Below, piece after piece: positions 1 through 64,000 of a stretch of 64,000 nucleotides of DNA. The notes under the pieces are model-generated. The model was not told the DNA's origin. It ran no database searches and saw only the letters and a list, made by a program, of their open reading frames with translations. Every line of letters starts with the position of its first letter. Position 1 is the stretch's first letter. A program made the translations under genes and the position numbers. Source of the DNA: Candidatus Latescibacterota bacterium (GTDB lineage Bacteria; Latescibacterota; UBA2968); contig OZ242311.1 of assembly GCA_965207885.1 (NCBI GenBank), forward strand, positions 1,472,001 through 1,536,000. The letters run 5' to 3'.

Positions 1-1414
1 TGACGATCGCCGTGGTACCTGTAATCTCAACGGCTCGCTGTGCGATATCCGTCTCAATCCCAATCTCGAGACCATCCAGACGCCACACATCCCCTTCGAA
101 CACAGCCACATTTGGCGAAAAAATCTCAAACACAAACTCCCGCGGATGTCCGGCCTCTGTCTGCTGCTCACCTTTGATCTCAGCCTCAATCGACAGACGG
201 CCTAATTCCGCCTTTGCCGCAATCTGTCCAATATGCCGCAACGCGAGCCAACCGGTCTCTCCATCTGACATGCGCCAGTGGATCGTCGCCGGATGGTATT
301 GAAAATTGCGGCCAGAATAGCCACCCGAATCCTCTGCACCGATCATGTAATGCTCATCCAGCCACGCGGTTGCAACGCGCTCTGGTTCAGTCGTAATCCG
401 TTTCTCGACACCTCGCGGACCCTCAAATACCGAAAAAGCGGCAGCGATTTCTAGCGGCGCATCAACTCCCAGAATCGCAAGACAAGGTCCATAATTGAAC
501 TCCGCGTTAATCTCCTCTCCCCCCGGAAACGGCGTCATTTCACGGCCAAACGCGAGCCAGATATGCAAACTCGTAAGCGCGGTATAATGCTTCATATCCA
601 TTCCATAGCTACGCGAAAAAGGCCCGCAGAGATTGCCCAATCCCGCGTGATAATAGCGCGCAATATCCCGCCAGAGTTCTGCCTCCATATACGCACCCAA
701 TTCGTGGAGCGCGCTATTCTCCAGATAGCGTCGCCAGAAACCGAGCGCGTAGAGATTCACACCGTAGTACGTCGGTGAATTGTACTCCGCAAAAGCATTA
801 TTCTGCGCGAACAGGCGATAGACCTCACCCCCAAACTCCTCGCCGTATAAAACCATCTCATCGTTACCGATCCGCTTCCCAACCCACACGCACATCGCAG
901 CCTTCATCAAAGCGATATTCGAATACGTCGGCGGACAGCGATCCGGTGGCTCGCCCACAACAGCCATCTCCAAAGACCGGATCATGCGATCAATCAATCG
1001 CCGGGGCAACCGATCCTCATACTCCTCAAGCACAGTCGCAAACCCAAGCCCGATAAACTGCCGCCAGTTCGGATCATAGGTACGCCACATCACGGCATCA
1101 CCCTCTGAGGGATGCGGCTCGCCCACATAGCGATAAAAAGTACCGTGGTATGGCTTCCCCGGCTCATCGAACTGATTATCGATAATCGCATCAATCGTAC
1201 GGCACACTTGCTCAACATCAGCACCCCGATTGCGAAGCAGAAGCCCCACCGCGAACCAGACCGCATTCCGAACCATCAGCACCGCATCATCTTGGCGATG
1301 AGACCACAACAACGCGCTATCGGGATCCCAGAACCCCTCTGACCACTCGAGCGACTCGGTTGCGAGATGTCTCGCATAAGGCGACAAATCGGATAAAGAA
1401 ATTCCTTCAGACAT
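1..1414 (-). CDS. Conserved hypothetical protein, probable (alpha/alpha)-toroid enzyme; 3' end runs off the window
   Basis: Missing from the ORF track because no stop lies inside the window. Hand translation from ATG 1414 (MSEGISLSDLSPYARHL...) stays open to base 1 and contains YDPNWRQFIG, EYNSPTYYG and GPFSRSYG motifs. Confidence 0.8.
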   Translation of the reverse strand, partial: MSEGISLSDLSPYARHLATESLEWSEGFWDPDSALLWSHRQDDAVLMVRNAVWFAVGLLLRNRGADVEQVCRTIDAIIDNQFDEPGKPYHGTFYRYVGEPHPSEGDAVMWRTYDPNWRQFIGLGFATVLEEYEDRLPRRLIDRMIRSLEMAVVGEPPDRCPPTYSNIALMKAAMCVWVGKRIGNDEMVLYGEEFGGEVYRLFAQNNAFAEYNSPTYYGVNLYALGFWRRYLENSALHELGAYMEAELWRDIARYYHAGLGNLCGPFSRSYGMDMKHYTALTSLHIWLAFGREMTPFPGGEEINAEFNYGPCLAILGVDAPLEIAAAFSVFEGPRGVEKRITTEPERVATAWLDEHYMIGAEDSGGYSGRNFQYHPATIHWRMSDGETGWLALRHIGQIAAKAELGRLSIEAEIKGEQQTEAGHPREFVFEIFSPNVAVFEGDVWRLDGLEIGIETDIAQRAVEITGTTAIV

Positions 1415-1495
1415 CGCGTGTTCCCATGTTCAAATTTGCGTCCTTCATAATATACGCCCTCACTGCAAATCCCTTACTGAAAAATTTTCATTGGG

Positions 1496-2200
1496 CTATG
1501 CCCCCGCCGCATGTTGCCGCAACACTTCGGCAATACGCGTGAAGCGCGTATCCTCGGGAAACTGCTCAAGCCATTCCATCAACGTCTTATTATCCTCTGT
1601 AAACTCGGCATCGGGATCGGCACCATTTTCCAAAAGCAAAGTAACCGTATCGAGATGCCCGTGCCCGCCAGCGCAATACAAAACCGTATGTCCGCGATCA
1701 TTTGTGACATTGACATCTGCGCCATGTGCGATCAACAGACGCACGATTTCCGTATCGCCATTGCGTGCCGCGTGATGCACAGGCTGATCGCCGCGACCAT
1801 CTACCGCCGTCGCCAGATGGGGATGCCTGTTGAGCAATGCCTGCACCCGCGCTATATCCGCGAGAAAGACGGCCCCCAGGAACTGCCGAGACAAATCATC
1901 AGCCGGACGAACATGGGGATCCAGAGCACCGTATTGAATAAGCAGCGAAACAATATTTTTATTATTCGGAACCTCGCCAGCGTAGTGCAACACATAGCCA
2001 TCATGAGCGGACAGATCGGCACCCGCCTCAATAAGCAGCCGCACAATATCCTCGTGTCGCCAGAGTCCCGCGTGGAAAATTGGCCGCCATCCGTATTCAT
2101 CATCCGCGTCAACAACAGTGGGATCGACTGCGATCATTTCGCGCACAGCGTCGATATCCCCACGCCTGCATGCACCGTGAATCGTCGATATATCACTCAT
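1496..2200 (-). CDS. Ankyrin repeat protein
   Basis: Repeated ankyrin motifs: GDQPVHHAARNGDTEIVRLLIAHGADVN and GHTVLYCAGGHGHLDTVTLLLENGADP. Confidence 0.92.
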   Translation of the reverse strand: MSDISTIHGACRRGDIDAVREMIAVDPTVVDADDEYGWRPIFHAGLWRHEDIVRLLIEAGADLSAHDGYVLHYAGEVPNNKNIVSLLIQYGALDPHVRPADDLSRQFLGAVFLADIARVQALLNRHPHLATAVDGRGDQPVHHAARNGDTEIVRLLIAHGADVNVTNDRGHTVLYCAGGHGHLDTVTLLLENGADPDAEFTEDNKTLMEWLEQFPEDTRFTRIAEVLRQHAAGA

Positions 2201-2203
2201 CGC

Positions 2204-2785
2204 TCATCTCCATCTTTTCAAAAACGCCTCAAACTCATTCATATTGGTCACCCCTTCGTCTAGTACAGCTCGGTAAATATCTTGACTTGAAAAGGATCGG
2301 CGATAACCGGGATCCTGCCAGCATTGTGACTTAATCCTGAGAATACTCAGACGTGTCTCTGGCGTTAATCGTCTGGTCAGATCAGCCTCGTAAGCAATCG
2401 CCTGTTGGTATTGGTCTCCATCCAGCGTCCAAATATCAATCTTCCAATCCCCTCTGCGCTCATCTCCCAGATAAACACCCCAGTAAAGCCCCCTTGGAAG
2501 CCCTTCAGTCTGACCAATCCGTTCATTGCGAAAATGCATCTTCACAGGACAAAGGGTCGCAGCAATCTGTCCCCCGAGATGAAAAAAGCGCGTTTCCACA
2601 ATCTCATCCGCCTCCAAATAGATATCCAGATCTCTCCATGTCATCAGTTGCAGTACATAACTACCCGCTATATGGGGAATGCCATATCTCATCAAAAGGC
2701 TCAGTAGTCCCTTTTGATGAAGAATTTTATCCGCTTCGCGACGAATCAACTGATCGGTTTCTATTAAGTTATTGGACACGTTCAC
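2204..2785 (-). CDS. Hypothetical protein with a Pol-beta-type nucleotidyltransferase-like motif
   Basis: GSYVLQLMTWRDLDIY (GS...DxD) plus a distal KIDIW acidic residue; 193 aa; same-strand neighbours tightly packed. Confidence 0.6.
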   Translation of the reverse strand: MNVSNNLIETDQLIRREADKILHQKGLLSLLMRYGIPHIAGSYVLQLMTWRDLDIYLEADEIVETRFFHLGGQIAATLCPVKMHFRNERIGQTEGLPRGLYWGVYLGDERRGDWKIDIWTLDGDQYQQAIAYEADLTRRLTPETRLSILRIKSQCWQDPGYRRSFSSQDIYRAVLDEGVTNMNEFEAFLKRWR

Positions 2786-2823
2786 CCTTAATTATTTGTG
2801 TGTATTAAACTTCAGCCCATGCA

Positions 2824-3126
2824 TTAGTCCTCCGTCTCAACGAGAGACCAACGCTTGCTCATGCGTTTAAGTTCAGGAAGATGCTGAGGCCAATCGTGTA
2901 AAGTGGCTGGGTCAAAGTCAGCTCCATTCGGCCATACCAGAGTATGGACCTCTGGATCAATCCGAACTTGATTAAATAACGATACATCGCGAAGTGGACC
3001 GAATAACTCACCTTCCAATATGGCCTGGAAATCGATAATCTGTTCCGAATTATCGTCAAAACAAACGCGAAGTGTATAGGGTGCCTGTATTTCAAAAAAT
3101 ATCACGCGATATATAGGATGGCGCAT
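2824..3126 (-). CDS. DUF2442-domain protein (antitoxin-like)
   Basis: YTLRVCFDD...FGPLRDVSLFNQVRID...TLVWPNGADFDPATL signature; AAGGAG RBS upstream. Confidence 0.85.
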   Translation of the reverse strand: MRHPIYRVIFFEIQAPYTLRVCFDDNSEQIIDFQAILEGELFGPLRDVSLFNQVRIDPEVHTLVWPNGADFDPATLHDWPQHLPELKRMSKRWSLVETED

Positions 3127-3137
3127 GTCAGTCTCCT

Positions 3138-3161
3138 TTATCGAAGAGGATCAATTTTGAA
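3138..3161 (-). pseudogene. Possible C-terminal remnant of a DUF4160 partner gene
   Basis: Reads FKIDPLR-stop directly into the RBS of the DUF2442 gene, resembling the usual ...KIEPL(R/K)* end of DUF4160 proteins. Confidence 0.4.
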
Positions 3162-3168
3162 TTAATGC

Positions 3169-3783
3169 TTATCGTCGCGGGCGTCTGCGAGCAATAACAG
3201 AATGAAAACAAAAGCCATCTCGAGGTTCTAATCTGCGATAGTACTCCAATCTGAATGACTTCTGCAGAACTTTGAGCAGCGTCTCTGTCCTTCTCAAAGA
3301 AAAAAACCGCTTTGGTTCGTAAGAATCTCGCTCCAAAATACCCTCAAAATCATCGCCTCCCCACACGCCAACATACATCAACCCGTCCTCCACAAGCCGA
3401 GCCGCAATCAAATCGAAAACCTCATCTATATCTGCCTGCGGAATATGCAGCAGACAATTCATAGAATACACCGCATCAAAAGTCTCGCTCAACTGACCGA
3501 GATTATAGCAATCCAAAACGCGAGCGGAAACGCCCTTTTCTCTCGTCAGCTTCACCATCGCAGGTACATTGTCAACCGCAACAACCTCGAACCCTTGCTC
3601 CTGAAAAAATTTCGCATCGTGACCGGGACCACATCCCACCTCGAGAATAGAACATCGTTGTTCATCTCTCAGGCGCTGCAAAAACTCACTTCTCTCTCTC
3701 GCCTTAAACGCATCGGTAGAGCTATGCTCCCTCTCCAGCGCATGTCTTTCATACGAGGCAATCAAGCTGTTGGTGAACTTCAT
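3169..3783 (-). CDS. Class I SAM-dependent methyltransferase
   Basis: Motif I ILEVGCGPG; FDAVYSMNCLLH; GAGGAGG RBS. Confidence 0.9.
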   Translation of the reverse strand: MKFTNSLIASYERHALEREHSSTDAFKARERSEFLQRLRDEQRCSILEVGCGPGHDAKFFQEQGFEVVAVDNVPAMVKLTREKGVSARVLDCYNLGQLSETFDAVYSMNCLLHIPQADIDEVFDLIAARLVEDGLMYVGVWGGDDFEGILERDSYEPKRFFSLRRTETLLKVLQKSFRLEYYRRLEPRDGFCFHSVIARRRPRR

Positions 3784-3821
3784 GAAAACCTCCTCAAAAT
3801 GGATTGGCAGATGGGAACAGC

Positions 3822-3850
3822 TTGATTTTCAGCCACAGCCTCCTTATTAT
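3822..3850 (+). promoter_or_regulatory. Putative sigma70 promoter of the glutamine synthetase-like gene
   Basis: TTGATT-N17-TATTAT, 56 nt upstream of ATG 3907. Confidence 0.45.
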
Positions 3851-3906
3851 GCCTCGCAACATCCACAAAACCAAAGACATTTTTTGTAGATAGGGCAAAA
3901 AACTTT

Positions 3907-5271
3907 ATGACAACAGATCAAATCAAAGCGCGTCTTGAAAGCGACAAAATACAAAAAATTAAACTCGCTGGCTTCGACATCGACGGCGTTATGCGCGGCA
4001 AATACATATCGCTCGACAAATTTTTTTCTGCCATGGAAAAAGGCCTGGGCTTCTGCGATGTGACATTCGGCTGGGATATGATCGATCAACTCTACGAACA
4101 ACCCACCGTCACGGGCTGGCATACCGGATACCCGGACCTCCTCGCCAAAATTGACCTGAGCACCTATCGCGTAATACCCTGGGAGCAGAATACCGCGTTA
4201 TTTTTACTCGACTTTTACGAAAACAAAAATCAGCCACTTGCGGTATCCCCGCGCCAACTGCTCCAAACAGTCGTACGCAAAGCGAATGACATGGGATTCC
4301 AGCCATACATGTCCGCAGAATACGAATACTTCATCTTTCGGGAAACACCCCATTCCCTGGAAGACAAAGGGTTTGAGAACCTGACCCCACTCTCGCCCGG
4401 CTGGTTTGGCTACAGTATATTGCGGGCATCTGCGGCTTCAGAATTTGTCCACGCAATCATTGATGGAATGGGAGCGTATAAAGTTGAACTGGAAGGGATA
4501 CACACCGAAACGGGACCCGGCGTATATGAAACCGCGATTCGTTACGACACGGCATGCAACGCCGCGGACAAAGCCGCGCTATTCAAAACAGGCGTCAAAG
4601 AGATACTATCCAGACACGAACTCGTCGCAACCTTTATGGCGAGATGGAGTCCAGACTACCCCGGTTGCAGCGGGCACCTGCACCAGAGCTTGTGGAATTT
4701 AGAGGGAGACACAAATCTATTTGCCGATGAATCAGAAGTGTCGGGTATGTCCCAAATAATGAAACACTATATCGCGGGACAAATTGCTGCAATGCCCCAC
4801 ATGATGGCACTGATATGCCCGACCATCAACGCCTACAAGCGGACAGTCCCCGGAGCCTGGGCACCGACCAACGCCTCCTGGGGCATTGAAAATAGAACCG
4901 CATCTCTCCGCGCGATTCCAGGTACATCCCCTGAATCCACGCGCACCGAATATCGACTGGCAGGTGCAGACGCCAATCCTCACATCTCGATAGCGGCCAG
5001 CCTCGCCGCCGGACTATACGGCATAGAGCATCAACTCGACCCCGACGAGCCATTCAACGGCAATGCCTACGAAGCTCCCGAAGGGCGATTTGCACCATTG
5101 CCAAAATCACTTGAAGAAGCGACAGATCAATTAAAAAATAGCGAAATTACCCGCGCTTGCCTCGGCGACGCATTTGTGGATCACTTCGCAATCACACGCG
5201 AACACGAAATTGCGGAATATCGCCGCGCCATAACGGATTGGGAACTCAAGCGATACTTTGAGATCATCTGA
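3907..5271 (+). CDS. Glutamine synthetase family protein (likely gamma-glutamyl-amine ligase, PuuA/GlnA-like, rather than GSI)
   Basis: DIDGVMRGK, HTETGPGVYE, SGHLHQSL, WGIENRT and EYRLAGADANP motifs; ends WELKRYFE. Confidence 0.88.
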   Translation: MTTDQIKARLESDKIQKIKLAGFDIDGVMRGKYISLDKFFSAMEKGLGFCDVTFGWDMIDQLYEQPTVTGWHTGYPDLLAKIDLSTYRVIPWEQNTALFLLDFYENKNQPLAVSPRQLLQTVVRKANDMGFQPYMSAEYEYFIFRETPHSLEDKGFENLTPLSPGWFGYSILRASAASEFVHAIIDGMGAYKVELEGIHTETGPGVYETAIRYDTACNAADKAALFKTGVKEILSRHELVATFMARWSPDYPGCSGHLHQSLWNLEGDTNLFADESEVSGMSQIMKHYIAGQIAAMPHMMALICPTINAYKRTVPGAWAPTNASWGIENRTASLRAIPGTSPESTRTEYRLAGADANPHISIAASLAAGLYGIEHQLDPDEPFNGNAYEAPEGRFAPLPKSLEEATDQLKNSEITRACLGDAFVDHFAITREHEIAEYRRAITDWELKRYFEII

Positions 5272-6766
5272 ACGCCTCCACAATATAATTCCCCACCCGC
5301 AGGGCATTTGCCGCAATCGTCAAACTCGGATTGACGCCGCCAGACGTGGGAAACACGCTCCCATCCGTCACAAACAAATTGTCAATCCCTCTGAACTGGC
5401 AGTTCTCATCCAATACACTCGTCTCTTCATCATCGCCCATACGCACCGACCCCACGCCGTGGGAAAAAGTGTCGATGCGATACGTATGAAAAAAAAGCGC
5501 GCCTGACGCACGCAAAATCCCCCTAGCCTTCTCCACCAGATAATCGCGGCGGTCGCAATCACGCGCTGTGTACTGATGTATGACCTGTGCGCGGCTGATG
5601 CCATAAACATCCTTCTCATCTGCCAGCGCAACGCGATTCTCAAACTGCGGCTCATCCTCTGCAACACACAACAGATTCTGCAAAAAGCCAGCAGCTATTG
5701 CCGTCAGATTTTTAAGTCCAAAAGGCGCGTGGTGCTTCAGTGCTATAGGCGACGGCGTGTAAATATCCTGAATCACCCCAACGGCGCGACCGTCCTGCCC
5801 TCGAAAATCCCCGTAAAAATCAGAAAAACACACCTGCTTGTGAAACACCTGTTCGGGATTCGTGCGAAACGGAAACACCCCTGCCACAACAGCATTGCAA
5901 TGCCGCATCAGAAAACGCCCAATCAAATCGCCCTGCGGAAGCGAATGCAACTCTGACCGCAACAAGATAGCCGGACTTTGCAGCGCCCCTGCAGCGACAA
6001 CAGCAACAGACGCGGGCACTTCAAACGCCTTTTTTGTACGCCGATCCACACACGCCACAGCGCACACGCGCCCCCGTTTGCAAATAACACGCGCAACCTG
6101 CACGCCCGTCAAAATATCAGCCCCTGCATCTTGTGCCAACTTGAGCAAAGTCATCGTCAGATCATTTTTAGCCTCAATTTGACACGGAAACCCATCGCAG
6201 GTCAAACATCGAATACACACGGTTCGCGCTCGATCCGAAAAATTGATCGCCAATGGCATGCGAAAAGGCCGATACCCCAGCGCGCGTCCAGCATCCCAAA
6301 TGCGTTGTGCAGGACGGGACAGTTCAATAGGCGGATACAAATAGTCGCCCGTCCGCGGCGGTTCGCACGGATCAACACCCACTTCTCCATGCACTTCCAA
6401 CAAGCGCTCGACACAATCGTAATGCGGAGCCAGATCCCCATACAAAATCGGCCACGCGACCAGATCTTCTTCGCGCAGCCTCAGCGATGCCCCACCGTAA
6501 AACACGGACATCCCACCAACCACCTCATTCTCGACCACATCTGAAAAATCGCGGTCCTCATATTGCCTCACCCGAAGCGGCGATGGACCTTGATAGCGTT
6601 TCTCAACCAGCACAGAACGGGGATCCCAATCCTTTGCATCGCGCCTTGCCCAATCGCCCCGTTCCAACAGCAAAACCTTCATACCCGCCGCAGCCAACAC
6701 ATAAGCGCAGGCACTACCTCCAAATCCCGTACCGATAATAACGGCGTCGTAATCGTTAAAATTCAT
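5264..6766 (-). CDS. GMC family FAD oxidoreductase
   Basis: IIGTGFGG Rossmann motif; C-terminal HGVGSVRMG and DGSVFPTSGGVNPSLTIAANA; CIRCLTCDGFPC. Confidence 0.92.
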   Translation of the reverse strand: MNFNDYDAVIIGTGFGGSACAYVLAAAGMKVLLLERGDWARRDAKDWDPRSVLVEKRYQGPSPLRVRQYEDRDFSDVVENEVVGGMSVFYGGASLRLREEDLVAWPILYGDLAPHYDCVERLLEVHGEVGVDPCEPPRTGDYLYPPIELSRPAQRIWDAGRALGYRPFRMPLAINFSDRARTVCIRCLTCDGFPCQIEAKNDLTMTLLKLAQDAGADILTGVQVARVICKRGRVCAVACVDRRTKKAFEVPASVAVVAAGALQSPAILLRSELHSLPQGDLIGRFLMRHCNAVVAGVFPFRTNPEQVFHKQVCFSDFYGDFRGQDGRAVGVIQDIYTPSPIALKHHAPFGLKNLTAIAAGFLQNLLCVAEDEPQFENRVALADEKDVYGISRAQVIHQYTARDCDRRDYLVEKARGILRASGALFFHTYRIDTFSHGVGSVRMGDDEETSVLDENCQFRGIDNLFVTDGSVFPTSGGVNPSLTIAANALRVGNYIVEAFR

Positions 6767-7566
6767 TAAACCTCAAACACATACAGAACAATTAACCCAA
6801 CAATAATAACCAGTGCCCCGTAGTGGAATTTTTCTCTGGAATCAATACACCGCTGAATCCGCGGCAAATCGGGGCGAAATTTGCCCGACATCGTGCGCTG
6901 AATATAAGTCTTGTAATACTCCACAACAAAACGCTCCAACCCACCATTCATATACACCAGAAATCCCAACGATATGGGATACATGGGATCATTGAGAAAA
7001 TAGAACAGCGGCGAACAAACCGCCAGCACCAGGCCCGACCGCTGAAACTTCAAAATTTTAAACCCCTCAAACGGCGCGTCTTTATACGCCCCGCCAAGCG
7101 ACACCAGCAGACCCGTGACATAAGCAGTCAGGAGAAAGACCCAGAAACTCGTCACAGGCGCGGGAATCAACAACACGGCAAAAACGCCCAGCACCAGTAC
7201 CGTTCCCACAGCATAACGCAACAAATCACTCGCGACATACCGACCGAAAAACGTAATGCGCGAAGGCACAAAATACTTATCCTGATCTTCCGTGCGGAAA
7301 AACCCCTTGTAAAGCTCGGCCAAAAACCGTTCCAACCCCATAATCAGAAAAAAAATCTGAACCCATCCCAACGCGGAAAAACTCGCCTTAAAAATCGGGA
7401 CAAAATACAACACCGCAAAAATCACAACATGAAAATAAATACTCCGCGGAAAAGTTCTGGGCTTAAAATCCTCATAGGGCGAGTCCTTGAACGCCCCCCA
7501 CAAAGACGTATAAAGTCCAGATACAATACTCACACCCAGGCCAATATAGAAATTCATAGCGATCAT
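6766..7566 (-). CDS. Uncharacterised polytopic membrane protein with a two-fold internal repeat
   Basis: About 7 hydrophobic segments; repeats GAFKDSPYEDFK/GAYKDAPFEGFK and GLERFLAELYK/GLERFVVEYYK; stop overlaps the GMC start. Confidence 0.8.
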   Translation of the reverse strand: MIAMNFYIGLGVSIVSGLYTSLWGAFKDSPYEDFKPRTFPRSIYFHVVIFAVLYFVPIFKASFSALGWVQIFFLIMGLERFLAELYKGFFRTEDQDKYFVPSRITFFGRYVASDLLRYAVGTVLVLGVFAVLLIPAPVTSFWVFLLTAYVTGLLVSLGGAYKDAPFEGFKILKFQRSGLVLAVCSPLFYFLNDPMYPISLGFLVYMNGGLERFVVEYYKTYIQRTMSGKFRPDLPRIQRCIDSREKFHYGALVIIVGLIVLYVFEV

Positions 7567-7585
7567 TCCGATTCGAGTGACTTCT

Positions 7586-10003
7586 TTACTTTACCTTTTT
7601 CTCGCCGCGCCCCCCTTCGAGCACTTCCAAAATAGCGGGCAGCACCAGCACGGCAGCCACAAAACAGGTCAACAAACCAATCAACGCCAGACGCCCAATC
7701 GAATTGAGACCGGGATGCGTCGCCATCATCAATCCAAAAAAGCCCACCATCGTCGTCAGCATAGAAATGAACATCGCCCCACCTGTGCTCCTGATCACCA
7801 CCGGCATAGACCCGGGGCCCTCCTGCCTATATCGGTGATAGAGATGCACTCCATTGTCAATCCCCATGCCAATGATAGTGGGCAGCGCGACCATATTGTA
7901 GAAATTGAGCTTCAAATCCTGTAAATACAGCGAACCACACATCCACACAGTGCCACAGGCAAGGGGAAAAATCACCAGCAAAGCAGAGCGCAAACTGCGA
8001 AAATCAGTCAGTAAAATGAGAAACACGACAATCACCGTCAGCGAGATCGCACGCGGACTATCGCGCAGCATCAGGCGCAACATATCGGCAAAAATAATAT
8101 TGGAACTCGACGAATAAAACACCTTGCCCGACGCAGTCTGAATCTCGTGTGAATCTTCTGCAAATGCAATGGCATTTTTTCCATCGCGCAACTGCACACT
8201 CGGCAAAATTTGTGCGAAATACGCCTGACTGCCATCAATAGTCTCAAATTTTCTCAATAAATTTTCGGGCAAATCCTCAACAGAAAGCCTTTTGACATCC
8301 AACAACTCGCGCAGAGAATCGAGTTTTGCCTTTTGTGTGCCCTTGATCAACTTCGCGCCCTCGCCATCGGCCAGCACGCGAATTTCTCCAATAAGTTCCA
8401 ACTTCTCGTCCTGACCGCGCAACTCTGTCCAGAGCGTTTTGACCTTGTCAATCGTCGGCGTTGGATCATCTTCGGCTATCTTCTTTTCCAATGCATCCAC
8501 AATCTCATCGAGTTCCGTTTTGCTATCCGCCAGCACAATGCCATAAGACTGCGATTCACTGCCGTATTTCGGAATCGTCGTCATCTTCTGTTTCACCTTC
8601 ACAGATGCGGGCAAGTTGGAACGCAAATTGGTAAAATCGTATTCAAAATCGATATCCCGCAAATGAATGCCCAGATATATCGTGAGGAGCAACGCGCCGG
8701 CAATCACCAACTTCGGATATGGGAAATGCCCCCGGCTGTCGCCCCAATTGTGTCCCCACACATGCCGCATGCGAATCCACATGAACCTTTGATCCGCCAG
8801 CACCAGCACAGCGGGCAATACAGTCGTCATAGAGACCAGCGACATGACAATGCCCGTGCCCACAATAAAACCAAACTCGGAAAAGCCCCTGAAATCTGTC
8901 AACGTCAGAGAAAAGAACGCAATAGATGTGGTAATCGCCGCCGTCAAAATAGCCTGTCCAGTCTGACTCAACATCGTCTCTATGGACTTCTGCACATCCG
9001 TCTTGTCCATGCGAACTTCGAGATATCGCGCAAACATGTGAATACCAAAATCGATCCCCAGCCCAAACAAAATCACAAATAGAAAAGCCGTCATGGTATT
9101 CAAATTGCCAATAACCCAATAAGTAATGGCAAACGCCCAGATCAGGCCCATCGCCAGCGGAATAGCCACAAAAAAAGCCGCCAATGGCTGGCGGAAATAA
9201 AACGTCAAAAGCGCGACAATACCCATGACACCAAATATCAACGTCGAGCGGACATCGCTTAAAATGGTATCGTATTCGTCAATTTTGTTCTTAAACGGTC
9301 CTCCGTATTCAATCAACATCTGCGGGTGATACGCTCGCGGATTCACCTTCTTGACCGCCTGCTGGATCACCCGCTGCATATCCTTGGCAAAACCGATATT
9401 ACTCACCGTACCTGCTGCCATTGCCTCCAATGCCAGGATGGTGCGGTCGGAATTGGTATAATACGTCTCGTCCCCATTATCTGCCGTGCGATACTTAGAC
9501 TCAATATCCGAAAAATCGAGCACGGCTTCTTCATCATCAAGCGAAATATACAACGGCGACAGCTTCAACTTTTCCTGGATGATATAATCATCTATGCGCG
9601 TTAGAACCTCATCCAAATCGTCCGTTTCCATAAACAACAGCGCGTTTTTGCGATAAAATTCCGCATCTCGCTTGTAATCGACAAAATTGATGTACGTCTC
9701 GTATTTCTCGTCCTGTAATTCGTGTGCCAGATCCTCGGCAAAACGCCTGTTTGCCTCAAAATCGGGACTCTGTACCAAAACCACCAAACTGCCCACACCG
9801 CCCACGCGCTGTTTGATCTCATTGAGCGTCTTCACACTCTGATAATTTTCCGGGATCAGGGCAACGAGATCCGTCTCGAGCTTCCGTCCAAGCCTGTACA
9901 CAAAAATACTGCAAAAAGCCGTCAACAAAATCGACACCACAAGAATACCTCTGTAGTGCCGATAAGTCCACCCCGCCAAAAAACGAAGCCCCACTTCAAC
10001 CAA
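7586..10003 (-). CDS. MMPL/RND family lipid transporter (HpnN-like)
   Basis: 805 aa with two-fold TM architecture and paired TM4/TM10 motifs GLGIDFGIH and GMGIDNGVH. Confidence 0.9.
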   Translation of the reverse strand: MVEVGLRFLAGWTYRHYRGILVVSILLTAFCSIFVYRLGRKLETDLVALIPENYQSVKTLNEIKQRVGGVGSLVVLVQSPDFEANRRFAEDLAHELQDEKYETYINFVDYKRDAEFYRKNALLFMETDDLDEVLTRIDDYIIQEKLKLSPLYISLDDEEAVLDFSDIESKYRTADNGDETYYTNSDRTILALEAMAAGTVSNIGFAKDMQRVIQQAVKKVNPRAYHPQMLIEYGGPFKNKIDEYDTILSDVRSTLIFGVMGIVALLTFYFRQPLAAFFVAIPLAMGLIWAFAITYWVIGNLNTMTAFLFVILFGLGIDFGIHMFARYLEVRMDKTDVQKSIETMLSQTGQAILTAAITTSIAFFSLTLTDFRGFSEFGFIVGTGIVMSLVSMTTVLPAVLVLADQRFMWIRMRHVWGHNWGDSRGHFPYPKLVIAGALLLTIYLGIHLRDIDFEYDFTNLRSNLPASVKVKQKMTTIPKYGSESQSYGIVLADSKTELDEIVDALEKKIAEDDPTPTIDKVKTLWTELRGQDEKLELIGEIRVLADGEGAKLIKGTQKAKLDSLRELLDVKRLSVEDLPENLLRKFETIDGSQAYFAQILPSVQLRDGKNAIAFAEDSHEIQTASGKVFYSSSSNIIFADMLRLMLRDSPRAISLTVIVVFLILLTDFRSLRSALLVIFPLACGTVWMCGSLYLQDLKLNFYNMVALPTIIGMGIDNGVHLYHRYRQEGPGSMPVVIRSTGGAMFISMLTTMVGFFGLMMATHPGLNSIGRLALIGLLTCFVAAVLVLPAILEVLEGGRGEKKVK

Positions 10004-10017
10004 TGAGTGCCACCTTT

Positions 10018-10614
10018 CTAATCCGACGTATCTTCACTCAGTTTTTCTTTTAACTTATCCATCAAGCCTTCAAAAGAAGACCTGCGAATCTCCCGGCGAA
10101 ACTGCGACCGGTTGCTGCGCGCAACACTCAACTCATCGATCACCATATCGAAAATCAACCACTTGTCATCAACGAGATGCAATTTATAGTCAATCGTACT
10201 CGACTCGCGCCTGTAATACACCACCGTCTTGACAACAGCCTGTGTGCTATCAACCTCAACACCCGTATAATCGATCTTTTCCGCTTTCGTATATAACGCG
10301 GGATCGGCGTAATTTTTCTCGATCAACTGCCTGTTCACAACCACAAAATCAGCCCGCTCTTCTTCTGTTCGCGCTGTCCAATCTCGGCCGAGGGACTCCC
10401 GGCTAAATGTTTCAAAATCGAACAACTCACCGACAATAGCTTTAAGCGCAGCGCGCTCTTCAGCTGTATCGCCCCCAGTTTCTGAACGCACAATATCCTG
10501 AATCGCCCGATCGCGGCTCTTTACCATATCGAGCAACGCATCGCCCTGATCAGACGCGCCTGCCACACCCATCAAAACGAGCATCAAAAACGCAGGCATG
10601 AGCAATAAAATCAT
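10018..10614 (-). CDS. MlaC/Ttg2D (HpnM-like) periplasmic lipid-binding protein
   Basis: FDFETFSRESLGRDW, WLIFDMVIDELSVARSNRSQF; signal peptide MILLLMPAFLMLVLMGVAGA. Start moved to ATG 10614 because the track's GTG 10701 lies inside the IS; ATG 10668 is an alternative. Confidence 0.82.
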   Translation of the reverse strand: MILLLMPAFLMLVLMGVAGASDQGDALLDMVKSRDRAIQDIVRSETGGDTAEERAALKAIVGELFDFETFSRESLGRDWTARTEEERADFVVVNRQLIEKNYADPALYTKAEKIDYTGVEVDSTQAVVKTVVYYRRESSTIDYKLHLVDDKWLIFDMVIDELSVARSNRSQFRREIRRSSFEGLMDKLKEKLSEDTSD

Positions 10615-10691
10615 AACATATGGCCTATTAATATCAATAACTTGTTTGCAGACAGTATTTTCATCCATTTTAATATTTTTTTCTCCCAAAG

Positions 10692-11889
10692 CATAGTACA
10701 CGACAAAAAATAAAAGACCTGTGAAAAAAGCTAAAAAGAGTTAGGTTTGAATGTCCCAAGACAAACCTTTCTCATCTTAACAAGGCACAGGTCTATGTCT
10801 CCTGAAACTATTGAACTTCAAACGATTATGCAAGGATATTTTCACTGGCATAAAGCCCGAATAACGTTTACCGCTGCGTTCATATTGTCGCTGATAAAAT
10901 TGCGTAGCGTCAATTTTATGAAACTGGCAAACGCACTCAATGGAACCGTCAAGCAGAAATCTAATTATCGTCGTATCCAACGCTTCTTTGCCCACTTTGC
11001 CTTACCCTATGCGTGTGTGAGACAATTGATCTTGCACTTATTACCTATAAAGTCGGATTTTATAGTCTCAATAGATCGCACCAATTGGAAGTTGGGAAAA
11101 TTCAATATCAACATCCTAACCGCAGGCATTATCTATGAAGGGGTCGCCTTTCCTATCTGTTGGCACTTGTTAAAAAAACGGGGCAATTCCAATAGTGATG
11201 AGCGTATCCATTTGATGCAAGAAATGCTCAACTGCATCTGCAAATCGCATATCCGCGTTGTCGTCGCAGACAGAGAATTTATTGGAAGAGAATGGTTTAG
11301 GTGGTTAGACACACAAAATATACCCTTTGTTATTCGCATCAAGGAAAACGCTCTTGTCTCATCAGGCGGTAGAGAGATCCCCATAAGAAAACGGTTTGAA
11401 AATCTTAATATCCATCAGCAGGTCAACTTGTGCAAACGCCACCGCGTTTATGACCTGCCTGTATATCTGTCTGCACTAAGATTGAAGGACCAATACCTCA
11501 TTCTTGCCAGCAACCAAAAAGGTCAAGCCGCATTGGATACCTATAAAAAACGATGGGGCATTGAAGTCCTTTTTGCCAATCTTAAAAGTCGAGGATTTAA
11601 TCTGGAAGAGACCCATCTTATACATCAAGACCGCATTGAGAAACTCATCGCGCTTTTGGCCATTGCCTGCATCTGGGCGCATATCATCGGCGAATGGATA
11701 GCAAAAACAAATCCTTTGACGATCAAAAATCACGGGCGGATGGAGAAAAGTCTCTTCCGATATGGGTTGGACTATTTGCAGTATGTCCTGCTCAATATAA
11801 ACCAACAAACCCAACAGTTCCTCATATGCATTCGTTTACTGAGTAATCCGCCACTGTTTAAAACAATTTAAGTTTTGTCGTGTACCATG
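10692..11889 (+). mobile_element. Complete IS4-family insertion sequence, 1198 bp
   Basis: IRL CATAGTACACGACAAAA (10692-10708) and IRR TTTTGTCGTGTACCATG (11873-11889), 16/17 match. The 9-bp target duplication CTCCCAAAG is at 10683-10691 and 11890-11898. Confidence 0.95.
10795..11871 (+). CDS. IS4 family DDE transposase
   Basis: IDRTNWK, ADREFIG and YKKRWGIEVLF (YREK-type) motifs; uninterrupted frame; likely start ATG 10795. Confidence 0.93.
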   Translation: MSPETIELQTIMQGYFHWHKARITFTAAFILSLIKLRSVNFMKLANALNGTVKQKSNYRRIQRFFAHFALPYACVRQLILHLLPIKSDFIVSIDRTNWKLGKFNINILTAGIIYEGVAFPICWHLLKKRGNSNSDERIHLMQEMLNCICKSHIRVVVADREFIGREWFRWLDTQNIPFVIRIKENALVSSGGREIPIRKRFENLNIHQQVNLCKRHRVYDLPVYLSALRLKDQYLILASNQKGQAALDTYKKRWGIEVLFANLKSRGFNLEETHLIHQDRIEKLIALLAIACIWAHIIGEWIAKTNPLTIKNHGRMEKSLFRYGLDYLQYVLLNINQQTQQFLICIRLLSNPPLFKTI

Positions 11890-12014
11890 CTCCCAAAGTC
11901 AAGACAACGACAACCTGTCTCAAAAAAAGAGAACAAGAGTATTAACAAAAATAAGAACGCCCTATTTTGCAACAAAATTCTCTAATGATCTTGCAAAAAA
12001 TACCGCGTACAAAC

Positions 12015-12054
12015 AAACTTCTGTTGAAGTTATACACCCCCCCAACAGAAGTTT
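12015..12054 (-). terminator. Stem-loop downstream of the IPCT/DIPPS-like gene
   Basis: Perfect 12-bp inverted repeat AAACTTCTGTTG / CAACAGAAGTTT with a 16-nt loop, 28 nt past the stop. Confidence 0.5.
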
Positions 12055-12082
12055 ATCTCAATTCAAACAGGATTTGCATCAA

Positions 12083-13537
12083 TCAATCCGCTTTCTCTCC
12101 CAGCTTCGCCTCATCCACATTCAAAGCACCACGCGCGCGCAACATCTGTCCGCCAAAGCCAAAAATACCCGCCGTCAACAGCGCCGAACCAATCACGAGA
12201 AACCAGTACATACCCGCAATACTATTGGCGACAGCCAGTGTGCAAAAAAAGGCGGCAAAAAAATCGCGGCGACTCACAAATTTGATCGACATACAAAAAC
12301 GGTGAAACCACCCGCGTTCATTCTCGGGCACATCGCTCGAAAACGCCATATTAAAACTCACAATACTGCCGGACCCCACCAATTTCATATACAGAAAAAT
12401 CAGCAATACACCCAACGCATCGAGAAAAACCATCACACCGCCCAGCAGGGGATAAAATGCCTCACCCGTATATGCGTACATCCCGGCGAGAACCGCCATA
12501 AAAAACACGAGATAGGACATATTATCCGCCAGCGTATCGACCCACTCGCCCAGGCGAGAACCCATAAATTTTAATTTGGCAATCTCGCCATCGCACCCAT
12601 CTACAATAGACGCAAACTGAAACAACAGCCCGCCCAGAGCCAGATGCAAATAACTCGTACTCCCCTTAAAAACCAGCCAGGCCGATAGAAAACTCAACAA
12701 CATCGTCGCAATCGACAACTGGTTTGGCGTAACAGGTGTATGCACGAGCAGGCGAGAAATGCGCGTGGAAATTTTGCGATTGAAATAGCGCGAAACAAAA
12801 CCATCGCTCGGCTTGCCGAGCCTGCGAAACAGCTCCTGCTCGGCGTGGACATGCGCCTCGGGCGTATCCACATCGAGCCAAAACGCGCCATCGATATCCG
12901 CAGTGCGCATACTGCCTCTCTCAGCCAAAACGCGAATCCCTCCCGACAATGACCCCTCGCCCTCTGCAATAGACTGCTCGAGCGCGCCAAACAAAAAAGG
13001 ACTGCACAGAAAAATTCCCGTATCCACCGCATTGAAATCGGCCAACTCTTTTCCAATTTTGACCACGCGATGATTCTGCGTCATCACCTTCGTGGCATCT
13101 TCCATATCAAAAATACCATCGAGACCTGTATCGACACACAGCACAGCTTCATCCCGACCAACCGGCATACGACGCAATTTGACCAGTATCTCGGGATCAA
13201 ACAGATGATCGGACATCAAAAGAATAAACGACTCATCGACATATTCCCTGGCACTCAATACCGACACCCCATTGCCGCGCGCCCATTCCTTATTTTGAAC
13301 CCAGTTAATCGCCACATCCGAAAGCTGCGGATCATCGGCAAGGGCGTGCATAATCTCCTGGCACCGATACCCAACCACAACCACAAACTCCGAAATGCCC
13401 GCGCGCATAGCCGACAAAATCGTGCGCTTGAGCAATGGCACGCCAGCCAGAGGCACGAGAGGCTTGGGCAAATCCGCCCCATAACCTCTCAACCGACTGC
13501 CCATACCGGCGGCAATAATTACAGCTTTATTCACCAT
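12083..13537 (-). CDS. Bifunctional NTP-transferase / CDP-alcohol phosphotransferase (IPCT/DIPPS-like)
   Basis: N-terminal AAGMGSRL, PKPL, GNGVS, MSDHLF, DATKV, VDTGIF and WLDVDTPE; C-terminal DGFVSRYFNRKIS, TPNQLS and DGCDGEIAK...GEWVDTLAD. Start set at MVNKAVIIAAG. Confidence 0.88.
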   Translation of the reverse strand: MVNKAVIIAAGMGSRLRGYGADLPKPLVPLAGVPLLKRTILSAMRAGISEFVVVVGYRCQEIMHALADDPQLSDVAINWVQNKEWARGNGVSVLSAREYVDESFILLMSDHLFDPEILVKLRRMPVGRDEAVLCVDTGLDGIFDMEDATKVMTQNHRVVKIGKELADFNAVDTGIFLCSPFLFGALEQSIAEGEGSLSGGIRVLAERGSMRTADIDGAFWLDVDTPEAHVHAEQELFRRLGKPSDGFVSRYFNRKISTRISRLLVHTPVTPNQLSIATMLLSFLSAWLVFKGSTSYLHLALGGLLFQFASIVDGCDGEIAKLKFMGSRLGEWVDTLADNMSYLVFFMAVLAGMYAYTGEAFYPLLGGVMVFLDALGVLLIFLYMKLVGSGSIVSFNMAFSSDVPENERGWFHRFCMSIKFVSRRDFFAAFFCTLAVANSIAGMYWFLVIGSALLTAGIFGFGGQMLRARGALNVDEAKLGEKAD

Positions 13538-13571
13538 AACTTCTACAACCTTTCTCAATATCCCAAGCAAT

Positions 13572-14888
13572 TTACAAAAGACTGCGTCCAACAGCCCGTT
13601 GTAATCGCGCCCAGGACCGGTTAAAATTGAACACTGCTTCGTAATATTTGGCGCGAATAACACCGTACTCTTTTGCAGCATCGATCATATCCGATGCATC
13701 TTCAAGCCCGGCATTAAACCCATCGCGAACCGATATAAACCACCGGCGGGTCGCCCGCCGCGCCGTGCTGGCAGCCGCCATATTTTTCTGTGCCTCGATC
13801 AACTCGCGGTAAATCTTCTCAATTTCAATTGCCACGCCTTTCTCGGCCAGTTGTTTTTGATACAACAACTTCTGATATTCCAAACTCGCTTTCCGCGCCT
13901 TCGCCGACGTAAGCCCAAATGACAGCGACTGCCGAACACCTATCACCGCCCCTGCCTGCAAAATATTGAAATCATCTCTGGCAAAAGGACTTGTCTGATC
14001 GTCGCGGTTTGGTGCGTAACCATACTTAAATTGACCCGCAATAAATATCTGGGGATACTGCTCGCCTTTTGCCACCTGCATTAGAGATTCACGCACCTGT
14101 ACGACAGCCTGTAACTGCTGCATATCCTCGCGCGCTCCCGCGCGGTTGAGATAAAACTCAAGCGGCTCAATCTCCACATCAACCGGTGTTAAAGGACCCG
14201 CAAGAGCCAGTGAATCCCCTTCACTCAACCCCAGAAGCAGGCGCAGGGCAGACTCGGCAAGCGCTTTTGTTTTCGCCGCCTCGTGTACTTTTTCGCGCAC
14301 ATCAAAGGCAAACCGATCAATGCGATTCAGATCGGCATACGTAAAATCGCCTTCCTCTGCCTCCAGCTTCTCCGACACAAAATCGCGCGCCGTTTGAAAG
14401 TCACTTTGTGCCTCCAATGCCAGTGCCCACAAATCCTGCGTCAGTTGCAACCCAAAATACACCTCGGCAACCTGAAGCTCCAGATCGCCCCGCGCTTTTC
14501 GCAGCCCCGCCTGCTGAGCCGTCATCCCTGCCATAGCCGCTGCTTTGGCTCCGGATAAATAACCGAATGTAAACAGAGGTTGCACAACCGTGGCCTCTGT
14601 ACGCGTAAAAATACTCAAATGACTCAGCATGGTATTGCCAGTGAGCGCGTCACCGCGCGCCTCGGGCGAAGGACCAATAACAGACCGCAGTTCAAACTGC
14701 GGCAAAAAGCGGATGGCATTTGCTTGATCTAATTGCGCCCGCGCAATATCGACATCAACCGCTGCTGCACGCACGCCGGGATGCACACGCATCGCCTGTG
14801 CAATACTCGCGGACAAATCATACGTTTCGGCGCGAAGAGAATGCACACAGAGAAAAATCCCAAAAAAGGACACACACAGCCTGAACAT
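13572..14888 (-). CDS. TolC-family outer membrane efflux protein
   Basis: Signal peptide, two OEP repeats (FLPQFEL...VVQPLFTFG; QYPQIFIAG...) and helical C-terminus ARLQRAVG. Confidence 0.88.
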   Translation of the reverse strand: MFRLCVSFFGIFLCVHSLRAETYDLSASIAQAMRVHPGVRAAAVDVDIARAQLDQANAIRFLPQFELRSVIGPSPEARGDALTGNTMLSHLSIFTRTEATVVQPLFTFGYLSGAKAAAMAGMTAQQAGLRKARGDLELQVAEVYFGLQLTQDLWALALEAQSDFQTARDFVSEKLEAEEGDFTYADLNRIDRFAFDVREKVHEAAKTKALAESALRLLLGLSEGDSLALAGPLTPVDVEIEPLEFYLNRAGAREDMQQLQAVVQVRESLMQVAKGEQYPQIFIAGQFKYGYAPNRDDQTSPFARDDFNILQAGAVIGVRQSLSFGLTSAKARKASLEYQKLLYQKQLAEKGVAIEIEKIYRELIEAQKNMAAASTARRATRRWFISVRDGFNAGLEDASDMIDAAKEYGVIRAKYYEAVFNFNRSWARLQRAVGRSLL

Positions 14889-15037
14889 GTGTGAAAAAAA
14901 ACCACACCTGTTGCAATTGAACAACACAACCCCCTGGACTCCGGCGAAAAACTTCAGAAACATAAAAATCTATATCTATATTAAACAAATAGTTAAAAAA
15001 AGACCATGCAAACAGGCACAAAATATCTCTCTATATA

Positions 15038-15053
15038 AGCGAAATCCGTGCCA
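15038..15053 (-). promoter_or_regulatory. Putative sigma54 (-24/-12) promoter of the tolC operon
   Basis: Minus strand reads TGGCACGGATTTCGCT, with exact GG-N10-GC spacing. Confidence 0.6.
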
Positions 15054-15066
15054 CCGTTAAATATAC

Positions 15067-15092
15067 AAAAAAACCGGACAAAAGTCCGGGTT
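15067..15092 (-). terminator. Rho-independent terminator
   Basis: Minus strand CCGGAC-TTTT-GTCCGG followed by a T-run. Confidence 0.65.
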
Positions 15093-15130
15093 AGCTATAC
15101 TAACGTTTTCATCCGCAAGAAGTTCCCCTC
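15083..15130. repeat. 48-bp direct repeat, left copy (island boundary)
   Basis: AGTCCGGGTTAGCTATACTAACGTTTTCATCCGCAAGAAGTTCCCCTC; 46/48 identical to 21135-21182. Confidence 0.95.
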
Positions 15131-15202
15131 CTGTGCGGCGGTGTGGAAGATCTCCGGAAACCTCAGGTCGTAGCAGATCCCCACACCGAAGGTCCAGCCT
15201 TG
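15125..15202 (-). pseudogene. Fragment of a carbon-nitrogen hydrolase (nitrilase family) gene
   Basis: Hand translation gives QGWTFGVGICYDLRFPEIFHTAAQEG, containing the catalytic-Cys motif ICYDLRFPE; it has no start or natural end. Confidence 0.75.
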
Positions 15203-15275
15203 CGGAATCAATCAGTTATAAAGGTTTCGAACTGTTGACAGAGTTGGTCGTAATGAGATGGCGTATCTGTCTTGG

Positions 15276-16142
15276 TCAGGGCCCTATATCTTCCACGATT
15301 TGCAGTTCGGCAGTATCCACTTCGCTGGCTCCGAAATATCCCAATGCATATCGCTGGGGATTGGTCAGATTCTCTATGTTGCCCCTAATTAACGCCGCAG
15401 GCGTAGGGAAGAGGGGATCTTGCCCTGTCTGCTCGAAGAGCTGGAAGTAATATTCAAAGGCCTCTTTCGATAAGGAGAGCTGTCTCACGAGAACCAACTG
15501 ATCCGATTTTACCGTGGCTTCTTGGTTGGGTTCGAAACCGATGACTTTCTCTCCGTCAAAAAACTCATCCGATCCGACAAAGTTGAGCGAATTACCAGGA
15601 TCGGGCTCTGCCTGCAGTACGCCGTCCGCGAATTGCTCCCACAAATAGTAATCTTCGCGACCCGGGACGTCTTGATAGTCGATCTTTACTCGAATGCCTC
15701 CGTCCTCGAACGAATTGGCCTTCTCAAATTGCTGGTAGATCGAGTCGATGGGCGAGACGGGAAGTAGTATTTCGACTGCTCGATAGGATTCGCCGTTAAG
15801 GTCAATTTCAAGGGTGTAGGTCCTGCCAACTTCTGGCCGCATGTCCCTGTTTTCGTACATGCCGGCTTGGCGCGAGGACTCAGCGAAGAGGTAGGTGGTG
15901 CCCTCATCGTCGCGTACGATCACCTCTGCTCCGCTGACCACAGGTGTGGATTCATTGCTGAAATAGGGGGCTGTGGTAGACAATCTGATTGACTGCGCGA
16001 CTTCGCGATCATCTTGGTAGCGCTCGATGCGACCTTCAACGACGAGTCGTTCTGGTCCTTCTTCTACATCGATATTGACGACTCTCTCACATCCCATGAG
16101 CACGGGAACTGACAGCCAGACGGCGATTAGTATGTTTTTCAT
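15276..16142 (-). CDS. DUF4249-family lipoprotein
   Basis: Lipobox-like MKNILIAVWLSVPVLMGC; RLVVEG, LSKEAFEYY and GNIEN...ALGYFGAS motifs; directly downstream of a TBDR. Confidence 0.85.
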   Translation of the reverse strand: MKNILIAVWLSVPVLMGCERVVNIDVEEGPERLVVEGRIERYQDDREVAQSIRLSTTAPYFSNESTPVVSGAEVIVRDDEGTTYLFAESSRQAGMYENRDMRPEVGRTYTLEIDLNGESYRAVEILLPVSPIDSIYQQFEKANSFEDGGIRVKIDYQDVPGREDYYLWEQFADGVLQAEPDPGNSLNFVGSDEFFDGEKVIGFEPNQEATVKSDQLVLVRQLSLSKEAFEYYFQLFEQTGQDPLFPTPAALIRGNIENLTNPQRYALGYFGASEVDTAELQIVEDIGP

Positions 16143-16144
16143 AT

Positions 16145-18508
16145 TTAGAATTTCCGGTTGTAGGTTATGCTGGGCAGGATTCCGAAAAGGGATATTTGTA
16201 CGGCTTCGGTGACAAGCTTGTCCTTCTCGTTTTGCCGCACGCTGAGTGAGGCGGAGTTGCGTCGGTTGTACACGTTGTAGATGGTAAAGGCCCAACTGTT
16301 TTCATTGGCTGTCGTGTAGGTCAGTCCCAGATCCAGGCGGTGATAGGCTGGCAGGCGAGCCCCATGGCGAGTCTCGTACTGAGGAACAATAAAATTGGCG
16401 AATTCGTAGCGGCTGGCCGGGAGGGTGGAGGGCGTACCTGTGGCAAGGACGAGATTCGTCGATAGCGACCAGCGGGGTTTGAGCGCGTATACCGTTGTCA
16501 GGGTCAGGTCGTGTGTCTTGTCGTTGCTGGCTGGATAGTACCTCCCGTTGTTGATGCCCGGATCGCCGTTACCTAGTCCGGGGACTTGTCGCTCGGTGCG
16601 CGACCACGTGTACCCCAACCAACCGGTTAATTGTCCGGTGCGCTTGCGCACCATCAGCTCTACGCCGTAGGAACGGCCTCCGCCCTTTAGTAGCTCGGTT
16701 TCCAGGTTGTTGTTGACGGTCAGGTCGGATCCGTCAACGTAGTCGATCTGGTTGTTCATCTTCTTATAATAGGCTTCGATCGAGGCTTCGTACGTGTTGT
16801 CCTGGAGATTTCGGAAGTAGCCGATGGCGATCTGGTCCGCTGTTTGCGGCTCAACAAAAGGTCCGCTGGGCCTCCAGATGTCCAATGGCTGGGATGCGGT
16901 AGTATTGGAGATGAGGTGGATATACTGCCGGATGCGATTGTAGCTCACCTTGATCGAGCTGGACTCTGTCAAGGACCATCGTGCCGACGCTCGGGGCTCC
17001 AGACCAGCAAAGCTCTGTATGTTTTCCCTCTCCCCAAACGAGATGACGCTATCGACCACGCCCGCTTCGTACCGGCCCAGGGTCTCGTTGTAGACGATGG
17101 GTTGATCATCGCGATAGGCGGGAAGGTCCTGGGCACCCTGACGTCTGAACGCCGAGAGACGCAACCCATATTGGAGGGAGATAAAGTCGGTGAGTTGATG
17201 GTCCAGGCTGAGGTACGCGCCTGGCTCTATGGCGTTCTGTTGATCCAGTTCCGTTGGCACAACAGAGGACGCTTTCCCAATGGGTTTGATGGTGCCGGGG
17301 GTAAAGCTGTAATGGATGGTACTCGCGCCGAAGTTGACCGCATTTCCTTCGCTCAGTGAGTAGGAGAAATCCGCTTTGAGCTTGTAGTTGGTTATGTGTG
17401 ATAACCAATTGTGTTCCGCGCCTGCTGTGAATGTATCGCTATCGTAGCTGTACCTGCTGAATACTCCCGTGAAATTCGCGAAGAGTCGCCGGCTGAAGAG
17501 GTTCCATCGGATGGTGGCTGTGGTATTCCCCCACGCGTTGCCGAAGATGTCCGCTACTTTGAACGCGTCTCTGCCACGATAGCCCGAGACAAAGAGCCGG
17601 TTGTTGTCGTTGATATTGTAGTTGCCTTTGAAGTTGACGTCGTAGAAGTGGGCGGTGCTCTTGTCACTGCTAAACGCGTTGTAGAAGATGTCGCCGTATG
17701 AACGGCGAGCGGCGATCACGTAGGATCCGCGACCGTTGGCGACCGGTCCTTCAAGGAGCAGCCGCCCCGAGAGGATGCCTATTCCCACTTTGCCGCGGAA
17801 CTCTTTGGCATTGCCCTCCTTTTGTCGCACATCCAGCACTGAAGACAAGCGTCCCCCATATTGCGCTGGAATACCGCCTTTGTAGATCTTGATATCTTTG
17901 GTGATGTCAGCATTGAAAACTGAGAAGAAGCCGAAGAGATGAGCGGCGTTATAGACGATGGCTTCGTCGAGTAGGACGAGATTCTGATCTGCTGCGCCAC
18001 CGCGCACGTTGAAGCCCGCAGCCCCTTCGCGTACGGTCGTCACTCCCGGCAACAGTTGTATTGCTTGTACCACGTCTGCTTCGCCCAATACAGCTGGCGT
18101 GCGCTGTACTGTCTGTATGTCCAACTCGGCTGCGCTCATTTCGATCGATTCGACATTCTTATCGGCTTGGTGTGCGCTCACAGCGATCTGCCCCAGTTCG
18201 ATGACGGCTACCCCCAATTCGATGTTGAGCACTTGATCCTGATGCGGGTCTGTCGTGCGCACGATTGATTCGTAGCCGATGAGGCTAAAGCTGATTTCAT
18301 GAGCTCCTGCTGGCAGTCGTAGCGAGTAATGCCCATAGGCATTCGTGATTGTACCCACCTGAAGGGTCGTTACAACGACATTGACGCCCGGTAGGGCTTC
18401 GCCGTCGGCCGCATCTTTGATTTGGCCGCTAACGGTGAGTGTCTCCTGAGCTGGGCTGTTTGTGATTGTCGTGAGCAGCAGACAAGCTGTTAGGAAGGAC
18501 TTGTGCAT
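16145..18508 (-). CDS. TonB-dependent receptor with N-terminal carboxypeptidase-regulatory-like domain
   Basis: GEALPGVNV, LPGV...FNVRGGAADQNLVLLDE, KGGIPAQYGGRLSSV, RLPAYHRLD and a terminal aromatic residue (YNRKF). Confidence 0.93.
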   Translation of the reverse strand: MHKSFLTACLLLTTITNSPAQETLTVSGQIKDAADGEALPGVNVVVTTLQVGTITNAYGHYSLRLPAGAHEISFSLIGYESIVRTTDPHQDQVLNIELGVAVIELGQIAVSAHQADKNVESIEMSAAELDIQTVQRTPAVLGEADVVQAIQLLPGVTTVREGAAGFNVRGGAADQNLVLLDEAIVYNAAHLFGFFSVFNADITKDIKIYKGGIPAQYGGRLSSVLDVRQKEGNAKEFRGKVGIGILSGRLLLEGPVANGRGSYVIAARRSYGDIFYNAFSSDKSTAHFYDVNFKGNYNINDNNRLFVSGYRGRDAFKVADIFGNAWGNTTATIRWNLFSRRLFANFTGVFSRYSYDSDTFTAGAEHNWLSHITNYKLKADFSYSLSEGNAVNFGASTIHYSFTPGTIKPIGKASSVVPTELDQQNAIEPGAYLSLDHQLTDFISLQYGLRLSAFRRQGAQDLPAYRDDQPIVYNETLGRYEAGVVDSVISFGERENIQSFAGLEPRASARWSLTESSSIKVSYNRIRQYIHLISNTTASQPLDIWRPSGPFVEPQTADQIAIGYFRNLQDNTYEASIEAYYKKMNNQIDYVDGSDLTVNNNLETELLKGGGRSYGVELMVRKRTGQLTGWLGYTWSRTERQVPGLGNGDPGINNGRYYPASNDKTHDLTLTTVYALKPRWSLSTNLVLATGTPSTLPASRYEFANFIVPQYETRHGARLPAYHRLDLGLTYTTANENSWAFTIYNVYNRRNSASLSVRQNEKDKLVTEAVQISLFGILPSITYNRKF

Positions 18509-18662
18509 AGGTTCTTTCCTTTCCTGGTTAATAGTACATGTATATGCGTCAAAGCCTTCTCGGTGACCATCACAAGGATTGTGTATTGCACAGTGCAGTG
18601 GTCATCTGACGAGCGGCACAACTAATACTACGGTCCGGCTGTTAACTGAGGATTGCTGCTGG

Positions 18663-18677
18663 GTAACGAATTGTAAC
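18663..18677. promoter_or_regulatory. GTAAC-N5-GTAAC tandem box, putative OmpR/CpxR-type operator of the TBDR
   Basis: GTAACgaattGTAAC, 155 nt upstream of the TBDR start; the same box occurs upstream of the RR. Confidence 0.6.
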
Positions 18678-18829
18678 AAGATGTGAACGGTGTGAGCGTT
18701 GTGGACGCACGAGTATTTCGTGCTTAGGCAGTCTTTGTCTTGCCTCAAGCGAGGATGGTAGAGGGATGCTGTTATGAGAAGCTATTTGGGGGCGCGTAGA
18801 TGCGCCCTCATTGGGGGAATCTACCTATT

Positions 18830-19010
18830 ATATAGAGGACTCGGTTCGAGAGGAATCGGCGGACATGGTGGCCCGGCACGCCCCGGAGATTTCGCCCTGT
18901 TACGAAGTCGATGACCGCCGCTGTGGTCCCTGGATCCCACTCGATATCGACGTATCTCCGTTCGACAACTCGGGCACCGACAAAGAGGGGGTGTGGTCAC
19001 GGATTCAGGG
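18830..19010 (+). pseudogene. IS1380-family transposase remnant fused to a probable IS terminus
   Basis: Peptide ...WIPLDIDVSPFDNSGTDKEGV (IS1380-type catalytic region) is followed immediately by TCACGGATTCAGG(G), which resembles IS1380 ends. Confidence 0.65.
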
Positions 19011-20300
19011 AAATGTGAGCAGGACGCATGTTCCTTTGTTCGGTTGGCTCGTAATATCGATCTGTCCTCCGTGTGCCTCCATGATTTTCTTGCATACGCT
19101 CATGCCCAAGCCATAGCCGCCAGTTTGTTTGGAGCGAGATTTATCCACGCGATAGAAGGGCTCGAAGATGCGGGGGAGATCGTCTTTTGGGATGCCTGAT
19201 CCGTAGTCTTGCACCTTGACAAAAATCTTCCCTTGCTCCCGGGCACAGGTGACTTCGATGGGATCTTTCGCGTTGGAGTGTCTGGTGGCATTCGAGAGGA
19301 GATTGTTGAGGACCGTTGTTACTCTTGTTGGGTCGACGCTCACTATGAGATCTTCAGGCGAGCATTGGAGGACGACGCCAGGTTTTTGGTTTTGGTAATT
19401 CTTGCACGTATCCATTAGGAGATCAAGGATATTGATCGGTTCGAGTTGGAGTCCTCCATAGGAGCTGTTTAGGCGCTCAGTTTCGAGAATTTCTGTCACC
19501 ATTGCTTCCATATGCTTGATGTTTCTGTGGAGGGTTTGCTTGGTCTTGTCGTGCTTGAGAAACTCCAGAGCTACTAGCATGCGCGTTAGCGGTGAGCGTA
19601 ACTCGTGACTCACGTCGAGTAGCAACTGGTCGCGGGTCTGGAGTGACTCACGGATTTGCTGGGTCATATGGTTGAACGAGAGTGCGAGCTGGCCAAGCTC
19701 GTCGACGCTATTGGTCTTGATCTCAAAGTCGAGGTTGCCTTCCCCAATTGCCCTTACGCCCTCATGTAGTGCTTTTATGGGTTTGAGTTGGTTGCGAAGT
19801 ATGAGGTAGATGGCGAAGAAGGAGAATATGACGAGTCCAAGTGAGATGAGATCATAGAGTTCATTTTGATATAGATCTTTGAGGAGATTGAGCTGATAGT
19901 GGCCATGGTCTGATTGCAGATCTACGAATATGCCTCCGCTTTCCTCGCTGATCATGATCCTGACTCGATCATCCTCCTCATAGGGGATCAGGGCCTCTCT
20001 CTTCTTCACCTGCATGTCGGGGTCACTTTGCCAAATGACGCCGTTGCTTTCATACCTGATGTCTACTTGTAGGCTGTCTGCTGTTTGTTGTAGTCGATGC
20101 GGATCGGGTTGTGGTCCAAGGTCGGCTACAATGCCTTGTGCGTGCCTCACCATGAGGCCTGATAATAGGGCTGGTAGAATACTGCTTCGTAGTTCACGGT
20201 CTTCAAGCCAGAGGAGGAGGGCTGTCATGATTGCGATGGTGAGGAAGAACAGTAGGGAGATCCTTAGAAAGAGCGACCGCTTGATATTGAAGAGTCTCAT
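19005..20300 (-). CDS. HAMP-domain sensor histidine kinase (CpxA-like)
   Basis: Two TM segments, HAMP (DELGQLALSFNHM), H-box VSHELRSPLTR, N-box NLLSNA, and G-boxes DYGSGI and GGYGLGM. Confidence 0.93.
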   Translation of the reverse strand: MRLFNIKRSLFLRISLLFFLTIAIMTALLLWLEDRELRSSILPALLSGLMVRHAQGIVADLGPQPDPHRLQQTADSLQVDIRYESNGVIWQSDPDMQVKKREALIPYEEDDRVRIMISEESGGIFVDLQSDHGHYQLNLLKDLYQNELYDLISLGLVIFSFFAIYLILRNQLKPIKALHEGVRAIGEGNLDFEIKTNSVDELGQLALSFNHMTQQIRESLQTRDQLLLDVSHELRSPLTRMLVALEFLKHDKTKQTLHRNIKHMEAMVTEILETERLNSSYGGLQLEPINILDLLMDTCKNYQNQKPGVVLQCSPEDLIVSVDPTRVTTVLNNLLSNATRHSNAKDPIEVTCAREQGKIFVKVQDYGSGIPKDDLPRIFEPFYRVDKSRSKQTGGYGLGMSVCKKIMEAHGGQIDITSQPNKGTCVLLTFP

Positions 20301-20992
20301 ACTGCCTCTGTGGCGCCGAGAAACATGTATCCTGCGCCGCGAATCGTTCGTATGTAGCGAGGGTTTTTCGGGTCGTCTTTTAGCTTGTTGCGTATTCTGG
20401 ATATGAGGACATCAACTGAGCGGTCGAAGGCCTCCCAGTCTATTCCTCGAATATTCTGCATGATATAGCCTCGACTGAGGACTCTTCCCTGGCTTTGGAC
20501 GAGCAGAGCCAGCATTTCGAATTCTGTTGTTGTGAGATTCAAGGCGACGCCATCGAGTGTGGCGGTATATTTCTCCAAGCTAATTTTGAGACTGCCGACG
20601 TGGAGAAGGTCTTTCTTGGCCGGCTTGTGCCCTCGTCTGAGGACTGCTTGTATTCTCGCGACCAGCTCTCTTGCTTCAAATGGCTTGGGTAGGTAGTCGT
20701 CTGCTCCGAGTTCGAGTCCGACGACACGATCTGTGATGTCCCCACGGGCCGTGAGCATAATAATGGGCAGCGTATTTGTTTCTCGGATGGTCTTGCACAC
20801 CTTGAATCCATCCAATTCTGGTAACATGACATCAAGAATGACCAGGTCGAAGTCGCTTGTTCCAAGAAGCTCGAGCCCCTTAGACGGGCTGTGCACAGCG
20901 GTTATCTGGTAGCCGAAGTCTCCCAAGTAGGTCTCTAAGAGATCGGTGAGTTCTTGGTCATCATCGATGATTAGTATTGAATCCATTACCAT
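20297..20992 (-). CDS. OmpR/CpxR-family response regulator
   Basis: IIDDD, LDVMLPELDG, GADDYLPKPF, DRSVDVLISRIRNKL and IRTIRGAGY; overlaps the HK start by 4 nt. Confidence 0.95.
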   Translation of the reverse strand: MVMDSILIIDDDQELTDLLETYLGDFGYQITAVHSPSKGLELLGTSDFDLVILDVMLPELDGFKVCKTIRETNTLPIIMLTARGDITDRVVGLELGADDYLPKPFEARELVARIQAVLRRGHKPAKKDLLHVGSLKISLEKYTATLDGVALNLTTTEFEMLALLVQSQGRVLSRGYIMQNIRGIDWEAFDRSVDVLISRIRNKLKDDPKNPRYIRTIRGAGYMFLGATEAV

Positions 20993-21061
20993 GAGTCCTA
21001 TGAGTCCTTGCTTCTGTAAGGGAAAGAAAACCTTGTAGTGTAAATGGATTTTTTCTGCTTT

Positions 21062-21076
21062 GTAACAGATTGTAAC
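21062..21076. promoter_or_regulatory. GTAAC-N5-GTAAC tandem box, putative autoregulatory site of the RR-HK operon
   Basis: GTAACagattGTAAC, 70 nt upstream of the RR start. Confidence 0.6.
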
Positions 21077-21134
21077 CGTGGAGGGGGGTGTTACGGTAGG
21101 GTGGGATTCGGTCCAGGTACATCATTTACACATC

Positions 21135-21182
21135 AGTCCGGATTAGCTATACTAACGTTTTCATCCGCGAGAAGTTCCCCTC
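21135..21182. repeat. 48-bp direct repeat, right copy (island boundary)
   Basis: AGTCCGGATTAGCTATACTAACGTTTTCATCCGCGAGAAGTTCCCCTC; 7 nt from the flippase stop. Confidence 0.95.
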
Positions 21183-21189
21183 TACATAT

Positions 21190-22137
21190 TCACCGCCGCA
21201 CCGCCATCAAAACAAATCCAAAAAACACCCAGAAAATTTTCCTGATACGCCGGATCAATGCAACGCCCAATCCCAATTCTGGCGTCAACCCCAACAATTG
21301 AAAAAGAAACACATGCCCACTCTCAAAAACACCGACACCAGATGGAATAAAGAAAAACGCCGTGTTTATAATCAACGACAAAGACGTGAGCAAAAAAGCG
21401 GTCAAAAAAGATTGTGGCTGTCCCAACAGGCTGAGAATCGCATACACTTCAAAAGTTCCCAAAACCCAACTCAGCATGTGCAGTGCCATACACAGCCAGA
21501 ACCCCAGGCGATTCTGCCGGTAAAATGCCGCAATCGTCCGATCAACTTCTTCAAACTTTTCACGCTTCGACTCCAAAAAAGAGAGACGCAACTTCTTCAA
21601 AACATCCAGCAACCATACAGAAGCCCGTTGGCGCTGAGACATATACGCCGCCACAATTCCAACCGTACCCAACACCAGGGCAACCCCCAATCCAATCTGC
21701 ACCTCTACTGAAAGCGGAAACATGCCCACGGCCAACCCCGTGCCAACCAGCGCGAAGACCAGGCCACTCACCAGTTCAACCGTCTTATTGATCACCAGAG
21801 AGGGTACACCCTGCGTCACAGAAACCCGGTCGCGCAACATATACGCTTTGGCCACCTCACCACCCACATGGGAAGCCGGTGTGACATTGCCAATAGCTTC
21901 TCCCGATAACTTTGTGCAAAAAAGTGACCAAAAATGCGGACGCTCGCCATTAAAACACATCGCCCATGCCCACGTATTGCTCACATGCCAGCCCAATGCA
22001 ATGAGCAAAACAGGTACATAGCCCCACCCCATCTGCCGCACTTGCGTCCAGGCGGCGATAATCCCAACCTCGTAAATCAACACCGCCAGCAGCGTTAACC
22101 CAATGCCCCACAACATCACCCTGCGCGCAGTTTTCAT
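21190..22137 (-). CDS. Lysylphosphatidylglycerol-synthase TM / UPF0104 flippase-like membrane protein
   Basis: GNVTPASHVGGEVAKAYML and FFIPSGVGVFE...ALIRR motifs; about 8 TM segments. Confidence 0.88.
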   Translation of the reverse strand: MKTARRVMLWGIGLTLLAVLIYEVGIIAAWTQVRQMGWGYVPVLLIALGWHVSNTWAWAMCFNGERPHFWSLFCTKLSGEAIGNVTPASHVGGEVAKAYMLRDRVSVTQGVPSLVINKTVELVSGLVFALVGTGLAVGMFPLSVEVQIGLGVALVLGTVGIVAAYMSQRQRASVWLLDVLKKLRLSFLESKREKFEEVDRTIAAFYRQNRLGFWLCMALHMLSWVLGTFEVYAILSLLGQPQSFLTAFLLTSLSLIINTAFFFIPSGVGVFESGHVFLFQLLGLTPELGLGVALIRRIRKIFWVFFGFVLMAVRR

Positions 22138-22151
22138 TTGCTATCTATCCC

Positions 22152-22183
22152 AAAAGAAACGGCGACCAAAATGCGCCGCCGTT
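22152..22183 (-). terminator. Putative rho-independent terminator after the TPR-PPIase gene
   Basis: AACGGCG/CGCCGTT stem followed by TCTTTT on the minus strand. Confidence 0.45.
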
Positions 22184-22209
22184 CGTCAATAGTGTCTTAT
22201 AGAACACCG

Positions 22210-23718
22210 TCAATTAACCCGCATAATCACGTGATAGCCCAGAGGGGTTTTGACAACCCCACTGACTTCATTGGGTTTGAGCTTCATCACTGCGGCTTCA
22301 AAATCCGGATGCAAATCGCCCTTAGAGAAAAACCCCGTACTTCCGCCATTTTCTTTTGAAGGATCAATAGAATAACTCCTCGCCAAAGCGGCAAAATCTT
22401 CTCCGGCTTTGAGCTTGTTCAAAATTTCCTGAGCCTCAATTTCCGTCTTCACCAGAATATGCCGCACCCGCATCTTGCCCGCCTGAATCGACTTAATAAT
22501 ATCCAGATTGCCCTGTGCATCGCGCAGCGTACTGGCATCCTTGCTTTCGGCCATTGCCGTTTCATATGCTCTTCTCGCCTTGTCAAAATCTCCCCGAGCC
22601 GAATAAATAAACCCCAGATTGTTGTGAACTTCGGCATCTTTGGGATCAATTGCCAATACCTTCTCGTAAATCACACCTGCAGAATCGACCTTCTCTTCGC
22701 CCAAATACAGCAATGCCAACCGCTTATAGGGCGCAATCCACCTGGGCGCGCGCGAGATACAGGTCAACAGTTCAGTCTTGCCCTGTGCAATATTGCCCTT
22801 AGCCACATAGACTTCTGCCAGCCGAAATCGCACCAAATTGCCATCGGGCGCGCGTTCCAAAATGCCCAGCATCTCGCCAATACTGGCGTCAAAATTACCC
22901 CTGGCTGCGTACAACTGGGCAAGTGCATCGCGCACCTCGAGATCATCCGGAGCGAGATCGCGCACCTTTTCCCAGGCTGTCTGTGCAATATCCAAAGAAT
23001 CCACTTCTGCACTCATAAAACCGAGTGCGCGATACACCGACGGATCTTCTGGCGCAGCCTCAACAGCCTGTCGATATGCCGAAAATGCCTGCTGCGTCAT
23101 CCCCAGCGCGTGAAAAACCCCGCCCCGATTGACCATCAACATCACATTGTCCGGATTGGCAGCAAGGCCGCGGTCCATAACGGCGATAGCACTGAGTGTA
23201 TCGCCAACCGCAATATGGGTCAGCGCCAGAGATTGATACGCCTCGATAAAATCGGAACGGCGTTTGAGTGCCGCTTCAAAATCGGCGATAGCTTCTCTGG
23301 GCTTGCCCAGATCGCTATTGAGAGATGCGCGTTCTGCCAGAAGCAAAGCGGGTTCATCGCTTTGCCCAATACCTCGATCCAGTGCAGAAAGAGCCTGAGA
23401 AATTTTGCCCTGCCGAGCAAACACCAGCGCCAGATCGCGATATCCGCGAACAGAACCTGGTTTTATCTCCACTACCTTTTGAAAAGCGGCCACCGCAGCG
23501 TCCAATTGCCCAGCCTCTGCGTAAAGCGTACCCAAAAAACCGTGCGCTCCCACACTATCGGCATGTGCCTCGGCAAAAGCGCGCGCCACCTCGAGGGCAT
23601 CGTCAATTTTGCCCTCGCTATAATGCGCCTCAATCTCTTTCAAAAAATCCCGCGCATCCACAACCGGGGCCTGAAAAAATATCATACCCCATACAAAACA
23701 CAGCATCCACCGTTTCAA
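22210..23718 (-). CDS. Secreted TPR-repeat protein with C-terminal PpiC/parvulin rotamase domain
   Basis: About 10 TPR units; C-terminal VRHILVK...FAALARSYSID...GG...FEAAV...VSGVVKTPLGYHVI. Start set at TTG 23718 (GGAGG upstream). Confidence 0.9.
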   Translation of the reverse strand: MKRWMLCFVWGMIFFQAPVVDARDFLKEIEAHYSEGKIDDALEVARAFAEAHADSVGAHGFLGTLYAEAGQLDAAVAAFQKVVEIKPGSVRGYRDLALVFARQGKISQALSALDRGIGQSDEPALLLAERASLNSDLGKPREAIADFEAALKRRSDFIEAYQSLALTHIAVGDTLSAIAVMDRGLAANPDNVMLMVNRGGVFHALGMTQQAFSAYRQAVEAAPEDPSVYRALGFMSAEVDSLDIAQTAWEKVRDLAPDDLEVRDALAQLYAARGNFDASIGEMLGILERAPDGNLVRFRLAEVYVAKGNIAQGKTELLTCISRAPRWIAPYKRLALLYLGEEKVDSAGVIYEKVLAIDPKDAEVHNNLGFIYSARGDFDKARRAYETAMAESKDASTLRDAQGNLDIIKSIQAGKMRVRHILVKTEIEAQEILNKLKAGEDFAALARSYSIDPSKENGGSTGFFSKGDLHPDFEAAVMKLKPNEVSGVVKTPLGYHVIMRVN

Positions 23719-23775
23719 AACGCAACCTCCATCCTTGACAACAGCAACACAACACAATATAATCACTTCTCACCT

Positions 23776-24336
23776 ATGAAAACTTTAAAACAAAACACCG
23801 TACCACTCATAGCCTTTCTAATCGCGGGAAGTACAGCGATACTCGCTTACGACCACTTGTCCTACGTAATTCCCTATGTGGTCTTTAAGTATCCCATCGC
23901 CATTGTCGTACTCTACGCATTTTTTCGGCTCATCGCATTTGCAGAGCGTAGGCGCAGTGCCCAACTCGACGAAGTGGGCTTGCTTCGGCCTCTGCGCGAC
24001 GGTGCATTCCTCGTATGCCTGCACGCGCACCTGCGCGACCTCGGCATAGACCTGAACCTTTTATCATCGGCATCCAGCATGCACCTCGGCCTGTTATCCT
24101 GGGCAGTCGCCCTCATCGGATATTACGCCCTTGAGCAACCCGGAGGACTACCCGGTCGCACAATCGCTATCCTGTCCTCTTCTGCCACGCGCATCACAGT
24201 CTGCCGCGGACTCATCATCTCGGGACTGATAGGCGTAATCGGCACATTCGCGGCAATTGTCCAGCCTCTCTGGCTCGGTCTCCCCCTGCTTCTGGTATTC
24301 ATTCGCGCCTATCTGCGTTCCGGAGACGGATCGTGA
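23776..24336 (+). CDS. Hypothetical membrane protein, 186 aa
   Basis: Hydrophobic C-terminal part of the track's 625-aa ORF, from MKTLKQNTVPLIAF; overlaps the next gene's start. Confidence 0.7.
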   Translation: MKTLKQNTVPLIAFLIAGSTAILAYDHLSYVIPYVVFKYPIAIVVLYAFFRLIAFAERRRSAQLDEVGLLRPLRDGAFLVCLHAHLRDLGIDLNLLSSASSMHLGLLSWAVALIGYYALEQPGGLPGRTIAILSSSATRITVCRGLIISGLIGVIGTFAAIVQPLWLGLPLLLVFIRAYLRSGDGS

Positions 24337-25217
24337 ACGTAGAAAATGAACGCCTCAACACCCGCGCCGCCCTGCTCAACCTCTTGACGGCAATCCTCTG
24401 GGGTGGCAATTCCGTATCCATCAAACTCGGGCTTTCTGGTATTCCACCGCTTTGCCTGGCCGGCATGCGTTTCTTGCTCGGCGGACTCGTCGTCTATATT
24501 TGGACGCGCCCCCTGAAGATCGACCTGAAACTCAAATCCAACGAGAGACGAGGCATTGTCGGCCTCATTTTTATTTTTCTCGCGCAGATCTACCTGCTCA
24601 ATGCGGGAACCGATTACACCCTCGCCAGCCGCTCGACCATCTTTATCTCTGCCTATCCCTTCTTCACCGCCTCGTTTGCACACATCTTTATACCGGGTGA
24701 CAAAATCAGCACGCGCAAAATGATCGGCATGGTATTGTCTTTTCTCGGCGTAATACTCATCTTTGCCGAAAGCCTATCACTCGGCGAACTTCAACATCTT
24801 TTAGGGGACACCCTCGTGCTCGCAAGTGCCGCTCTGCTCGGTGCTCGCCAGGTTTATCTCAAGCGCCTCGTCCAGAACATACACCCCGGAAAAGTCTTGA
24901 TCTGGCAATCCGCCCCCAGCGTACCCATCTTTTTTTTACTCAGCGCACTATTTGAAACACAGACCATTCAACTCGATATCCGCGTCCTGAGTGCCGTTCT
25001 CTATCAGGGTCTCGTCGTCGCGGGATTCTGCTTTATCCTCCTCACCAGCCTGCTAAAACGCTATTCGGCCAGCCGCCTCTCTGTATTTGGATTCATCACC
25101 CCAATTGTCGGTGTCGTCGTCAGCAACCTTCTCCTCGGCGACCCCATCTCACCCGCCATTCTCCTCAGCCTCGCACTCGTGGGCATCGGCATCACCATTG
25201 TCAATACATCACAGTAA
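24333..25217 (+). CDS. DMT/EamA family transporter
   Basis: AILWGGNSVSIK...PPL..AGMRF; two EamA repeats, about 10 TM. Confidence 0.9.
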   Translation: MNVENERLNTRAALLNLLTAILWGGNSVSIKLGLSGIPPLCLAGMRFLLGGLVVYIWTRPLKIDLKLKSNERRGIVGLIFIFLAQIYLLNAGTDYTLASRSTIFISAYPFFTASFAHIFIPGDKISTRKMIGMVLSFLGVILIFAESLSLGELQHLLGDTLVLASAALLGARQVYLKRLVQNIHPGKVLIWQSAPSVPIFFLLSALFETQTIQLDIRVLSAVLYQGLVVAGFCFILLTSLLKRYSASRLSVFGFITPIVGVVVSNLLLGDPISPAILLSLALVGIGITIVNTSQ

Positions 25218-25305
25218 ACCTCTCCCAAAACAACAGCCTATCAATCTATGCGGTCTCATTATACGCCGCAAGAAAAAACTGGTTTCAAAACCCAATGTAC
25301 GCGCT

Positions 25306-26685
25306 CTACTCGAGCCGAATATCTGGCAACTCAAAATCATCGCCCGTATCTTCAATCCACTGTGCGAGACGCTCGTGGCATCTCTCCTTCTCCTTCTGAA
25401 ACGCCCTGTTATAAACGTAATTCGCCTGCTCATACGGATCATCCGCCGTATTGAAAAGCAACCAATCATTACTTGGCGTACACGCGTATTTCCACCCATC
25501 TCGCATCACCACAGCCCGCCACGCCTTGTTCACAGTGTGCGAATGCATCTTTCGGGGAATCTGCTGCAAATACGCCGAATCGGGTTCTGCATTTCTATTG
25601 GGCTTGCCTTTGAACTCGGCGGCATTGCTGGAAATACAGTGACCAGAATAATCGTGCCCGACCATGCCCTCGGGAACGGGAATACCGCAAAGCCCCAGCG
25701 TCGTAGGTGCAATATCGACGTGATTGATCACCGCATCGGTAGATCCCGTATTCATATTAGCACCACCCCCCACCTTGCCGATAATAAACGGAATGCGGAT
25801 CGACTCTTCCCACGGCGATGATTTGCCCGTCTGCGCGTGGCTCCACAGCATATCGCCGTGATCGGAAAAGAAAATCACATAAGTCTCCCGATCAACACCC
25901 ATATCTTTGAGTGCCAGGCGAATCCGCCCCACATTGTAATCCAGATTCTCCACCATCGCGTAATAACCCGCGTGATCCAGGGTTGCCCGCTCGCGGATCC
26001 GGGGGACAACCGGCACATTGCGCCGAAGCTGAATATCCGACGGATGAATCCGGGACGCCCCGCGCTCTGGATTGGTAGGCGGCACAAAGGGATTGTGGGG
26101 CGGCTGCACTGAAAGCACGGCAAAAAACGGCTGATAGTCTTCTTCACCACCCACATGATCCGCGAGATGGTCCAAAAACAAGGTCGTCAAGCTATCGGTT
26201 TCATATCCGTCCAAACGCCGGGGCGTTTCGCCCTCCGAGCCATAAACATAGCACTCGTTCTGATTGTTATTATTCTCATATCCCATCCAGTACTGAAAAT
26301 TCCCCCTGCGCTCGGGAGGAACACAGTTCTCCCGCGCATTGGACCCGTCCAAATGCCACTTGCCCACATAAGCTGTGTGATACCCAGCATCATTAAAAGG
26401 TATAGCAACAGTCGGAATCGCCGGATCCAGCGGAGACGGCGTCTGCGTCACCCCATTCTGATGCGGATAAGTACCCGTCATTAGCGCGCCGCGAAAAGGC
26501 GAGCACCACGGCGCACCGGAAACCGCACAGTCAAAACGCATACCCTCCCGCGCGAGATTGTCGATATTCGGCGTAAACACATTGGGATCACCCCGATAGC
26601 TCAATGCGTGTGCGCGGTGTTGATCCCCAAAAACCCAGATCACATTCGGTTTGCGTACAGGGCGAAACGAAAATTGTTCACTCAT
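25306..26685 (-). CDS. Sulfatase (FGly-dependent)
   Basis: KPNVIWVFGDQHR, CSPFRG (CxPxR), GKWHL and SDHGDM motifs. Confidence 0.92.
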   Translation of the reverse strand: MSEQFSFRPVRKPNVIWVFGDQHRAHALSYRGDPNVFTPNIDNLAREGMRFDCAVSGAPWCSPFRGALMTGTYPHQNGVTQTPSPLDPAIPTVAIPFNDAGYHTAYVGKWHLDGSNARENCVPPERRGNFQYWMGYENNNNQNECYVYGSEGETPRRLDGYETDSLTTLFLDHLADHVGGEEDYQPFFAVLSVQPPHNPFVPPTNPERGASRIHPSDIQLRRNVPVVPRIRERATLDHAGYYAMVENLDYNVGRIRLALKDMGVDRETYVIFFSDHGDMLWSHAQTGKSSPWEESIRIPFIIGKVGGGANMNTGSTDAVINHVDIAPTTLGLCGIPVPEGMVGHDYSGHCISSNAAEFKGKPNRNAEPDSAYLQQIPRKMHSHTVNKAWRAVVMRDGWKYACTPSNDWLLFNTADDPYEQANYVYNRAFQKEKERCHERLAQWIEDTGDDFELPDIRLE

Positions 26686-26698
26686 AGAAAAAACCTTT

Positions 26699-29245
26699 CT
26701 AATGCTCATGTCCATGCCCGTGATCGTGCAGGGGCGTATGATCGTGATAAATACCGTGCTTGTGCATCTGCTGGTGCAAGCGATTGTGCGCGGCCTCCAG
26801 CGTGGCGCGCATCTGTTTCAGACGCCTTGCTTTAGGTCGCGGTGCGAGCGTATCCAGATAGGCAATTGCCCCTTCGATTTGTTCCAAAACCGTCGTCGCA
26901 TCCGCCCGTGAAAAAATTGGCCTACCCTCCACAACCACCTGCACGGCACTCGTGTGGGCGGCAATCTCGCCGTGCTGTCCCTTATAACTCCCGCGCACCC
27001 GCAGAGCAATCCACGTCGAATCCTCCACCCGTACCTCCGCACTCCCCGACGCCGATAGGCTCTTATCCACATTCACCTGCTCATGCGTCAACCCGCCCAC
27101 AACGATCTCGACCTGATCAATCGGCAAACGCACCGACGCCACCTCCCACGTCACATTGACCGTCCCGCCAGAGGATGGCAACGCCACCCGTGAACCGGGA
27201 GTCTTCCCTTCCACCTGAATCTCTGCAAGCGGTCCCACCGTCACAAACGTATGGCCCGCCTTTGTCGCCGCCATCCAGTTTTCATAGCTAAACTCGCGAT
27301 TGCCCAAATGCGTATAAGTCCGCACCCCGCCAAGTTGCGAGGCAGCCGCCATCTTATCCGACCCGCCCACAACCGGAATGTGGTATCCCAAATTCAAATA
27401 GCGATACCAATCGGCAATCCCATAGGGATTGATCTGCGCATTGTGGGGATTAAACGTCATCATCTCCATCGCGTGGATCAGACCCAGCACAATATCTGCG
27501 GCGCGTTCGCACTGCGGATTTGGGCCGTGCGGCATCACCACCAGACCACCCTGATCAATACACTGCTGCGCCCACTCCGCCATCGTGACTTCCTGCGCAT
27601 CTCCCAGCGCGGATTCCGACGGTCCCCCCGAACACAGCGGATGAATCATAAGCCCCGAATAGCCCAGCAGCGAAATATGTCCCAGAACCTGCATGCGATT
27701 CTCGGTTCCAACGCGCACGAGAAACTCGCCATCCCCACCAAAATCCCGCGCGCCAAAAGTCGTCTTCCCATCAAAATCCGACACATTGCTGAACATTTCC
27801 CCCCACTGGCTCGCCAGCAAATTCACCACATTCACACCCTCGCCCTCACCTTCCAGAAGCGCGGTTTGCGGACTCAAAAAATGCACATGCGTATCGGCAG
27901 TCACCCACCCCTTTTCTCGCCACTTGAGCACGCGATCAATCTCAAACGTAACAACATCAGTATCGGGACCAACCGTAAACTTCTCGCGAATCGGCGCAAT
28001 CTCATATCCCTTCTGGATATCGACATACACATCGCCCAGAGGCAAGTCTGCCACGCATTCCCCCGGAATATAACAATACTGATTCAACCCATTGACGTGC
28101 TCGCCGTAATTGTCCTCAAACCAGTGCGGATTCACCTTGCGATGATACCCCTTGGGCGGCAAATACTCCCCGGCCTCGCCGTGCATGTGCAACCGCACAG
28201 CAACCGGCGTTTCTGTCCCTCTCTCCACCACCCGAATTGCGACCGGACGATGTGTAGACTGCACCTCGACAATCTGTCTTGCACCTGCCAGATCGTAAGC
28301 CTGCGCCTCCCCATCCCCCTCCACATAAAGCTTCCCCTGCGGGTGTGCGATATACTCGACAACCACCGCAGAAGAAGACCGTTCGGGCTGCACATCCACC
28401 TCCGCGCTCAACCAGCGTTCCGCATCGTAATCCAGCACAGCCCGCGCAGACATCACCACACCCAGATCAATATCGATATTCTCAAGCTCGCCATTCCCGT
28501 TCAACTGCGCGCCCTCGGGCAATTCCAACTTCAATTTTTGGCGCACACCCGGTCGCAGCGGATGATCTGCGACCTGTGTATGCGTGATCCCCAGCACCAG
28601 CGACCGCTCGTTCCTGGGGACCAGTGTCAGATGCCCAATGGACTTTTCCGGATTGGGATTGGGCAACGCATACACCCACAACTTTGCCTGTCCACCATCT
28701 CGTCCCGAACTGTGCCGCGTCTCCGCGCGACCATAAGCCGATGCAGGACGCCGTCCCAAACCGTGTTCGTCCGTAGCCCCCATCACAACACCGGGTTTCG
28801 CCGCAGGCATCGCTGCAAACGCACTTGCCCCCCACCCAATACGAGACTGTTGAATCGCAAACCGGCGCAAAATGCGCGTCGCTTCGGACTCGCCATCTGC
28901 ATATTCCAGCACATAATCCGACACATGATCGCCGAGATCATTACCATCCATAGCAAAATCGGCCAGCCCTTCCTGATAATTACTCACGCGATTCTCGACC
29001 CCGTGCAAAAACACCACATAGCTCGCCTTCACACCGCCCATATCAACGCGCACAACACCGCTATCGAGCAATATACTGTTCGGTTTGCCTGGCGCACCCA
29101 GATCAAATGGCAGACCCAGAACAGATTGCCTACCATACATCGCACCCAAATCTTCGCCACCAAAACCATCCAATTGCACGCGATCCACATTGTAATTTTC
29201 CGCCAGCGAAACAGGCGTAAAATGTTCAGATGGGGGAATAGTCAT
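26699..29245 (-). CDS. CehA/McbA-family (PHP-like) metallohydrolase with His-rich C-terminal tail
   Basis: ADTHVH, GTENR...GHISLLG, WYRYLNLG and GGSD motifs; ends HDHTPLHDHGHGHEH. Confidence 0.75.
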   Translation of the reverse strand: MTIPPSEHFTPVSLAENYNVDRVQLDGFGGEDLGAMYGRQSVLGLPFDLGAPGKPNSILLDSGVVRVDMGGVKASYVVFLHGVENRVSNYQEGLADFAMDGNDLGDHVSDYVLEYADGESEATRILRRFAIQQSRIGWGASAFAAMPAAKPGVVMGATDEHGLGRRPASAYGRAETRHSSGRDGGQAKLWVYALPNPNPEKSIGHLTLVPRNERSLVLGITHTQVADHPLRPGVRQKLKLELPEGAQLNGNGELENIDIDLGVVMSARAVLDYDAERWLSAEVDVQPERSSSAVVVEYIAHPQGKLYVEGDGEAQAYDLAGARQIVEVQSTHRPVAIRVVERGTETPVAVRLHMHGEAGEYLPPKGYHRKVNPHWFEDNYGEHVNGLNQYCYIPGECVADLPLGDVYVDIQKGYEIAPIREKFTVGPDTDVVTFEIDRVLKWREKGWVTADTHVHFLSPQTALLEGEGEGVNVVNLLASQWGEMFSNVSDFDGKTTFGARDFGGDGEFLVRVGTENRMQVLGHISLLGYSGLMIHPLCSGGPSESALGDAQEVTMAEWAQQCIDQGGLVVMPHGPNPQCERAADIVLGLIHAMEMMTFNPHNAQINPYGIADWYRYLNLGYHIPVVGGSDKMAAASQLGGVRTYTHLGNREFSYENWMAATKAGHTFVTVGPLAEIQVEGKTPGSRVALPSSGGTVNVTWEVASVRLPIDQVEIVVGGLTHEQVNVDKSLSASGSAEVRVEDSTWIALRVRGSYKGQHGEIAAHTSAVQVVVEGRPIFSRADATTVLEQIEGAIAYLDTLAPRPKARRLKQMRATLEAAHNRLHQQMHKHGIYHDHTPLHDHGHGHEH

Positions 29246-29257
29246 AATGCACCTCAT

Positions 29258-31126
29258 TTATAAAAAATACCGTTCCTTCTTCACCATCACCTCAAACTCC
29301 TCTCTCGCCTTCTGCACCTCTTCCACTGTTGAAACCTCGGCAACCGGCACATCCCACCAGCTCTCGTAGCCCGGCACGCGCACCTCGCGATCGACCTCCA
29401 CCGCAATCACCGTCGTGCGATCTATAGTTCGCGCCTCTTCAATCGCCCTCATCAACCCTTCTCTACCTTCGGGCCGCAACACATAAGCTCCCAAACTCTC
29501 GGCATTTGTCGCCAAATCGGTCGGCACATTCTCACCATCCAATTGCCCGGTCCGCCCATCGCGCATCTTATACCTTGTCCCAAACTCATCCGCCCCCACA
29601 GCATCCGACAACCCCCCAATACTCGCAAAACCGTGATTGTCCAGCAGCACAATATTCAGCTTAATCCCTTCCTGCACCGCCGTCGCAATCTCCTGCGCCA
29701 TCATCAAATACGACCCATCTCCAACCATCACATACACCTCCCGAAAGGGATCGGCCATCTTAATACCCAACCCCCCGGCAATCTCGTATCCCATGCACGA
29801 ATATCCATACTCGAGGTGGTATCCCTTGGGATTGCGCGTTCGCCACAACTTGTGGAGATCGCCCGGCATACTGCCCGCCGCACAAATCATGACATCCTCA
29901 GGCGCCGAACCTTCATTCACTGCGCCAATCACTTCCCCCTGACTCAAAACGGGTCGATGACCCAAATTGTAAATGCGATCCACCTCAGCCTCCCACGCCT
30001 CCCGAAATGCGACAACCCGCTGTGCCAAATCCCCCGACACGCGATACCCCTGCACCGCTTCTGTCAATTCTTCCAACACCACCCGCGCATCGCCCACCAG
30101 CGGCAATGCCCCGTGTTTGGCCGCATCAAATTCCGCCACATTAATCGCGATAAATTTCACATTTGGATTTTGAAACGCCGTCTTTGAAGCCGTCGTAAAA
30201 TCGCTCAACCGCGTACCAATAGCGATCACCAGATCCGCTTCCCGCGCGACAATATTCGCCCCCGGTGTACCCGTCACACCCACCGCACCCAAATTATTGC
30301 CGTGGTCGTAATTAAGCGCCCCCTTGCCCGCCTGTGTCTCACCCACCGGAATACCCGTCTGCTCGACAAATTCCGCCAGCGCATCTGTCGCCTCGCTGTA
30401 CAACACTCCCCCGCCCGCAATCACCACAGGTTGCACACTCTCCCTGATCCACGCCGCGGCTTTTGACACCAGATCGCGATCTGGCCGGTTGCGCGGCACC
30501 ACCCACACCCGTCTTTCAAACAACGCTTCGGGATAATCAAACGCCTCTGTCTGCGTATCCTGCGGACAACACAGCGTCACAGCACCCGTCTCAACAGGCG
30601 ACGTCAGAACCCGCATCGCCTCGGGCAATGCCAAAACCGCTTGATCTGCCCGATTCAACCGATCCCAGTACCGCGACACCGGCTTAAAGCAATCATTCAC
30701 AGAAATATCCTGCGACGCATTGGACTCCAACTGCTGCAACACAGGTGCCACATTTCGCCGCGCAAAAATATCACCCGGCAGCAACAACACCGGCAAACGA
30801 TTAATCGTCGCCGTTGCCGCGCCCGTCACCATATTCGTCGCCCCCGGTCCAATTGACGTCGTACACGCCAGCGTACCCAACCGATTCTTCATCTTGGCAT
30901 AAGCCGCAGCCGTATGCACCATCGCCTGTTCATTGCGCGTCTGGTAATACCGAAACTCATCGCGATACTCATGCAGTGCCTGACCAATCCCCGCCACATT
31001 CCCATGCCCAAAAATACCCGACATCCCCGCAAAAAAGGGCTGTTCAACCCCATCGCGCGAAACGTACTGCGCCTTCAAAAACTGAACAATCGCCTGTGCC
31101 ATTGTCAATCGTCGCGTCTTTCCCAT
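29258..31126 (-). CDS. iolD: 3D-(3,5/4)-trihydroxycyclohexane-1,2-dione acylhydrolase
   Basis: LTMAQA, IFGHGNVAGIG, RNEQAM, TSIGPGATN, YHLEYGYSCMGYE, TPP motif GDGSYLM and ESWWDVPVAEVS. Confidence 0.95.
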   Translation of the reverse strand: MGKTRRLTMAQAIVQFLKAQYVSRDGVEQPFFAGMSGIFGHGNVAGIGQALHEYRDEFRYYQTRNEQAMVHTAAAYAKMKNRLGTLACTTSIGPGATNMVTGAATATINRLPVLLLPGDIFARRNVAPVLQQLESNASQDISVNDCFKPVSRYWDRLNRADQAVLALPEAMRVLTSPVETGAVTLCCPQDTQTEAFDYPEALFERRVWVVPRNRPDRDLVSKAAAWIRESVQPVVIAGGGVLYSEATDALAEFVEQTGIPVGETQAGKGALNYDHGNNLGAVGVTGTPGANIVAREADLVIAIGTRLSDFTTASKTAFQNPNVKFIAINVAEFDAAKHGALPLVGDARVVLEELTEAVQGYRVSGDLAQRVVAFREAWEAEVDRIYNLGHRPVLSQGEVIGAVNEGSAPEDVMICAAGSMPGDLHKLWRTRNPKGYHLEYGYSCMGYEIAGGLGIKMADPFREVYVMVGDGSYLMMAQEIATAVQEGIKLNIVLLDNHGFASIGGLSDAVGADEFGTRYKMRDGRTGQLDGENVPTDLATNAESLGAYVLRPEGREGLMRAIEEARTIDRTTVIAVEVDREVRVPGYESWWDVPVAEVSTVEEVQKAREEFEVMVKKERYFL

Positions 31127-31148
31127 GTTATCCCTCGTATTGAGATAT

Positions 31149-31919
31149 TCACACCAACACATCCGGCCGGTCGTGTACGCCGGGAGACGCCAAAATCCGC
31201 TTCTGTTGCTCGGTCAACCCCTCATAAACCGAACCATCGTACCCCTTTGGCGCAGAAATCAAATGCCCTGGACCGTATTTGTAAAGCAACACCCTGCGCT
31301 CGTGATCTGCCCGCCACGGCAATGTGCCGTGCACCAGAGCCTCAGTAAAAAAAATCGCATCCCCCGCCTTTGCCTCTGGCTGAACAACATAGTGCGGAAC
31401 CCGCTCAAACCGCTGCACATCTCGCGGCAAATCTATCCGAAAATTGCTCTTGTGGCTACCCCGCACACAGGCAAATCCCCCATCTCCCGCATTGGCGTCC
31501 GACAACACATACGTCAACACCGACAAACCACACTGCATCACGCCATCTCGATATCTGTAATAATGGTGAAACAAATTCGGCTGCCCGCCGTGCAAACTAC
31601 CTCGCTTCCCATTCTTCATCATAAAAATGGCATAATCGTGATCCAGGCGGAACTTCGGTCCCAACAACGCAACGAGATAAGGCAACACTTTGGGATGATC
31701 GATTAAATCCCGACACGCCACATCCCAATCCACAATACTCGGCGCGCGGCGCACACCTTTAGCATTGCCAAATTCATCATCTGCCTCCACATCCCCGTAA
31801 TCCCTGGGAAACGCTCTATCTGCCACCGCATTGAGCACATCCAATTCCTCGCGGCTCAACACATCTTTAATCACCAGATACCCGTCGAGATCAAACATAA
31901 ACTTTTCTTCTGGGGTCAT
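31149..31919 (-). CDS. Phytanoyl-CoA dioxygenase (PhyH) family protein
   Basis: FDLDGYLVIKDVL, GGFACVRGSHK, AGDAIFFTEALVHG and RRVLLYKY. Confidence 0.88.
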   Translation of the reverse strand: MTPEEKFMFDLDGYLVIKDVLSREELDVLNAVADRAFPRDYGDVEADDEFGNAKGVRRAPSIVDWDVACRDLIDHPKVLPYLVALLGPKFRLDHDYAIFMMKNGKRGSLHGGQPNLFHHYYRYRDGVMQCGLSVLTYVLSDANAGDGGFACVRGSHKSNFRIDLPRDVQRFERVPHYVVQPEAKAGDAIFFTEALVHGTLPWRADHERRVLLYKYGPGHLISAPKGYDGSVYEGLTEQQKRILASPGVHDRPDVLV

Positions 31920-31930
31920 ATCGCATACTC

Positions 31931-33067
31931 CTATCGATAGGGCAATGGCCTGGGATCGAGCCATTCAACAACTCGATCTTTAATCGCCCATGCAAAAAAG
32001 AAATTTCCGCGCGGCGTGTGATGCCCGATATAATACGGTTCCAAAAACGCCTGCACATCCCCCCGATATGTCGCGTACTCCTCCCGAAAAGCATCGCGCA
32101 AATCGATCACCGGCACATCCTTTGTCGCCAACCAATCCAAAAACGTCTGGTCAAAAAGCGGCTCACCTTCTAATGCCCGAGCTATATTACTCGAACCAAA
32201 TGACAAAACAACCAGCAACTTTTTCCCATTGGCCTTCGTAAATGCCTCTGCCCTTTCAATCACAAACCGCGTCGCAAACAAAGCCGCCTCGGTATGCAAG
32301 CTATAAACCTCGGCATCCGATCCCGCATTCTCGAGTTCTCCCCCCATACTTTGCGCCATAGCCGACGCATCTTCCGCACTGCCTCTACGCGCCATAACCG
32401 CATGCAAAATCGGATCATCGCCAAAAGTCTCCCACACCCAATCCGCATCGCACAGCCGATAGAGTTCCTCGGGCGTCTTGCACAAATTCTCGCGCTCTTC
32501 CACAGTACCACTTTCCAGATCCACGCGCAAATGCGGCAGCGTAAACCGCCCCTGTCGTCCCATGCGAATGGACCGCCAGGCGTCCAAATTTCGAAAGTGA
32601 TCGTCGTCCCACACATTCAAAATCACGTACTCGGCGGGATACTCCCTCTCCACAATCAACATTCGCCGATACGCCTGATACACACTGTGCCCGCCAATGC
32701 CGTAATTGCGAACAGGTTCCAGCAAATGCGCGGCCAAATACTCCTGCCACGTCTCCCCATTGCTCACCTGATCGCAATGCGTAAAACTATTCCCATACGT
32801 ATGAATACGACACGGGCGATCCGCATAATTGACCACCTGCCGCGCACCGTCTTTCTCATAAGCGTAAAACCCGCGCGAATCATCCACCCCACCACCGCGA
32901 AACCCATCGCAAACCACCCATCCGATCTCCGGATCAAACGCCGACTGCGCATTATTACACATAATCCTCGCCAACTCCGCTGGCACATCTGCCTTCGCAG
33001 GCGTCACAAAATGATCCACCATCTCGCGCGTTGGCATAATCGACTCTAAATATTCGCGCCCTGTCAT
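31931..33067 (-). CDS. SGNH/GDSL-like hypothetical hydrolase
   Basis: YGNSFT block I-like motif, NYGIGG and C-terminal GHHTPRGN; start MTGREYL overlaps the upstream stop. Confidence 0.65.
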   Translation of the reverse strand: MTGREYLESIMPTREMVDHFVTPAKADVPAELARIMCNNAQSAFDPEIGWVVCDGFRGGGVDDSRGFYAYEKDGARQVVNYADRPCRIHTYGNSFTHCDQVSNGETWQEYLAAHLLEPVRNYGIGGHSVYQAYRRMLIVEREYPAEYVILNVWDDDHFRNLDAWRSIRMGRQGRFTLPHLRVDLESGTVEERENLCKTPEELYRLCDADWVWETFGDDPILHAVMARRGSAEDASAMAQSMGGELENAGSDAEVYSLHTEAALFATRFVIERAEAFTKANGKKLLVVLSFGSSNIARALEGEPLFDQTFLDWLATKDVPVIDLRDAFREEYATYRGDVQAFLEPYYIGHHTPRGNFFFAWAIKDRVVEWLDPRPLPYR

Positions 33068-33573
33068 TGCGGGATCCTTTCCTCTCTCTCGTCTCGCTTC
33101 CTGATCAACCGCGCCGGTGTGCCTCCAACCACCGAATACGGTTCCACATCGCGCGTCACAACCGCGCCCGCGCCCACAATACTGTGCGCGCCAATGCGCA
33201 CTCCGCCAATAACCACGGCATTGGCACCAAACCACACATCATCCTCCACGACAATCTCCCGCTTTTGCACCCTTTGTTGCACCATCGGAATATCGATTCG
33301 ATCGTACCCATGTCCCACACTCGCAAAAACCACATGTGCCGCCACCGCCACATAATTGCCAATGGTCAAAGGCCCGTACAACACGCTATACGGCGCAAAA
33401 TGCGTATGGCTACCAATATCGATCCACGCGCCACAGGGATTCACAAAAACCCCATTGTGAAACGCCACATCATCGCCAACACGCACCAATTCTGGATGCC
33501 GGATATCGACCAGCGGATCAAAGTAAACCGACTCGCCAATCGCCTTAAACGCCGATCTGTCTATCTCAAACAT
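33064..33573 (-). CDS. Hexapeptide-repeat acyltransferase (LacA/Maa-like)
   Basis: IVVEDDVWFGANAVVIGGVRIGAHSIVGAGAVVTRDVEPYSVVGGTPARLI. Confidence 0.92.
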   Translation of the reverse strand: MFEIDRSAFKAIGESVYFDPLVDIRHPELVRVGDDVAFHNGVFVNPCGAWIDIGSHTHFAPYSVLYGPLTIGNYVAVAAHVVFASVGHGYDRIDIPMVQQRVQKREIVVEDDVWFGANAVVIGGVRIGAHSIVGAGAVVTRDVEPYSVVGGTPARLIRKRDEREERIPQ

Positions 33574-33788
33574 AAGTGTTCCCCTCCACACACAGATTAA
33601 TCAATTACAGGACGTGATGCAATGGTATTTGCCTCTGCATAAAGCCCGAGTGAAATTCACCACTACCTTCTTTTAAAGTTCTTCATACCACGCGCTATTG
33701 CCGGATAATCTCTATTGTCTGAGGAAGATTGCCTACCTATATTTCGGCATTGCCGCGCCTCATATCACAGTAATTACACGAGGTTTTT

Positions 33789-36446
33789 ATGAAGTTCCTG
33801 ATATTTTTGTTTTTAGCGCCTGCAACCCTGTCTGCCGCCGTGCTCAGCGGCCAGGTGCGCGATGAGAAAACCGGGGAATCGCTGTTCGGCGCAAATGTTT
33901 ATTTGGAAACGCACGCGGGGGGAACAGCCACAGACCTCGATGGAAATTTTGCGATACCCAATGTCAGCGAGGGTAGCCACACGCTCGTCATCAGCTTTGT
34001 GGGCTATAAGGAATATCGCGATACCATCACCGTAAAAGAGGGGATGGGTGCGTTGGTTGTGGCGCTAATGCCCGAAGCCGTGCAGTTTGAAGAGGTCGTT
34101 GTGAGCGCGCCGCGTGCCAAATTGCGCGAAACGCCCATTGCGTTCTCCGATGTGCCAAAATCCGATATAGATCGCAAACTCGGCTCTCGCAGTCTGCCGA
34201 TGCTTTTGAACGATACGCCGGGCGTTTATGCGACCGAGCAAGGCGGTGGCGATGGCGATTCGCGCATCAATGTGCGGGGATTTGACCAGCGCAACATCGC
34301 CGTCATGGTCAATGGCGTGCCAGTCAACAATATGGAAACCGGGTGGGTCTATTGGGTTGACTGGGATGTTCTCAGCGATGTGACGTCGTCCATACAGGTG
34401 CAGCGCGGATTGGGTGCCTCAAATTTGGCGATAGCCTCGGTGGGGGGCACGCTGAATATTGTTACCGATGCCGCCCGTCAACAGCGCGGTTTTAAGATCA
34501 AACAGGAAGCCGCGACCAGTGCCTATTACAAAACCACGGTCAATTTTTCATCGGGCTTACTCAATAAAAAAACCGCGATGAGCATGGGCATTTCACGCAA
34601 AGTTGGCAATGGCATACCCGATCAAACGTGGACAGAAGGGTGGGCGTATTTCGGAGCGTTGAGCTTTTTGGCCTCTGAAACACACAAATTCGAGTTGTTT
34701 GTCGTGGGTACGCCGCAACGCCACGGGCACCGCCTGTTCAAGCAACCCATTGGCACTTTTGATGCCGATTACGCGCGGTCTTTGGGCACTGGCGCAACAG
34801 AAGCGAAAAATTACGGGGTCAATTACAATCCCAACTGGGGATATTCGCCGTTTTCATCTTATCGGGAATTTTTTAACGGCAAGGTGCGCGACGCGCGCGA
34901 CAATGCGACCATTATGGAACGCGAGAACTACTATCACAAAACACAAGCCAATTTGAACTGGTATTGGATACCCAACGATCGGTTTGTTTTGTCCAATGTC
35001 TTTTATTGGGCGCGCGGCAAGGGCGGAGGTCTGGGGCGCCTGGGCGTCAATCCGGGAACCCGGGCAGACGGCAGCATCGACTGGCAGCACGCAGTAGATG
35101 AGTTGAACACGGAACCCGCATCGCGAGCCAATCCCAACCTGGTGCTTGCAGGCGAGGTCGGAGCCTTTGAGGTTGCGGCAAAGACCATTATGCGAAACAC
35201 GGGCAGCCTGCAATACTATTACGGATATTTGGGCACGGGCGAATACGCGCTAACGCCTGCCTATAAGCTCGCCTTTGGCATTGACTTGCGCGGCTATGAG
35301 GGGCAGCACTGGCGCGAAGTGCGAAATTTGATCGGGGCAGATTATTACGTTTTTACAGGAGACAGCAATGCCGCGACTTCTGTGAAACGCCTTGGAGACA
35401 GGATCGCATATCACACCGATGGTCTGACGCGCTGGGGGGGCGGGTTTGTTCAAATCGAAAGGCAGGTAAACGACTTTACGGCATTTTTGAGCACATCGGC
35501 ATCCATAACAGCTTATAAGCGCATCGACTATTTTCGCGCCAGGATCAATGGAGAATGGGATCAGACAGATTGGAAAAGCTTTGGAGGCTATACGCTCAAG
35601 GCGGGAGGCAATTACAATATGACCCCTACGGTCAATGTGTATGCCAATATAGGCTGGCTTTCAACAGCCCCCAAATTTGGATCGGTTTATCACTACGACA
35701 ACAGCCTCTACGACCCCACATTCAATGAAAAAGTGGCGTCTTTTGAGTTGGGCGCAGGCTATCTCAAACGCGGGGTAATAACCGGAAACGTAAACTTCTA
35801 TTACACCAAATGGATCGACCGCTCGTGGCCCAAGAGCATTTACAGCGCAAAGCTCGACCAGAACTTTCGGTTTTTGCTCAGCGGCATTGACGCGCGGCAC
35901 ACAGGCATAGAGTTCGACTTCAAGGCGCGCCCCCATCCCAAGTTGGAGGTGCGCAGCATGGTCTCACTCGGCAACTGGGAATGGCTCAACGATGCGCGCG
36001 CCACATTTTTTCCCGAAGAAGACCCATTGGTTGCAGACACGTTTCAAGTCTATGCCAATGGATTGAAGGTAGGCGACTCGGCGCAAAAAACCCTTGCGCT
36101 GAGCAGTACGGTATTTCCCATGCGCGGGCTTTACACCACGCTGAGCTTGAGGCGATTTATGGATCACTACGCCAAATTCGATCCCGCCAACCGAACAGAT
36201 CCCGATGACCGCCAGCAATCGTGGAAAGTGCCAAATTATAATTTGGCTGATCTCCACGGGGGTTATATCCTGCCCGGCAGTACATTTGGCAATGGCAAAG
36301 TAAAACTGCAATTGCACATCTTCAATTTGTTCGACGCGCGCTATATTTCCGATGCAGACGATGGCGACAACCACGACGCCTCAACCGCGCTCGTCTTCCT
36401 CGGTCTGTCCCGCCGCTGGAATATTTCGTTATCCTACGATTATTAA
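33789..36446 (+). CDS. TonB-dependent receptor
   Basis: Signal peptide, carboxypeptidase-regulatory-like N-domain, plug (SRINVRGFDQRNIAVMVNGVPVN; QVQRGLG) and terminal SYDY. Confidence 0.93.
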   Translation: MKFLIFLFLAPATLSAAVLSGQVRDEKTGESLFGANVYLETHAGGTATDLDGNFAIPNVSEGSHTLVISFVGYKEYRDTITVKEGMGALVVALMPEAVQFEEVVVSAPRAKLRETPIAFSDVPKSDIDRKLGSRSLPMLLNDTPGVYATEQGGGDGDSRINVRGFDQRNIAVMVNGVPVNNMETGWVYWVDWDVLSDVTSSIQVQRGLGASNLAIASVGGTLNIVTDAARQQRGFKIKQEAATSAYYKTTVNFSSGLLNKKTAMSMGISRKVGNGIPDQTWTEGWAYFGALSFLASETHKFELFVVGTPQRHGHRLFKQPIGTFDADYARSLGTGATEAKNYGVNYNPNWGYSPFSSYREFFNGKVRDARDNATIMERENYYHKTQANLNWYWIPNDRFVLSNVFYWARGKGGGLGRLGVNPGTRADGSIDWQHAVDELNTEPASRANPNLVLAGEVGAFEVAAKTIMRNTGSLQYYYGYLGTGEYALTPAYKLAFGIDLRGYEGQHWREVRNLIGADYYVFTGDSNAATSVKRLGDRIAYHTDGLTRWGGGFVQIERQVNDFTAFLSTSASITAYKRIDYFRARINGEWDQTDWKSFGGYTLKAGGNYNMTPTVNVYANIGWLSTAPKFGSVYHYDNSLYDPTFNEKVASFELGAGYLKRGVITGNVNFYYTKWIDRSWPKSIYSAKLDQNFRFLLSGIDARHTGIEFDFKARPHPKLEVRSMVSLGNWEWLNDARATFFPEEDPLVADTFQVYANGLKVGDSAQKTLALSSTVFPMRGLYTTLSLRRFMDHYAKFDPANRTDPDDRQQSWKVPNYNLADLHGGYILPGSTFGNGKVKLQLHIFNLFDARYISDADDGDNHDASTALVFLGLSRRWNISLSYDY

Positions 36447-37866
36447 TGAGCCAGATGCTCATCAAGGGCGGAGCTCAGTCGCCGAAAGACCTGGGGAAAT
36501 TCAGCGGCGACATCGTCCCTTTCATTGCGCTGTAGATCGAACAGCAACTGGGGACGCTCGCGCTGAAGGCGCTCCGTCTCGTCGGACGGCACATGCATCG
36601 GTTCGAAAACATCACCCCCAATGCGCTTTGCCGGATCATAGCCGCGAACCAGCTTGAAACGCCCATCGAAAACCATGCGCCAGGCACTCAGACCGGAAAA
36701 TACCAGGTCTCGATGCCTGCGCGCGCGGGCATCGAGATAATTGACAAGAGAACGGCTATCGAGATCATCACCGGGATCCAAACCGCCCCACTCGATGAAA
36801 CTGGCAGTCAGATCCAGCGTCGTCATCGGCGCGTCGGCGCGTCCGGAAGCCTCCACGCCCGGCCCAGCGATCACCAGCGGAACCCCCACCGACGCCTGCA
36901 GAGGCGACAACTTCTGCCACTGGTCGTAATCGCCGAGCATCTCGCCATGGTCGCTGGTAAACACAATGATCGTGTTGTCGAGATCACCCCTCGCATGCAC
37001 CCGCGCGACGAGACGCCCGAGGCAAGAATCGAGATGTTCGACAGTGGCCGCCCAGTTGCGACGTACCTCCTGGTGCGTCTCGGGCGCGATATCCTCGGTA
37101 TTAAACACGGGAAGAGGAAACTCGACAGGCGGCTCTCGGTACCACCGATGCATTGACTCGGTGATATCCCACGGATGATGGGGATTCTGCAGATTCACCT
37201 CCAAATACCACGGCCTATCGTCGGGCGCCCGATCCAGAAGGGTGAGCGCATTATTGGTAATCCAGGTATCGAATACGCATCGTCGGGAAGTGTCGTCGGG
37301 AAAGTAGCCGTCCACACACCCTCCCGGCTTCGGCGCATGTAATCTGCAATGTGCTCCTCTGCCAGGCCGCGCGCGTGCAAAAACGCCATGTACGCATCCT
37401 GAGGCACCATCTCGTTGTTGCGCATCAAAATGGCCGACTGGTTCAGCCCAGCATTGAAAATGGCATCGGAAAATCCCCATGCCTCCACGCCCTGGCACCC
37501 ATCGACACCACAGTGAAATCTGGCCGGATTCCCCGATTGGTTATTGCCCACATGGTGTTTCCCTGCGCCCATAACATAGTATCCGGCCTCGTCGCGCAGG
37601 CGCAGGTGGTACTTGAACATATTATCGGGGGCATAAGTGCTATTGCCCCAAACGCGCGTGCGATCGTATTCCTGCCCGGCCACCAGGCAAGCCCGCGACG
37701 GGGCGCAAACAGGCGACGGACAGATAGCGTTGGCAAGCCAGACACCGCGCTCGGCGAGTTGCCTCAAATGCGGCGTGCGCACCGGAATATCGGGGTTCAT
37801 CTCGACCCACTCAGGCCGCTGTTGATCCGTTTGGACAAAAAGTATGTTGGGACGTTTGTCCAGCAT
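36443..37866 (-). pseudogene. Sulfatase gene with a single -1 frameshift (pseudogene or sequencing indel)
   Basis: The N-half (RPNILFVQTDQQR, CAPSRAC) is in the 37195..37866 frame and the C-half (PHHPW, SDHGEMLG) in the 36443..37498 frame. Adding one T at about 37273 (TAT TTC GAT) gives ...LPDDAYFDTWITNNAL. Confidence 0.85.
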
Positions 37867-37885
37867 GCGCGTTCACCTTTTCTTT

Positions 37886-38062
37886 TTACAATAACGCTTC
37901 TCTACCAAACGTCTCAATATGGAACTGAATGGCAGATTTTACATCCGCCAAAGCCTCTTCATAAGTATCTCCCTGCCCAACAACAATCCCCTTCAAACCG
38001 AGCGGATACCCCACATAACCATCGGAATATCTTTCAACGATAATTCTAAAATTTCTCACCAT
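37886..38062 (-). CDS. hicB: HicB-family antitoxin, 58 aa, possibly C-terminally shortened
   Basis: Below the track cutoff; hand translation MVRNFRIIVERYSDGYVGYPLGLKGIVVGQGDTYEEALADVKSAIQFHIETFGREALL; GAGG RBS. Confidence 0.8.
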   Translation of the reverse strand: MVRNFRIIVERYSDGYVGYPLGLKGIVVGQGDTYEEALADVKSAIQFHIETFGREALL

Positions 38063-38070
38063 ATCTTCCT

Positions 38071-38238
38071 CTATATTCCCAATTCAGCACGCACCTCTAA
38101 GCACTCTTTGATCGCTTCCAACACATTCTTCTCGGCTTCTTCCTCAGTCTTACCCTGGCTCACACACCCCGGAATTGACGGACATTCCGCGATATATACA
38201 CCATCCTCATCTGTATAAATCGCAATCGTGAATTTCAT
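38071..38238 (-). CDS. hicB: HicB-family antitoxin, 55 aa
   Basis: Hand translation MKFTIAIYTDEDGVYIAECPSIPGCVSQGKTEEEAEKNVLEAIKECLEVRAELGI; AGGAG RBS. Confidence 0.88.
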   Translation of the reverse strand: MKFTIAIYTDEDGVYIAECPSIPGCVSQGKTEEEAEKNVLEAIKECLEVRAELGI

Positions 38239-38247
38239 CTGAGTCTC

Positions 38248-38442
38248 CTATCTCTGTACCGTTGCAGCGTATTCCAAAACACCATTCACGTCTTCAACCG
38301 TTAGTATCGGATACGCCTCCGCGATTTCCTGGGGTGACATATTACGCACGAGCAAGCCTAAAATATGTTCAACACTCAATCGCGTACCATCAACAACTGG
38401 TTTACCACCCAAAATACCTGGATCTGAAATAATTTCCCTCAT
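38248..38442 (-). CDS. DUF433-domain protein (antitoxin-like)
   Basis: IISDPGILGGKPVVDGTRLSV...EIAEAYPILTVEDV...LEYA. Confidence 0.9.
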   Translation of the reverse strand: MREIISDPGILGGKPVVDGTRLSVEHILGLLVRNMSPQEIAEAYPILTVEDVNGVLEYAATVQR

Positions 38443-38521
38443 GTTTTATCCCGGATTCAATCTTTTTTAACACCTTAAAGCGATGCTTTTGCCACAAAGA
38501 AAAGCTCATTGGTAGAATCAA

Positions 38522-38848
38522 TCATCGTTTGCTTCGCTCAAGTTTTGCTATATTTATATCCTCAGCAAATGAGGGTAAAAGTGAGCAGCCCGGATGGTCA
38601 GGATAACCCGGATAGCCCGGATAATCTGGAGAATCCGAATGGCCAGGATACCCTCGATACGGTCTATTTTTGAATCTGTAAAGCCGATCACTTTCGATAG
38701 TCCCAAGGTACTCTCCACTGACGTCAACAATCTCCAGGTCTCCCCAGGGCAACCAGCCGAGCCAATTGCCGTCTGTATCAAACACAAATTCGCCCTTGCG
38801 AAAGGCAATCCAATCACCGTAAGAGTTAAACAGATATTGTACAGACAT
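38522..38848 (-). CDS. Small beta-repeat protein (4-fold beta-flower-like) with YPG-repeat tail
   Basis: Repeated units LFNSYGDWIA / VFDTDGNWLG / IVDVSGEYLG, then RGYPG...YPGYPGYP; start ATG 38848 with GGAG upstream. Confidence 0.65.
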   Translation of the reverse strand: MSVQYLFNSYGDWIAFRKGEFVFDTDGNWLGWLPWGDLEIVDVSGEYLGTIESDRLYRFKNRPYRGYPGHSDSPDYPGYPGYPDHPGCSLLPSFAEDINIAKLERSKR

Positions 38849-38905
38849 AGCGAATCTCCCCAATTCCTACCTTATGGACGTTTATGGTCACACAACCTGT
38901 AACTT

Positions 38906-39811
38906 CTAATTAAAACCCGGATATATGCCGCCTTTTCTGGGACTGTAAGGCAAAAATCGGGGATCATAATAAACCAAAGGCATTTTATTGTGAACATCGG
39001 TCTTAATCACTGCGGTTTTACCAGAATCTCCAGTTGTATTACTTATAGCGAAATCATCCTCTCCAATATAACCTACTTTGATTTCCCACAGCCAGGCTGT
39101 GTTTCCTCTATTTTCTTTTCCTCTAATAAAATTACCCTCGCGATCTCCCAAGACATATCTAAAGGTTATATACACACCGGCCTTAGGCAAATGTCCCTTG
39201 GGCTTGTTACTTTCTAAAGCCATTTTCAATTCTACATCTACGGCGGGTGCTTTGAGTGGCAATAAATCGGGATATGCATGAGGACGATTACGCCTATACA
39301 GTCCCTCTGATGATTTTGCTATACCACTTCCAAGCAAATTTCCCAACATAGATGAAAAATTTGCGAGTTCGACTAATTCTGCAACCACAGGTGATTGAGA
39401 GGATATTAATTTTCGGTCAATAGTATCTAATACGCCATAAGCATACTCAACTGCATCAAGTAACACACTGCCCTCAATACCCATTAATTCTAACAGGGTT
39501 TGTTCATTTCTAATATTTAATCTATTAGGCTTTCGCGGCTTTAGAAATTCAGAATATTTAGAATTTTCCTCTGCTGAAATCAGCTCAGCCATTTGCACCA
39601 AATCTGATAGTGAAAATCCCAGAGCATGGGCAATTTGATTAGCCACTTGAATGGTGGGTACACGCTCGCGCCGTTCTAATAGCCCTACCATTGTTCTATG
39701 AATACCTGCTTGTTCGGCTAATTGTTCAAGAGTCAACCGCTGTTCTATGCGAACAGCTTTTATTATAGCAAGAAAATTTTGGATAACTGAATCCAATCGA
39801 TTTTGATCCAT
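38906..39811 (-). CDS. XRE-HTH (controller-like) domain fused to a PD-(D/E)XK restriction endonuclease-like domain
   Basis: N-terminal RIEQRLTLEQLAEQAGIHRTMVGLLERRERVPTI (C-protein-like HTH); C-terminal YPDLL...DVELK; divergent from a C5 MTase; visibly AT-rich. Confidence 0.75.
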   Translation of the reverse strand: MDQNRLDSVIQNFLAIIKAVRIEQRLTLEQLAEQAGIHRTMVGLLERRERVPTIQVANQIAHALGFSLSDLVQMAELISAEENSKYSEFLKPRKPNRLNIRNEQTLLELMGIEGSVLLDAVEYAYGVLDTIDRKLISSQSPVVAELVELANFSSMLGNLLGSGIAKSSEGLYRRNRPHAYPDLLPLKAPAVDVELKMALESNKPKGHLPKAGVYITFRYVLGDREGNFIRGKENRGNTAWLWEIKVGYIGEDDFAISNTTGDSGKTAVIKTDVHNKMPLVYYDPRFLPYSPRKGGIYPGFN

Positions 39812-39866
39812 TCAACAATCCCTTAGATGATTTATGAAAAGTATCAGGATATGAGCAATAAAAACC

Positions 39867-39898
39867 TTGACAGCTTCTAAAAAAGAGACTATAGTCTC
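39867..39898 (+). promoter_or_regulatory. Sigma70 promoter of the MTase with a C-box-like palindrome over the -10
   Basis: TTGACA(39867-72)-N17-TATAGT(39890-95); perfect 14-bp palindrome GAGACTATAGTCTC at 39885-39898. Confidence 0.75.
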
Positions 39899-39932
39899 CA
39901 CCGAGCATCAACCTTTCTCAGGAGACCTAATT

Positions 39933-41087
39933 ATGAAGCAAGCCAAAATTTTCGATCTTTTTTGTGGCACGGGTGGTTTTTCAAAAGGTTTTGAAAAGGT
40001 TGTCGATATTCAATATCAAACTGTTTTGGGTGTAGATTTATTACCTATTGCTGTTGAAACTTTTTGTTTTAACCACCAAGAAGCCTTTGGGATATGCAAA
40101 GATATACGAACCTTGAGAAGGACGGCCGTTTCTGACATGCTAAAAATTAAAAGGGGAGAATTGGACTTAATTATTGGCGGTCCTCCTTGTCAAGGATTTT
40201 CTTCTATAAGACCTTTTCGCTCGTGTCAAGAGGACGATCCAAGAAATTCACTATTTGAGGAATATGCTTCATTTGTAAACTTTTTTCGGCCTAAAGCATT
40301 TGTATTAGAAAATGTTATCGGTTTGGCAACGCATAAAAAGGGTTCTACAATAGAAATGATGGAGGAATGTTTCTATAAAATTGGATATGAATGCGACTGG
40401 AAAATTCTCAATACTGCTCATTTTGGCATTCCTCAGAAACGAGAACGATTGATATTTATAGGCGTCGTCAAAGGAAATATGCCCAAATTTCCTGTACCAA
40501 ATTACCAATATAAAGGAGCGACTATCGGTCATAAAAAGAAATCCAGAATGCTTTTACCAAAGGAGCCTGATCTTTTTATAAAATCAGAATTGAACCCTGC
40601 AATAACCGTTGTGGACGCAATTGATGATTTGCCTCCCGTTGAATCTGGCGAGAAAGCCACAGTATATGTCAACAAACCAAGAACGGAATATCAGCGTACA
40701 AGAAGAAATGGAACCAAGCTATTAACACTTCATGAAGCGACCAATCATTCTAAAAAAATGCTCGAAATAATACGTCACGCGGGTAAAAATATCAATTCTA
40801 TTCCCAAACATCTAATAAGTAGTGGGTTTAGTTCTTGTTATTCAAGATTGGATGCAAATGAACCTGCGGTAACGATAACGGTCAATTTTGTTCATCCAGC
40901 ATCTAATAGATGTATCCATCCCCTACAAAACCGCGCTCTTACACCCAGAGAAGGCGCACGCCTACAATCCTTTGATGATGATTTCATGTTTGCAGGTACT
41001 CGCTCACAAATCGTCAAACAAATAGGAAATGCAGTTCCACCTCTGTTGGGACAGCGCATTGGAGAAGCATTAGCTCCCGTGTTTTAA
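39933..41087 (+). CDS. DNA (cytosine-5)-methyltransferase
   Basis: Motifs I DLFCGTGG, IV GGPPCQGFS, VI ENV, VIII QKRER, IX REGARLQSF and X QIGNAVPP; start ATG 39933 after GGAG. Confidence 0.96.
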   Translation: MKQAKIFDLFCGTGGFSKGFEKVVDIQYQTVLGVDLLPIAVETFCFNHQEAFGICKDIRTLRRTAVSDMLKIKRGELDLIIGGPPCQGFSSIRPFRSCQEDDPRNSLFEEYASFVNFFRPKAFVLENVIGLATHKKGSTIEMMEECFYKIGYECDWKILNTAHFGIPQKRERLIFIGVVKGNMPKFPVPNYQYKGATIGHKKKSRMLLPKEPDLFIKSELNPAITVVDAIDDLPPVESGEKATVYVNKPRTEYQRTRRNGTKLLTLHEATNHSKKMLEIIRHAGKNINSIPKHLISSGFSSCYSRLDANEPAVTITVNFVHPASNRCIHPLQNRALTPREGARLQSFDDDFMFAGTRSQIVKQIGNAVPPLLGQRIGEALAPVF

Positions 41088-41124
41088 GGGTTGACCACAG
41101 TGCAAGCCGACCGGTTTGTTTTCG

Positions 41125-42219
41125 CTATTCCAACCCCATCATCACCTCGTGCAACCGTCTCGCCACAATCACATACTCCCCCTGCTCCATCATATAGGGC
41201 ATCACCTCCACCCCATTGTCATGGGTGAACATCTCAATCCGCGGATCGCCATCTGACAACTGTTGCTGGACCTCCTCTGGCGCAATCGGCAAAACTGTCT
41301 GATCCCAGTGAACCTCCAGAATCGGCGCCACATTAGACCGCCCGGGGTCTCGCACCCGTCTCGTCACCGACGGCAAATCCGCAACCGCACTGCCAATCAC
41401 CTGCAACCATTGCTCCCACTCTGCCCACTCGGCATCGTGATCGCGCTGCACCCACTTCTCCACCGCAGCCAGCAGCCCCATCACCTCCTCCTTACCCGCC
41501 TTCATCGCCCGCCCCAGCGAATGATGCGGCGCGCCATTGGCAAACGCCGCCTGCAAAATATCCTTTCGCCCCAGCACTAGCCCCGACGACTGGGGACCCC
41601 GCAAACACTTGCCCCCGCTATAAGCCACAACATCTGCACCCGCTTGCAAATACGCATTGGGCACATCTGGCCGCTCTGCCGCAGCATCCACAAATACCGG
41701 CACACCCTTGCGATGGCAAATCGCCACCACATCCTCAAGCGGAATATCGCTATGATCCGTTTGATCCCCAAAAAACGCAAACATCGCCGTGCGATCATCA
41801 ACCGCCAAAGAAAGTGCATCGTGATCTTCCACCTCCACCATCTCCACCCCCGCCGCCCGAATCGCATGCGTATAAATATGCAAATGCCCCGGCTGGTACA
41901 ACACCCGATTCTTCATCCCCGTCGTATCGGGCAATTGTTTGATCTTATCCGGATCATCACCCGCCACACACGCCGACGTCACCTGCGTCAGCGCCGCCGC
42001 GCATCCATTTGTCACCAGCCCCCACTCGCACTGCATCAACTCGGCAATACGCGCACCCACCGCATCCATCAACTCATCCAAATGCACATACGCCTTTGCC
42101 GCCTCCATCATCGCCTCGCACACCTCTGGCAACATCAGCGAACCACTGATAATCGTATATGTCCCACGGCAGTTAATCAACGGCCGCACACCAATTGAAC
42201 GATAAGTAGGAACAGTCAT
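41125..42219 (-). CDS. SelA-like PLP-dependent enzyme (DgaE/D-glucosaminate-6-P ammonia-lyase-like)
   Basis: INCRGTYT..SGS, VDAAAE, YSGGKCLRGPQSSG and GRAMKAGKEE; 364 aa, lacking the SelA N-terminal domain. Confidence 0.8.
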   Translation of the reverse strand: MTVPTYRSIGVRPLINCRGTYTIISGSLMLPEVCEAMMEAAKAYVHLDELMDAVGARIAELMQCEWGLVTNGCAAALTQVTSACVAGDDPDKIKQLPDTTGMKNRVLYQPGHLHIYTHAIRAAGVEMVEVEDHDALSLAVDDRTAMFAFFGDQTDHSDIPLEDVVAICHRKGVPVFVDAAAERPDVPNAYLQAGADVVAYSGGKCLRGPQSSGLVLGRKDILQAAFANGAPHHSLGRAMKAGKEEVMGLLAAVEKWVQRDHDAEWAEWEQWLQVIGSAVADLPSVTRRVRDPGRSNVAPILEVHWDQTVLPIAPEEVQQQLSDGDPRIEMFTHDNGVEVMPYMMEQGEYVIVARRLHEVMMGLE

Positions 42220-42233
42220 AGTCGCCCTCCACA

Positions 42234-43643
42234 TCAGGCAAAATAGCGCGTGTACAAAATATAAATAGCCAGACCAATCATCAGCAAAAAACAGAACCAC
42301 AACAGCAAATCCGTCTTCAAAGACGGTTTCAGGCGCTGATCGAGATGTCTATAGCGCAAATACAGCGTCCCTGCGGCAATCAGAGGAAACTTAATCGCCC
42401 CAAACAAATGCCCGATAGTCAGCATCCAAACCGGATTTTGAAAAAAGAAATACGCCAGAGAAGTCACCAGAGGGGAAACCACCGCCCAAATGCGCAAAAT
42501 GCGAACCCGGGTCTTGTAATCATTGCGCTCGATCAAACCCATCACAGACATCCCATCCGCAAAAATGCGTACCCCACCGCCCAGACCGGATATCGCCGTT
42601 GAATAAAGCACAAAAAAAGCACCCACCATAAACAACCAGAACGCCCATTCGCCAAGGGTCTGCGTGTACATATTGGAAAGCACCGGAATCGTCTCCAGAC
42701 CATCGGGTTGTTTATTGAGCCGATACAACACACCCGCGCCCAGCATATAAAACGGAATCGTCGCACAGGTCAGCAAGCCCAGTGTCAAAAGCACATCGGT
42801 TTGCATCACCCGAATCCATCCCCTCGCGCGCTGAACCCAGGCATTGGACTGATCTGCCGGTCCAGAAAAACGCGCATAGCCCTTTTCCACACACCAATAC
42901 GTATAGGCCATCTGTTCGCCCGAACCCACCCCGGTACCGCCATACATCGCCAGTGCCGCCAGCAGCGCAAAAGCCGGAAAACCAAACGTCAGCCCACCGC
43001 GCACCTCTTCCCAGGTAATCGCGTATTCGGTTAGCTGCAACAAAACAGCACAGGCGATCGTAATAAACGTAAACATAACAACCAGAACCGTCATCAGCCT
43101 TTCGAGAAATCGATACGTCCCGGTCAGAATAATCACAGACGCCGTACCAGCCAGAATAACCGTCCACCACTCCGAACCGAGAGAAGGCAGCGCCATGTGA
43201 ATCGCCTGACCAGCACCCCCGTAAATACCACCGCTGATCAACTGCCCGGGAATAATCCAGAGCAACCAAAAATAGATGTACCACGACACTTTCCGCCCGT
43301 TAAACGCGGGTAACTTTCCGGGCAATCGGTTAAAAGCGTGCAAAAAAGGTTCGCCAGAAGCAACCGAAAAACGCGCCAGTTCTGCCTGAACAATATTCTT
43401 GCTCCAGCAACTCACAAGCACAAACCAGAGCATTGAAAATCCAACAATAGAACCCAAATTCGTCGTCAGAATAATCTCACCAGAACCCACCACAGATCCC
43501 ACGAGAATCAGCCCTGGACCGAGAAACTTCAGCGTACTGCGAAGCCCTTGAGGGGGCTCCTGAACGGCCCGTGGATCCAGCGCGTAGAGATCTGGATTTT
43601 CATCTTCTCCCGATGGTTGCACAGTTTTGGATTCTTCCGGCAT
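42234..43643 (-). CDS. Nramp-superfamily (YcsG-like) transporter
   Basis: LGPGLILVGSVVGSGEII and YTYWCVEKGY; about 11 TM; lacks the canonical DPGN motif. Confidence 0.8.
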   Translation of the reverse strand: MPEESKTVQPSGEDENPDLYALDPRAVQEPPQGLRSTLKFLGPGLILVGSVVGSGEIILTTNLGSIVGFSMLWFVLVSCWSKNIVQAELARFSVASGEPFLHAFNRLPGKLPAFNGRKVSWYIYFWLLWIIPGQLISGGIYGGAGQAIHMALPSLGSEWWTVILAGTASVIILTGTYRFLERLMTVLVVMFTFITIACAVLLQLTEYAITWEEVRGGLTFGFPAFALLAALAMYGGTGVGSGEQMAYTYWCVEKGYARFSGPADQSNAWVQRARGWIRVMQTDVLLTLGLLTCATIPFYMLGAGVLYRLNKQPDGLETIPVLSNMYTQTLGEWAFWLFMVGAFFVLYSTAISGLGGGVRIFADGMSVMGLIERNDYKTRVRILRIWAVVSPLVTSLAYFFFQNPVWMLTIGHLFGAIKFPLIAAGTLYLRYRHLDQRLKPSLKTDLLLWFCFLLMIGLAIYILYTRYFA

Positions 43644-43683
43644 ATACCCTCCCTTTGAATTGGCTTATCCCGCAAAAACAAAA

Positions 43684-43772
43684 AGCCACCCGGTATGCAC
43701 AGCGCATTTTCAGGCAGTCCCATGCCATTGGCACTACGGAAATCGTTCTGTGCGTGCGACTTGCGGGTGGTT
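43684..43772. other. Long imperfect hairpin of about 90 nt in the infA-nramp intergenic region
   Basis: Nested pairings AGCCACCCG/CGGGTGGTT, GTATGCACAG/CTGTGCGTGC, ATTTTC/GGAAAT and AGT.CCA/TGG.ACT. Confidence 0.55.
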
Positions 43773-43795
43773 ATTTACATATCGATTTTGGATAT

Positions 43796-44104
43796 TTAAC
43801 GGCGGCGACGCGACCTGCTGCGTCCACCGCGACCGGGACGCCTGCTCCCGCCTCCTTGCGTGCTCGGAGGGGGTGGCCCACCTGTTCCGGAATCGCGGAA
43901 TGTAATGCGCCCCCGGTTCAGGTCATAAGGAGAGGTCTCAATCGTGACGGTATCGCCCACAACAATGCGAATATTAAAACGGCGCATTTTGCCCGACGTA
44001 TAACCGAGAATCTGATGCCCTCCTTCAATCTCAACCTTGTATTGCCCATCGGGCAAAATATCGACAATCGTTCCTTCCAGTACAACTTTTTCTTCTTTTG
44101 CCAT
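43796..44104 (-). CDS. infA: Translation initiation factor IF-1 with Gly/Pro/Arg-rich C-terminal extension
   Basis: MAKEE...EG...SGKMRRFNIRIVVGDTV.IETSPYDLNRGRITFR; GGAGG RBS. Confidence 0.95.
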   Translation of the reverse strand: MAKEEKVVLEGTIVDILPDGQYKVEIEGGHQILGYTSGKMRRFNIRIVVGDTVTIETSPYDLNRGRITFRDSGTGGPPPPSTQGGGSRRPGRGGRSRSRRRR

Positions 44105-44264
44105 ATAACCTCCAACTATGGGATGGATAAACTCGTACCTTACACGATTTGGGATGCATTGAGCTAAAAATAAAGTCTTTCAATTAAGATATGAGAGAAA
44201 ATTTATGTTCACAAGTATTTTTGACACGCGGCTAATTTCCAAATTTTGCACACGATCGCACAAC

Positions 44265-45455
44265 TCAAAAAAGGCGATAACTCAGGGCAAGAAGAAGACT
44301 CTGTCTGAATGGCGAACCTTCTTCTTTCGAAATTTGCTCAATAGCCGTCAAGCTAATTCTGTTTTCGATAAAAAATGTGAAACTGATATTTGAAATATGT
44401 CTAAACCTCGCATCTTGATCGCGTTTTTTGTTGATGTGGAGTGTATTGGAGCTCACAAAGGCAATTCTGTTGGTAATTTCGTAAATAAAATCGACATTCT
44501 GCCGGATATTATACTCTCGCCTAAAATAGTCTCTCTTGAATGGCGTATCCCATTTGAAATCCGTATTGACCTGTATCTGCCAACTGATAGGTCGGGAATA
44601 CCGCACATTAATGGCTAAAGCTGGGGGAGGACGTTCTATGTCTTTAGACCTGGTCTGCACTTCATACTGAACCCCCGCATTGACATCCCAACCAAAAAAC
44701 CGGTCGCTGATCTGCTCCTGAGTAAGTACCTCGCGCATGCGAAAGAGGCCAACAGGACCGATATTGCCGCCCCCGGTCACAAGACCGGTTTTGTCAATTT
44801 CACTGCTCATATCTTCGTACCAGTAGTGCAGATAGGTACGATCGCCGTAGATATTGCGATACTCATCTTCTTTTTCAATAATTTGCCCAAGTGTGATCAT
44901 CGTATCTCTTGGTAGGAAATCGCTAATAACGCCTTCTTCAAACAAAAAGTCTTCAATACGCACGGCTTTGCGCAGGGCAGTGGCATTGATAAATCGACCA
45001 TAACCAAGACCTAAAATGACATCACTCTGCGGACGATCAAAGCCCTTACGCATCAACGCATCGGGACTGACAAAATAGAAAAACTTATGGGTTTCTCGAA
45101 AATACTTTTGAACCTGTATATCGAGATTCATGTCATAAGTACCCGTACGCTCAGAATCTTCAAATGAAAATTGGCGAAAATATGAGGCCGAACTGAGCGC
45201 GTCGATAAAATATGCAAACGGCAAGGAACTGTAGAACTTCTTGTACACAAGGCCGATTTCGCCCTGTTCGTGTATAACTTCTTTGCCCTCGGTCGTCAAA
45301 TTAAAACTCAACACATCAATGCGTAGATTATCCACCCGACTCACCGGCACTTTGTAGTCAGTGACCGAAACATTTTGTGCCTTTGCCGGTGCTGTAATCA
45401 GCAGCATTGCAATCATACAGCAGACAAGTGCCTTTAATAGATATTGTGCATCCAT
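44265..45455 (-). CDS. Hypothetical outer-membrane beta-barrel protein
   Basis: Signal peptide ending APAKA-Q, GYGRFINAT motif, alternating beta-strand pattern and terminal LSYRLF. Confidence 0.7.
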   Translation of the reverse strand: MDAQYLLKALVCCMIAMLLITAPAKAQNVSVTDYKVPVSRVDNLRIDVLSFNLTTEGKEVIHEQGEIGLVYKKFYSSLPFAYFIDALSSASYFRQFSFEDSERTGTYDMNLDIQVQKYFRETHKFFYFVSPDALMRKGFDRPQSDVILGLGYGRFINATALRKAVRIEDFLFEEGVISDFLPRDTMITLGQIIEKEDEYRNIYGDRTYLHYWYEDMSSEIDKTGLVTGGGNIGPVGLFRMREVLTQEQISDRFFGWDVNAGVQYEVQTRSKDIERPPPALAINVRYSRPISWQIQVNTDFKWDTPFKRDYFRREYNIRQNVDFIYEITNRIAFVSSNTLHINKKRDQDARFRHISNISFTFFIENRISLTAIEQISKEEGSPFRQSLLLALSYRLF

Positions 45456-45529
45456 GGTCAGCCTCCGCGTTGTGCTATTTGTCAGGCCAGCAGGTTGTCC
45501 CCAAAATGAACGAGCCTGATATCCGTTCT

Positions 45530-46495
45530 TCATTCTGTATTCCCCGGGTTCTTTTCAACTGTGGGCCTTGGAATAATGAAAATAATATCATCGTAATCCG
45601 CTGCGACAACCGTCCCCGTATTATCCGAATCAGTAAGCAACCCCACATAATCTACCGGACGGGGATCACCACCAAAAAGACGCCGATAGTCTTGATATGC
45701 ATTCACCTCTTCCCAAACCCATTTTCCCAGATCGTCTGTACCGCTGCGCAACACAATCATATGTTGTCTGCTACTCGAAATAACCGTGCCCTTGGGAAGT
45801 GTTGCACTCCAAATATATTTGAGTGATTTGCCCGCCAGAGGATTCAAAGAACTCTTTCCTATGATCAGACGTACCGCAGCGGCACTGTCATTTTTGTCGC
45901 CGTCGGTTTCATCAGACCCCTCGGGCAAATCGTGTACCCGCCATCGCCAGCGCAATTTCTGGAACAAACGCAAACTTGCTTTGCGTTCTCTGCCGCGATA
46001 CGTGAGCTTTGCTTCTCTCCCAAAATTTACGGCACTACCTTTTGTTTTCGCGCTCAGATAATGATTATCAACTTCTCTTAAAATCCGATAGTAAACATCT
46101 TCTTTTTTTGTTTTGCTATATCGCCAGCCCGATATCCCCTGCCATATCTTGTCGGGATAAGAATTCAAAAATTGAGGATAATCAAAGGTATCGAGAACAC
46201 TGGTGGAATCACCCGCAGGCGTGACCCAGTGAGCAGGAGGCTGCGAAGGATCTGTTATCTCAAGTATTGTCGAGGGATCGTGACCTGGCCTGAGCGGATC
46301 GGCCATTGCAGGATCAACAGCCGTAGAATCAACAAATACAGAGACAACCGGTTGGACACCCGTAGAATCGGGACCGGCAGCAAAGCATATGCTGTATCTA
46401 AGATCAATAACAAATACCACGAGCAGGCACAGCCTGAGAGCCATGTTTATCAAATACATGCTGATAAAGTCAGTATGGGAACGCAATCCCATCAT
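45530..46495 (-). CDS. DUF3047-domain secreted protein
   Basis: LRWRWRV..LP, LKYIWS, WVWEEVNAYQDYRRLFG and LLTDSDNT; start uncertain (46495 or 46444). Confidence 0.8.
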   Translation of the reverse strand: MMGLRSHTDFISMYLINMALRLCLLVVFVIDLRYSICFAAGPDSTGVQPVVSVFVDSTAVDPAMADPLRPGHDPSTILEITDPSQPPAHWVTPAGDSTSVLDTFDYPQFLNSYPDKIWQGISGWRYSKTKKEDVYYRILREVDNHYLSAKTKGSAVNFGREAKLTYRGRERKASLRLFQKLRWRWRVHDLPEGSDETDGDKNDSAAAVRLIIGKSSLNPLAGKSLKYIWSATLPKGTVISSSRQHMIVLRSGTDDLGKWVWEEVNAYQDYRRLFGGDPRPVDYVGLLTDSDNTGTVVAADYDDIIFIIPRPTVEKNPGNTE

Positions 46496-47370
46496 CCAAC
46501 CCCGCCGTTACCAATAATATATCGACTCTTGTAAAGTTGATTTTCCGCATTGCTGGTGACAGCCGATAGAAATCCAGAACGGGCTGCGGCTGCACCCCAA
46601 TTGCCATATTTGTCAATGGCGATATAGGCCATCTGATAGGGGCGCGCAGAGGGAACGCGCGCAATGAGATGTTGTACAACAGCTTCGCAGGCTTCCTGCG
46701 GCGATTTGCCCTGCCGCATGTGTTCAACAACAGCAAACGACCCGCAGGTCCGAGCAATTTCCTCACCGCGACCGGTGGCCGCAGCAGCTCCTGCATCATT
46801 ATCCGCATAAAGACCCGAGCCAATAAGCGGCGAATCGCCAACGCGACCGGGCAACTTAAAAGCCGCGCCACTTGTGGTACAGGCCGCCGCGAGATTCCCG
46901 TGTTGGTCAAGAGCGATTAAGCCAATCGTATCGTGGACATCTGCGGGAAGTCCTGTTTGCTCCCTTTTCCACTTCTCCCAGGCTTCTCGCCCGTGCTCTG
47001 TGAGCATATTGCACGCTTCAAAGCCCTGTGCGCGCGCAAACTTCAGCGCGCCATTGCCCACGAGAAAAACGTGATCTGTTTTCTCCATCACGCACCGCGC
47101 CACAGCAGTGGGCGTGGCAATATTTCTAAGCCCAGCCACCGCACCATAACCGAGAGTAAATCCGTCCATAACCGCGGCATCGACTTCGACCTCGCCCTCG
47201 GCATTGGGATATCCGCCGAAACCAACGCTCTTGACCGCAGGATCGCGTTCCGCCACCTCAGCACCCCGCACAACAGCATCGAGCGCAGAGCCACCGCTTT
47301 TCAAAATTTTCCAGGCGGGCTGATTAGAAGCGAGACCAAACCGCCATGTGGATACAACAATGTGGGACAT
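46492..47370 (-). CDS. N(4)-(beta-N-acetylglucosaminyl)-L-asparaginase (glycosylasparaginase, Ntn hydrolase)
   Basis: STW, SVGFGGYP, autocleavage HDTIG, TSG..FKLPGRVGDSP and ATG.GE. Confidence 0.9.
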   Translation of the reverse strand: MSHIVVSTWRFGLASNQPAWKILKSGGSALDAVVRGAEVAERDPAVKSVGFGGYPNAEGEVEVDAAVMDGFTLGYGAVAGLRNIATPTAVARCVMEKTDHVFLVGNGALKFARAQGFEACNMLTEHGREAWEKWKREQTGLPADVHDTIGLIALDQHGNLAAACTTSGAAFKLPGRVGDSPLIGSGLYADNDAGAAAATGRGEEIARTCGSFAVVEHMRQGKSPQEACEAVVQHLIARVPSARPYQMAYIAIDKYGNWGAAAARSGFLSAVTSNAENQLYKSRYIIGNGGVG

Positions 47371-47403
47371 CGCCTTCTTTCCATCTGAAATTTTAAACCT
47401 TTC

Positions 47404-48699
47404 CTATTCTCCCATCGCCCGGTAAATCGCATTTCGCGTGCCCTCGAGATCAAAACACTCGTACTGATTGTCGTACATCACACGCGAAGCAATATGCATC
47501 GCCTGCGATTCGGTCAGATAACCTTCTTCCACTTCGGCTTCGAGGGTTTTGTCAAGCCAGAAACGGGTCTGAAATGCGTAGGCAGCGGCACTGGTGGGCC
47601 AGCCCGTATCACCGCCAAAAACAAAGAGCTTATTGATGGGAGCACCGTGGATAAATCGGCGGACAAAATCGCTTGAAGCGTAGGGATTAATAGACCAGGC
47701 CCAGCACAGATCTGCCCAGACATTTTTGTAGTGCTTGGTCAGCGCGATGAGTTCATCGCTATAGGGATAGGCAATGTGCATAAGCACAAAGCGAGCGTCG
47801 AGATACCTGGCCAAAAGCGCGCAGAGATTGCCAGCTTTGATGCGGTCAACGGGCATGCGATTGTTGCCAGCGTAATAGCCCGTATGGATTTTGAAGGGCA
47901 AATTGTGTTCAATAGTCAATTCCACACCGCGTGCCCAGCACCAGTCGCCAAGGCACAATCGCATAGACTCGGAAACATTATTATTCGAGCTAAGCGTCGC
48001 GTAAAGCGCGCGTTCGACATCGCCGCGGGCACGCGCTTGCCAATTGAGGGTGCGATTGTACGCATGTTGGGCTTTAACCGCAATGGCACAAGGCGCGTGC
48101 TTTTCAAATATCGCCTCCATCGCCTTCTGAAGAGAATCGAGATCAACAACAGCAATACCAGTGTCTTCGGCAATAGCTTCCTGGTCTATCTGCCCACTGC
48201 AAAACCCCGCCCAGGAGAGGTCGTAAAGAAAAAAGTCTGGTCCTGATTCATCGGGATCACAGGGCCAGGAAGAATCATCGGTTTGAATATGGTCGAGATT
48301 GGCGACTTCGCGCAGCAAATTGTAGCGACCACCGGGAGTACGCAATTCAGTCAGTTTTTCCTGTGCAGGTGCGAGCACATCGGGTGTGAGTTCGTCAAAA
48401 CCATACACATCGGTGACAATGCGCCGCACGGCCTCGCCATAACCCGTGTACTGCGTGGCCTCCCACGCTGCACGAACACCTTCAAAACGCCCGGCAAGGT
48501 CTGGATCTGACGCATCTGTGAGACGCCTCAGGGCTTCCTGCGATGCACCAGCCGTAATGAGATCCGCAGGCACATAATTGCCAAAAAGGTCCTGTAATAC
48601 ATCGGGACCATCGTCGATCCAATCAGGCTCCCGACGAAGATGCTCGTGCGTATCGCACAGCGCGGTTTGTTCGATATGTTCAGATAAATTGGTCGCCAT
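47404..48699 (-). CDS. Amidohydrolase family protein
   Basis: DTHEH, KIHTG, LMHIAYPY, DLCW and FGGD motifs. Confidence 0.85.
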   Translation of the reverse strand: MATNLSEHIEQTALCDTHEHLRREPDWIDDGPDVLQDLFGNYVPADLITAGASQEALRRLTDASDPDLAGRFEGVRAAWEATQYTGYGEAVRRIVTDVYGFDELTPDVLAPAQEKLTELRTPGGRYNLLREVANLDHIQTDDSSWPCDPDESGPDFFLYDLSWAGFCSGQIDQEAIAEDTGIAVVDLDSLQKAMEAIFEKHAPCAIAVKAQHAYNRTLNWQARARGDVERALYATLSSNNNVSESMRLCLGDWCWARGVELTIEHNLPFKIHTGYYAGNNRMPVDRIKAGNLCALLARYLDARFVLMHIAYPYSDELIALTKHYKNVWADLCWAWSINPYASSDFVRRFIHGAPINKLFVFGGDTGWPTSAAAYAFQTRFWLDKTLEAEVEEGYLTESQAMHIASRVMYDNQYECFDLEGTRNAIYRAMGE

Positions 48700-48731
48700 G
48701 GTATTATTCCTCCTCAATCAAGAGCCTCTGC

Positions 48732-48752
48732 TTTTAATTTTTAATTTTTAAT
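48732..48752. repeat. Heptamer tandem repeat (TTTTAAT)x3
   Basis: Directly visible in the intergenic gap. Confidence 0.7.
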
Positions 48753-48757
48753 TCTCA

Positions 48758-49525
48758 TCATCTCGCAACTTTCAACCAATATCCCCCATCCACACTCAAC
48801 ACCGTCCCTGTAATATAGTCGGCAGCATCAGAACAGAGAAATGCGGCGGCATTGGCAATATCTTCCGGCGTCCCCAGGCGCTTCCAGGGCAGCGCAGTAG
48901 CAGCCTCTCGGATTTGTTCTTCCGTCGCATATTGACGCTCGCCGGGCGTATCAATGTAACCAGGCGTAATCACATTGGCGCGAATGCGGTGATCGGTCAA
49001 CTCATTGGCAATAGTCGCCGACATCTGGTTGATCCCCGCCTTTGCAGCATTATAGGGCAACGAGGTCGAAAAGGGAATATTGGACAAAACAGAACTGATA
49101 AAGAGAATCGCCCCCCCTTCGCCCTGTTTGACCATCTGGCGGGCGCCGGCCTGAGCCATGTGGAAAGCCCCCCAAAACGTGACATCAAGCGTGCGACGCG
49201 CGCCATCTAATTCCAGATCGAGAAAAGGTTCGCGCTTGCTGTAATACGCATTGGAAACCACAATATCGAGACGCCCAAATTGCTCAACCGTTGCGGCGAC
49301 CATCGCATCCACCGCATCGCGGTCAGAGACATCTGCGCCATAGACAAGCGCGTCAGACCCCACATCGCGAATCTCAGCGGCAACTTCCTCTGCCTCGTCG
49401 GGATGCGTGCGATAATTGACCGCGACCTTTGCGCCCGAACGCCCCATCCGGAGGGCAATACCGCGCCCAATACCGCGTGACGCGCCGGAAATAAGTGCGA
49501 CCTTTCCATCCAAATTGATATTCAT
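48758..49525 (-). CDS. SDR family NAD(P)-dependent oxidoreductase
   Basis: SGASRGIG, YNAAK, PGYIDT and ITGTVLSVDGG. Confidence 0.93.
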   Translation of the reverse strand: MNINLDGKVALISGASRGIGRGIALRMGRSGAKVAVNYRTHPDEAEEVAAEIRDVGSDALVYGADVSDRDAVDAMVAATVEQFGRLDIVVSNAYYSKREPFLDLELDGARRTLDVTFWGAFHMAQAGARQMVKQGEGGAILFISSVLSNIPFSTSLPYNAAKAGINQMSATIANELTDHRIRANVITPGYIDTPGERQYATEEQIREAATALPWKRLGTPEDIANAAAFLCSDAADYITGTVLSVDGGYWLKVAR

Positions 49526-49544
49526 AGAGAACTCCTTATTCAAC

Positions 49545-49964
49545 TCACCCCGCGGGCAGACCCGTACCCGGCCACTGATCGTCGCTTGAAGTAATATCCA
49601 CAGTAATACCATCGGGATCCTCTACTTTGAACGCACCCTCCTCGAGCTTATCCGGAGCCAAGGGCTCTTTACCGCCCAGACCATCGGAAAAAATCTCGTA
49701 ACCCATATCCGTCAAACGCCGCGCTACAGCCTCCAGGTCCGGAACCCGAATGCCAATATGCAGATAATCCAGCATCCCGCTGACATGCTCTGGGCGGGAA
49801 GGCCCATTATGCTGAAAGAGGCGGAAATTGTGATACCCATCGGTAAGATCGTAGGATTGACCTCGATTCTGAACGAGACGCAAACCCAGACCATCTCGCC
49901 AGAAGCGGATAGTCTCATCGATATCTGTGGCGCGCACGCCAATATGAACAAGTGTAGTAGCCAT
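49545..49964 (-). CDS. VOC/glyoxalase family protein
   Basis: HIGVRATDIDETIRFWRDGLG, HIGIRVPDL and DPDGITVD. Confidence 0.87.
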   Translation of the reverse strand: MATTLVHIGVRATDIDETIRFWRDGLGLRLVQNRGQSYDLTDGYHNFRLFQHNGPSRPEHVSGMLDYLHIGIRVPDLEAVARRLTDMGYEIFSDGLGGKEPLAPDKLEEGAFKVEDPDGITVDITSSDDQWPGTGLPAG

Positions 49965-50005
49965 AATGGTATTCCTCCTGTTGAAGTGTAACCTGCCTGA
50001 CCTCA

Positions 50006-51754
50006 TCACCGCTGATCCCACAACTGCCGCATCTCCTCACTCGACTCGAGCAACTCGTCCAGCGTCCCCATGCCCTCGACACGACCATTTTTCAGAACGA
50101 CAATTTGATCTGCGCGGCGAAGCGCGGGGCGGCGATGAGAAACCACGAGACAGGTAGCCCTGCGGTGTTCAAAAACGCGCCGCCAGAGAACGCGCTCGGT
50201 TTCCACATCCAGCGCAGAAGACAAATCGTCAAAAACCAGAAGTTCGGGATCGCGAATAAACATGCGCGCGGCAGCAGTGCGCTGAATTTGACCGCCTGAA
50301 AGTTTGACACCGCGCGGCCCAACAATCGTATCCAGACCGTTTTCAAGGGTGGAAATATCGGTCTCCATAACACCATTGTAAAGCGCGTGTTCGAGTGCTC
50401 GATCATCGGGCACCCCCAAAAGAATATTATCGCGCAGAGACTCGCTAAAAAGGTGTGGAATCTGCGGCGTATAAGCACAGCGCGGAGGCGTAAAAAAAGT
50501 TTTGGGATCCGCAACCTTCTCACCATTCCAGTAAATATCCCCATTCACAAGCGGAAGAACACCCATAAGCGCGCGGATAAGCGTGGTCTTGCCCGATCCG
50601 ATTTGCCCCGTAATAACCGTAAACGATCCAGCGGGAATGACGAGATCAATATCGTAAACACCATTTGTGGATTTGGGATAAATATAAGTCATATTGCGAA
50701 TGGTGAGTGCGTTGAGCCTATCCGATTCCGCACGGGATGGCAACGCCAGTTCATCGGGTTCTACATTGAGATAAACATCCGTGTGTTGAGAGATGCGTTC
50801 GCGGGGAATATCTTCAATAGTATAAGCCATCCGAAAATAAGAAACTTCGGCGCGCTTGTGATTGGTGAGAATGGTCCCTAGCAGGGAACCGCTTCGAGCA
50901 ACCTGACCGACATAAGTGGCAAAAAGAGCCATATCGCCAACCGTGAACACGCCCGACTTCATTTTTTCAGCCACGAGAATCAGGATAACACCCGTGGCAA
51001 TATGCCCCAGGTTGAAATTGATCGAACTCAGAATTTGAGTGAAAAGATTGTCGATAAGAGTAGATATGCGGCGCGCATCATTGAGCCGTCGAAAATGGTC
51101 AATCACATGGGCTTGTGTGGTAGCAACTTTGACAGCGAGGATAGATTGAAACATCTCGTTGATAAAATTGGTAGATCGCTCGGTTGCAACGCGCTGCGCG
51201 GTGCGGTATTTGTGAATATAGTTGCGGGCAAAATCCACAACAATAACCACACCTATCGCCGGTATAATCGTGATAAAAGTGATATAGGGATCGATTCTCG
51301 ACATATAAAAAATGGCGAGCACAGCAAATACGAGATTGCCCCACATGTGGATATACCGATTGAGGTATTGAATAATGCCCAACACATCGTCCCGAAATCG
51401 GTTGGTCACCTCGCCAGAGGCGGTGGAAATCTTTCCCGGATCTCGAACTTCGAGAATAGCAGTCATAAGATTTTTCCGCAAAAGCGTTTCAATAGCATAC
51501 CACCAGCGCGGCCATGCAAAAGCCGAACCGAGAAGGGCGATGCGGTCGCCAATCTCAACAGCGACAAAAAGCGCGACAAGCGACCAGGCAGTGAACCCCG
51601 CCTCGGCCTGACCGGTGAGCGCGTCAAAAAAGCCCTTCATAATAACGCCCGCGAGAAAGGGCGCGATGTCGTCAATACCGCGAAAAAATATCGTAGTCAA
51701 AAAAAGTCCGGGACGGAACTTGAGCAGCCGCCATGTCGTTTGCCCCATCGTCAT
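50006..51754 (-). CDS. ABC exporter, fused TMD-NBD (heterodimer subunit B)
   Basis: [23 protein letters not shown] and VSHR. Confidence 0.92.
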
Positions 51755-53562
51755 GCGATAAGTTCCTCCAGACCTGTATTGAGCAAGCGTGAAAACTGCG
51801 AATTTGAATCTGCGACGAGATCTTTGCGAAGGCCAAATTCACCCACCTGCCCGTCGTCGAGAATGAGGATATTATCCACGCGCTCTACAGTCTCAAGGCG
51901 ATGCGCGATAATAATACCCGTGCGATTTTGCAACAGGCGTTCCACCGCAAAATTGATATTCTGCTCGGTTGCGGGATCGAGCCGCGATGAAGGCTCGTCC
52001 AGAATGACCAGACCGGGATCTTTGAGGAAAACGCGGGCAAAGGCGAGCAACTGGGCTTCGCCAGCCGAGAGACTGCCCGAGACGAGTTCGGTATCCAACC
52101 CCCCGGACAAGGACGCATACCATGCACCAAGGCCGAGTTCATCGAGTATAGCGACGATTTTTTTATCCGAAACATCGGGCCTAAAAAGGGTGAGATTATC
52201 GCGCACACTGGCATTGAAAAGTTGTACATCCTGCGTAACGAGACCAACGTGCTGCCGCAAATCGTCGAGCAAAATATCCCGGATATTTTGGTCTCCAATG
52301 CGAATTTGTCCGCGTTGAATATCGTAAAAGCGAAAAAGCAAGCGGGTAATCGTGGTCTTGCCACTGCCCGTGCGCCCCAACAAGCCGAGGGTTTTGCCCG
52401 GATCGAGAGCAAAGGAAATATTCTGCAAAACCGGATCGCCAGGGTTATACGCAAAATGGACATTCTCAAACGCGATACCCAAAGGCATTACCTCAAGTTT
52501 ACCAGAAGGAGCAGCAGATAATTTTTCATTCCCATCCCGAATGCGGGTCTGGATGCGGTGGAGTTCTTCAATGCGTTTAAGCCCGGCGGTTGCGCGTTGC
52601 AAATCGTTGATTTGCTGGCTAATTTGAAAAAGCGGTTCGCGCAACATCGACGTGTAGTGAAAAATGAGAAAGACCGCGCCAATTGTAAACGTACCCTCCC
52701 GATAAAGCCAGATACCCATGCCCATTGCAAGCGCGTAACCGAGCGCGAACATAATGCCGGTAATCGCACGCAATCCTTCGCTCATAATTTCGGATTTCTT
52801 CACGCGGGCAAAAACGCCGTTATTGACCCCGTAAAACCGATTCACAGTGTAGTCGCCTGCACCATTTGTGCGGATGTCTTCAAGGCCGAGCAATCGCTCT
52901 TCGATAAAACCGTAAAGACGCGCATAACTTTCGCGTTCAGCCGTATAAATGGGCACAGCAATATTGCGCGTGAGATTAAAAACAATAAAAGCGAGAATCG
53001 AAAAAGCCGTCAGCGCTGCGCCCACGCGCCAATCTTCGCGAAAGACGAGAATGAGGACGCCCAAAAGAAAAAATGAGCTTCCAATAACATGAATGACAAA
53101 TTGCGAAAAAAAATTAGAAAGCGCCGTCGTATCGCCGTCAACGCGCTCGATCATCTCGCCCGGCGTATGCGCGTGGTGAAAGCCCATATCGAGATTGAGG
53201 CAGTGGTGCGCGAGCGTATTCCGCATCTGATTCGTCGCGCGCCAGCCCACGTCCTGCCCCAAATAAGAACTCACAATTTGCACACCCTGGCGGATAATGC
53301 CAATAGCGAGAAAGGCAATACCCGCCCATACCAGATTTTGGACAGCACCATCTGCCTGCGCCGTATCGATAAAATATCGAACGATTTGGGGATTGAGCAG
53401 ATTGAGACCAATACCGGTGAACATGAAAACGCCGAGAAAAACAACGCGCTTCCAATGGGGGCGAAGATAGTGTATCAGGAGGGTGGCATAATGCCTGAGA
53501 GGGACGCGTTCCAAGAGGATTCCCGAAGTGGGTGAAAAAAAATGGACATCCAAATCGCTCAA
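51751..53562 (-). CDS. ABC exporter, fused TMD-NBD (heterodimer subunit A)
   Basis: [26 protein letters not shown] and AHRL; start uncertain. Confidence 0.92.
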
Positions 53563-53647
53563 AGTTCTTGAAAATTAAGAGGTCGCATGTTAATTTCCAA
53601 ATGAAATTTAATCACTAACACTGTAATCCAACTTATCTTTTCGTGAA

Positions 53648-54934
53648 ATGCCTCCCAAATTCATTCCCCTTCTAAAAAACACGGGCCTCGACATCCATTG
53701 GGAAAAATCCGCCGCAACATTCCCCGGCAACCTCCCCTTTCTTCAGCCCGAAGCCATCCGCGAAAACGGCGACTGGGCAAATCTTCCGCCCAACGCCATA
53801 AACTTCGCAATCCGCGCCGCCAAACAAATCGCCGCCGATCCCGACCTCGCGCACATGGCCTGGCATGCCCATCGCCTGCTCTTCATCGACAAAAGCACCC
53901 AGAACTCGGCAACCCGCGACTGGCCCCTCCTCGCCCCCGTACTCGGCAATTACGGCGGCGCCTTTTATCTCCTCATCGCGCTCTCGGGCATACCACAACT
54001 CCGCACCTACCACCAATCGCGCGACATACCCGAACACATCACCCGCCTCACCTGCCGCGACACGTACGTCTGGGCGCAACAATACCACGACATCGGCATC
54101 TTCAAAAACGATCGTTTCTTCCACCCGGGCAATCCTGGCGCATGGGGGCTATGCACGCGCATCTTGCCCTGGCTACTCGGCCATCTCAACGGCGACCTCT
54201 ATCGCGTAGGACGCCTGCAATACAAAATCGGACCCTTTCGCCAGAAAATGCGCGCGTACCGCCATCGCACCTCTACACATCTGTGTCTCCTGTGCGAATC
54301 CGGATTGGAATTTCGCACCGACGGCAACTTCAACGGCGCGGGCGAACGGGAAGACCCACAAGCCTGGACATCTGAACGCACCGAAACCGCGACCCATATC
54401 ATCGGCAATCCCATACACCCCAACGGCCACGCACAACGCCAGCCGGTCGGCCTCCCTCGCGCTCACTGGAATTGCGTCCTCACTGAAGGCGATCCCATCC
54501 TCGAAATTCACATCCCCGAAGACGGACCAATGGCATTTGAAAATTGCGGCGACTCCCTCCGTCAGGTCGCCAAATTCTTCCCCAAACACTTCCCCGACCG
54601 TCCCTTCAAAGCGATCTGTTGCACATCCTGGTTCCTCGACCCCACGTACCAGAACTTACTCTCCAAAAATTCCAACATCGCTCGCTTCCAGCGCGAATGT
54701 TATCTCTTCCCACTCAACTCGCGCAGCAAATACAGCAGCCTCGATCGCATCTTCGGTCCCTATGTCCACGACCTCTCCACAGCCCCGCGCGACAGCAGCA
54801 TGAGAGCCGCGGTACTCGATCACATCGAAAACGGCGGCTGTCTCATCAGCGGAGGCTGCCTCCTCTGGACAGACCACCTCGACAAATGGGGCACCCAATT
54901 TTATCTCCATCAATCTCCCAGTCCCCAAAGTTGA
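53648..54934 (+). CDS. Acyltransferase-domain protein (GNAT-like, DUF5596-type)
   Basis: YRVGRLQY, LEIHIP.DGP, CTSWFLDP and SNIARFQ motifs. Confidence 0.7.
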   Translation: MPPKFIPLLKNTGLDIHWEKSAATFPGNLPFLQPEAIRENGDWANLPPNAINFAIRAAKQIAADPDLAHMAWHAHRLLFIDKSTQNSATRDWPLLAPVLGNYGGAFYLLIALSGIPQLRTYHQSRDIPEHITRLTCRDTYVWAQQYHDIGIFKNDRFFHPGNPGAWGLCTRILPWLLGHLNGDLYRVGRLQYKIGPFRQKMRAYRHRTSTHLCLLCESGLEFRTDGNFNGAGEREDPQAWTSERTETATHIIGNPIHPNGHAQRQPVGLPRAHWNCVLTEGDPILEIHIPEDGPMAFENCGDSLRQVAKFFPKHFPDRPFKAICCTSWFLDPTYQNLLSKNSNIARFQRECYLFPLNSRSKYSSLDRIFGPYVHDLSTAPRDSSMRAAVLDHIENGGCLISGGCLLWTDHLDKWGTQFYLHQSPSPQS

Positions 54935-54996
54935 CATCTTCTCAAACACATATTACCTTTCGCCTCACAAATAACACCCTCGCCACTCGTATCCCC

Positions 54997-55016
54997 GTGT
55001 CTTTGTGTCTTTGTGT
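54997..55016. repeat. Octamer tandem repeat (GTGTCTTT)x2.5
   Basis: GTGTCTTTGTGTCTTTGTGT in an intergenic gap. Confidence 0.6.
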
Positions 55017-55048
55017 GAGACATTTATCCAATCCCATATCTTTCGCCC

Positions 55049-56023
55049 ATGTCCAACACCCCCGACATCGCCGTTCAAAATCTCCGAAAAACTTATGAAG
55101 TGCCCCAGCGAGAACCCGGATTGGGCGCAGCGATCAAAAGCCTTGTCTCGCGCACCACACGCGACGTCGAAGCTGTAAAAAATATCTCCTTTGACGTTGC
55201 CCCAGGCGAAATCGTCGGATTCTTGGGACCCAATGGCGCCGGCAAAACCACCACCCTCAAAATGCTCTCCGGCTTGCTCCACCCTACAGCCGGCGAAATC
55301 TCAGTCATTGGACACACGCCTTATGCGCGCCACAAAAATTTCCTCAACCGCATCACCCTCGTCATGGGCCAGCGCAACCAGCTCATGTGGGACATCCCCG
55401 TAGCCGATTCTTTTGAACGCAACCGCGCAATCTATCGCATTTCTCACGGCGAATACAACAAAACCCTCGACGAACTCAGCGCCTTACTCGACCTGAGCGA
55501 TCTGCTTTCCAAACCCGTGCGCAATCTCTCATTGGGCGAACGAATGAAATGCGAAATCGCCGCAGCCCTGCTCCACCGCCCAAAGATTCTCTTCCTCGAC
55601 GAACCCACCATTGGCCTCGACGTCACCATGCAGCGCCGCATCCGCGCCTTCCTGGGCGAATACAACCGCCGCCACAGCGCCACCGTATTGCTCACCTCGC
55701 ATTACATGGCCGATGTCGAAGCCCTGTGCAAGCGCGTCATTGTCATTCACCACGGCGAATTGCTCTTTGATGGTGATTTAAATGCCCTTATCGAACGCTT
55801 TTCACCTCACAAAACCATAGTCGTTGATCTCGAAACCGAACGCGCCGACCTCTCTTCCTACGGCGAAGTCGTCACCGCCGAGGGCAACAGCGTAACCCTG
55901 CGCGTACCAAAAGCAAAAACCGCCGATGTCACCGGAAAATTGCTCGCCAATCTGCCCATCATCGACCTCACAGTTGAAGATCCACCCATAGAGGAAGCCA
56001 TCGAACAGGTGTTTTCAAATTGA
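55049..56023 (+). CDS. ABC-2 type transporter ATP-binding protein
   Basis: GPNGAGKTT, LSLGERMKCE, FLDEPTIGLD and TSH. Confidence 0.95.
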   Translation: MSNTPDIAVQNLRKTYEVPQREPGLGAAIKSLVSRTTRDVEAVKNISFDVAPGEIVGFLGPNGAGKTTTLKMLSGLLHPTAGEISVIGHTPYARHKNFLNRITLVMGQRNQLMWDIPVADSFERNRAIYRISHGEYNKTLDELSALLDLSDLLSKPVRNLSLGERMKCEIAAALLHRPKILFLDEPTIGLDVTMQRRIRAFLGEYNRRHSATVLLTSHYMADVEALCKRVIVIHHGELLFDGDLNALIERFSPHKTIVVDLETERADLSSYGEVVTAEGNSVTLRVPKAKTADVTGKLLANLPIIDLTVEDPPIEEAIEQVFSN

Positions 56024-56823
56024 AACATTATACCACCATCTACTGGGCCTTTTTCAAGACCTCATTGCTCGAACAATTTCAATATCGCGCCGCCATGGCG
56101 ATATGGATGATCGGTCGCATACTCGAACCCATCATCTACCTCACCGTATGGACGACAGTCGCCCACGCACGCGGAGGCAGTGTGGGGTCCTATACACCGG
56201 CCGACTTTGCCGCTTATTACATCGTCCTCATGCTCGTCAACCAATTCACATTTTCCTGGATCATGCACATATACGACTTTCGCATTCGCCAGGGCGAACT
56301 CTCCAACTTCTTGCTCAAACCCATACACCCCATACACGCCGACATTGCCGAGAATATCGCGTACAAAGTCATGACCGCCATCATCATTTTTCCCACGGCA
56401 ACTTTGCTCTTCTTTCTCTTTGACCCCAACCTCGCCTTTCACATCCAGACATTCGCCGTCTTTTTACTCGCACTGGGCATGGCGTTCTTCATGCGATTCT
56501 TCATCGAATGGACCCTCGCCCTCGTCGCCTTCTGGACCACGCGCAACGAAGCTATTAATCAGATGTACTTCACACTCGGCCTATTTCTCTCCGGACGCAT
56601 CGCACCCATCGATCTGCTACCGGATGCCATCCAGACCCTCGCCGACGCGCTCCCCTTTCGCTGGGCTATTGCATTTCCCGTCGAACTCATGCTCGGTCGT
56701 CTCTCACAAGAACAAATCTGGAACGGATTCACCATGCAAGCCGTTTGGCTGCTCGCGGGTTTTCTGTTAATCCAACTCACCTGGCGGTCAGGCGTCAAAA
56801 AATACTCGGCAGTTGGATCATAA
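56020..56823 (+). CDS. ABC-2 family permease (DUF990-type)
   Basis: QYR, IRQGELSNFLLKP, LSG..AP..L.P and YSAVG; about 6 TM. Confidence 0.9.
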   Translation: MKHYTTIYWAFFKTSLLEQFQYRAAMAIWMIGRILEPIIYLTVWTTVAHARGGSVGSYTPADFAAYYIVLMLVNQFTFSWIMHIYDFRIRQGELSNFLLKPIHPIHADIAENIAYKVMTAIIIFPTATLLFFLFDPNLAFHIQTFAVFLLALGMAFFMRFFIEWTLALVAFWTTRNEAINQMYFTLGLFLSGRIAPIDLLPDAIQTLADALPFRWAIAFPVELMLGRLSQEQIWNGFTMQAVWLLAGFLLIQLTWRSGVKKYSAVGS

Positions 56824-56834
56824 GGAATTCATCC

Positions 56835-57620
56835 ATGTACTACTTAAAACTAATATGGACCTTCTTCCGCATTGGCGTCCTCAACGAAATGGCCTATCGC
56901 GTGAACTTCTACGTCCAACTCCTGCAATCCCTCCTCAGCCTGGGCACAGCCATCGCGGGTCTGGCAATCGTATTTTCACACACCGATACCCTCGGCGGAT
57001 GGCAGGCCGTTGATATCCTCGCACTACTCGGCGTATTTATGTTTGTAGGTGGCGTGATAGGCATGGTCATATCTCCGAGCATGAGCCAGCTCATGGACGA
57101 TGTGCTACGAGGCCTATTCGACTACACCCTCACCAAACCGTGCGACGCGCAATTCCTCGCCAGCATCTCGCAAATCCGCGTATGGCGGCTCACCGATATT
57201 CTACTCGGCGCGGGCGTGCTCATCGCCGCGCTGATCTATCGGGGACTCGATATTGGTCCGCGGGAAGCCCTCGCCTTCGCCTTTGTCCTCTGTACGGGAG
57301 GCAGCATCATCTACAGCTTCTGGCTCATGCTCGCCACCCTCACCTTCTGGTTCTTGCGTATCGAAAACATCCTCCACATCTTCCAGAGCATGTACGAAGC
57401 CGGCCGCTGGCCCATTGGCATCTACCCCCACTGGCTGCGCTATATCCTCACATTCCTCGTACCCGTGGCATTTGCCATCACAGTACCCGCGGAAGCACTC
57501 TCAGGTCGCCTGACACCCGAAAGCACGATCACATCTGGCCTGCTGTGTATCTTTCTCATCGCATTCTCGCGCTGGTTCTGGAAACGCGGCCTAAAAAACT
57601 ACTCCGGCGCATCGGCATAA
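56835..57620 (+). CDS. ABC-2 family permease (DUF990-type)
   Basis: MAYRVNF, G.FDY.L.KP, WP..IYP and YSGASA; start ATG 56835 after AAGGA. Confidence 0.9.
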   Translation: MYYLKLIWTFFRIGVLNEMAYRVNFYVQLLQSLLSLGTAIAGLAIVFSHTDTLGGWQAVDILALLGVFMFVGGVIGMVISPSMSQLMDDVLRGLFDYTLTKPCDAQFLASISQIRVWRLTDILLGAGVLIAALIYRGLDIGPREALAFAFVLCTGGSIIYSFWLMLATLTFWFLRIENILHIFQSMYEAGRWPIGIYPHWLRYILTFLVPVAFAITVPAEALSGRLTPESTITSGLLCIFLIAFSRWFWKRGLKNYSGASA

Positions 57621-57633
57621 TAGTCATGCCCGT

Positions 57634-57662
57634 TTGACTTTCCAGATTCTATCGGCTATTTT
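57634..57662 (+). promoter_or_regulatory. Putative sigma70 promoter
   Basis: TTGACT-N17-TATTTT upstream of the AAGGAG RBS and ATG 57707. Confidence 0.45.
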
Positions 57663-57706
57663 ACCCCTGCTTTCAACACCAGACAATACACATAAGGAGT
57701 TACAGA

Positions 57707-59365
57707 ATGGCCTACCAACTTCCCGAACTCGCCGAACCCGAAGCACCTGAAAAGAACGAAGTCGTACTCATTGCCAACGGCGACCTGCGCTTATCTGCCA
57801 ACCAGATGTGCTGGCCCGCACAAGAAGCAATGGAAAAAACCATCATAGCCGCAATCCAACGCGAAGGATGGAAAGTCCGCCGCGGACACCCCTACAAACA
57901 AGACGAGGAACACGGCTTTATCGGATCGCAAAAAGAGGGCATGGCCGTCTTCAAAAACATCCATCCCGACGCCCCCCTCATCGTAGCCGAAGCCGTCTGG
58001 CAATACAGCCACCACGTACTTCACGGCCTGATTTCACACCGCGGCCCCATCCTCACCCTTGCCAACTGGTCTGGACAATGGCCCGGCCTCGTCGGCATGC
58101 TCAACCTCAACGGCTCCCTCACCAAAGCCGGGGTTGAATACAGCACCCTGTGGAGCCTGGACTTTACCGACGACTTCTTCAAACGCGGCCTGCGCGAATG
58201 GCTCACCAGCGGCAGCGTCACCCATGACACCTCCCATGTACGCGACGCCAACACCTTCCGCCTGCCCGAAGCCGAAGCACAACTCGGACAGGCGCTGGCA
58301 GAACAACTCCAGAGCGAAAAAGCCATTATGGGCGTCTTTGACGAAGGCTGCATGGGCATGTTCAACGCCATCATCCCCGACCACTTGCTCAATCCCACAG
58401 GGGTCTTCAAAGAACGCCTCTCACAATCTGCACTCTGGGCAGAAATGCAAACCATCACAGATGCAGAAGCAAATGCTGTTCGCACTTGGCTCGAGCGCAA
58501 GGGCCTCACCTTTGTCACCGGCACAAACACCACCGATGAACTCACCGACGACCAGATCGCAATGCAATGCAAAATGTACATTGCCGCCGTACGCATTGCC
58601 GATGACTTTGGTTGCGCCACCATTGGCATTCAATATCAGCAGGGCCTCAAAGACCTGTGCCCGGCATCTGATCTGGTCGAAGGCATTCTCAACAACGCAG
58701 ATCGCCCCCCGGTCAAAGCGCGCGCCAATGGCCAGATCCTCTACGAAGGCGAAGCACTCCCGCATTTCAACGAAGTCGATGAATGCGCGGGCCTCGACGG
58801 CCTGATCACCAACCGCATCTGGAAAGCACTGGAGCAGCCACCCGAAAACACCTTACACGACCTGCGCTGGGGCGAACACTATCGGGGAAATGGCATTGAC
58901 GACTACGTATGGGTCTTTCTCATCTCTGGCGGCGCGCCGCCCGCACACTATATCGGCGGCTACAAAGGCACCTCTTCCGAACGCCAGCCCAACATGTATT
59001 TCCCTCTCGGCGGCGGCACCTGCAAAGGCGTGAGCAAACCCGGCGAAATCGTCTGGAGCCGCATCTTCGTCCAAAATGGCGAACTGCACATGGACATTGG
59101 CCGCGGTGGCGTCGTAGAACTCCCACAACCAGAAACCGACCGCCGCTGGCGTGCCACCACCCCGCAGTGGCCCATTATGCACGCCGTCACCTACGGCATC
59201 TCCCGCGACCAGATGATGGCGCGCCACAAAGCCAACCACATCCAGGTCGCCTATGCCCAATCAGCACAGGCCGCCAACAACGCGCTGGCCGTAAAAATCG
59301 CCATGATGCAAGCATTGGGCGTCAAAGTTCATCTGTGTGGCACAAATAACGGATTGGTGGATTGA
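57707..59365 (+). CDS. L-fucose/arabinose isomerase-like protein
   Basis: [28 protein letters not shown] and WPIMHA motifs of the FucI-like fold. Confidence 0.78.
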
Positions 59366-59366
59366 C

Positions 59367-60377
59367 ATGGACCGTGTTCGTATTGGCGTTATCGGCGTGG
59401 GCAATATCGCCCGCAATTACCATTTACCCCCTGTACACGCACTCCCAAATGCCGAACTCGTCGCCGTTGCAGACCTCGACGAATCGCTCAGATTAAGAGC
59501 ACAGAAGCAATTCGGCTTTCGCGATGCGTACACTGATTACCGCTGCATTTTAGACCGCGACGACATTCACGCCATCATGCTCCTCACCCGCGTGAATACA
59601 CGCACCGAAATCATTCCCGCAGCCCTCGAAGCGGGCAAACACGTCTTCACCCAAAAGCCCTTTGCACTGACAAATGAAGACGCTGAATTTCTCGCTCAGG
59701 CAGCCAGGCGCACGGGCAATCGCCTCGTCTGCAGCTTCATGCATCGCTACTTTTCGCATACTCAGGGCGCGCGTCGAATCCTGAAAGAGGGCAAAATCGG
59801 CCGCCTCGAAATGGTGCGCCATCGCAACTGCATCGGCAGCCGCTACGACAACGCCGTTCGCTTGTGGGGCGGTGTCCTCGACATCGGTACACACGGCATA
59901 GACGTCATCCGGTATCTCACCGAACAAGACGTCGTCAAAGTGCAAGCCATGATGGACCCCTATCTAACCAATGCAAACCTGCCGATAGACCCCACCATCA
60001 ACCGCCCCAATGAAACCGTGGCCATCATGAATTTTGAAATGTCTGGCGGTACCCTCGTCACCTTTGAAATGCACTGGACCCAACGCGGTGGCGCAGGAGC
60101 CTATTACGCCGAACACTACGGCGATGACGGCTCGATGTTCATCAAACATCCCATTGCCCCGGCAACCCTCGTTTACACCCAGGGCCGCAAAGGCGACTGG
60201 ATTCAACCCGACCTCGAACAGCATCCCAAAGGCCACCTGCACCACAAAATCTTCATAGACGACATCCTCAACAACACCTGTGAAAGTGCCACCCCCGAAG
60301 ATGCCGTAGCCACCGTAAAAATTATCAACGCCGCCTACGAAGCGGCACAAACTGGAAAAACAATCACTGTAGGCTAA
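59367..60377 (+). CDS. Gfo/Idh/MocA family oxidoreductase
   Basis: IGVIGVGNIA, GKHVFTQKP and GGVLDIGTHGID. Confidence 0.92.
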   Translation: MDRVRIGVIGVGNIARNYHLPPVHALPNAELVAVADLDESLRLRAQKQFGFRDAYTDYRCILDRDDIHAIMLLTRVNTRTEIIPAALEAGKHVFTQKPFALTNEDAEFLAQAARRTGNRLVCSFMHRYFSHTQGARRILKEGKIGRLEMVRHRNCIGSRYDNAVRLWGGVLDIGTHGIDVIRYLTEQDVVKVQAMMDPYLTNANLPIDPTINRPNETVAIMNFEMSGGTLVTFEMHWTQRGGAGAYYAEHYGDDGSMFIKHPIAPATLVYTQGRKGDWIQPDLEQHPKGHLHHKIFIDDILNNTCESATPEDAVATVKIINAAYEAAQTGKTITVG

Positions 60378-60394
60378 AAAAAGGACATAGTACC

Positions 60395-61339
60395 ATGAGA
60401 ATCGCGCTCGTCATCCGACCATTCACCGATGAAAACCTCCAGACCGCGCTTCAAATGGGCGTGGAAGATGTCGTAACCGTCTTACCCAATGCTGGCCCCG
60501 TATGGGATTATCTCGCCATCTTGCGCCACAAAAAACGCATTGAAGACCAGGGCTTGCGCTGGTCTGTGGTCGAATCTGTTCCCATCTCGGACAATATCAA
60601 ACTGGGCCTTGAAGACCGCGACAGAGAAATCGACAACTACTGCCAGACCATCCGCAACCTCGGCGCAGCGGGCATTCCCGTAATGTGTTACAACTGGATG
60701 GCTGTCTTTAACTGGATGCGCACCTCGATGACCACCCGCACGCGCGGCAATGCCCTGACCAGTACTTACGATCACGGCGACATGGAAGACGCGCCATCCA
60801 TCACCGACTATGGCGACATCACCGAAGAACGCCTCTGGGAAAACCTCGAATACTTCCTCAAAAGAGTAATACCCGTTGCCGAAGAAGCCGGCGTCAAACA
60901 GGGCCTGCACCCCGACGACCCGCCGCTCTCACCCATTCGCGGCGTTGCCCGCATCATCACCAGCCCCGAAGCCTATGATCGCGTCATCTCTTTTATCCCC
61001 AGCGAATACAATGGCCTCACCTATTGCCAGGGCAACTTCAAAGCCATGGGTGCCGACATCCCGGCCACCATACACCACTTCAAAGACCACATCCACTTCG
61101 CCCACTTCCGCGACCTCCATGGCCAGGTACCCACCTTCTCCGAATCCTTTCACGACGACGGCGACACCGACATGGCAGAAGCTATTCGCGCGTACAAAGC
61201 AATCGGATTTAAAGGCGTTGTCCGCCCCGACCACACGCCCACCTTTGCGATTGACCAGGAAGATACAGGAGGCTACAACTTCCTCGGAAGGCTCTATGCA
61301 GTCGGTTATATGCGTGGTCTCATCCATGGAACAGGCTAA
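60395..61339 (+). CDS. uxuA: Mannonate dehydratase
   Basis: WSVVES, CYNWM..FNWMRT, LHPDDPP, HFRD, RPDH and GRLYAVGY. Confidence 0.92.
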   Translation: MRIALVIRPFTDENLQTALQMGVEDVVTVLPNAGPVWDYLAILRHKKRIEDQGLRWSVVESVPISDNIKLGLEDRDREIDNYCQTIRNLGAAGIPVMCYNWMAVFNWMRTSMTTRTRGNALTSTYDHGDMEDAPSITDYGDITEERLWENLEYFLKRVIPVAEEAGVKQGLHPDDPPLSPIRGVARIITSPEAYDRVISFIPSEYNGLTYCQGNFKAMGADIPATIHHFKDHIHFAHFRDLHGQVPTFSESFHDDGDTDMAEAIRAYKAIGFKGVVRPDHTPTFAIDQEDTGGYNFLGRLYAVGYMRGLIHGTG

Positions 61340-61342
61340 TCC

Positions 61343-61376
61343 AAAAAAAGGCTGCGATCTTTCGACCGCAGCCTTT
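61343..61376. terminator. Bidirectional rho-independent terminator between convergent genes
   Basis: AAAGGCTGCG / CGCAGCCTTT stem with an A7 run on the left. Confidence 0.75.
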
Positions 61377-61401
61377 AGTGTATCTGGTGGGAGAGCTTCT
61401 C

Positions 61402-62457
61402 TCAGAATCCAAGCCCCACAGTCAACCAGTGATTATCCTGAAAGTACTCTGTCTTGCCAAAGGCATAATCCACCTGAAAAGCCATATTGCCCATGGGCAC
61501 ATTCAGACCAAAGCCAAACGTCGGGCCGAGAATATATTCCTTCTTGAACCCGCTGGGCAGGGCATCACCTGTTGGAGAAGCAACATATCCTCCGCGCAAC
61601 TGAAGAATTTGCTTCATCGAATACTCAACGCCAGCCTGATATTCGTCAGTCGCCAGATTGTTATTGCGGAAGGTCGCCGAAAAAATAGCTTTGCCCAGCG
61701 CATCTTCATAGAAAGCATAGGAAAAACCGATTTCTATGGACGTGGGCAACTCAGCCGCTGCCAGTGACGTGCGGAAACTGCGCGACCCGGCCTGGGGATC
61801 GGCCTCTGGAACAGCGTCTTGCAATTTCACCACCCGATCCAGATCCGGACCATCAAACCGCAGATCGGGACCAAAATTTTGCATGGCAATACCCAGCGTC
61901 AGACCTTTGAGTGCGGTTTTGTACTGGAAGCCAAAGTCAAACGCCAGGCCATTGGCGACCTCGCGCTTAATCGCCTCGTGGATATATTTGATCGTGGTGC
62001 CAAACGACACGCGATCTGTCAGCAACTGCGAATACGTAAATGTCACACACGAAAATCTCGGCGAGAGCACCTCGCCCGTGCCTTCGGGCGACTCCTCGGT
62101 CGTCACAATAATATCGCCCACCGCAAACACGCGGGCACTGATCCCCACCGAAATATCATCTCGCAGACGCGTGGTAATCGCAAAATAGTTCACATTCATA
62201 TCTGCGATATAATCCAGATATGAAAATATGGCTTCGCGCTTGTGCGTTCCAAATACCAATCCCGAGGGATTCCACTGCAATGCCTCGGCACCCTTTACAT
62301 GGGCCAGTATGGCACCTCCAAGTGCTGTACCGCGCGATCCAATAGGAATGCGCAACTCTTGTGCCGCGGCTGTGCCGATGCGGCTCTCATCGCCTGCACG
62401 GGCATCCTGAGCGATCAATGCCAGCGCGGCAAACAGAAAAATCATCTTCCTGAACAT
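61402..62457 (-). CDS. PorV/PorQ (UPF0164) family outer membrane protein
   Basis: Signal peptide; GTAAAQELRIP.GSR..ALG, WNPSGL, AFDFG, NFG and LRGGY; terminal F. Confidence 0.85.
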   Translation of the reverse strand: MFRKMIFLFAALALIAQDARAGDESRIGTAAAQELRIPIGSRGTALGGAILAHVKGAEALQWNPSGLVFGTHKREAIFSYLDYIADMNVNYFAITTRLRDDISVGISARVFAVGDIIVTTEESPEGTGEVLSPRFSCVTFTYSQLLTDRVSFGTTIKYIHEAIKREVANGLAFDFGFQYKTALKGLTLGIAMQNFGPDLRFDGPDLDRVVKLQDAVPEADPQAGSRSFRTSLAAAELPTSIEIGFSYAFYEDALGKAIFSATFRNNNLATDEYQAGVEYSMKQILQLRGGYVASPTGDALPSGFKKEYILGPTFGFGLNVPMGNMAFQVDYAFGKTEYFQDNHWLTVGLGF

Positions 62458-62483
62458 AAGTTATTCCTCCATTCAGCGGTTCG

Positions 62484-64000
62484 TTAAAATGTGTTCAGCG
62501 TCTCAGCTTCCATAAACACCGCGCACTTAATAAAATGCGTACCGATATTTGGCGCATCAAAATGCGCGATATAAATGCCGCTGGCAACCAGCACGCCCTG
62601 ATCTGTTTTCAGATCCCAGGTATCAAACGACAAACCGTTATTGTGATTAATCGTCCGCACCAGATCCCCCGACAGGCTGAAAATTCGGATCGTACACTGC
62701 GCGGGAAGATTGGTAAAACGCATCTGACGTGCGAGAGAAGTGAATTCATAAGACGAACGCCCCAGATACGGATTGGGCACCGCCAGAATTTTGGTCAAAT
62801 CCTCCACCGCCAACTCTTGATCGCCCCGGACAGCACCCTGCGTATTAAATGCAAACACATCGTTGGGGCCATTGACGTGATTCGCCAGAATCAAAAACGA
62901 ATCGCCATCCTGCGGGAATCGATCTGGCGTGCGGCGCGCGGCCCAAATGATATACATAATGGGTGGTGCCGGCGCATCGTTAATCAAACCCTGAGACAAC
63001 TCTGCCACATTGGAATCATCGCCCGGCTCGGTATAATCCCGATCGAAAATGAACAGCCACTCGCGCGGTCCACCGCCAGCCAGATTGCTGACATCGCCGT
63101 AAAATCCCGGACCATACGCACCGTTGACCAGGCCGCCGGGTTGGTTATTTTCCAACCAGCCAACTTCGAGACGGCGATTATTTTCCATATCCCAGGCCGA
63201 AAGCGCGATGGGATTGCGTTCCTGATACACATATACGCCGGGACCCGATGTATTGATGATATAATGGCTCCAGTCATAAGGTGCTTGTGTGGTCGTCTGA
63301 TCTGCAGGAGCAGGAGGAGGAGCACCTGCACCGCGCAAATACCGATATCCATAAGACACATTGGGATTGGTCAGGTCAATGGGTTTGTACTGATCCTCGC
63401 CTTCATCTTCAATCACACTGGTAAATCGCAATTCCACATTGACCAATCGCGCAGGTGAAACGCTCGTGGGACCGAACCACATATGGGCAATATCGCCCGT
63501 CATCGCGCCGTTAAAACCTTCGGCACCCCAGTTAGTACCTGCCCAGGTGTACCACCGCGCGCCCGATGGAATATCCCAATCTTTGATGCCGAGGGGCGGA
63601 CCCGTCACACGCACGAGCAAACCCTCGACAATCGGATTGGAAATCGCCGCATCCAGTGAGGCGTGCTGCTGCATATCTGAAAGCACGGCCTGACCACTCG
63701 ACAGATTGATCAAATCCCACACCGTTCCTGCATCGGTATCGCGGAAGCGCACTTCGTAAGGCGCGCCCGTGACCTGTGTATCGTCAACCACCTCCACGGC
63801 CACGATACCATCGCTTGAACCCGATGTGTGCTCAACAGTACTATCCACACCCACGGTATTGAATCGCGTACCCGCAGTGGGTCCGCGCGGCACAATGCCA
63901 TTGGCCGGAATCAACTCATCCGAAAGGGGCTTAAACGTCATGCGCCCATCAGCCAGAGCCGAGATGGATGTCTCGAGCGTTTTGGGCGACCTGCCCTCAT
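62484..64000 (-). CDS. Large secreted protein with T9SS/FlgD-like C-terminal domain; 5' end outside the window
   Basis: C-terminal VPNPY...FTNLP..CTIRIFSLSGDLVRTI...WDL...VASGIYI; the frame stays open upstream of ATG 63941 to the window edge (...EGRSPKTLETS...). Confidence 0.82.
   Translation of the reverse strand, partial: EGRSPKTLETSISALADGRMTFKPLSDELIPANGIVPRGPTAGTRFNTVGVDSTVEHTSGSSDGIVAVEVVDDTQVTGAPYEVRFRDTDAGTVWDLINLSSGQAVLSDMQQHASLDAAISNPIVEGLLVRVTGPPLGIKDWDIPSGARWYTWAGTNWGAEGFNGAMTGDIAHMWFGPTSVSPARLVNVELRFTSVIEDEGEDQYKPIDLTNPNVSYGYRYLRGAGAPPPAPADQTTTQAPYDWSHYIINTSGPGVYVYQERNPIALSAWDMENNRRLEVGWLENNQPGGLVNGAYGPGFYGDVSNLAGGGPREWLFIFDRDYTEPGDDSNVAELSQGLINDAPAPPIMYIIWAARRTPDRFPQDGDSFLILANHVNGPNDVFAFNTQGAVRGDQELAVEDLTKILAVPNPYLGRSSYEFTSLARQMRFTNLPAQCTIRIFSLSGDLVRTINHNNGLSFDTWDLKTDQGVLVASGIYIAHFDAPNIGTHFIKCAVFMEAETLNTF

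Follow-up and report, generated by a model that had tools for sequence, protein, structure and literature searches.

The window (the whole stretch of 64,000 nucleotides analysed here) comes from the genome of an uncultured, sponge-associated Latescibacterota and carries a run of minus-strand genes that is broken twice, by an IS4-family insertion sequence (10692-11889, plus strand) and by a 6-kb inserted island (15131-21134, minus strand), neither of which belongs to the system. Once both are removed, seven intact, co-oriented genes remain, as the first-pass annotation had claimed, and their Pfam domains agree with the labels given there. These minus-strand genes encode (i) an HpnL-like UPF0104, flippase-like membrane protein of 315 aa (21190-22137; LPG_synthase_TM, PF03706, 103.7 bits), (ii) a TolC-like outer-membrane factor of 463 aa as called (13572-14963; two PF02321 OEP domains, 102 bits), (iii) a fused NTP-transferase/CDP-alcohol phosphotransferase resembling IPCT/DIPPS (12083-13681; Pfam NTP_transf_3, NTP_transferase and CDP-OH_P_transf), (iv) an MlaC-like periplasmic lipid-binding protein (10018-10701; PF05494, 108.3 bits), (v) an HpnN-like MMPL/RND inner-membrane lipid transporter of 805 aa (7586-10003; PF03176, 142 bits), (vi) a duplicated, eight-helix membrane protein of 266 aa, here called Mem266 (6766-7566), and (vii) a GMC-family FAD oxidoreductase (5264-6766; PF00732, GMC_oxred_N, and PF05199, GMC_oxred_C). 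A gene for a TPR and parvulin PPIase protein (22210-23766, minus strand; Pfam TPR families and Rotamase) lies directly upstream of the UPF0104 gene, co-oriented with it, and is found at the same place in Latescibacterota loci where identity has dropped to 36-63%; it is possibly, if uncertainly, a member of the operon. The window also holds a DUF3047 gene (45530-46495, minus strand; PF11249, 126 bits), 23 kb from the nearest cluster gene and 39 kb from Mem266. Pfam scanning of 16 window ORFs found no membrane-fusion-protein domain, in keeping with the earlier observation that such a protein is absent.

By sequence comparison, the nearest relatives of the MMPL, MlaC-like and UPF0104 proteins are lipid-handling proteins. 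The UPF0104 protein exceeds the cut-off of the general flippase-like model (TIGR00374; 72.4 bits, cut-off 43.2) and falls below that of HpnL (TIGR03476; 147.9 bits, cut-off 195.65). The MMPL protein scores 328.5 bits against HpnN (TIGR03480; cut-off 751.85), 203.8 against BstA and only 22, below the cut-off, against ACR_tran, and its nearest solved chain is HpnN (5khn, E 2e-32). The MlaC-like protein (TIGR03481, HpnM; 61.6 bits, cut-off 160.1) is the only MlaC-family match in the whole genome, which has no MlaA and carries an MlaE homologue elsewhere; its gene lies directly upstream of the MMPL gene in every locus that has it, and not with mlaFED. The TolC-like protein reaches 82.8 bits against TIGR01844 (cut-off 225), and its signal peptide, read from the translation, probably starts at the internal Met of MFRLCVSFF... 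The fused enzyme scores 258.8 bits against the IPCT/DIPPS model NF041135 (cut-off 580), aligns over both domains to the solved Archaeoglobus fulgidus IPCT/DIPPS (4mnd, E 1e-54, residues 48-419) and has an intact CDP-alcohol motif, D361xxD364G365xxA368K369x8G378x3D382x3D386; its true start probably lies near 13540, given that alignments to relatives and to the solved structure begin only at residue 48.

Mem266 founds a membrane-protein family that is undescribed in Pfam and NCBIfam, neither of which returned a match. Over 96 aa its halves share 34% identity (E 2e-12), which bears out the duplication proposed earlier, and the family comprises 261 clusters among 1.84 billion representatives. The AF2 model is very confident (pLDDT 96.5) and has no recognisable match among solved folds. 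With 13 K+R on one membrane face vs 0 on the other, the cluster of invariant residues (D28, E32, K87, D163, E167 and K219) lies on the cytoplasmic side. The Mem266 and GMC genes overlap by 1 nt, at the stop codon of the former and the start of the latter, and some other proteins carry Mem266 joined to VTT/DedA or DUF3047 domains. In two MAGs, one Bacillota-labelled and one Synergistia, distant homologues adjoin a CDP-alcohol transferase, with a TolC-like gene nearby. The GMC protein, which has no signal peptide, is closest among solved chains to FAD glucose dehydrogenase (6a2u, E 2e-24) and fructose dehydrogenase (7w2j, E 2e-14), and four of its cysteines (C184, C187, C190 and C195, as CxxCxxCxxxxC) are invariant in 13 orthologues. 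Both of these dehydrogenases contain an Fe-S cluster, bound by a Cys-rich segment.

The synteny of the seven genes is far beyond chance. Twenty of the 28 related loci have the complete set on a single strand (19 with the same gene order as the window), so that the loss of synteny in relatives that would have told against the first reading is not what was found, and 16 of these 20 loci have no gap of 330 nt or more between cluster genes. The gene set nevertheless divides into two modules. Module A comprises the CDP-alcohol enzyme, a flippase (HpnL-like or Wzx-like), the TolC-like protein, DUF3047, MlaC and MMPL, while module B comprises Mem266 and the GMC protein, usually with a GFO/IDH/MocA oxidoreductase. 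The window's lineage has the two joined in one cluster, as do MAGs labelled Longimicrobiales, Bdellovibrionales and Deltaproteobacteria, whereas they are unlinked in two examined genomes, one from Latescibacterota and one Gemmatimonas-labelled MAG, where module A forms a tight operon of its own and module B is kept elsewhere. Linkage across phyla upholds the earlier grouping of the seven genes and the separate loci speak against a single unit; the list itself was confirmed, and left off the usual companions, DUF3047 and the GFO/IDH/MocA oxidoreductase. In three MAGs outside the phylum the CDP-alcohol enzyme, MMPL, Mem266 and GMC genes adjoin in different orders: the Longimicrobiales locus (L029) reads GMC, GFO, Mem266, DUF3047, TolC-like, MlaC, MMPL, CDP-alcohol enzyme and Wzx, the Wzx-type flippase replacing the UPF0104 gene at the cluster's end, and two others (L039 and L050) read DUF3047 / CDP-alcohol enzyme, MMPL, Mem266, GMC and GFO, with no MlaC or TolC-like gene beside MMPL. 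These cross-phylum neighbourhoods and the Wzx replacement independently support a functional linkage. DUF3047 copies lie within the operon in three loci (L029, L115 and L118), and one locus with a close Mem266 orthologue (L045) has no GMC match within 10 kb.

Most likely, the seven genes build and export an outer-envelope lipid, and the cluster can credibly be regarded as a variant, so far undescribed, among systems for lipid synthesis and export. In its specific form, in which two modules together serve an envelope lipid whose head group is a phospho-alcohol, the proposal has in our view an even chance of being correct. On the cytoplasmic face, the fused enzyme would activate an alcohol phosphate with CTP, by homology L-myo-inositol-1-phosphate from the genome's Ino1, and its CDP-alcohol phosphotransferase domain would move the phospho-alcohol onto a membrane-bound, presumably lipidic acceptor. 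The HpnL-like UPF0104 protein could then flip the product, and the HpnN-like MMPL protein lift it out of the inner membrane, to be ferried across the periplasm by the MlaC-like protein; the direction of transport and the protein contacts along this route are likewise putative. Since the genome has no MlaA, the TolC-like protein is proposed as the receiving end, probably aided by the DUF3047 protein, which has an N-terminal membrane helix and a beta-jelly-roll domain. We know of no precedent for an MlaC-family protein handing its cargo to a member of the TolC family. Mem266 and the GMC flavoprotein, whose translation is coupled, may oxidise the head group on the cytoplasmic side of the membrane, with the GFO/IDH/MocA oxidoreductase joining module B in most other lineages.

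Several observations count against lipid export. The family-specific NCBIfam models (IPCT/DIPPS, HpnN, HpnM and HpnL) all stay below their cut-offs, and DIPPS, the sole characterised relative, yields a soluble compound. The ino1 gene lies 3.6 Mb from the cluster, with no lipid genes alongside, and occurs in 159 of 168 phylum genomes whether or not the cluster is present, so that it provides no specific evidence; a separate PIP-synthase-like gene could account for the use of inositol. Also to be counted are the unlinked modules, the greater frequency of DUF3047 than of Mem266 in the phylum (145 vs 125 of 168 genomes), the incomplete neighbourhoods of L039, L050 and L045, the missing GFO partner and the two interruptions. 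The first-pass interpretation is thus partly supported: the synteny and the non-hopanoid context stand, the view of a single unit does not, the co-occurrence with ino1 suggested there as a check is uninformative, and the inositol head group, the hand-over from MlaC to TolC and the GMC substrate are putative.

Parts of the cluster resemble known systems. As with HpnN/HpnM(/HpnS, HpnL) of Burkholderia and other Pseudomonadota, an MMPL-type RND protein is combined with an MlaC-family protein and UPF0104, without a membrane-fusion protein, and the proposed logic from inner membrane to shuttle to outer membrane is the same as in the available text of a preprint (PMC12324291), according to which the functions of HpnM and HpnL are themselves untested. 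Unlike the hopanoid genes, the conserved set here includes a CDP-alcohol enzyme, an MlaA/HpnS-like receptor is replaced in the operon by TolC-like and DUF3047 proteins, and the window genome encodes no squalene-hopene cyclase (no PF13243 match; TIGR01507 at best 16 bits vs a cut-off of 431). Ordinary hopanoid transport, the alternative named in the first-pass annotation, is therefore ruled out. The Mla system (MlaFEDB-MlaC-MlaA) shares the MlaC-family periplasmic carrier, and differs in its MlaA and in keeping MlaC with mlaFED rather than upstream of MMPL. The A. fulgidus IPCT/DIPPS (4mnd, 2xme) has the same fusion of a cytidylyltransferase to a six-helix CDP-alcohol phosphotransferase, with the juxtamembrane linker and catalytic motif conserved; the window gene, in contrast, sits in a lipid-transport operon away from ino1, its presumed acceptor is lipidic instead of inositol-1-phosphate, and the enzyme has Lys for the Arg of the consensus DX2DGX2AR...GX3DX3D given in the available text of PMC9246714. 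According to that same text, Bacteroides vulgatus / Prevotella (Heaver et al. 2022) are proposed to form an inositol lipid via CDP-inositol with an NTP transferase and a CDP-alcohol phosphatidyltransferase, and have an LPG-synthase-like (UPF0104-type) gene nearby, as here; those genes, however, are separate, adjoin a MIPS gene, include a HAD hydrolase and are described there without MMPL, MlaC or TolC partners. Membrane-bound FAD sugar dehydrogenases (Burkholderia FAD-GDH; Gluconobacter fructose dehydrogenase), whose solved structures are the closest to GMC, differ from the window's protein, which has no cytochrome or small Tat subunit and has Mem266 as its conserved partner.

Among the other explanations, a surface glycoconjugate or polyol-phosphate-decorated polymer instead of a simple membrane lipid is rather unlikely. 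The CDP-alcohol enzyme would add a phospho-polyol to a carrier-linked glycan, a Wzx/UPF0104-type flippase and envelope proteins would export it, and sugar oxidoreductases (GMC, GFO and, in other lineages, a TIM-barrel enzyme) would remodel its sugars. The cluster has Wzx-type Polysacc_synt genes as neighbours in L029 and L118, and genes for a GT1 glycosyltransferase and for a GDP-mannose-dehydratase-like epimerase in L050; an AP_endonuc_2 TIM barrel and ATP sulfurylase lie upstream of module B in four lineages, a Stf0 sulfotransferase is near in L065, and the closest solved relatives of GMC are sugar dehydrogenases or oxidases. However, no glycosyltransferase or polymerase is present in the window's cluster or the 28 close loci, the closest relatives of MMPL and MlaC are lipid carriers, and the similarity of DUF3047 to GH12/GH11/CBM-type jelly rolls (Foldseek) comes from a model of moderate confidence (pLDDT 61) at TM-scores of ~0.3. 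It is improbable that a hopanoid-type transporter set has been re-used, with HpnL/M/N-like proteins moving squalene or a squalene-derived lipid, even though these three are the best NCBIfam matches for three of the seven genes. HpnC (329.6 bits, cut-off 250), HpnD (318, cut-off 279) and HpnE (410, cut-off 283), for squalene synthesis, are indeed encoded at C1:935254-938426, so that the cargo could be an isoprenoid, but these genes are 0.54 Mb away from the cluster. Among 61 sampled genomes of the phylum, HpnE was detected in two families only, f1 (15/16 and the window genome) and f2 (3/3), both almost all Mem266-positive; family f4, on the other hand, has HpnE in 0 of 5 sampled genomes and Mem266 in 74 of 76, one genome (G040) has HpnE without Mem266, and a Mem266-GMC-GFO-only Latescibacterota genome (G168) has module A. 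Re-use would also leave the CDP-alcohol enzyme unexplained.

Equally doubtful is that the fused enzyme is a true IPCT/DIPPS which produces di-myo-inositol phosphate, a soluble osmolyte, and that its position next to a lipid exporter is without functional significance. The match to the A. fulgidus enzyme with its shared architecture, the presence of ino1 and the naming by JGI of several homologues as 'CDP-L-myo-inositol myo-inositolphosphotransferase' are consistent with this, and IPCT/DIPPS genes have been discussed for deep-sea Thaumarchaeota, presumably as osmolyte genes. Yet the score is less than half of the model's cut-off, ino1 does not adjoin the gene, and the enzyme adjoins MMPL, in varied orders, in Latescibacterota, Longimicrobiales and Bdellovibrionales- and Deltaproteobacteria-labelled MAGs, and HpnL-like and TolC-like genes in L115 and L118. 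Solvent or drug efflux with outer-membrane maintenance, of the RND, TolC and Ttg2D/MlaC type and with the enzymes nearby unrelated, is very improbable: all three families are represented, and MlaE exists in the genome, but the transporter is of MMPL/HpnN and not of AcrB type, the scanned ORFs of distant loci, like those of the window, contain no membrane-fusion-protein domain, the cluster genes are closely spaced in most of the complete close loci, and the biosynthetic genes travel with the transporter across phyla.

Regarding the interruptions, the IS4 transposase (NF033591, 250 bits) lies between the CDP-alcohol enzyme gene and the mlaC-like gene, flanked by 25-nt inverted repeats at 10690-10714 and 11867-11891. 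The element is missing from all four relatives compared (blastn), homology breaking at window positions 10691-10705 and 11890-11894, and none of the 28 related loci has a match to the transposase. With two mobile-DNA insertions in the operon and no GFO partner beside GMC, the cluster may be poorly expressed in this genome. A second pair of CDP-alcohol transferase and HpnL-like genes is found elsewhere in it. The island is bounded by 53-nt direct repeats (15078-15130 and 21130-21182; 92% identical), has a GC skew opposite to that of its flanks and carries DUF4249, a TonB-dependent receptor, a histidine kinase and a response regulator (Pfam). It is absent from L003, L008 and L016, where ~48 nt of the repeat are present once, and was found by blastn in one of the 28 loci (L005), at 98% identity.

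Seven genes, all on the minus strand and annotated with Pfam and NCBIfam, form a cluster at 5264-22137: an HpnL-like UPF0104 flippase, a TolC-like protein, a fused NTP-transferase/CDP-alcohol phosphotransferase of IPCT/DIPPS type (12083-13681), an MlaC-like protein, an MMPL transporter, a membrane protein of 266 aa that matches no family in either database (Mem266; 6766-7566) and a GMC oxidoreductase. The host chromosome is complete (6.23 Mb), and every one of the window's close relatives is labelled Latescibacterota. Synteny of the cluster in relatives, which the first-pass annotation had named beforehand as a test of its reading, was indeed found: among 28 loci, each encoding a relative of the fused enzyme, 20 carry all seven genes on one strand, and 19 of these 20 keep the gene order of the window. 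In six further loci between three and six of the cluster genes are present, ordered as in the window. A contig or locus edge truncates five of them; in the sixth (L024), no TolC or HpnL match was obtained within 1.6 kb on the upstream side of the enzyme gene. L027 lacks an HpnL match, and L029, from Longimicrobiales, has six of the seven genes in a different order.

The cluster is interrupted by an IS4 element (10692-11889) and a repeat-bounded island (15131-21134), both of which lie where they had been placed at first, as judged from inverted and direct repeats and from comparison with relatives. The IS4 is present in none of the 28 loci and the island in a single one, L005. The spacer between the enzyme and mlaC appears as an insertion hot spot, with the IS4 in the window and extra DNA of 1.3-6.4 kb in four relatives (L002, L012, L013 and L014). 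The island is 98% identical to L005 2346-8001, with flanks at 93-96%; it encodes a TonB-dependent receptor, a DUF4249 protein and a two-component system, its GC skew is opposite to that of its surroundings, and no recombinase is visible, which suggests a recent exchange via the 53-nt repeat. Metatranscriptome contigs from a single sponge study, with four RNA runs, cover, at 95% identity or more, parts of the genes for GMC, Mem266, MMPL, MlaC, IS4, the CDP-alcohol enzyme, the TolC-like protein and a TPR-PPIase (22210-23766, minus strand), and one contig spans the IS-less joint, from 10682 to 11890. In these contigs the IS4 ends join several different flanks, and the element is therefore multi-copy in the community. 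The contigs carry neither strand nor level and may include DNA carry-over, so that they are only a weak hint that the cluster is transcribed in close relatives; none of them covers the island, which has no bearing either way. In a sequence scan, promoter-like sites occur at chance (12 versus 11.9 expected), and terminator-like sites (28 versus 14.5 expected) mark no usable operon boundary. On the strand opposite the TPR-PPIase gene runs a 625-aa ORF of no family (22459-24336, plus strand), probably a shadow ORF rather than a gene.

Within the set Mem266 shows the strongest conservation, with 71-79% identity where the others drop to 55-65%. Its profile matches 125 of the 168 genomes of the phylum, and by family it is found in f1 (30/30), f2 (20/22) and f4 (74/76) and in none of the 40 genomes of all other families. 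A further 78 loci were located with a 12-row Mem266 alignment. Where Mem266 is at least 57% identical, the GMC gene lies directly behind it in 48 of 49 loci (the exception being L045); GMC is present in 49 loci, including L029, and in 32 of the 49 a GFO/IDH/MocA oxidoreductase comes next. Of the 17 loci that have GMC and no GFO gene, 12 are the window's own close relatives, with glnA in that place. No GMC match was found in the remaining 28 loci, where Mem266 is 29-37% identical.

Around Mem266, many of the 78 loci have no transport or synthase genes nearby. Five genomes with such loci were searched and the neighbourhood of the enzyme was inspected in four. Two of the four, a Latescibacterota genome (G168) and a Gemmatimonas-labelled MAG (G170), have a second, tightly packed operon elsewhere, in the order NTP-transferase, CDP-alcohol transferase, HpnL-like, TolC-like, DUF3047, MlaC and MMPL; in the other two (G171 and G172) only the enzyme homologue was found within the stretch examined. 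The separate operon in G168 and G170 therefore identifies the seven genes as two modules fused into one cluster, the first for synthesis and export, the second a redox module made up of Mem266, GMC and usually GFO. Both modules are also present in a MAG labelled G. phototrophica, from a genus, Gemmatimonas, that has cultured species. The fusion, or a re-shuffled form of it, recurs outside the phylum: the order in L029 is GMC, GFO, Mem266, DUF3047, TolC-like, MlaC, MMPL, enzyme and a Wzx-type flippase, and in the MAG loci L039 and L050 it is DUF3047 | enzyme, MMPL, Mem266, GMC and GFO. This recurrence of the same families in different orders, with a Wzx-type protein standing in for UPF0104, is the strongest evidence for a joint function of the proteins. 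Beside the redox module, four loci (L048, L065, L085 and L099) from Latescibacterota, Gemmatimonas and Handelsmanbacteria have, divergently upstream of Mem266-GMC-GFO, genes for a xylose-isomerase-like TIM-barrel protein and an ATP sulfurylase. In L065 a Stf0-type sulfotransferase gene is close by as well, a hint of chemistry on sulfated or keto-sugars.

Mem266 is an undescribed membrane-protein family within the cluster. The family is small: clustering at 50% identity yields 261 clusters out of 1.84 billion representatives. The internal duplication seen at first is borne out. Six invariant charged residues lie in two pseudo-symmetric motifs, KDxPxExF and ExYK. The predicted structure, of very high confidence (pLDDT 96.5), has no counterpart among solved folds (best Foldseek E 0.13; the best VIA-align Z, 4.8, was to SID1-type and adenylyl-cyclase membrane domains and is not usable), and a search of the ESM Atlas returned hypothetical-protein clusters only. 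All 13 loop Lys/Arg residues lie on the motif-bearing face, which places this face on the cytoplasmic side. Fusions to VTT/DedA or DUF3047 domains occur among its homologues. A distant Mem266 also lies between a CDP-alcohol phosphatidyltransferase and an HMPTM-zinc-ribbon radical-SAM protein, which we take to be of the tetraether-synthase type, in a Bacillota-labelled locus (L032 9284-12630) and in Synergistia (L035 9229-12499), flanked by a TolC-like gene, which is close upstream, and a MacB/FtsX gene; the Vulcanimicrobiota loci L037 and L047 share the ORF layout. Mem266-type proteins may here serve in another kind of lipid-modification cluster.

The start codon of GMC overlaps the Mem266 stop codon, and the protein, which has no signal peptide, contains both GMC oxidoreductase domains (N-terminal PF00732, 60.9 bits; C-terminal PF05199, 80.1 bits). 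H436, N479 and a CxxCxxCxxxxC motif are invariant in 13 orthologues. In the Fe-S-bearing FAD sugar dehydrogenase subfamily a Cys cluster binds an iron-sulfur centre, and the nearest solved relatives of GMC are membrane-bound FAD sugar dehydrogenases. We infer that GMC is a membrane-docked dehydrogenase acting on the head group.

Both domains of the fused enzyme are covered by its alignment to the IPCT/DIPPS of A. fulgidus (4mnd; E 1e-54, residues 48-419). The enzyme reaches 258.8 bits with the bifunctional IPCT/DIPPS model NF041135, which was built for Thermococcales and has a cut-off of 580. The CDP-alcohol motif DxxDGxxAR...GxxxDxxxD is intact (D361, D364, G365, A368, K369, G378, D382 and D386), with K in place of R. 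There are 1255 homologues at E 1e-40 or better, which bear automatic names only in public sources. The genome encodes ino1, 3.6 Mb from the cluster among unrelated neighbours, and five other CDP-alcohol transferases, one of them PIP-synthase-like. Given the alignment to 4mnd with an intact motif, an ino1 that is present but unlinked, and these other transferases, inositol is a plausible candidate for the head group. As a discriminating marker ino1 was dropped, being nearly universal in the phylum (159 of 168 genomes). Another of the five, a small CDP-alcohol phosphotransferase, forms a second transferase-flippase pair (G000:C1:4764040-4765612; L123 1456-3139) downstream of a sigma-54 activator; its partner is an HpnL-like UPF0104 protein 43% identical to the window's copy. 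Near 3.82 Mb of the same chromosome (L120 765-2004), a PgsA-like CDP-alcohol transferase adjoins a gene scoring above the cut-off of TIGR04283, 'arsenosugar biosynthesis glycosyltransferase'.

The best NCBIfam models for MMPL are HpnN (TIGR03480, 328.5 bits against a cut-off of 751.85) and, at 204 bits, BstA, which is a sterol transporter; MMPL scores 216 against a cut-off of 1100 with NF052374, yet shares the MMPL/RND architecture of HpnN (PF03176 in two stretches, 142 bits; 5khn, E 2e-32). Likewise, the MlaC-like protein is below the HpnM cut-off (TIGR03481, 61.6 versus 160.1 bits) and above that of the general MlaC domain (PF05494, 108 versus 26), and the UPF0104 protein is below HpnL (TIGR03476, 147.9 versus 195.65) and above the broader flippase-like TIGR00374 (72.4 versus 43.2). 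Squalene-hopene cyclase is absent from the whole 6.23-Mb chromosome by PF13243 (no match) and TIGR01507 (best 16.4 bits versus 431), so the ordinary hopanoid transport that the first-pass annotation had set against its own reading does not apply here. A rival reading, in which the cargo is an isoprenoid, draws on the squalene-synthesis genes hpnC, hpnD and hpnE encoded at G000:C1:935254-938426 (L125 7255-10426), each of which exceeds the cut-off of its NCBIfam equivalog model. Among 61 sampled genomes of the phylum, however, HpnE is confined to f1 and f2. None of the five f4 genomes in the sample has it, yet Mem266 is present in nearly all of f4, and G040 has HpnE and no Mem266. For these reasons an isoprenoid cargo stays a rival and not the leading reading. 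Nor does the set match a tripartite RND-MFP-TolC pump, which includes a membrane-fusion protein: no HlyD/MFP family member was found in the 16 window ORFs or in those scanned at distant loci, among them L029, L039, L050 and L057. The TolC-like protein itself contains two stretches of PF02321 OEP (102 bits versus 22) and is below the cut-off of TIGR01844 (82.8 versus 225).

The MlaC-like gene is the sole member of its family in the genome. In the Mla system MlaA is present and mlaFED lies beside mlaC, whereas here MlaA has no match in the genome and a single MlaE lies about 340 kb away. An HpnS/MlaA-type receptor is proposed for hopanoids in PMC12324291, and the absence of MlaA makes such a receptor unavailable here. 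The receiving end is the most speculative part of the reading. Its sole conserved candidates are the TolC-like protein, with no fusion-protein gene among the scanned ORFs, and DUF3047, which is predicted, in a model of moderate quality, to have a membrane helix and a jelly-roll domain. The window's own DUF3047 gene (45530-46495, minus strand) lies outside the cluster, at a constant 25-39 kb from Mem266 within the genus, and its relatives are inside the export operon in other lineages. As a co-occurrence marker DUF3047 was dropped, since its distribution is wider than that of Mem266.

The movement of non-LPS lipids to the outer membrane in diderm bacteria is an open problem, for which the HpnN/HpnM hopanoid route is only a proposal. 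It is possible, if rather doubtful when all steps are taken jointly, that the cluster encodes an envelope-lipid pathway new to science in Latescibacterota, Gemmatimonadota and Bdellovibrionota-like bacteria. More specifically, (i) the DIPPS-type enzyme would equip a membrane lipid with a phospho-cyclitol head group, (ii) Mem266, as a family of new fold, and GMC, as an Fe-S flavoprotein, would oxidise this head group, and (iii) the lipid would reach the outer membrane by a route free of a fusion protein, through MMPL, the MlaC-like protein and TolC-like/DUF3047. If this is true, a TolC-family protein would for the first time be the recipient in lipid shuttling. The first-pass annotation had described the genes correctly, and its interpretation, a phospho-polyol lipid that is made, flipped and passed from MMPL via MlaC to TolC, is supported in part. 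One defined and widely conserved set combines genes for a head-group synthase, a flippase, an RND extractor, a periplasmic carrier and an outer-membrane protein, and each step is thereby directly testable. The cluster also points to an unknown lipid in phyla that abound in sponges, oceans and soils but count few cultured members, if any, and flags Mem266 and DUF3047, families with no assigned function, as components of a lipid pathway.

A literature survey at the level of main texts found no description of the gene set. Within the text covered of the sponge Latescibacterota paper (PMC12993501), myo-inositol synthesis is the only related mention. Elsewhere on the chromosome, a 785-aa leucine-rich-repeat protein (G000:C1:930213-932570; L125 2214-4571), whose internalin-like matches are weak and far below the cut-offs, may belong to the eukaryote-like repeat proteins of sponge symbionts.
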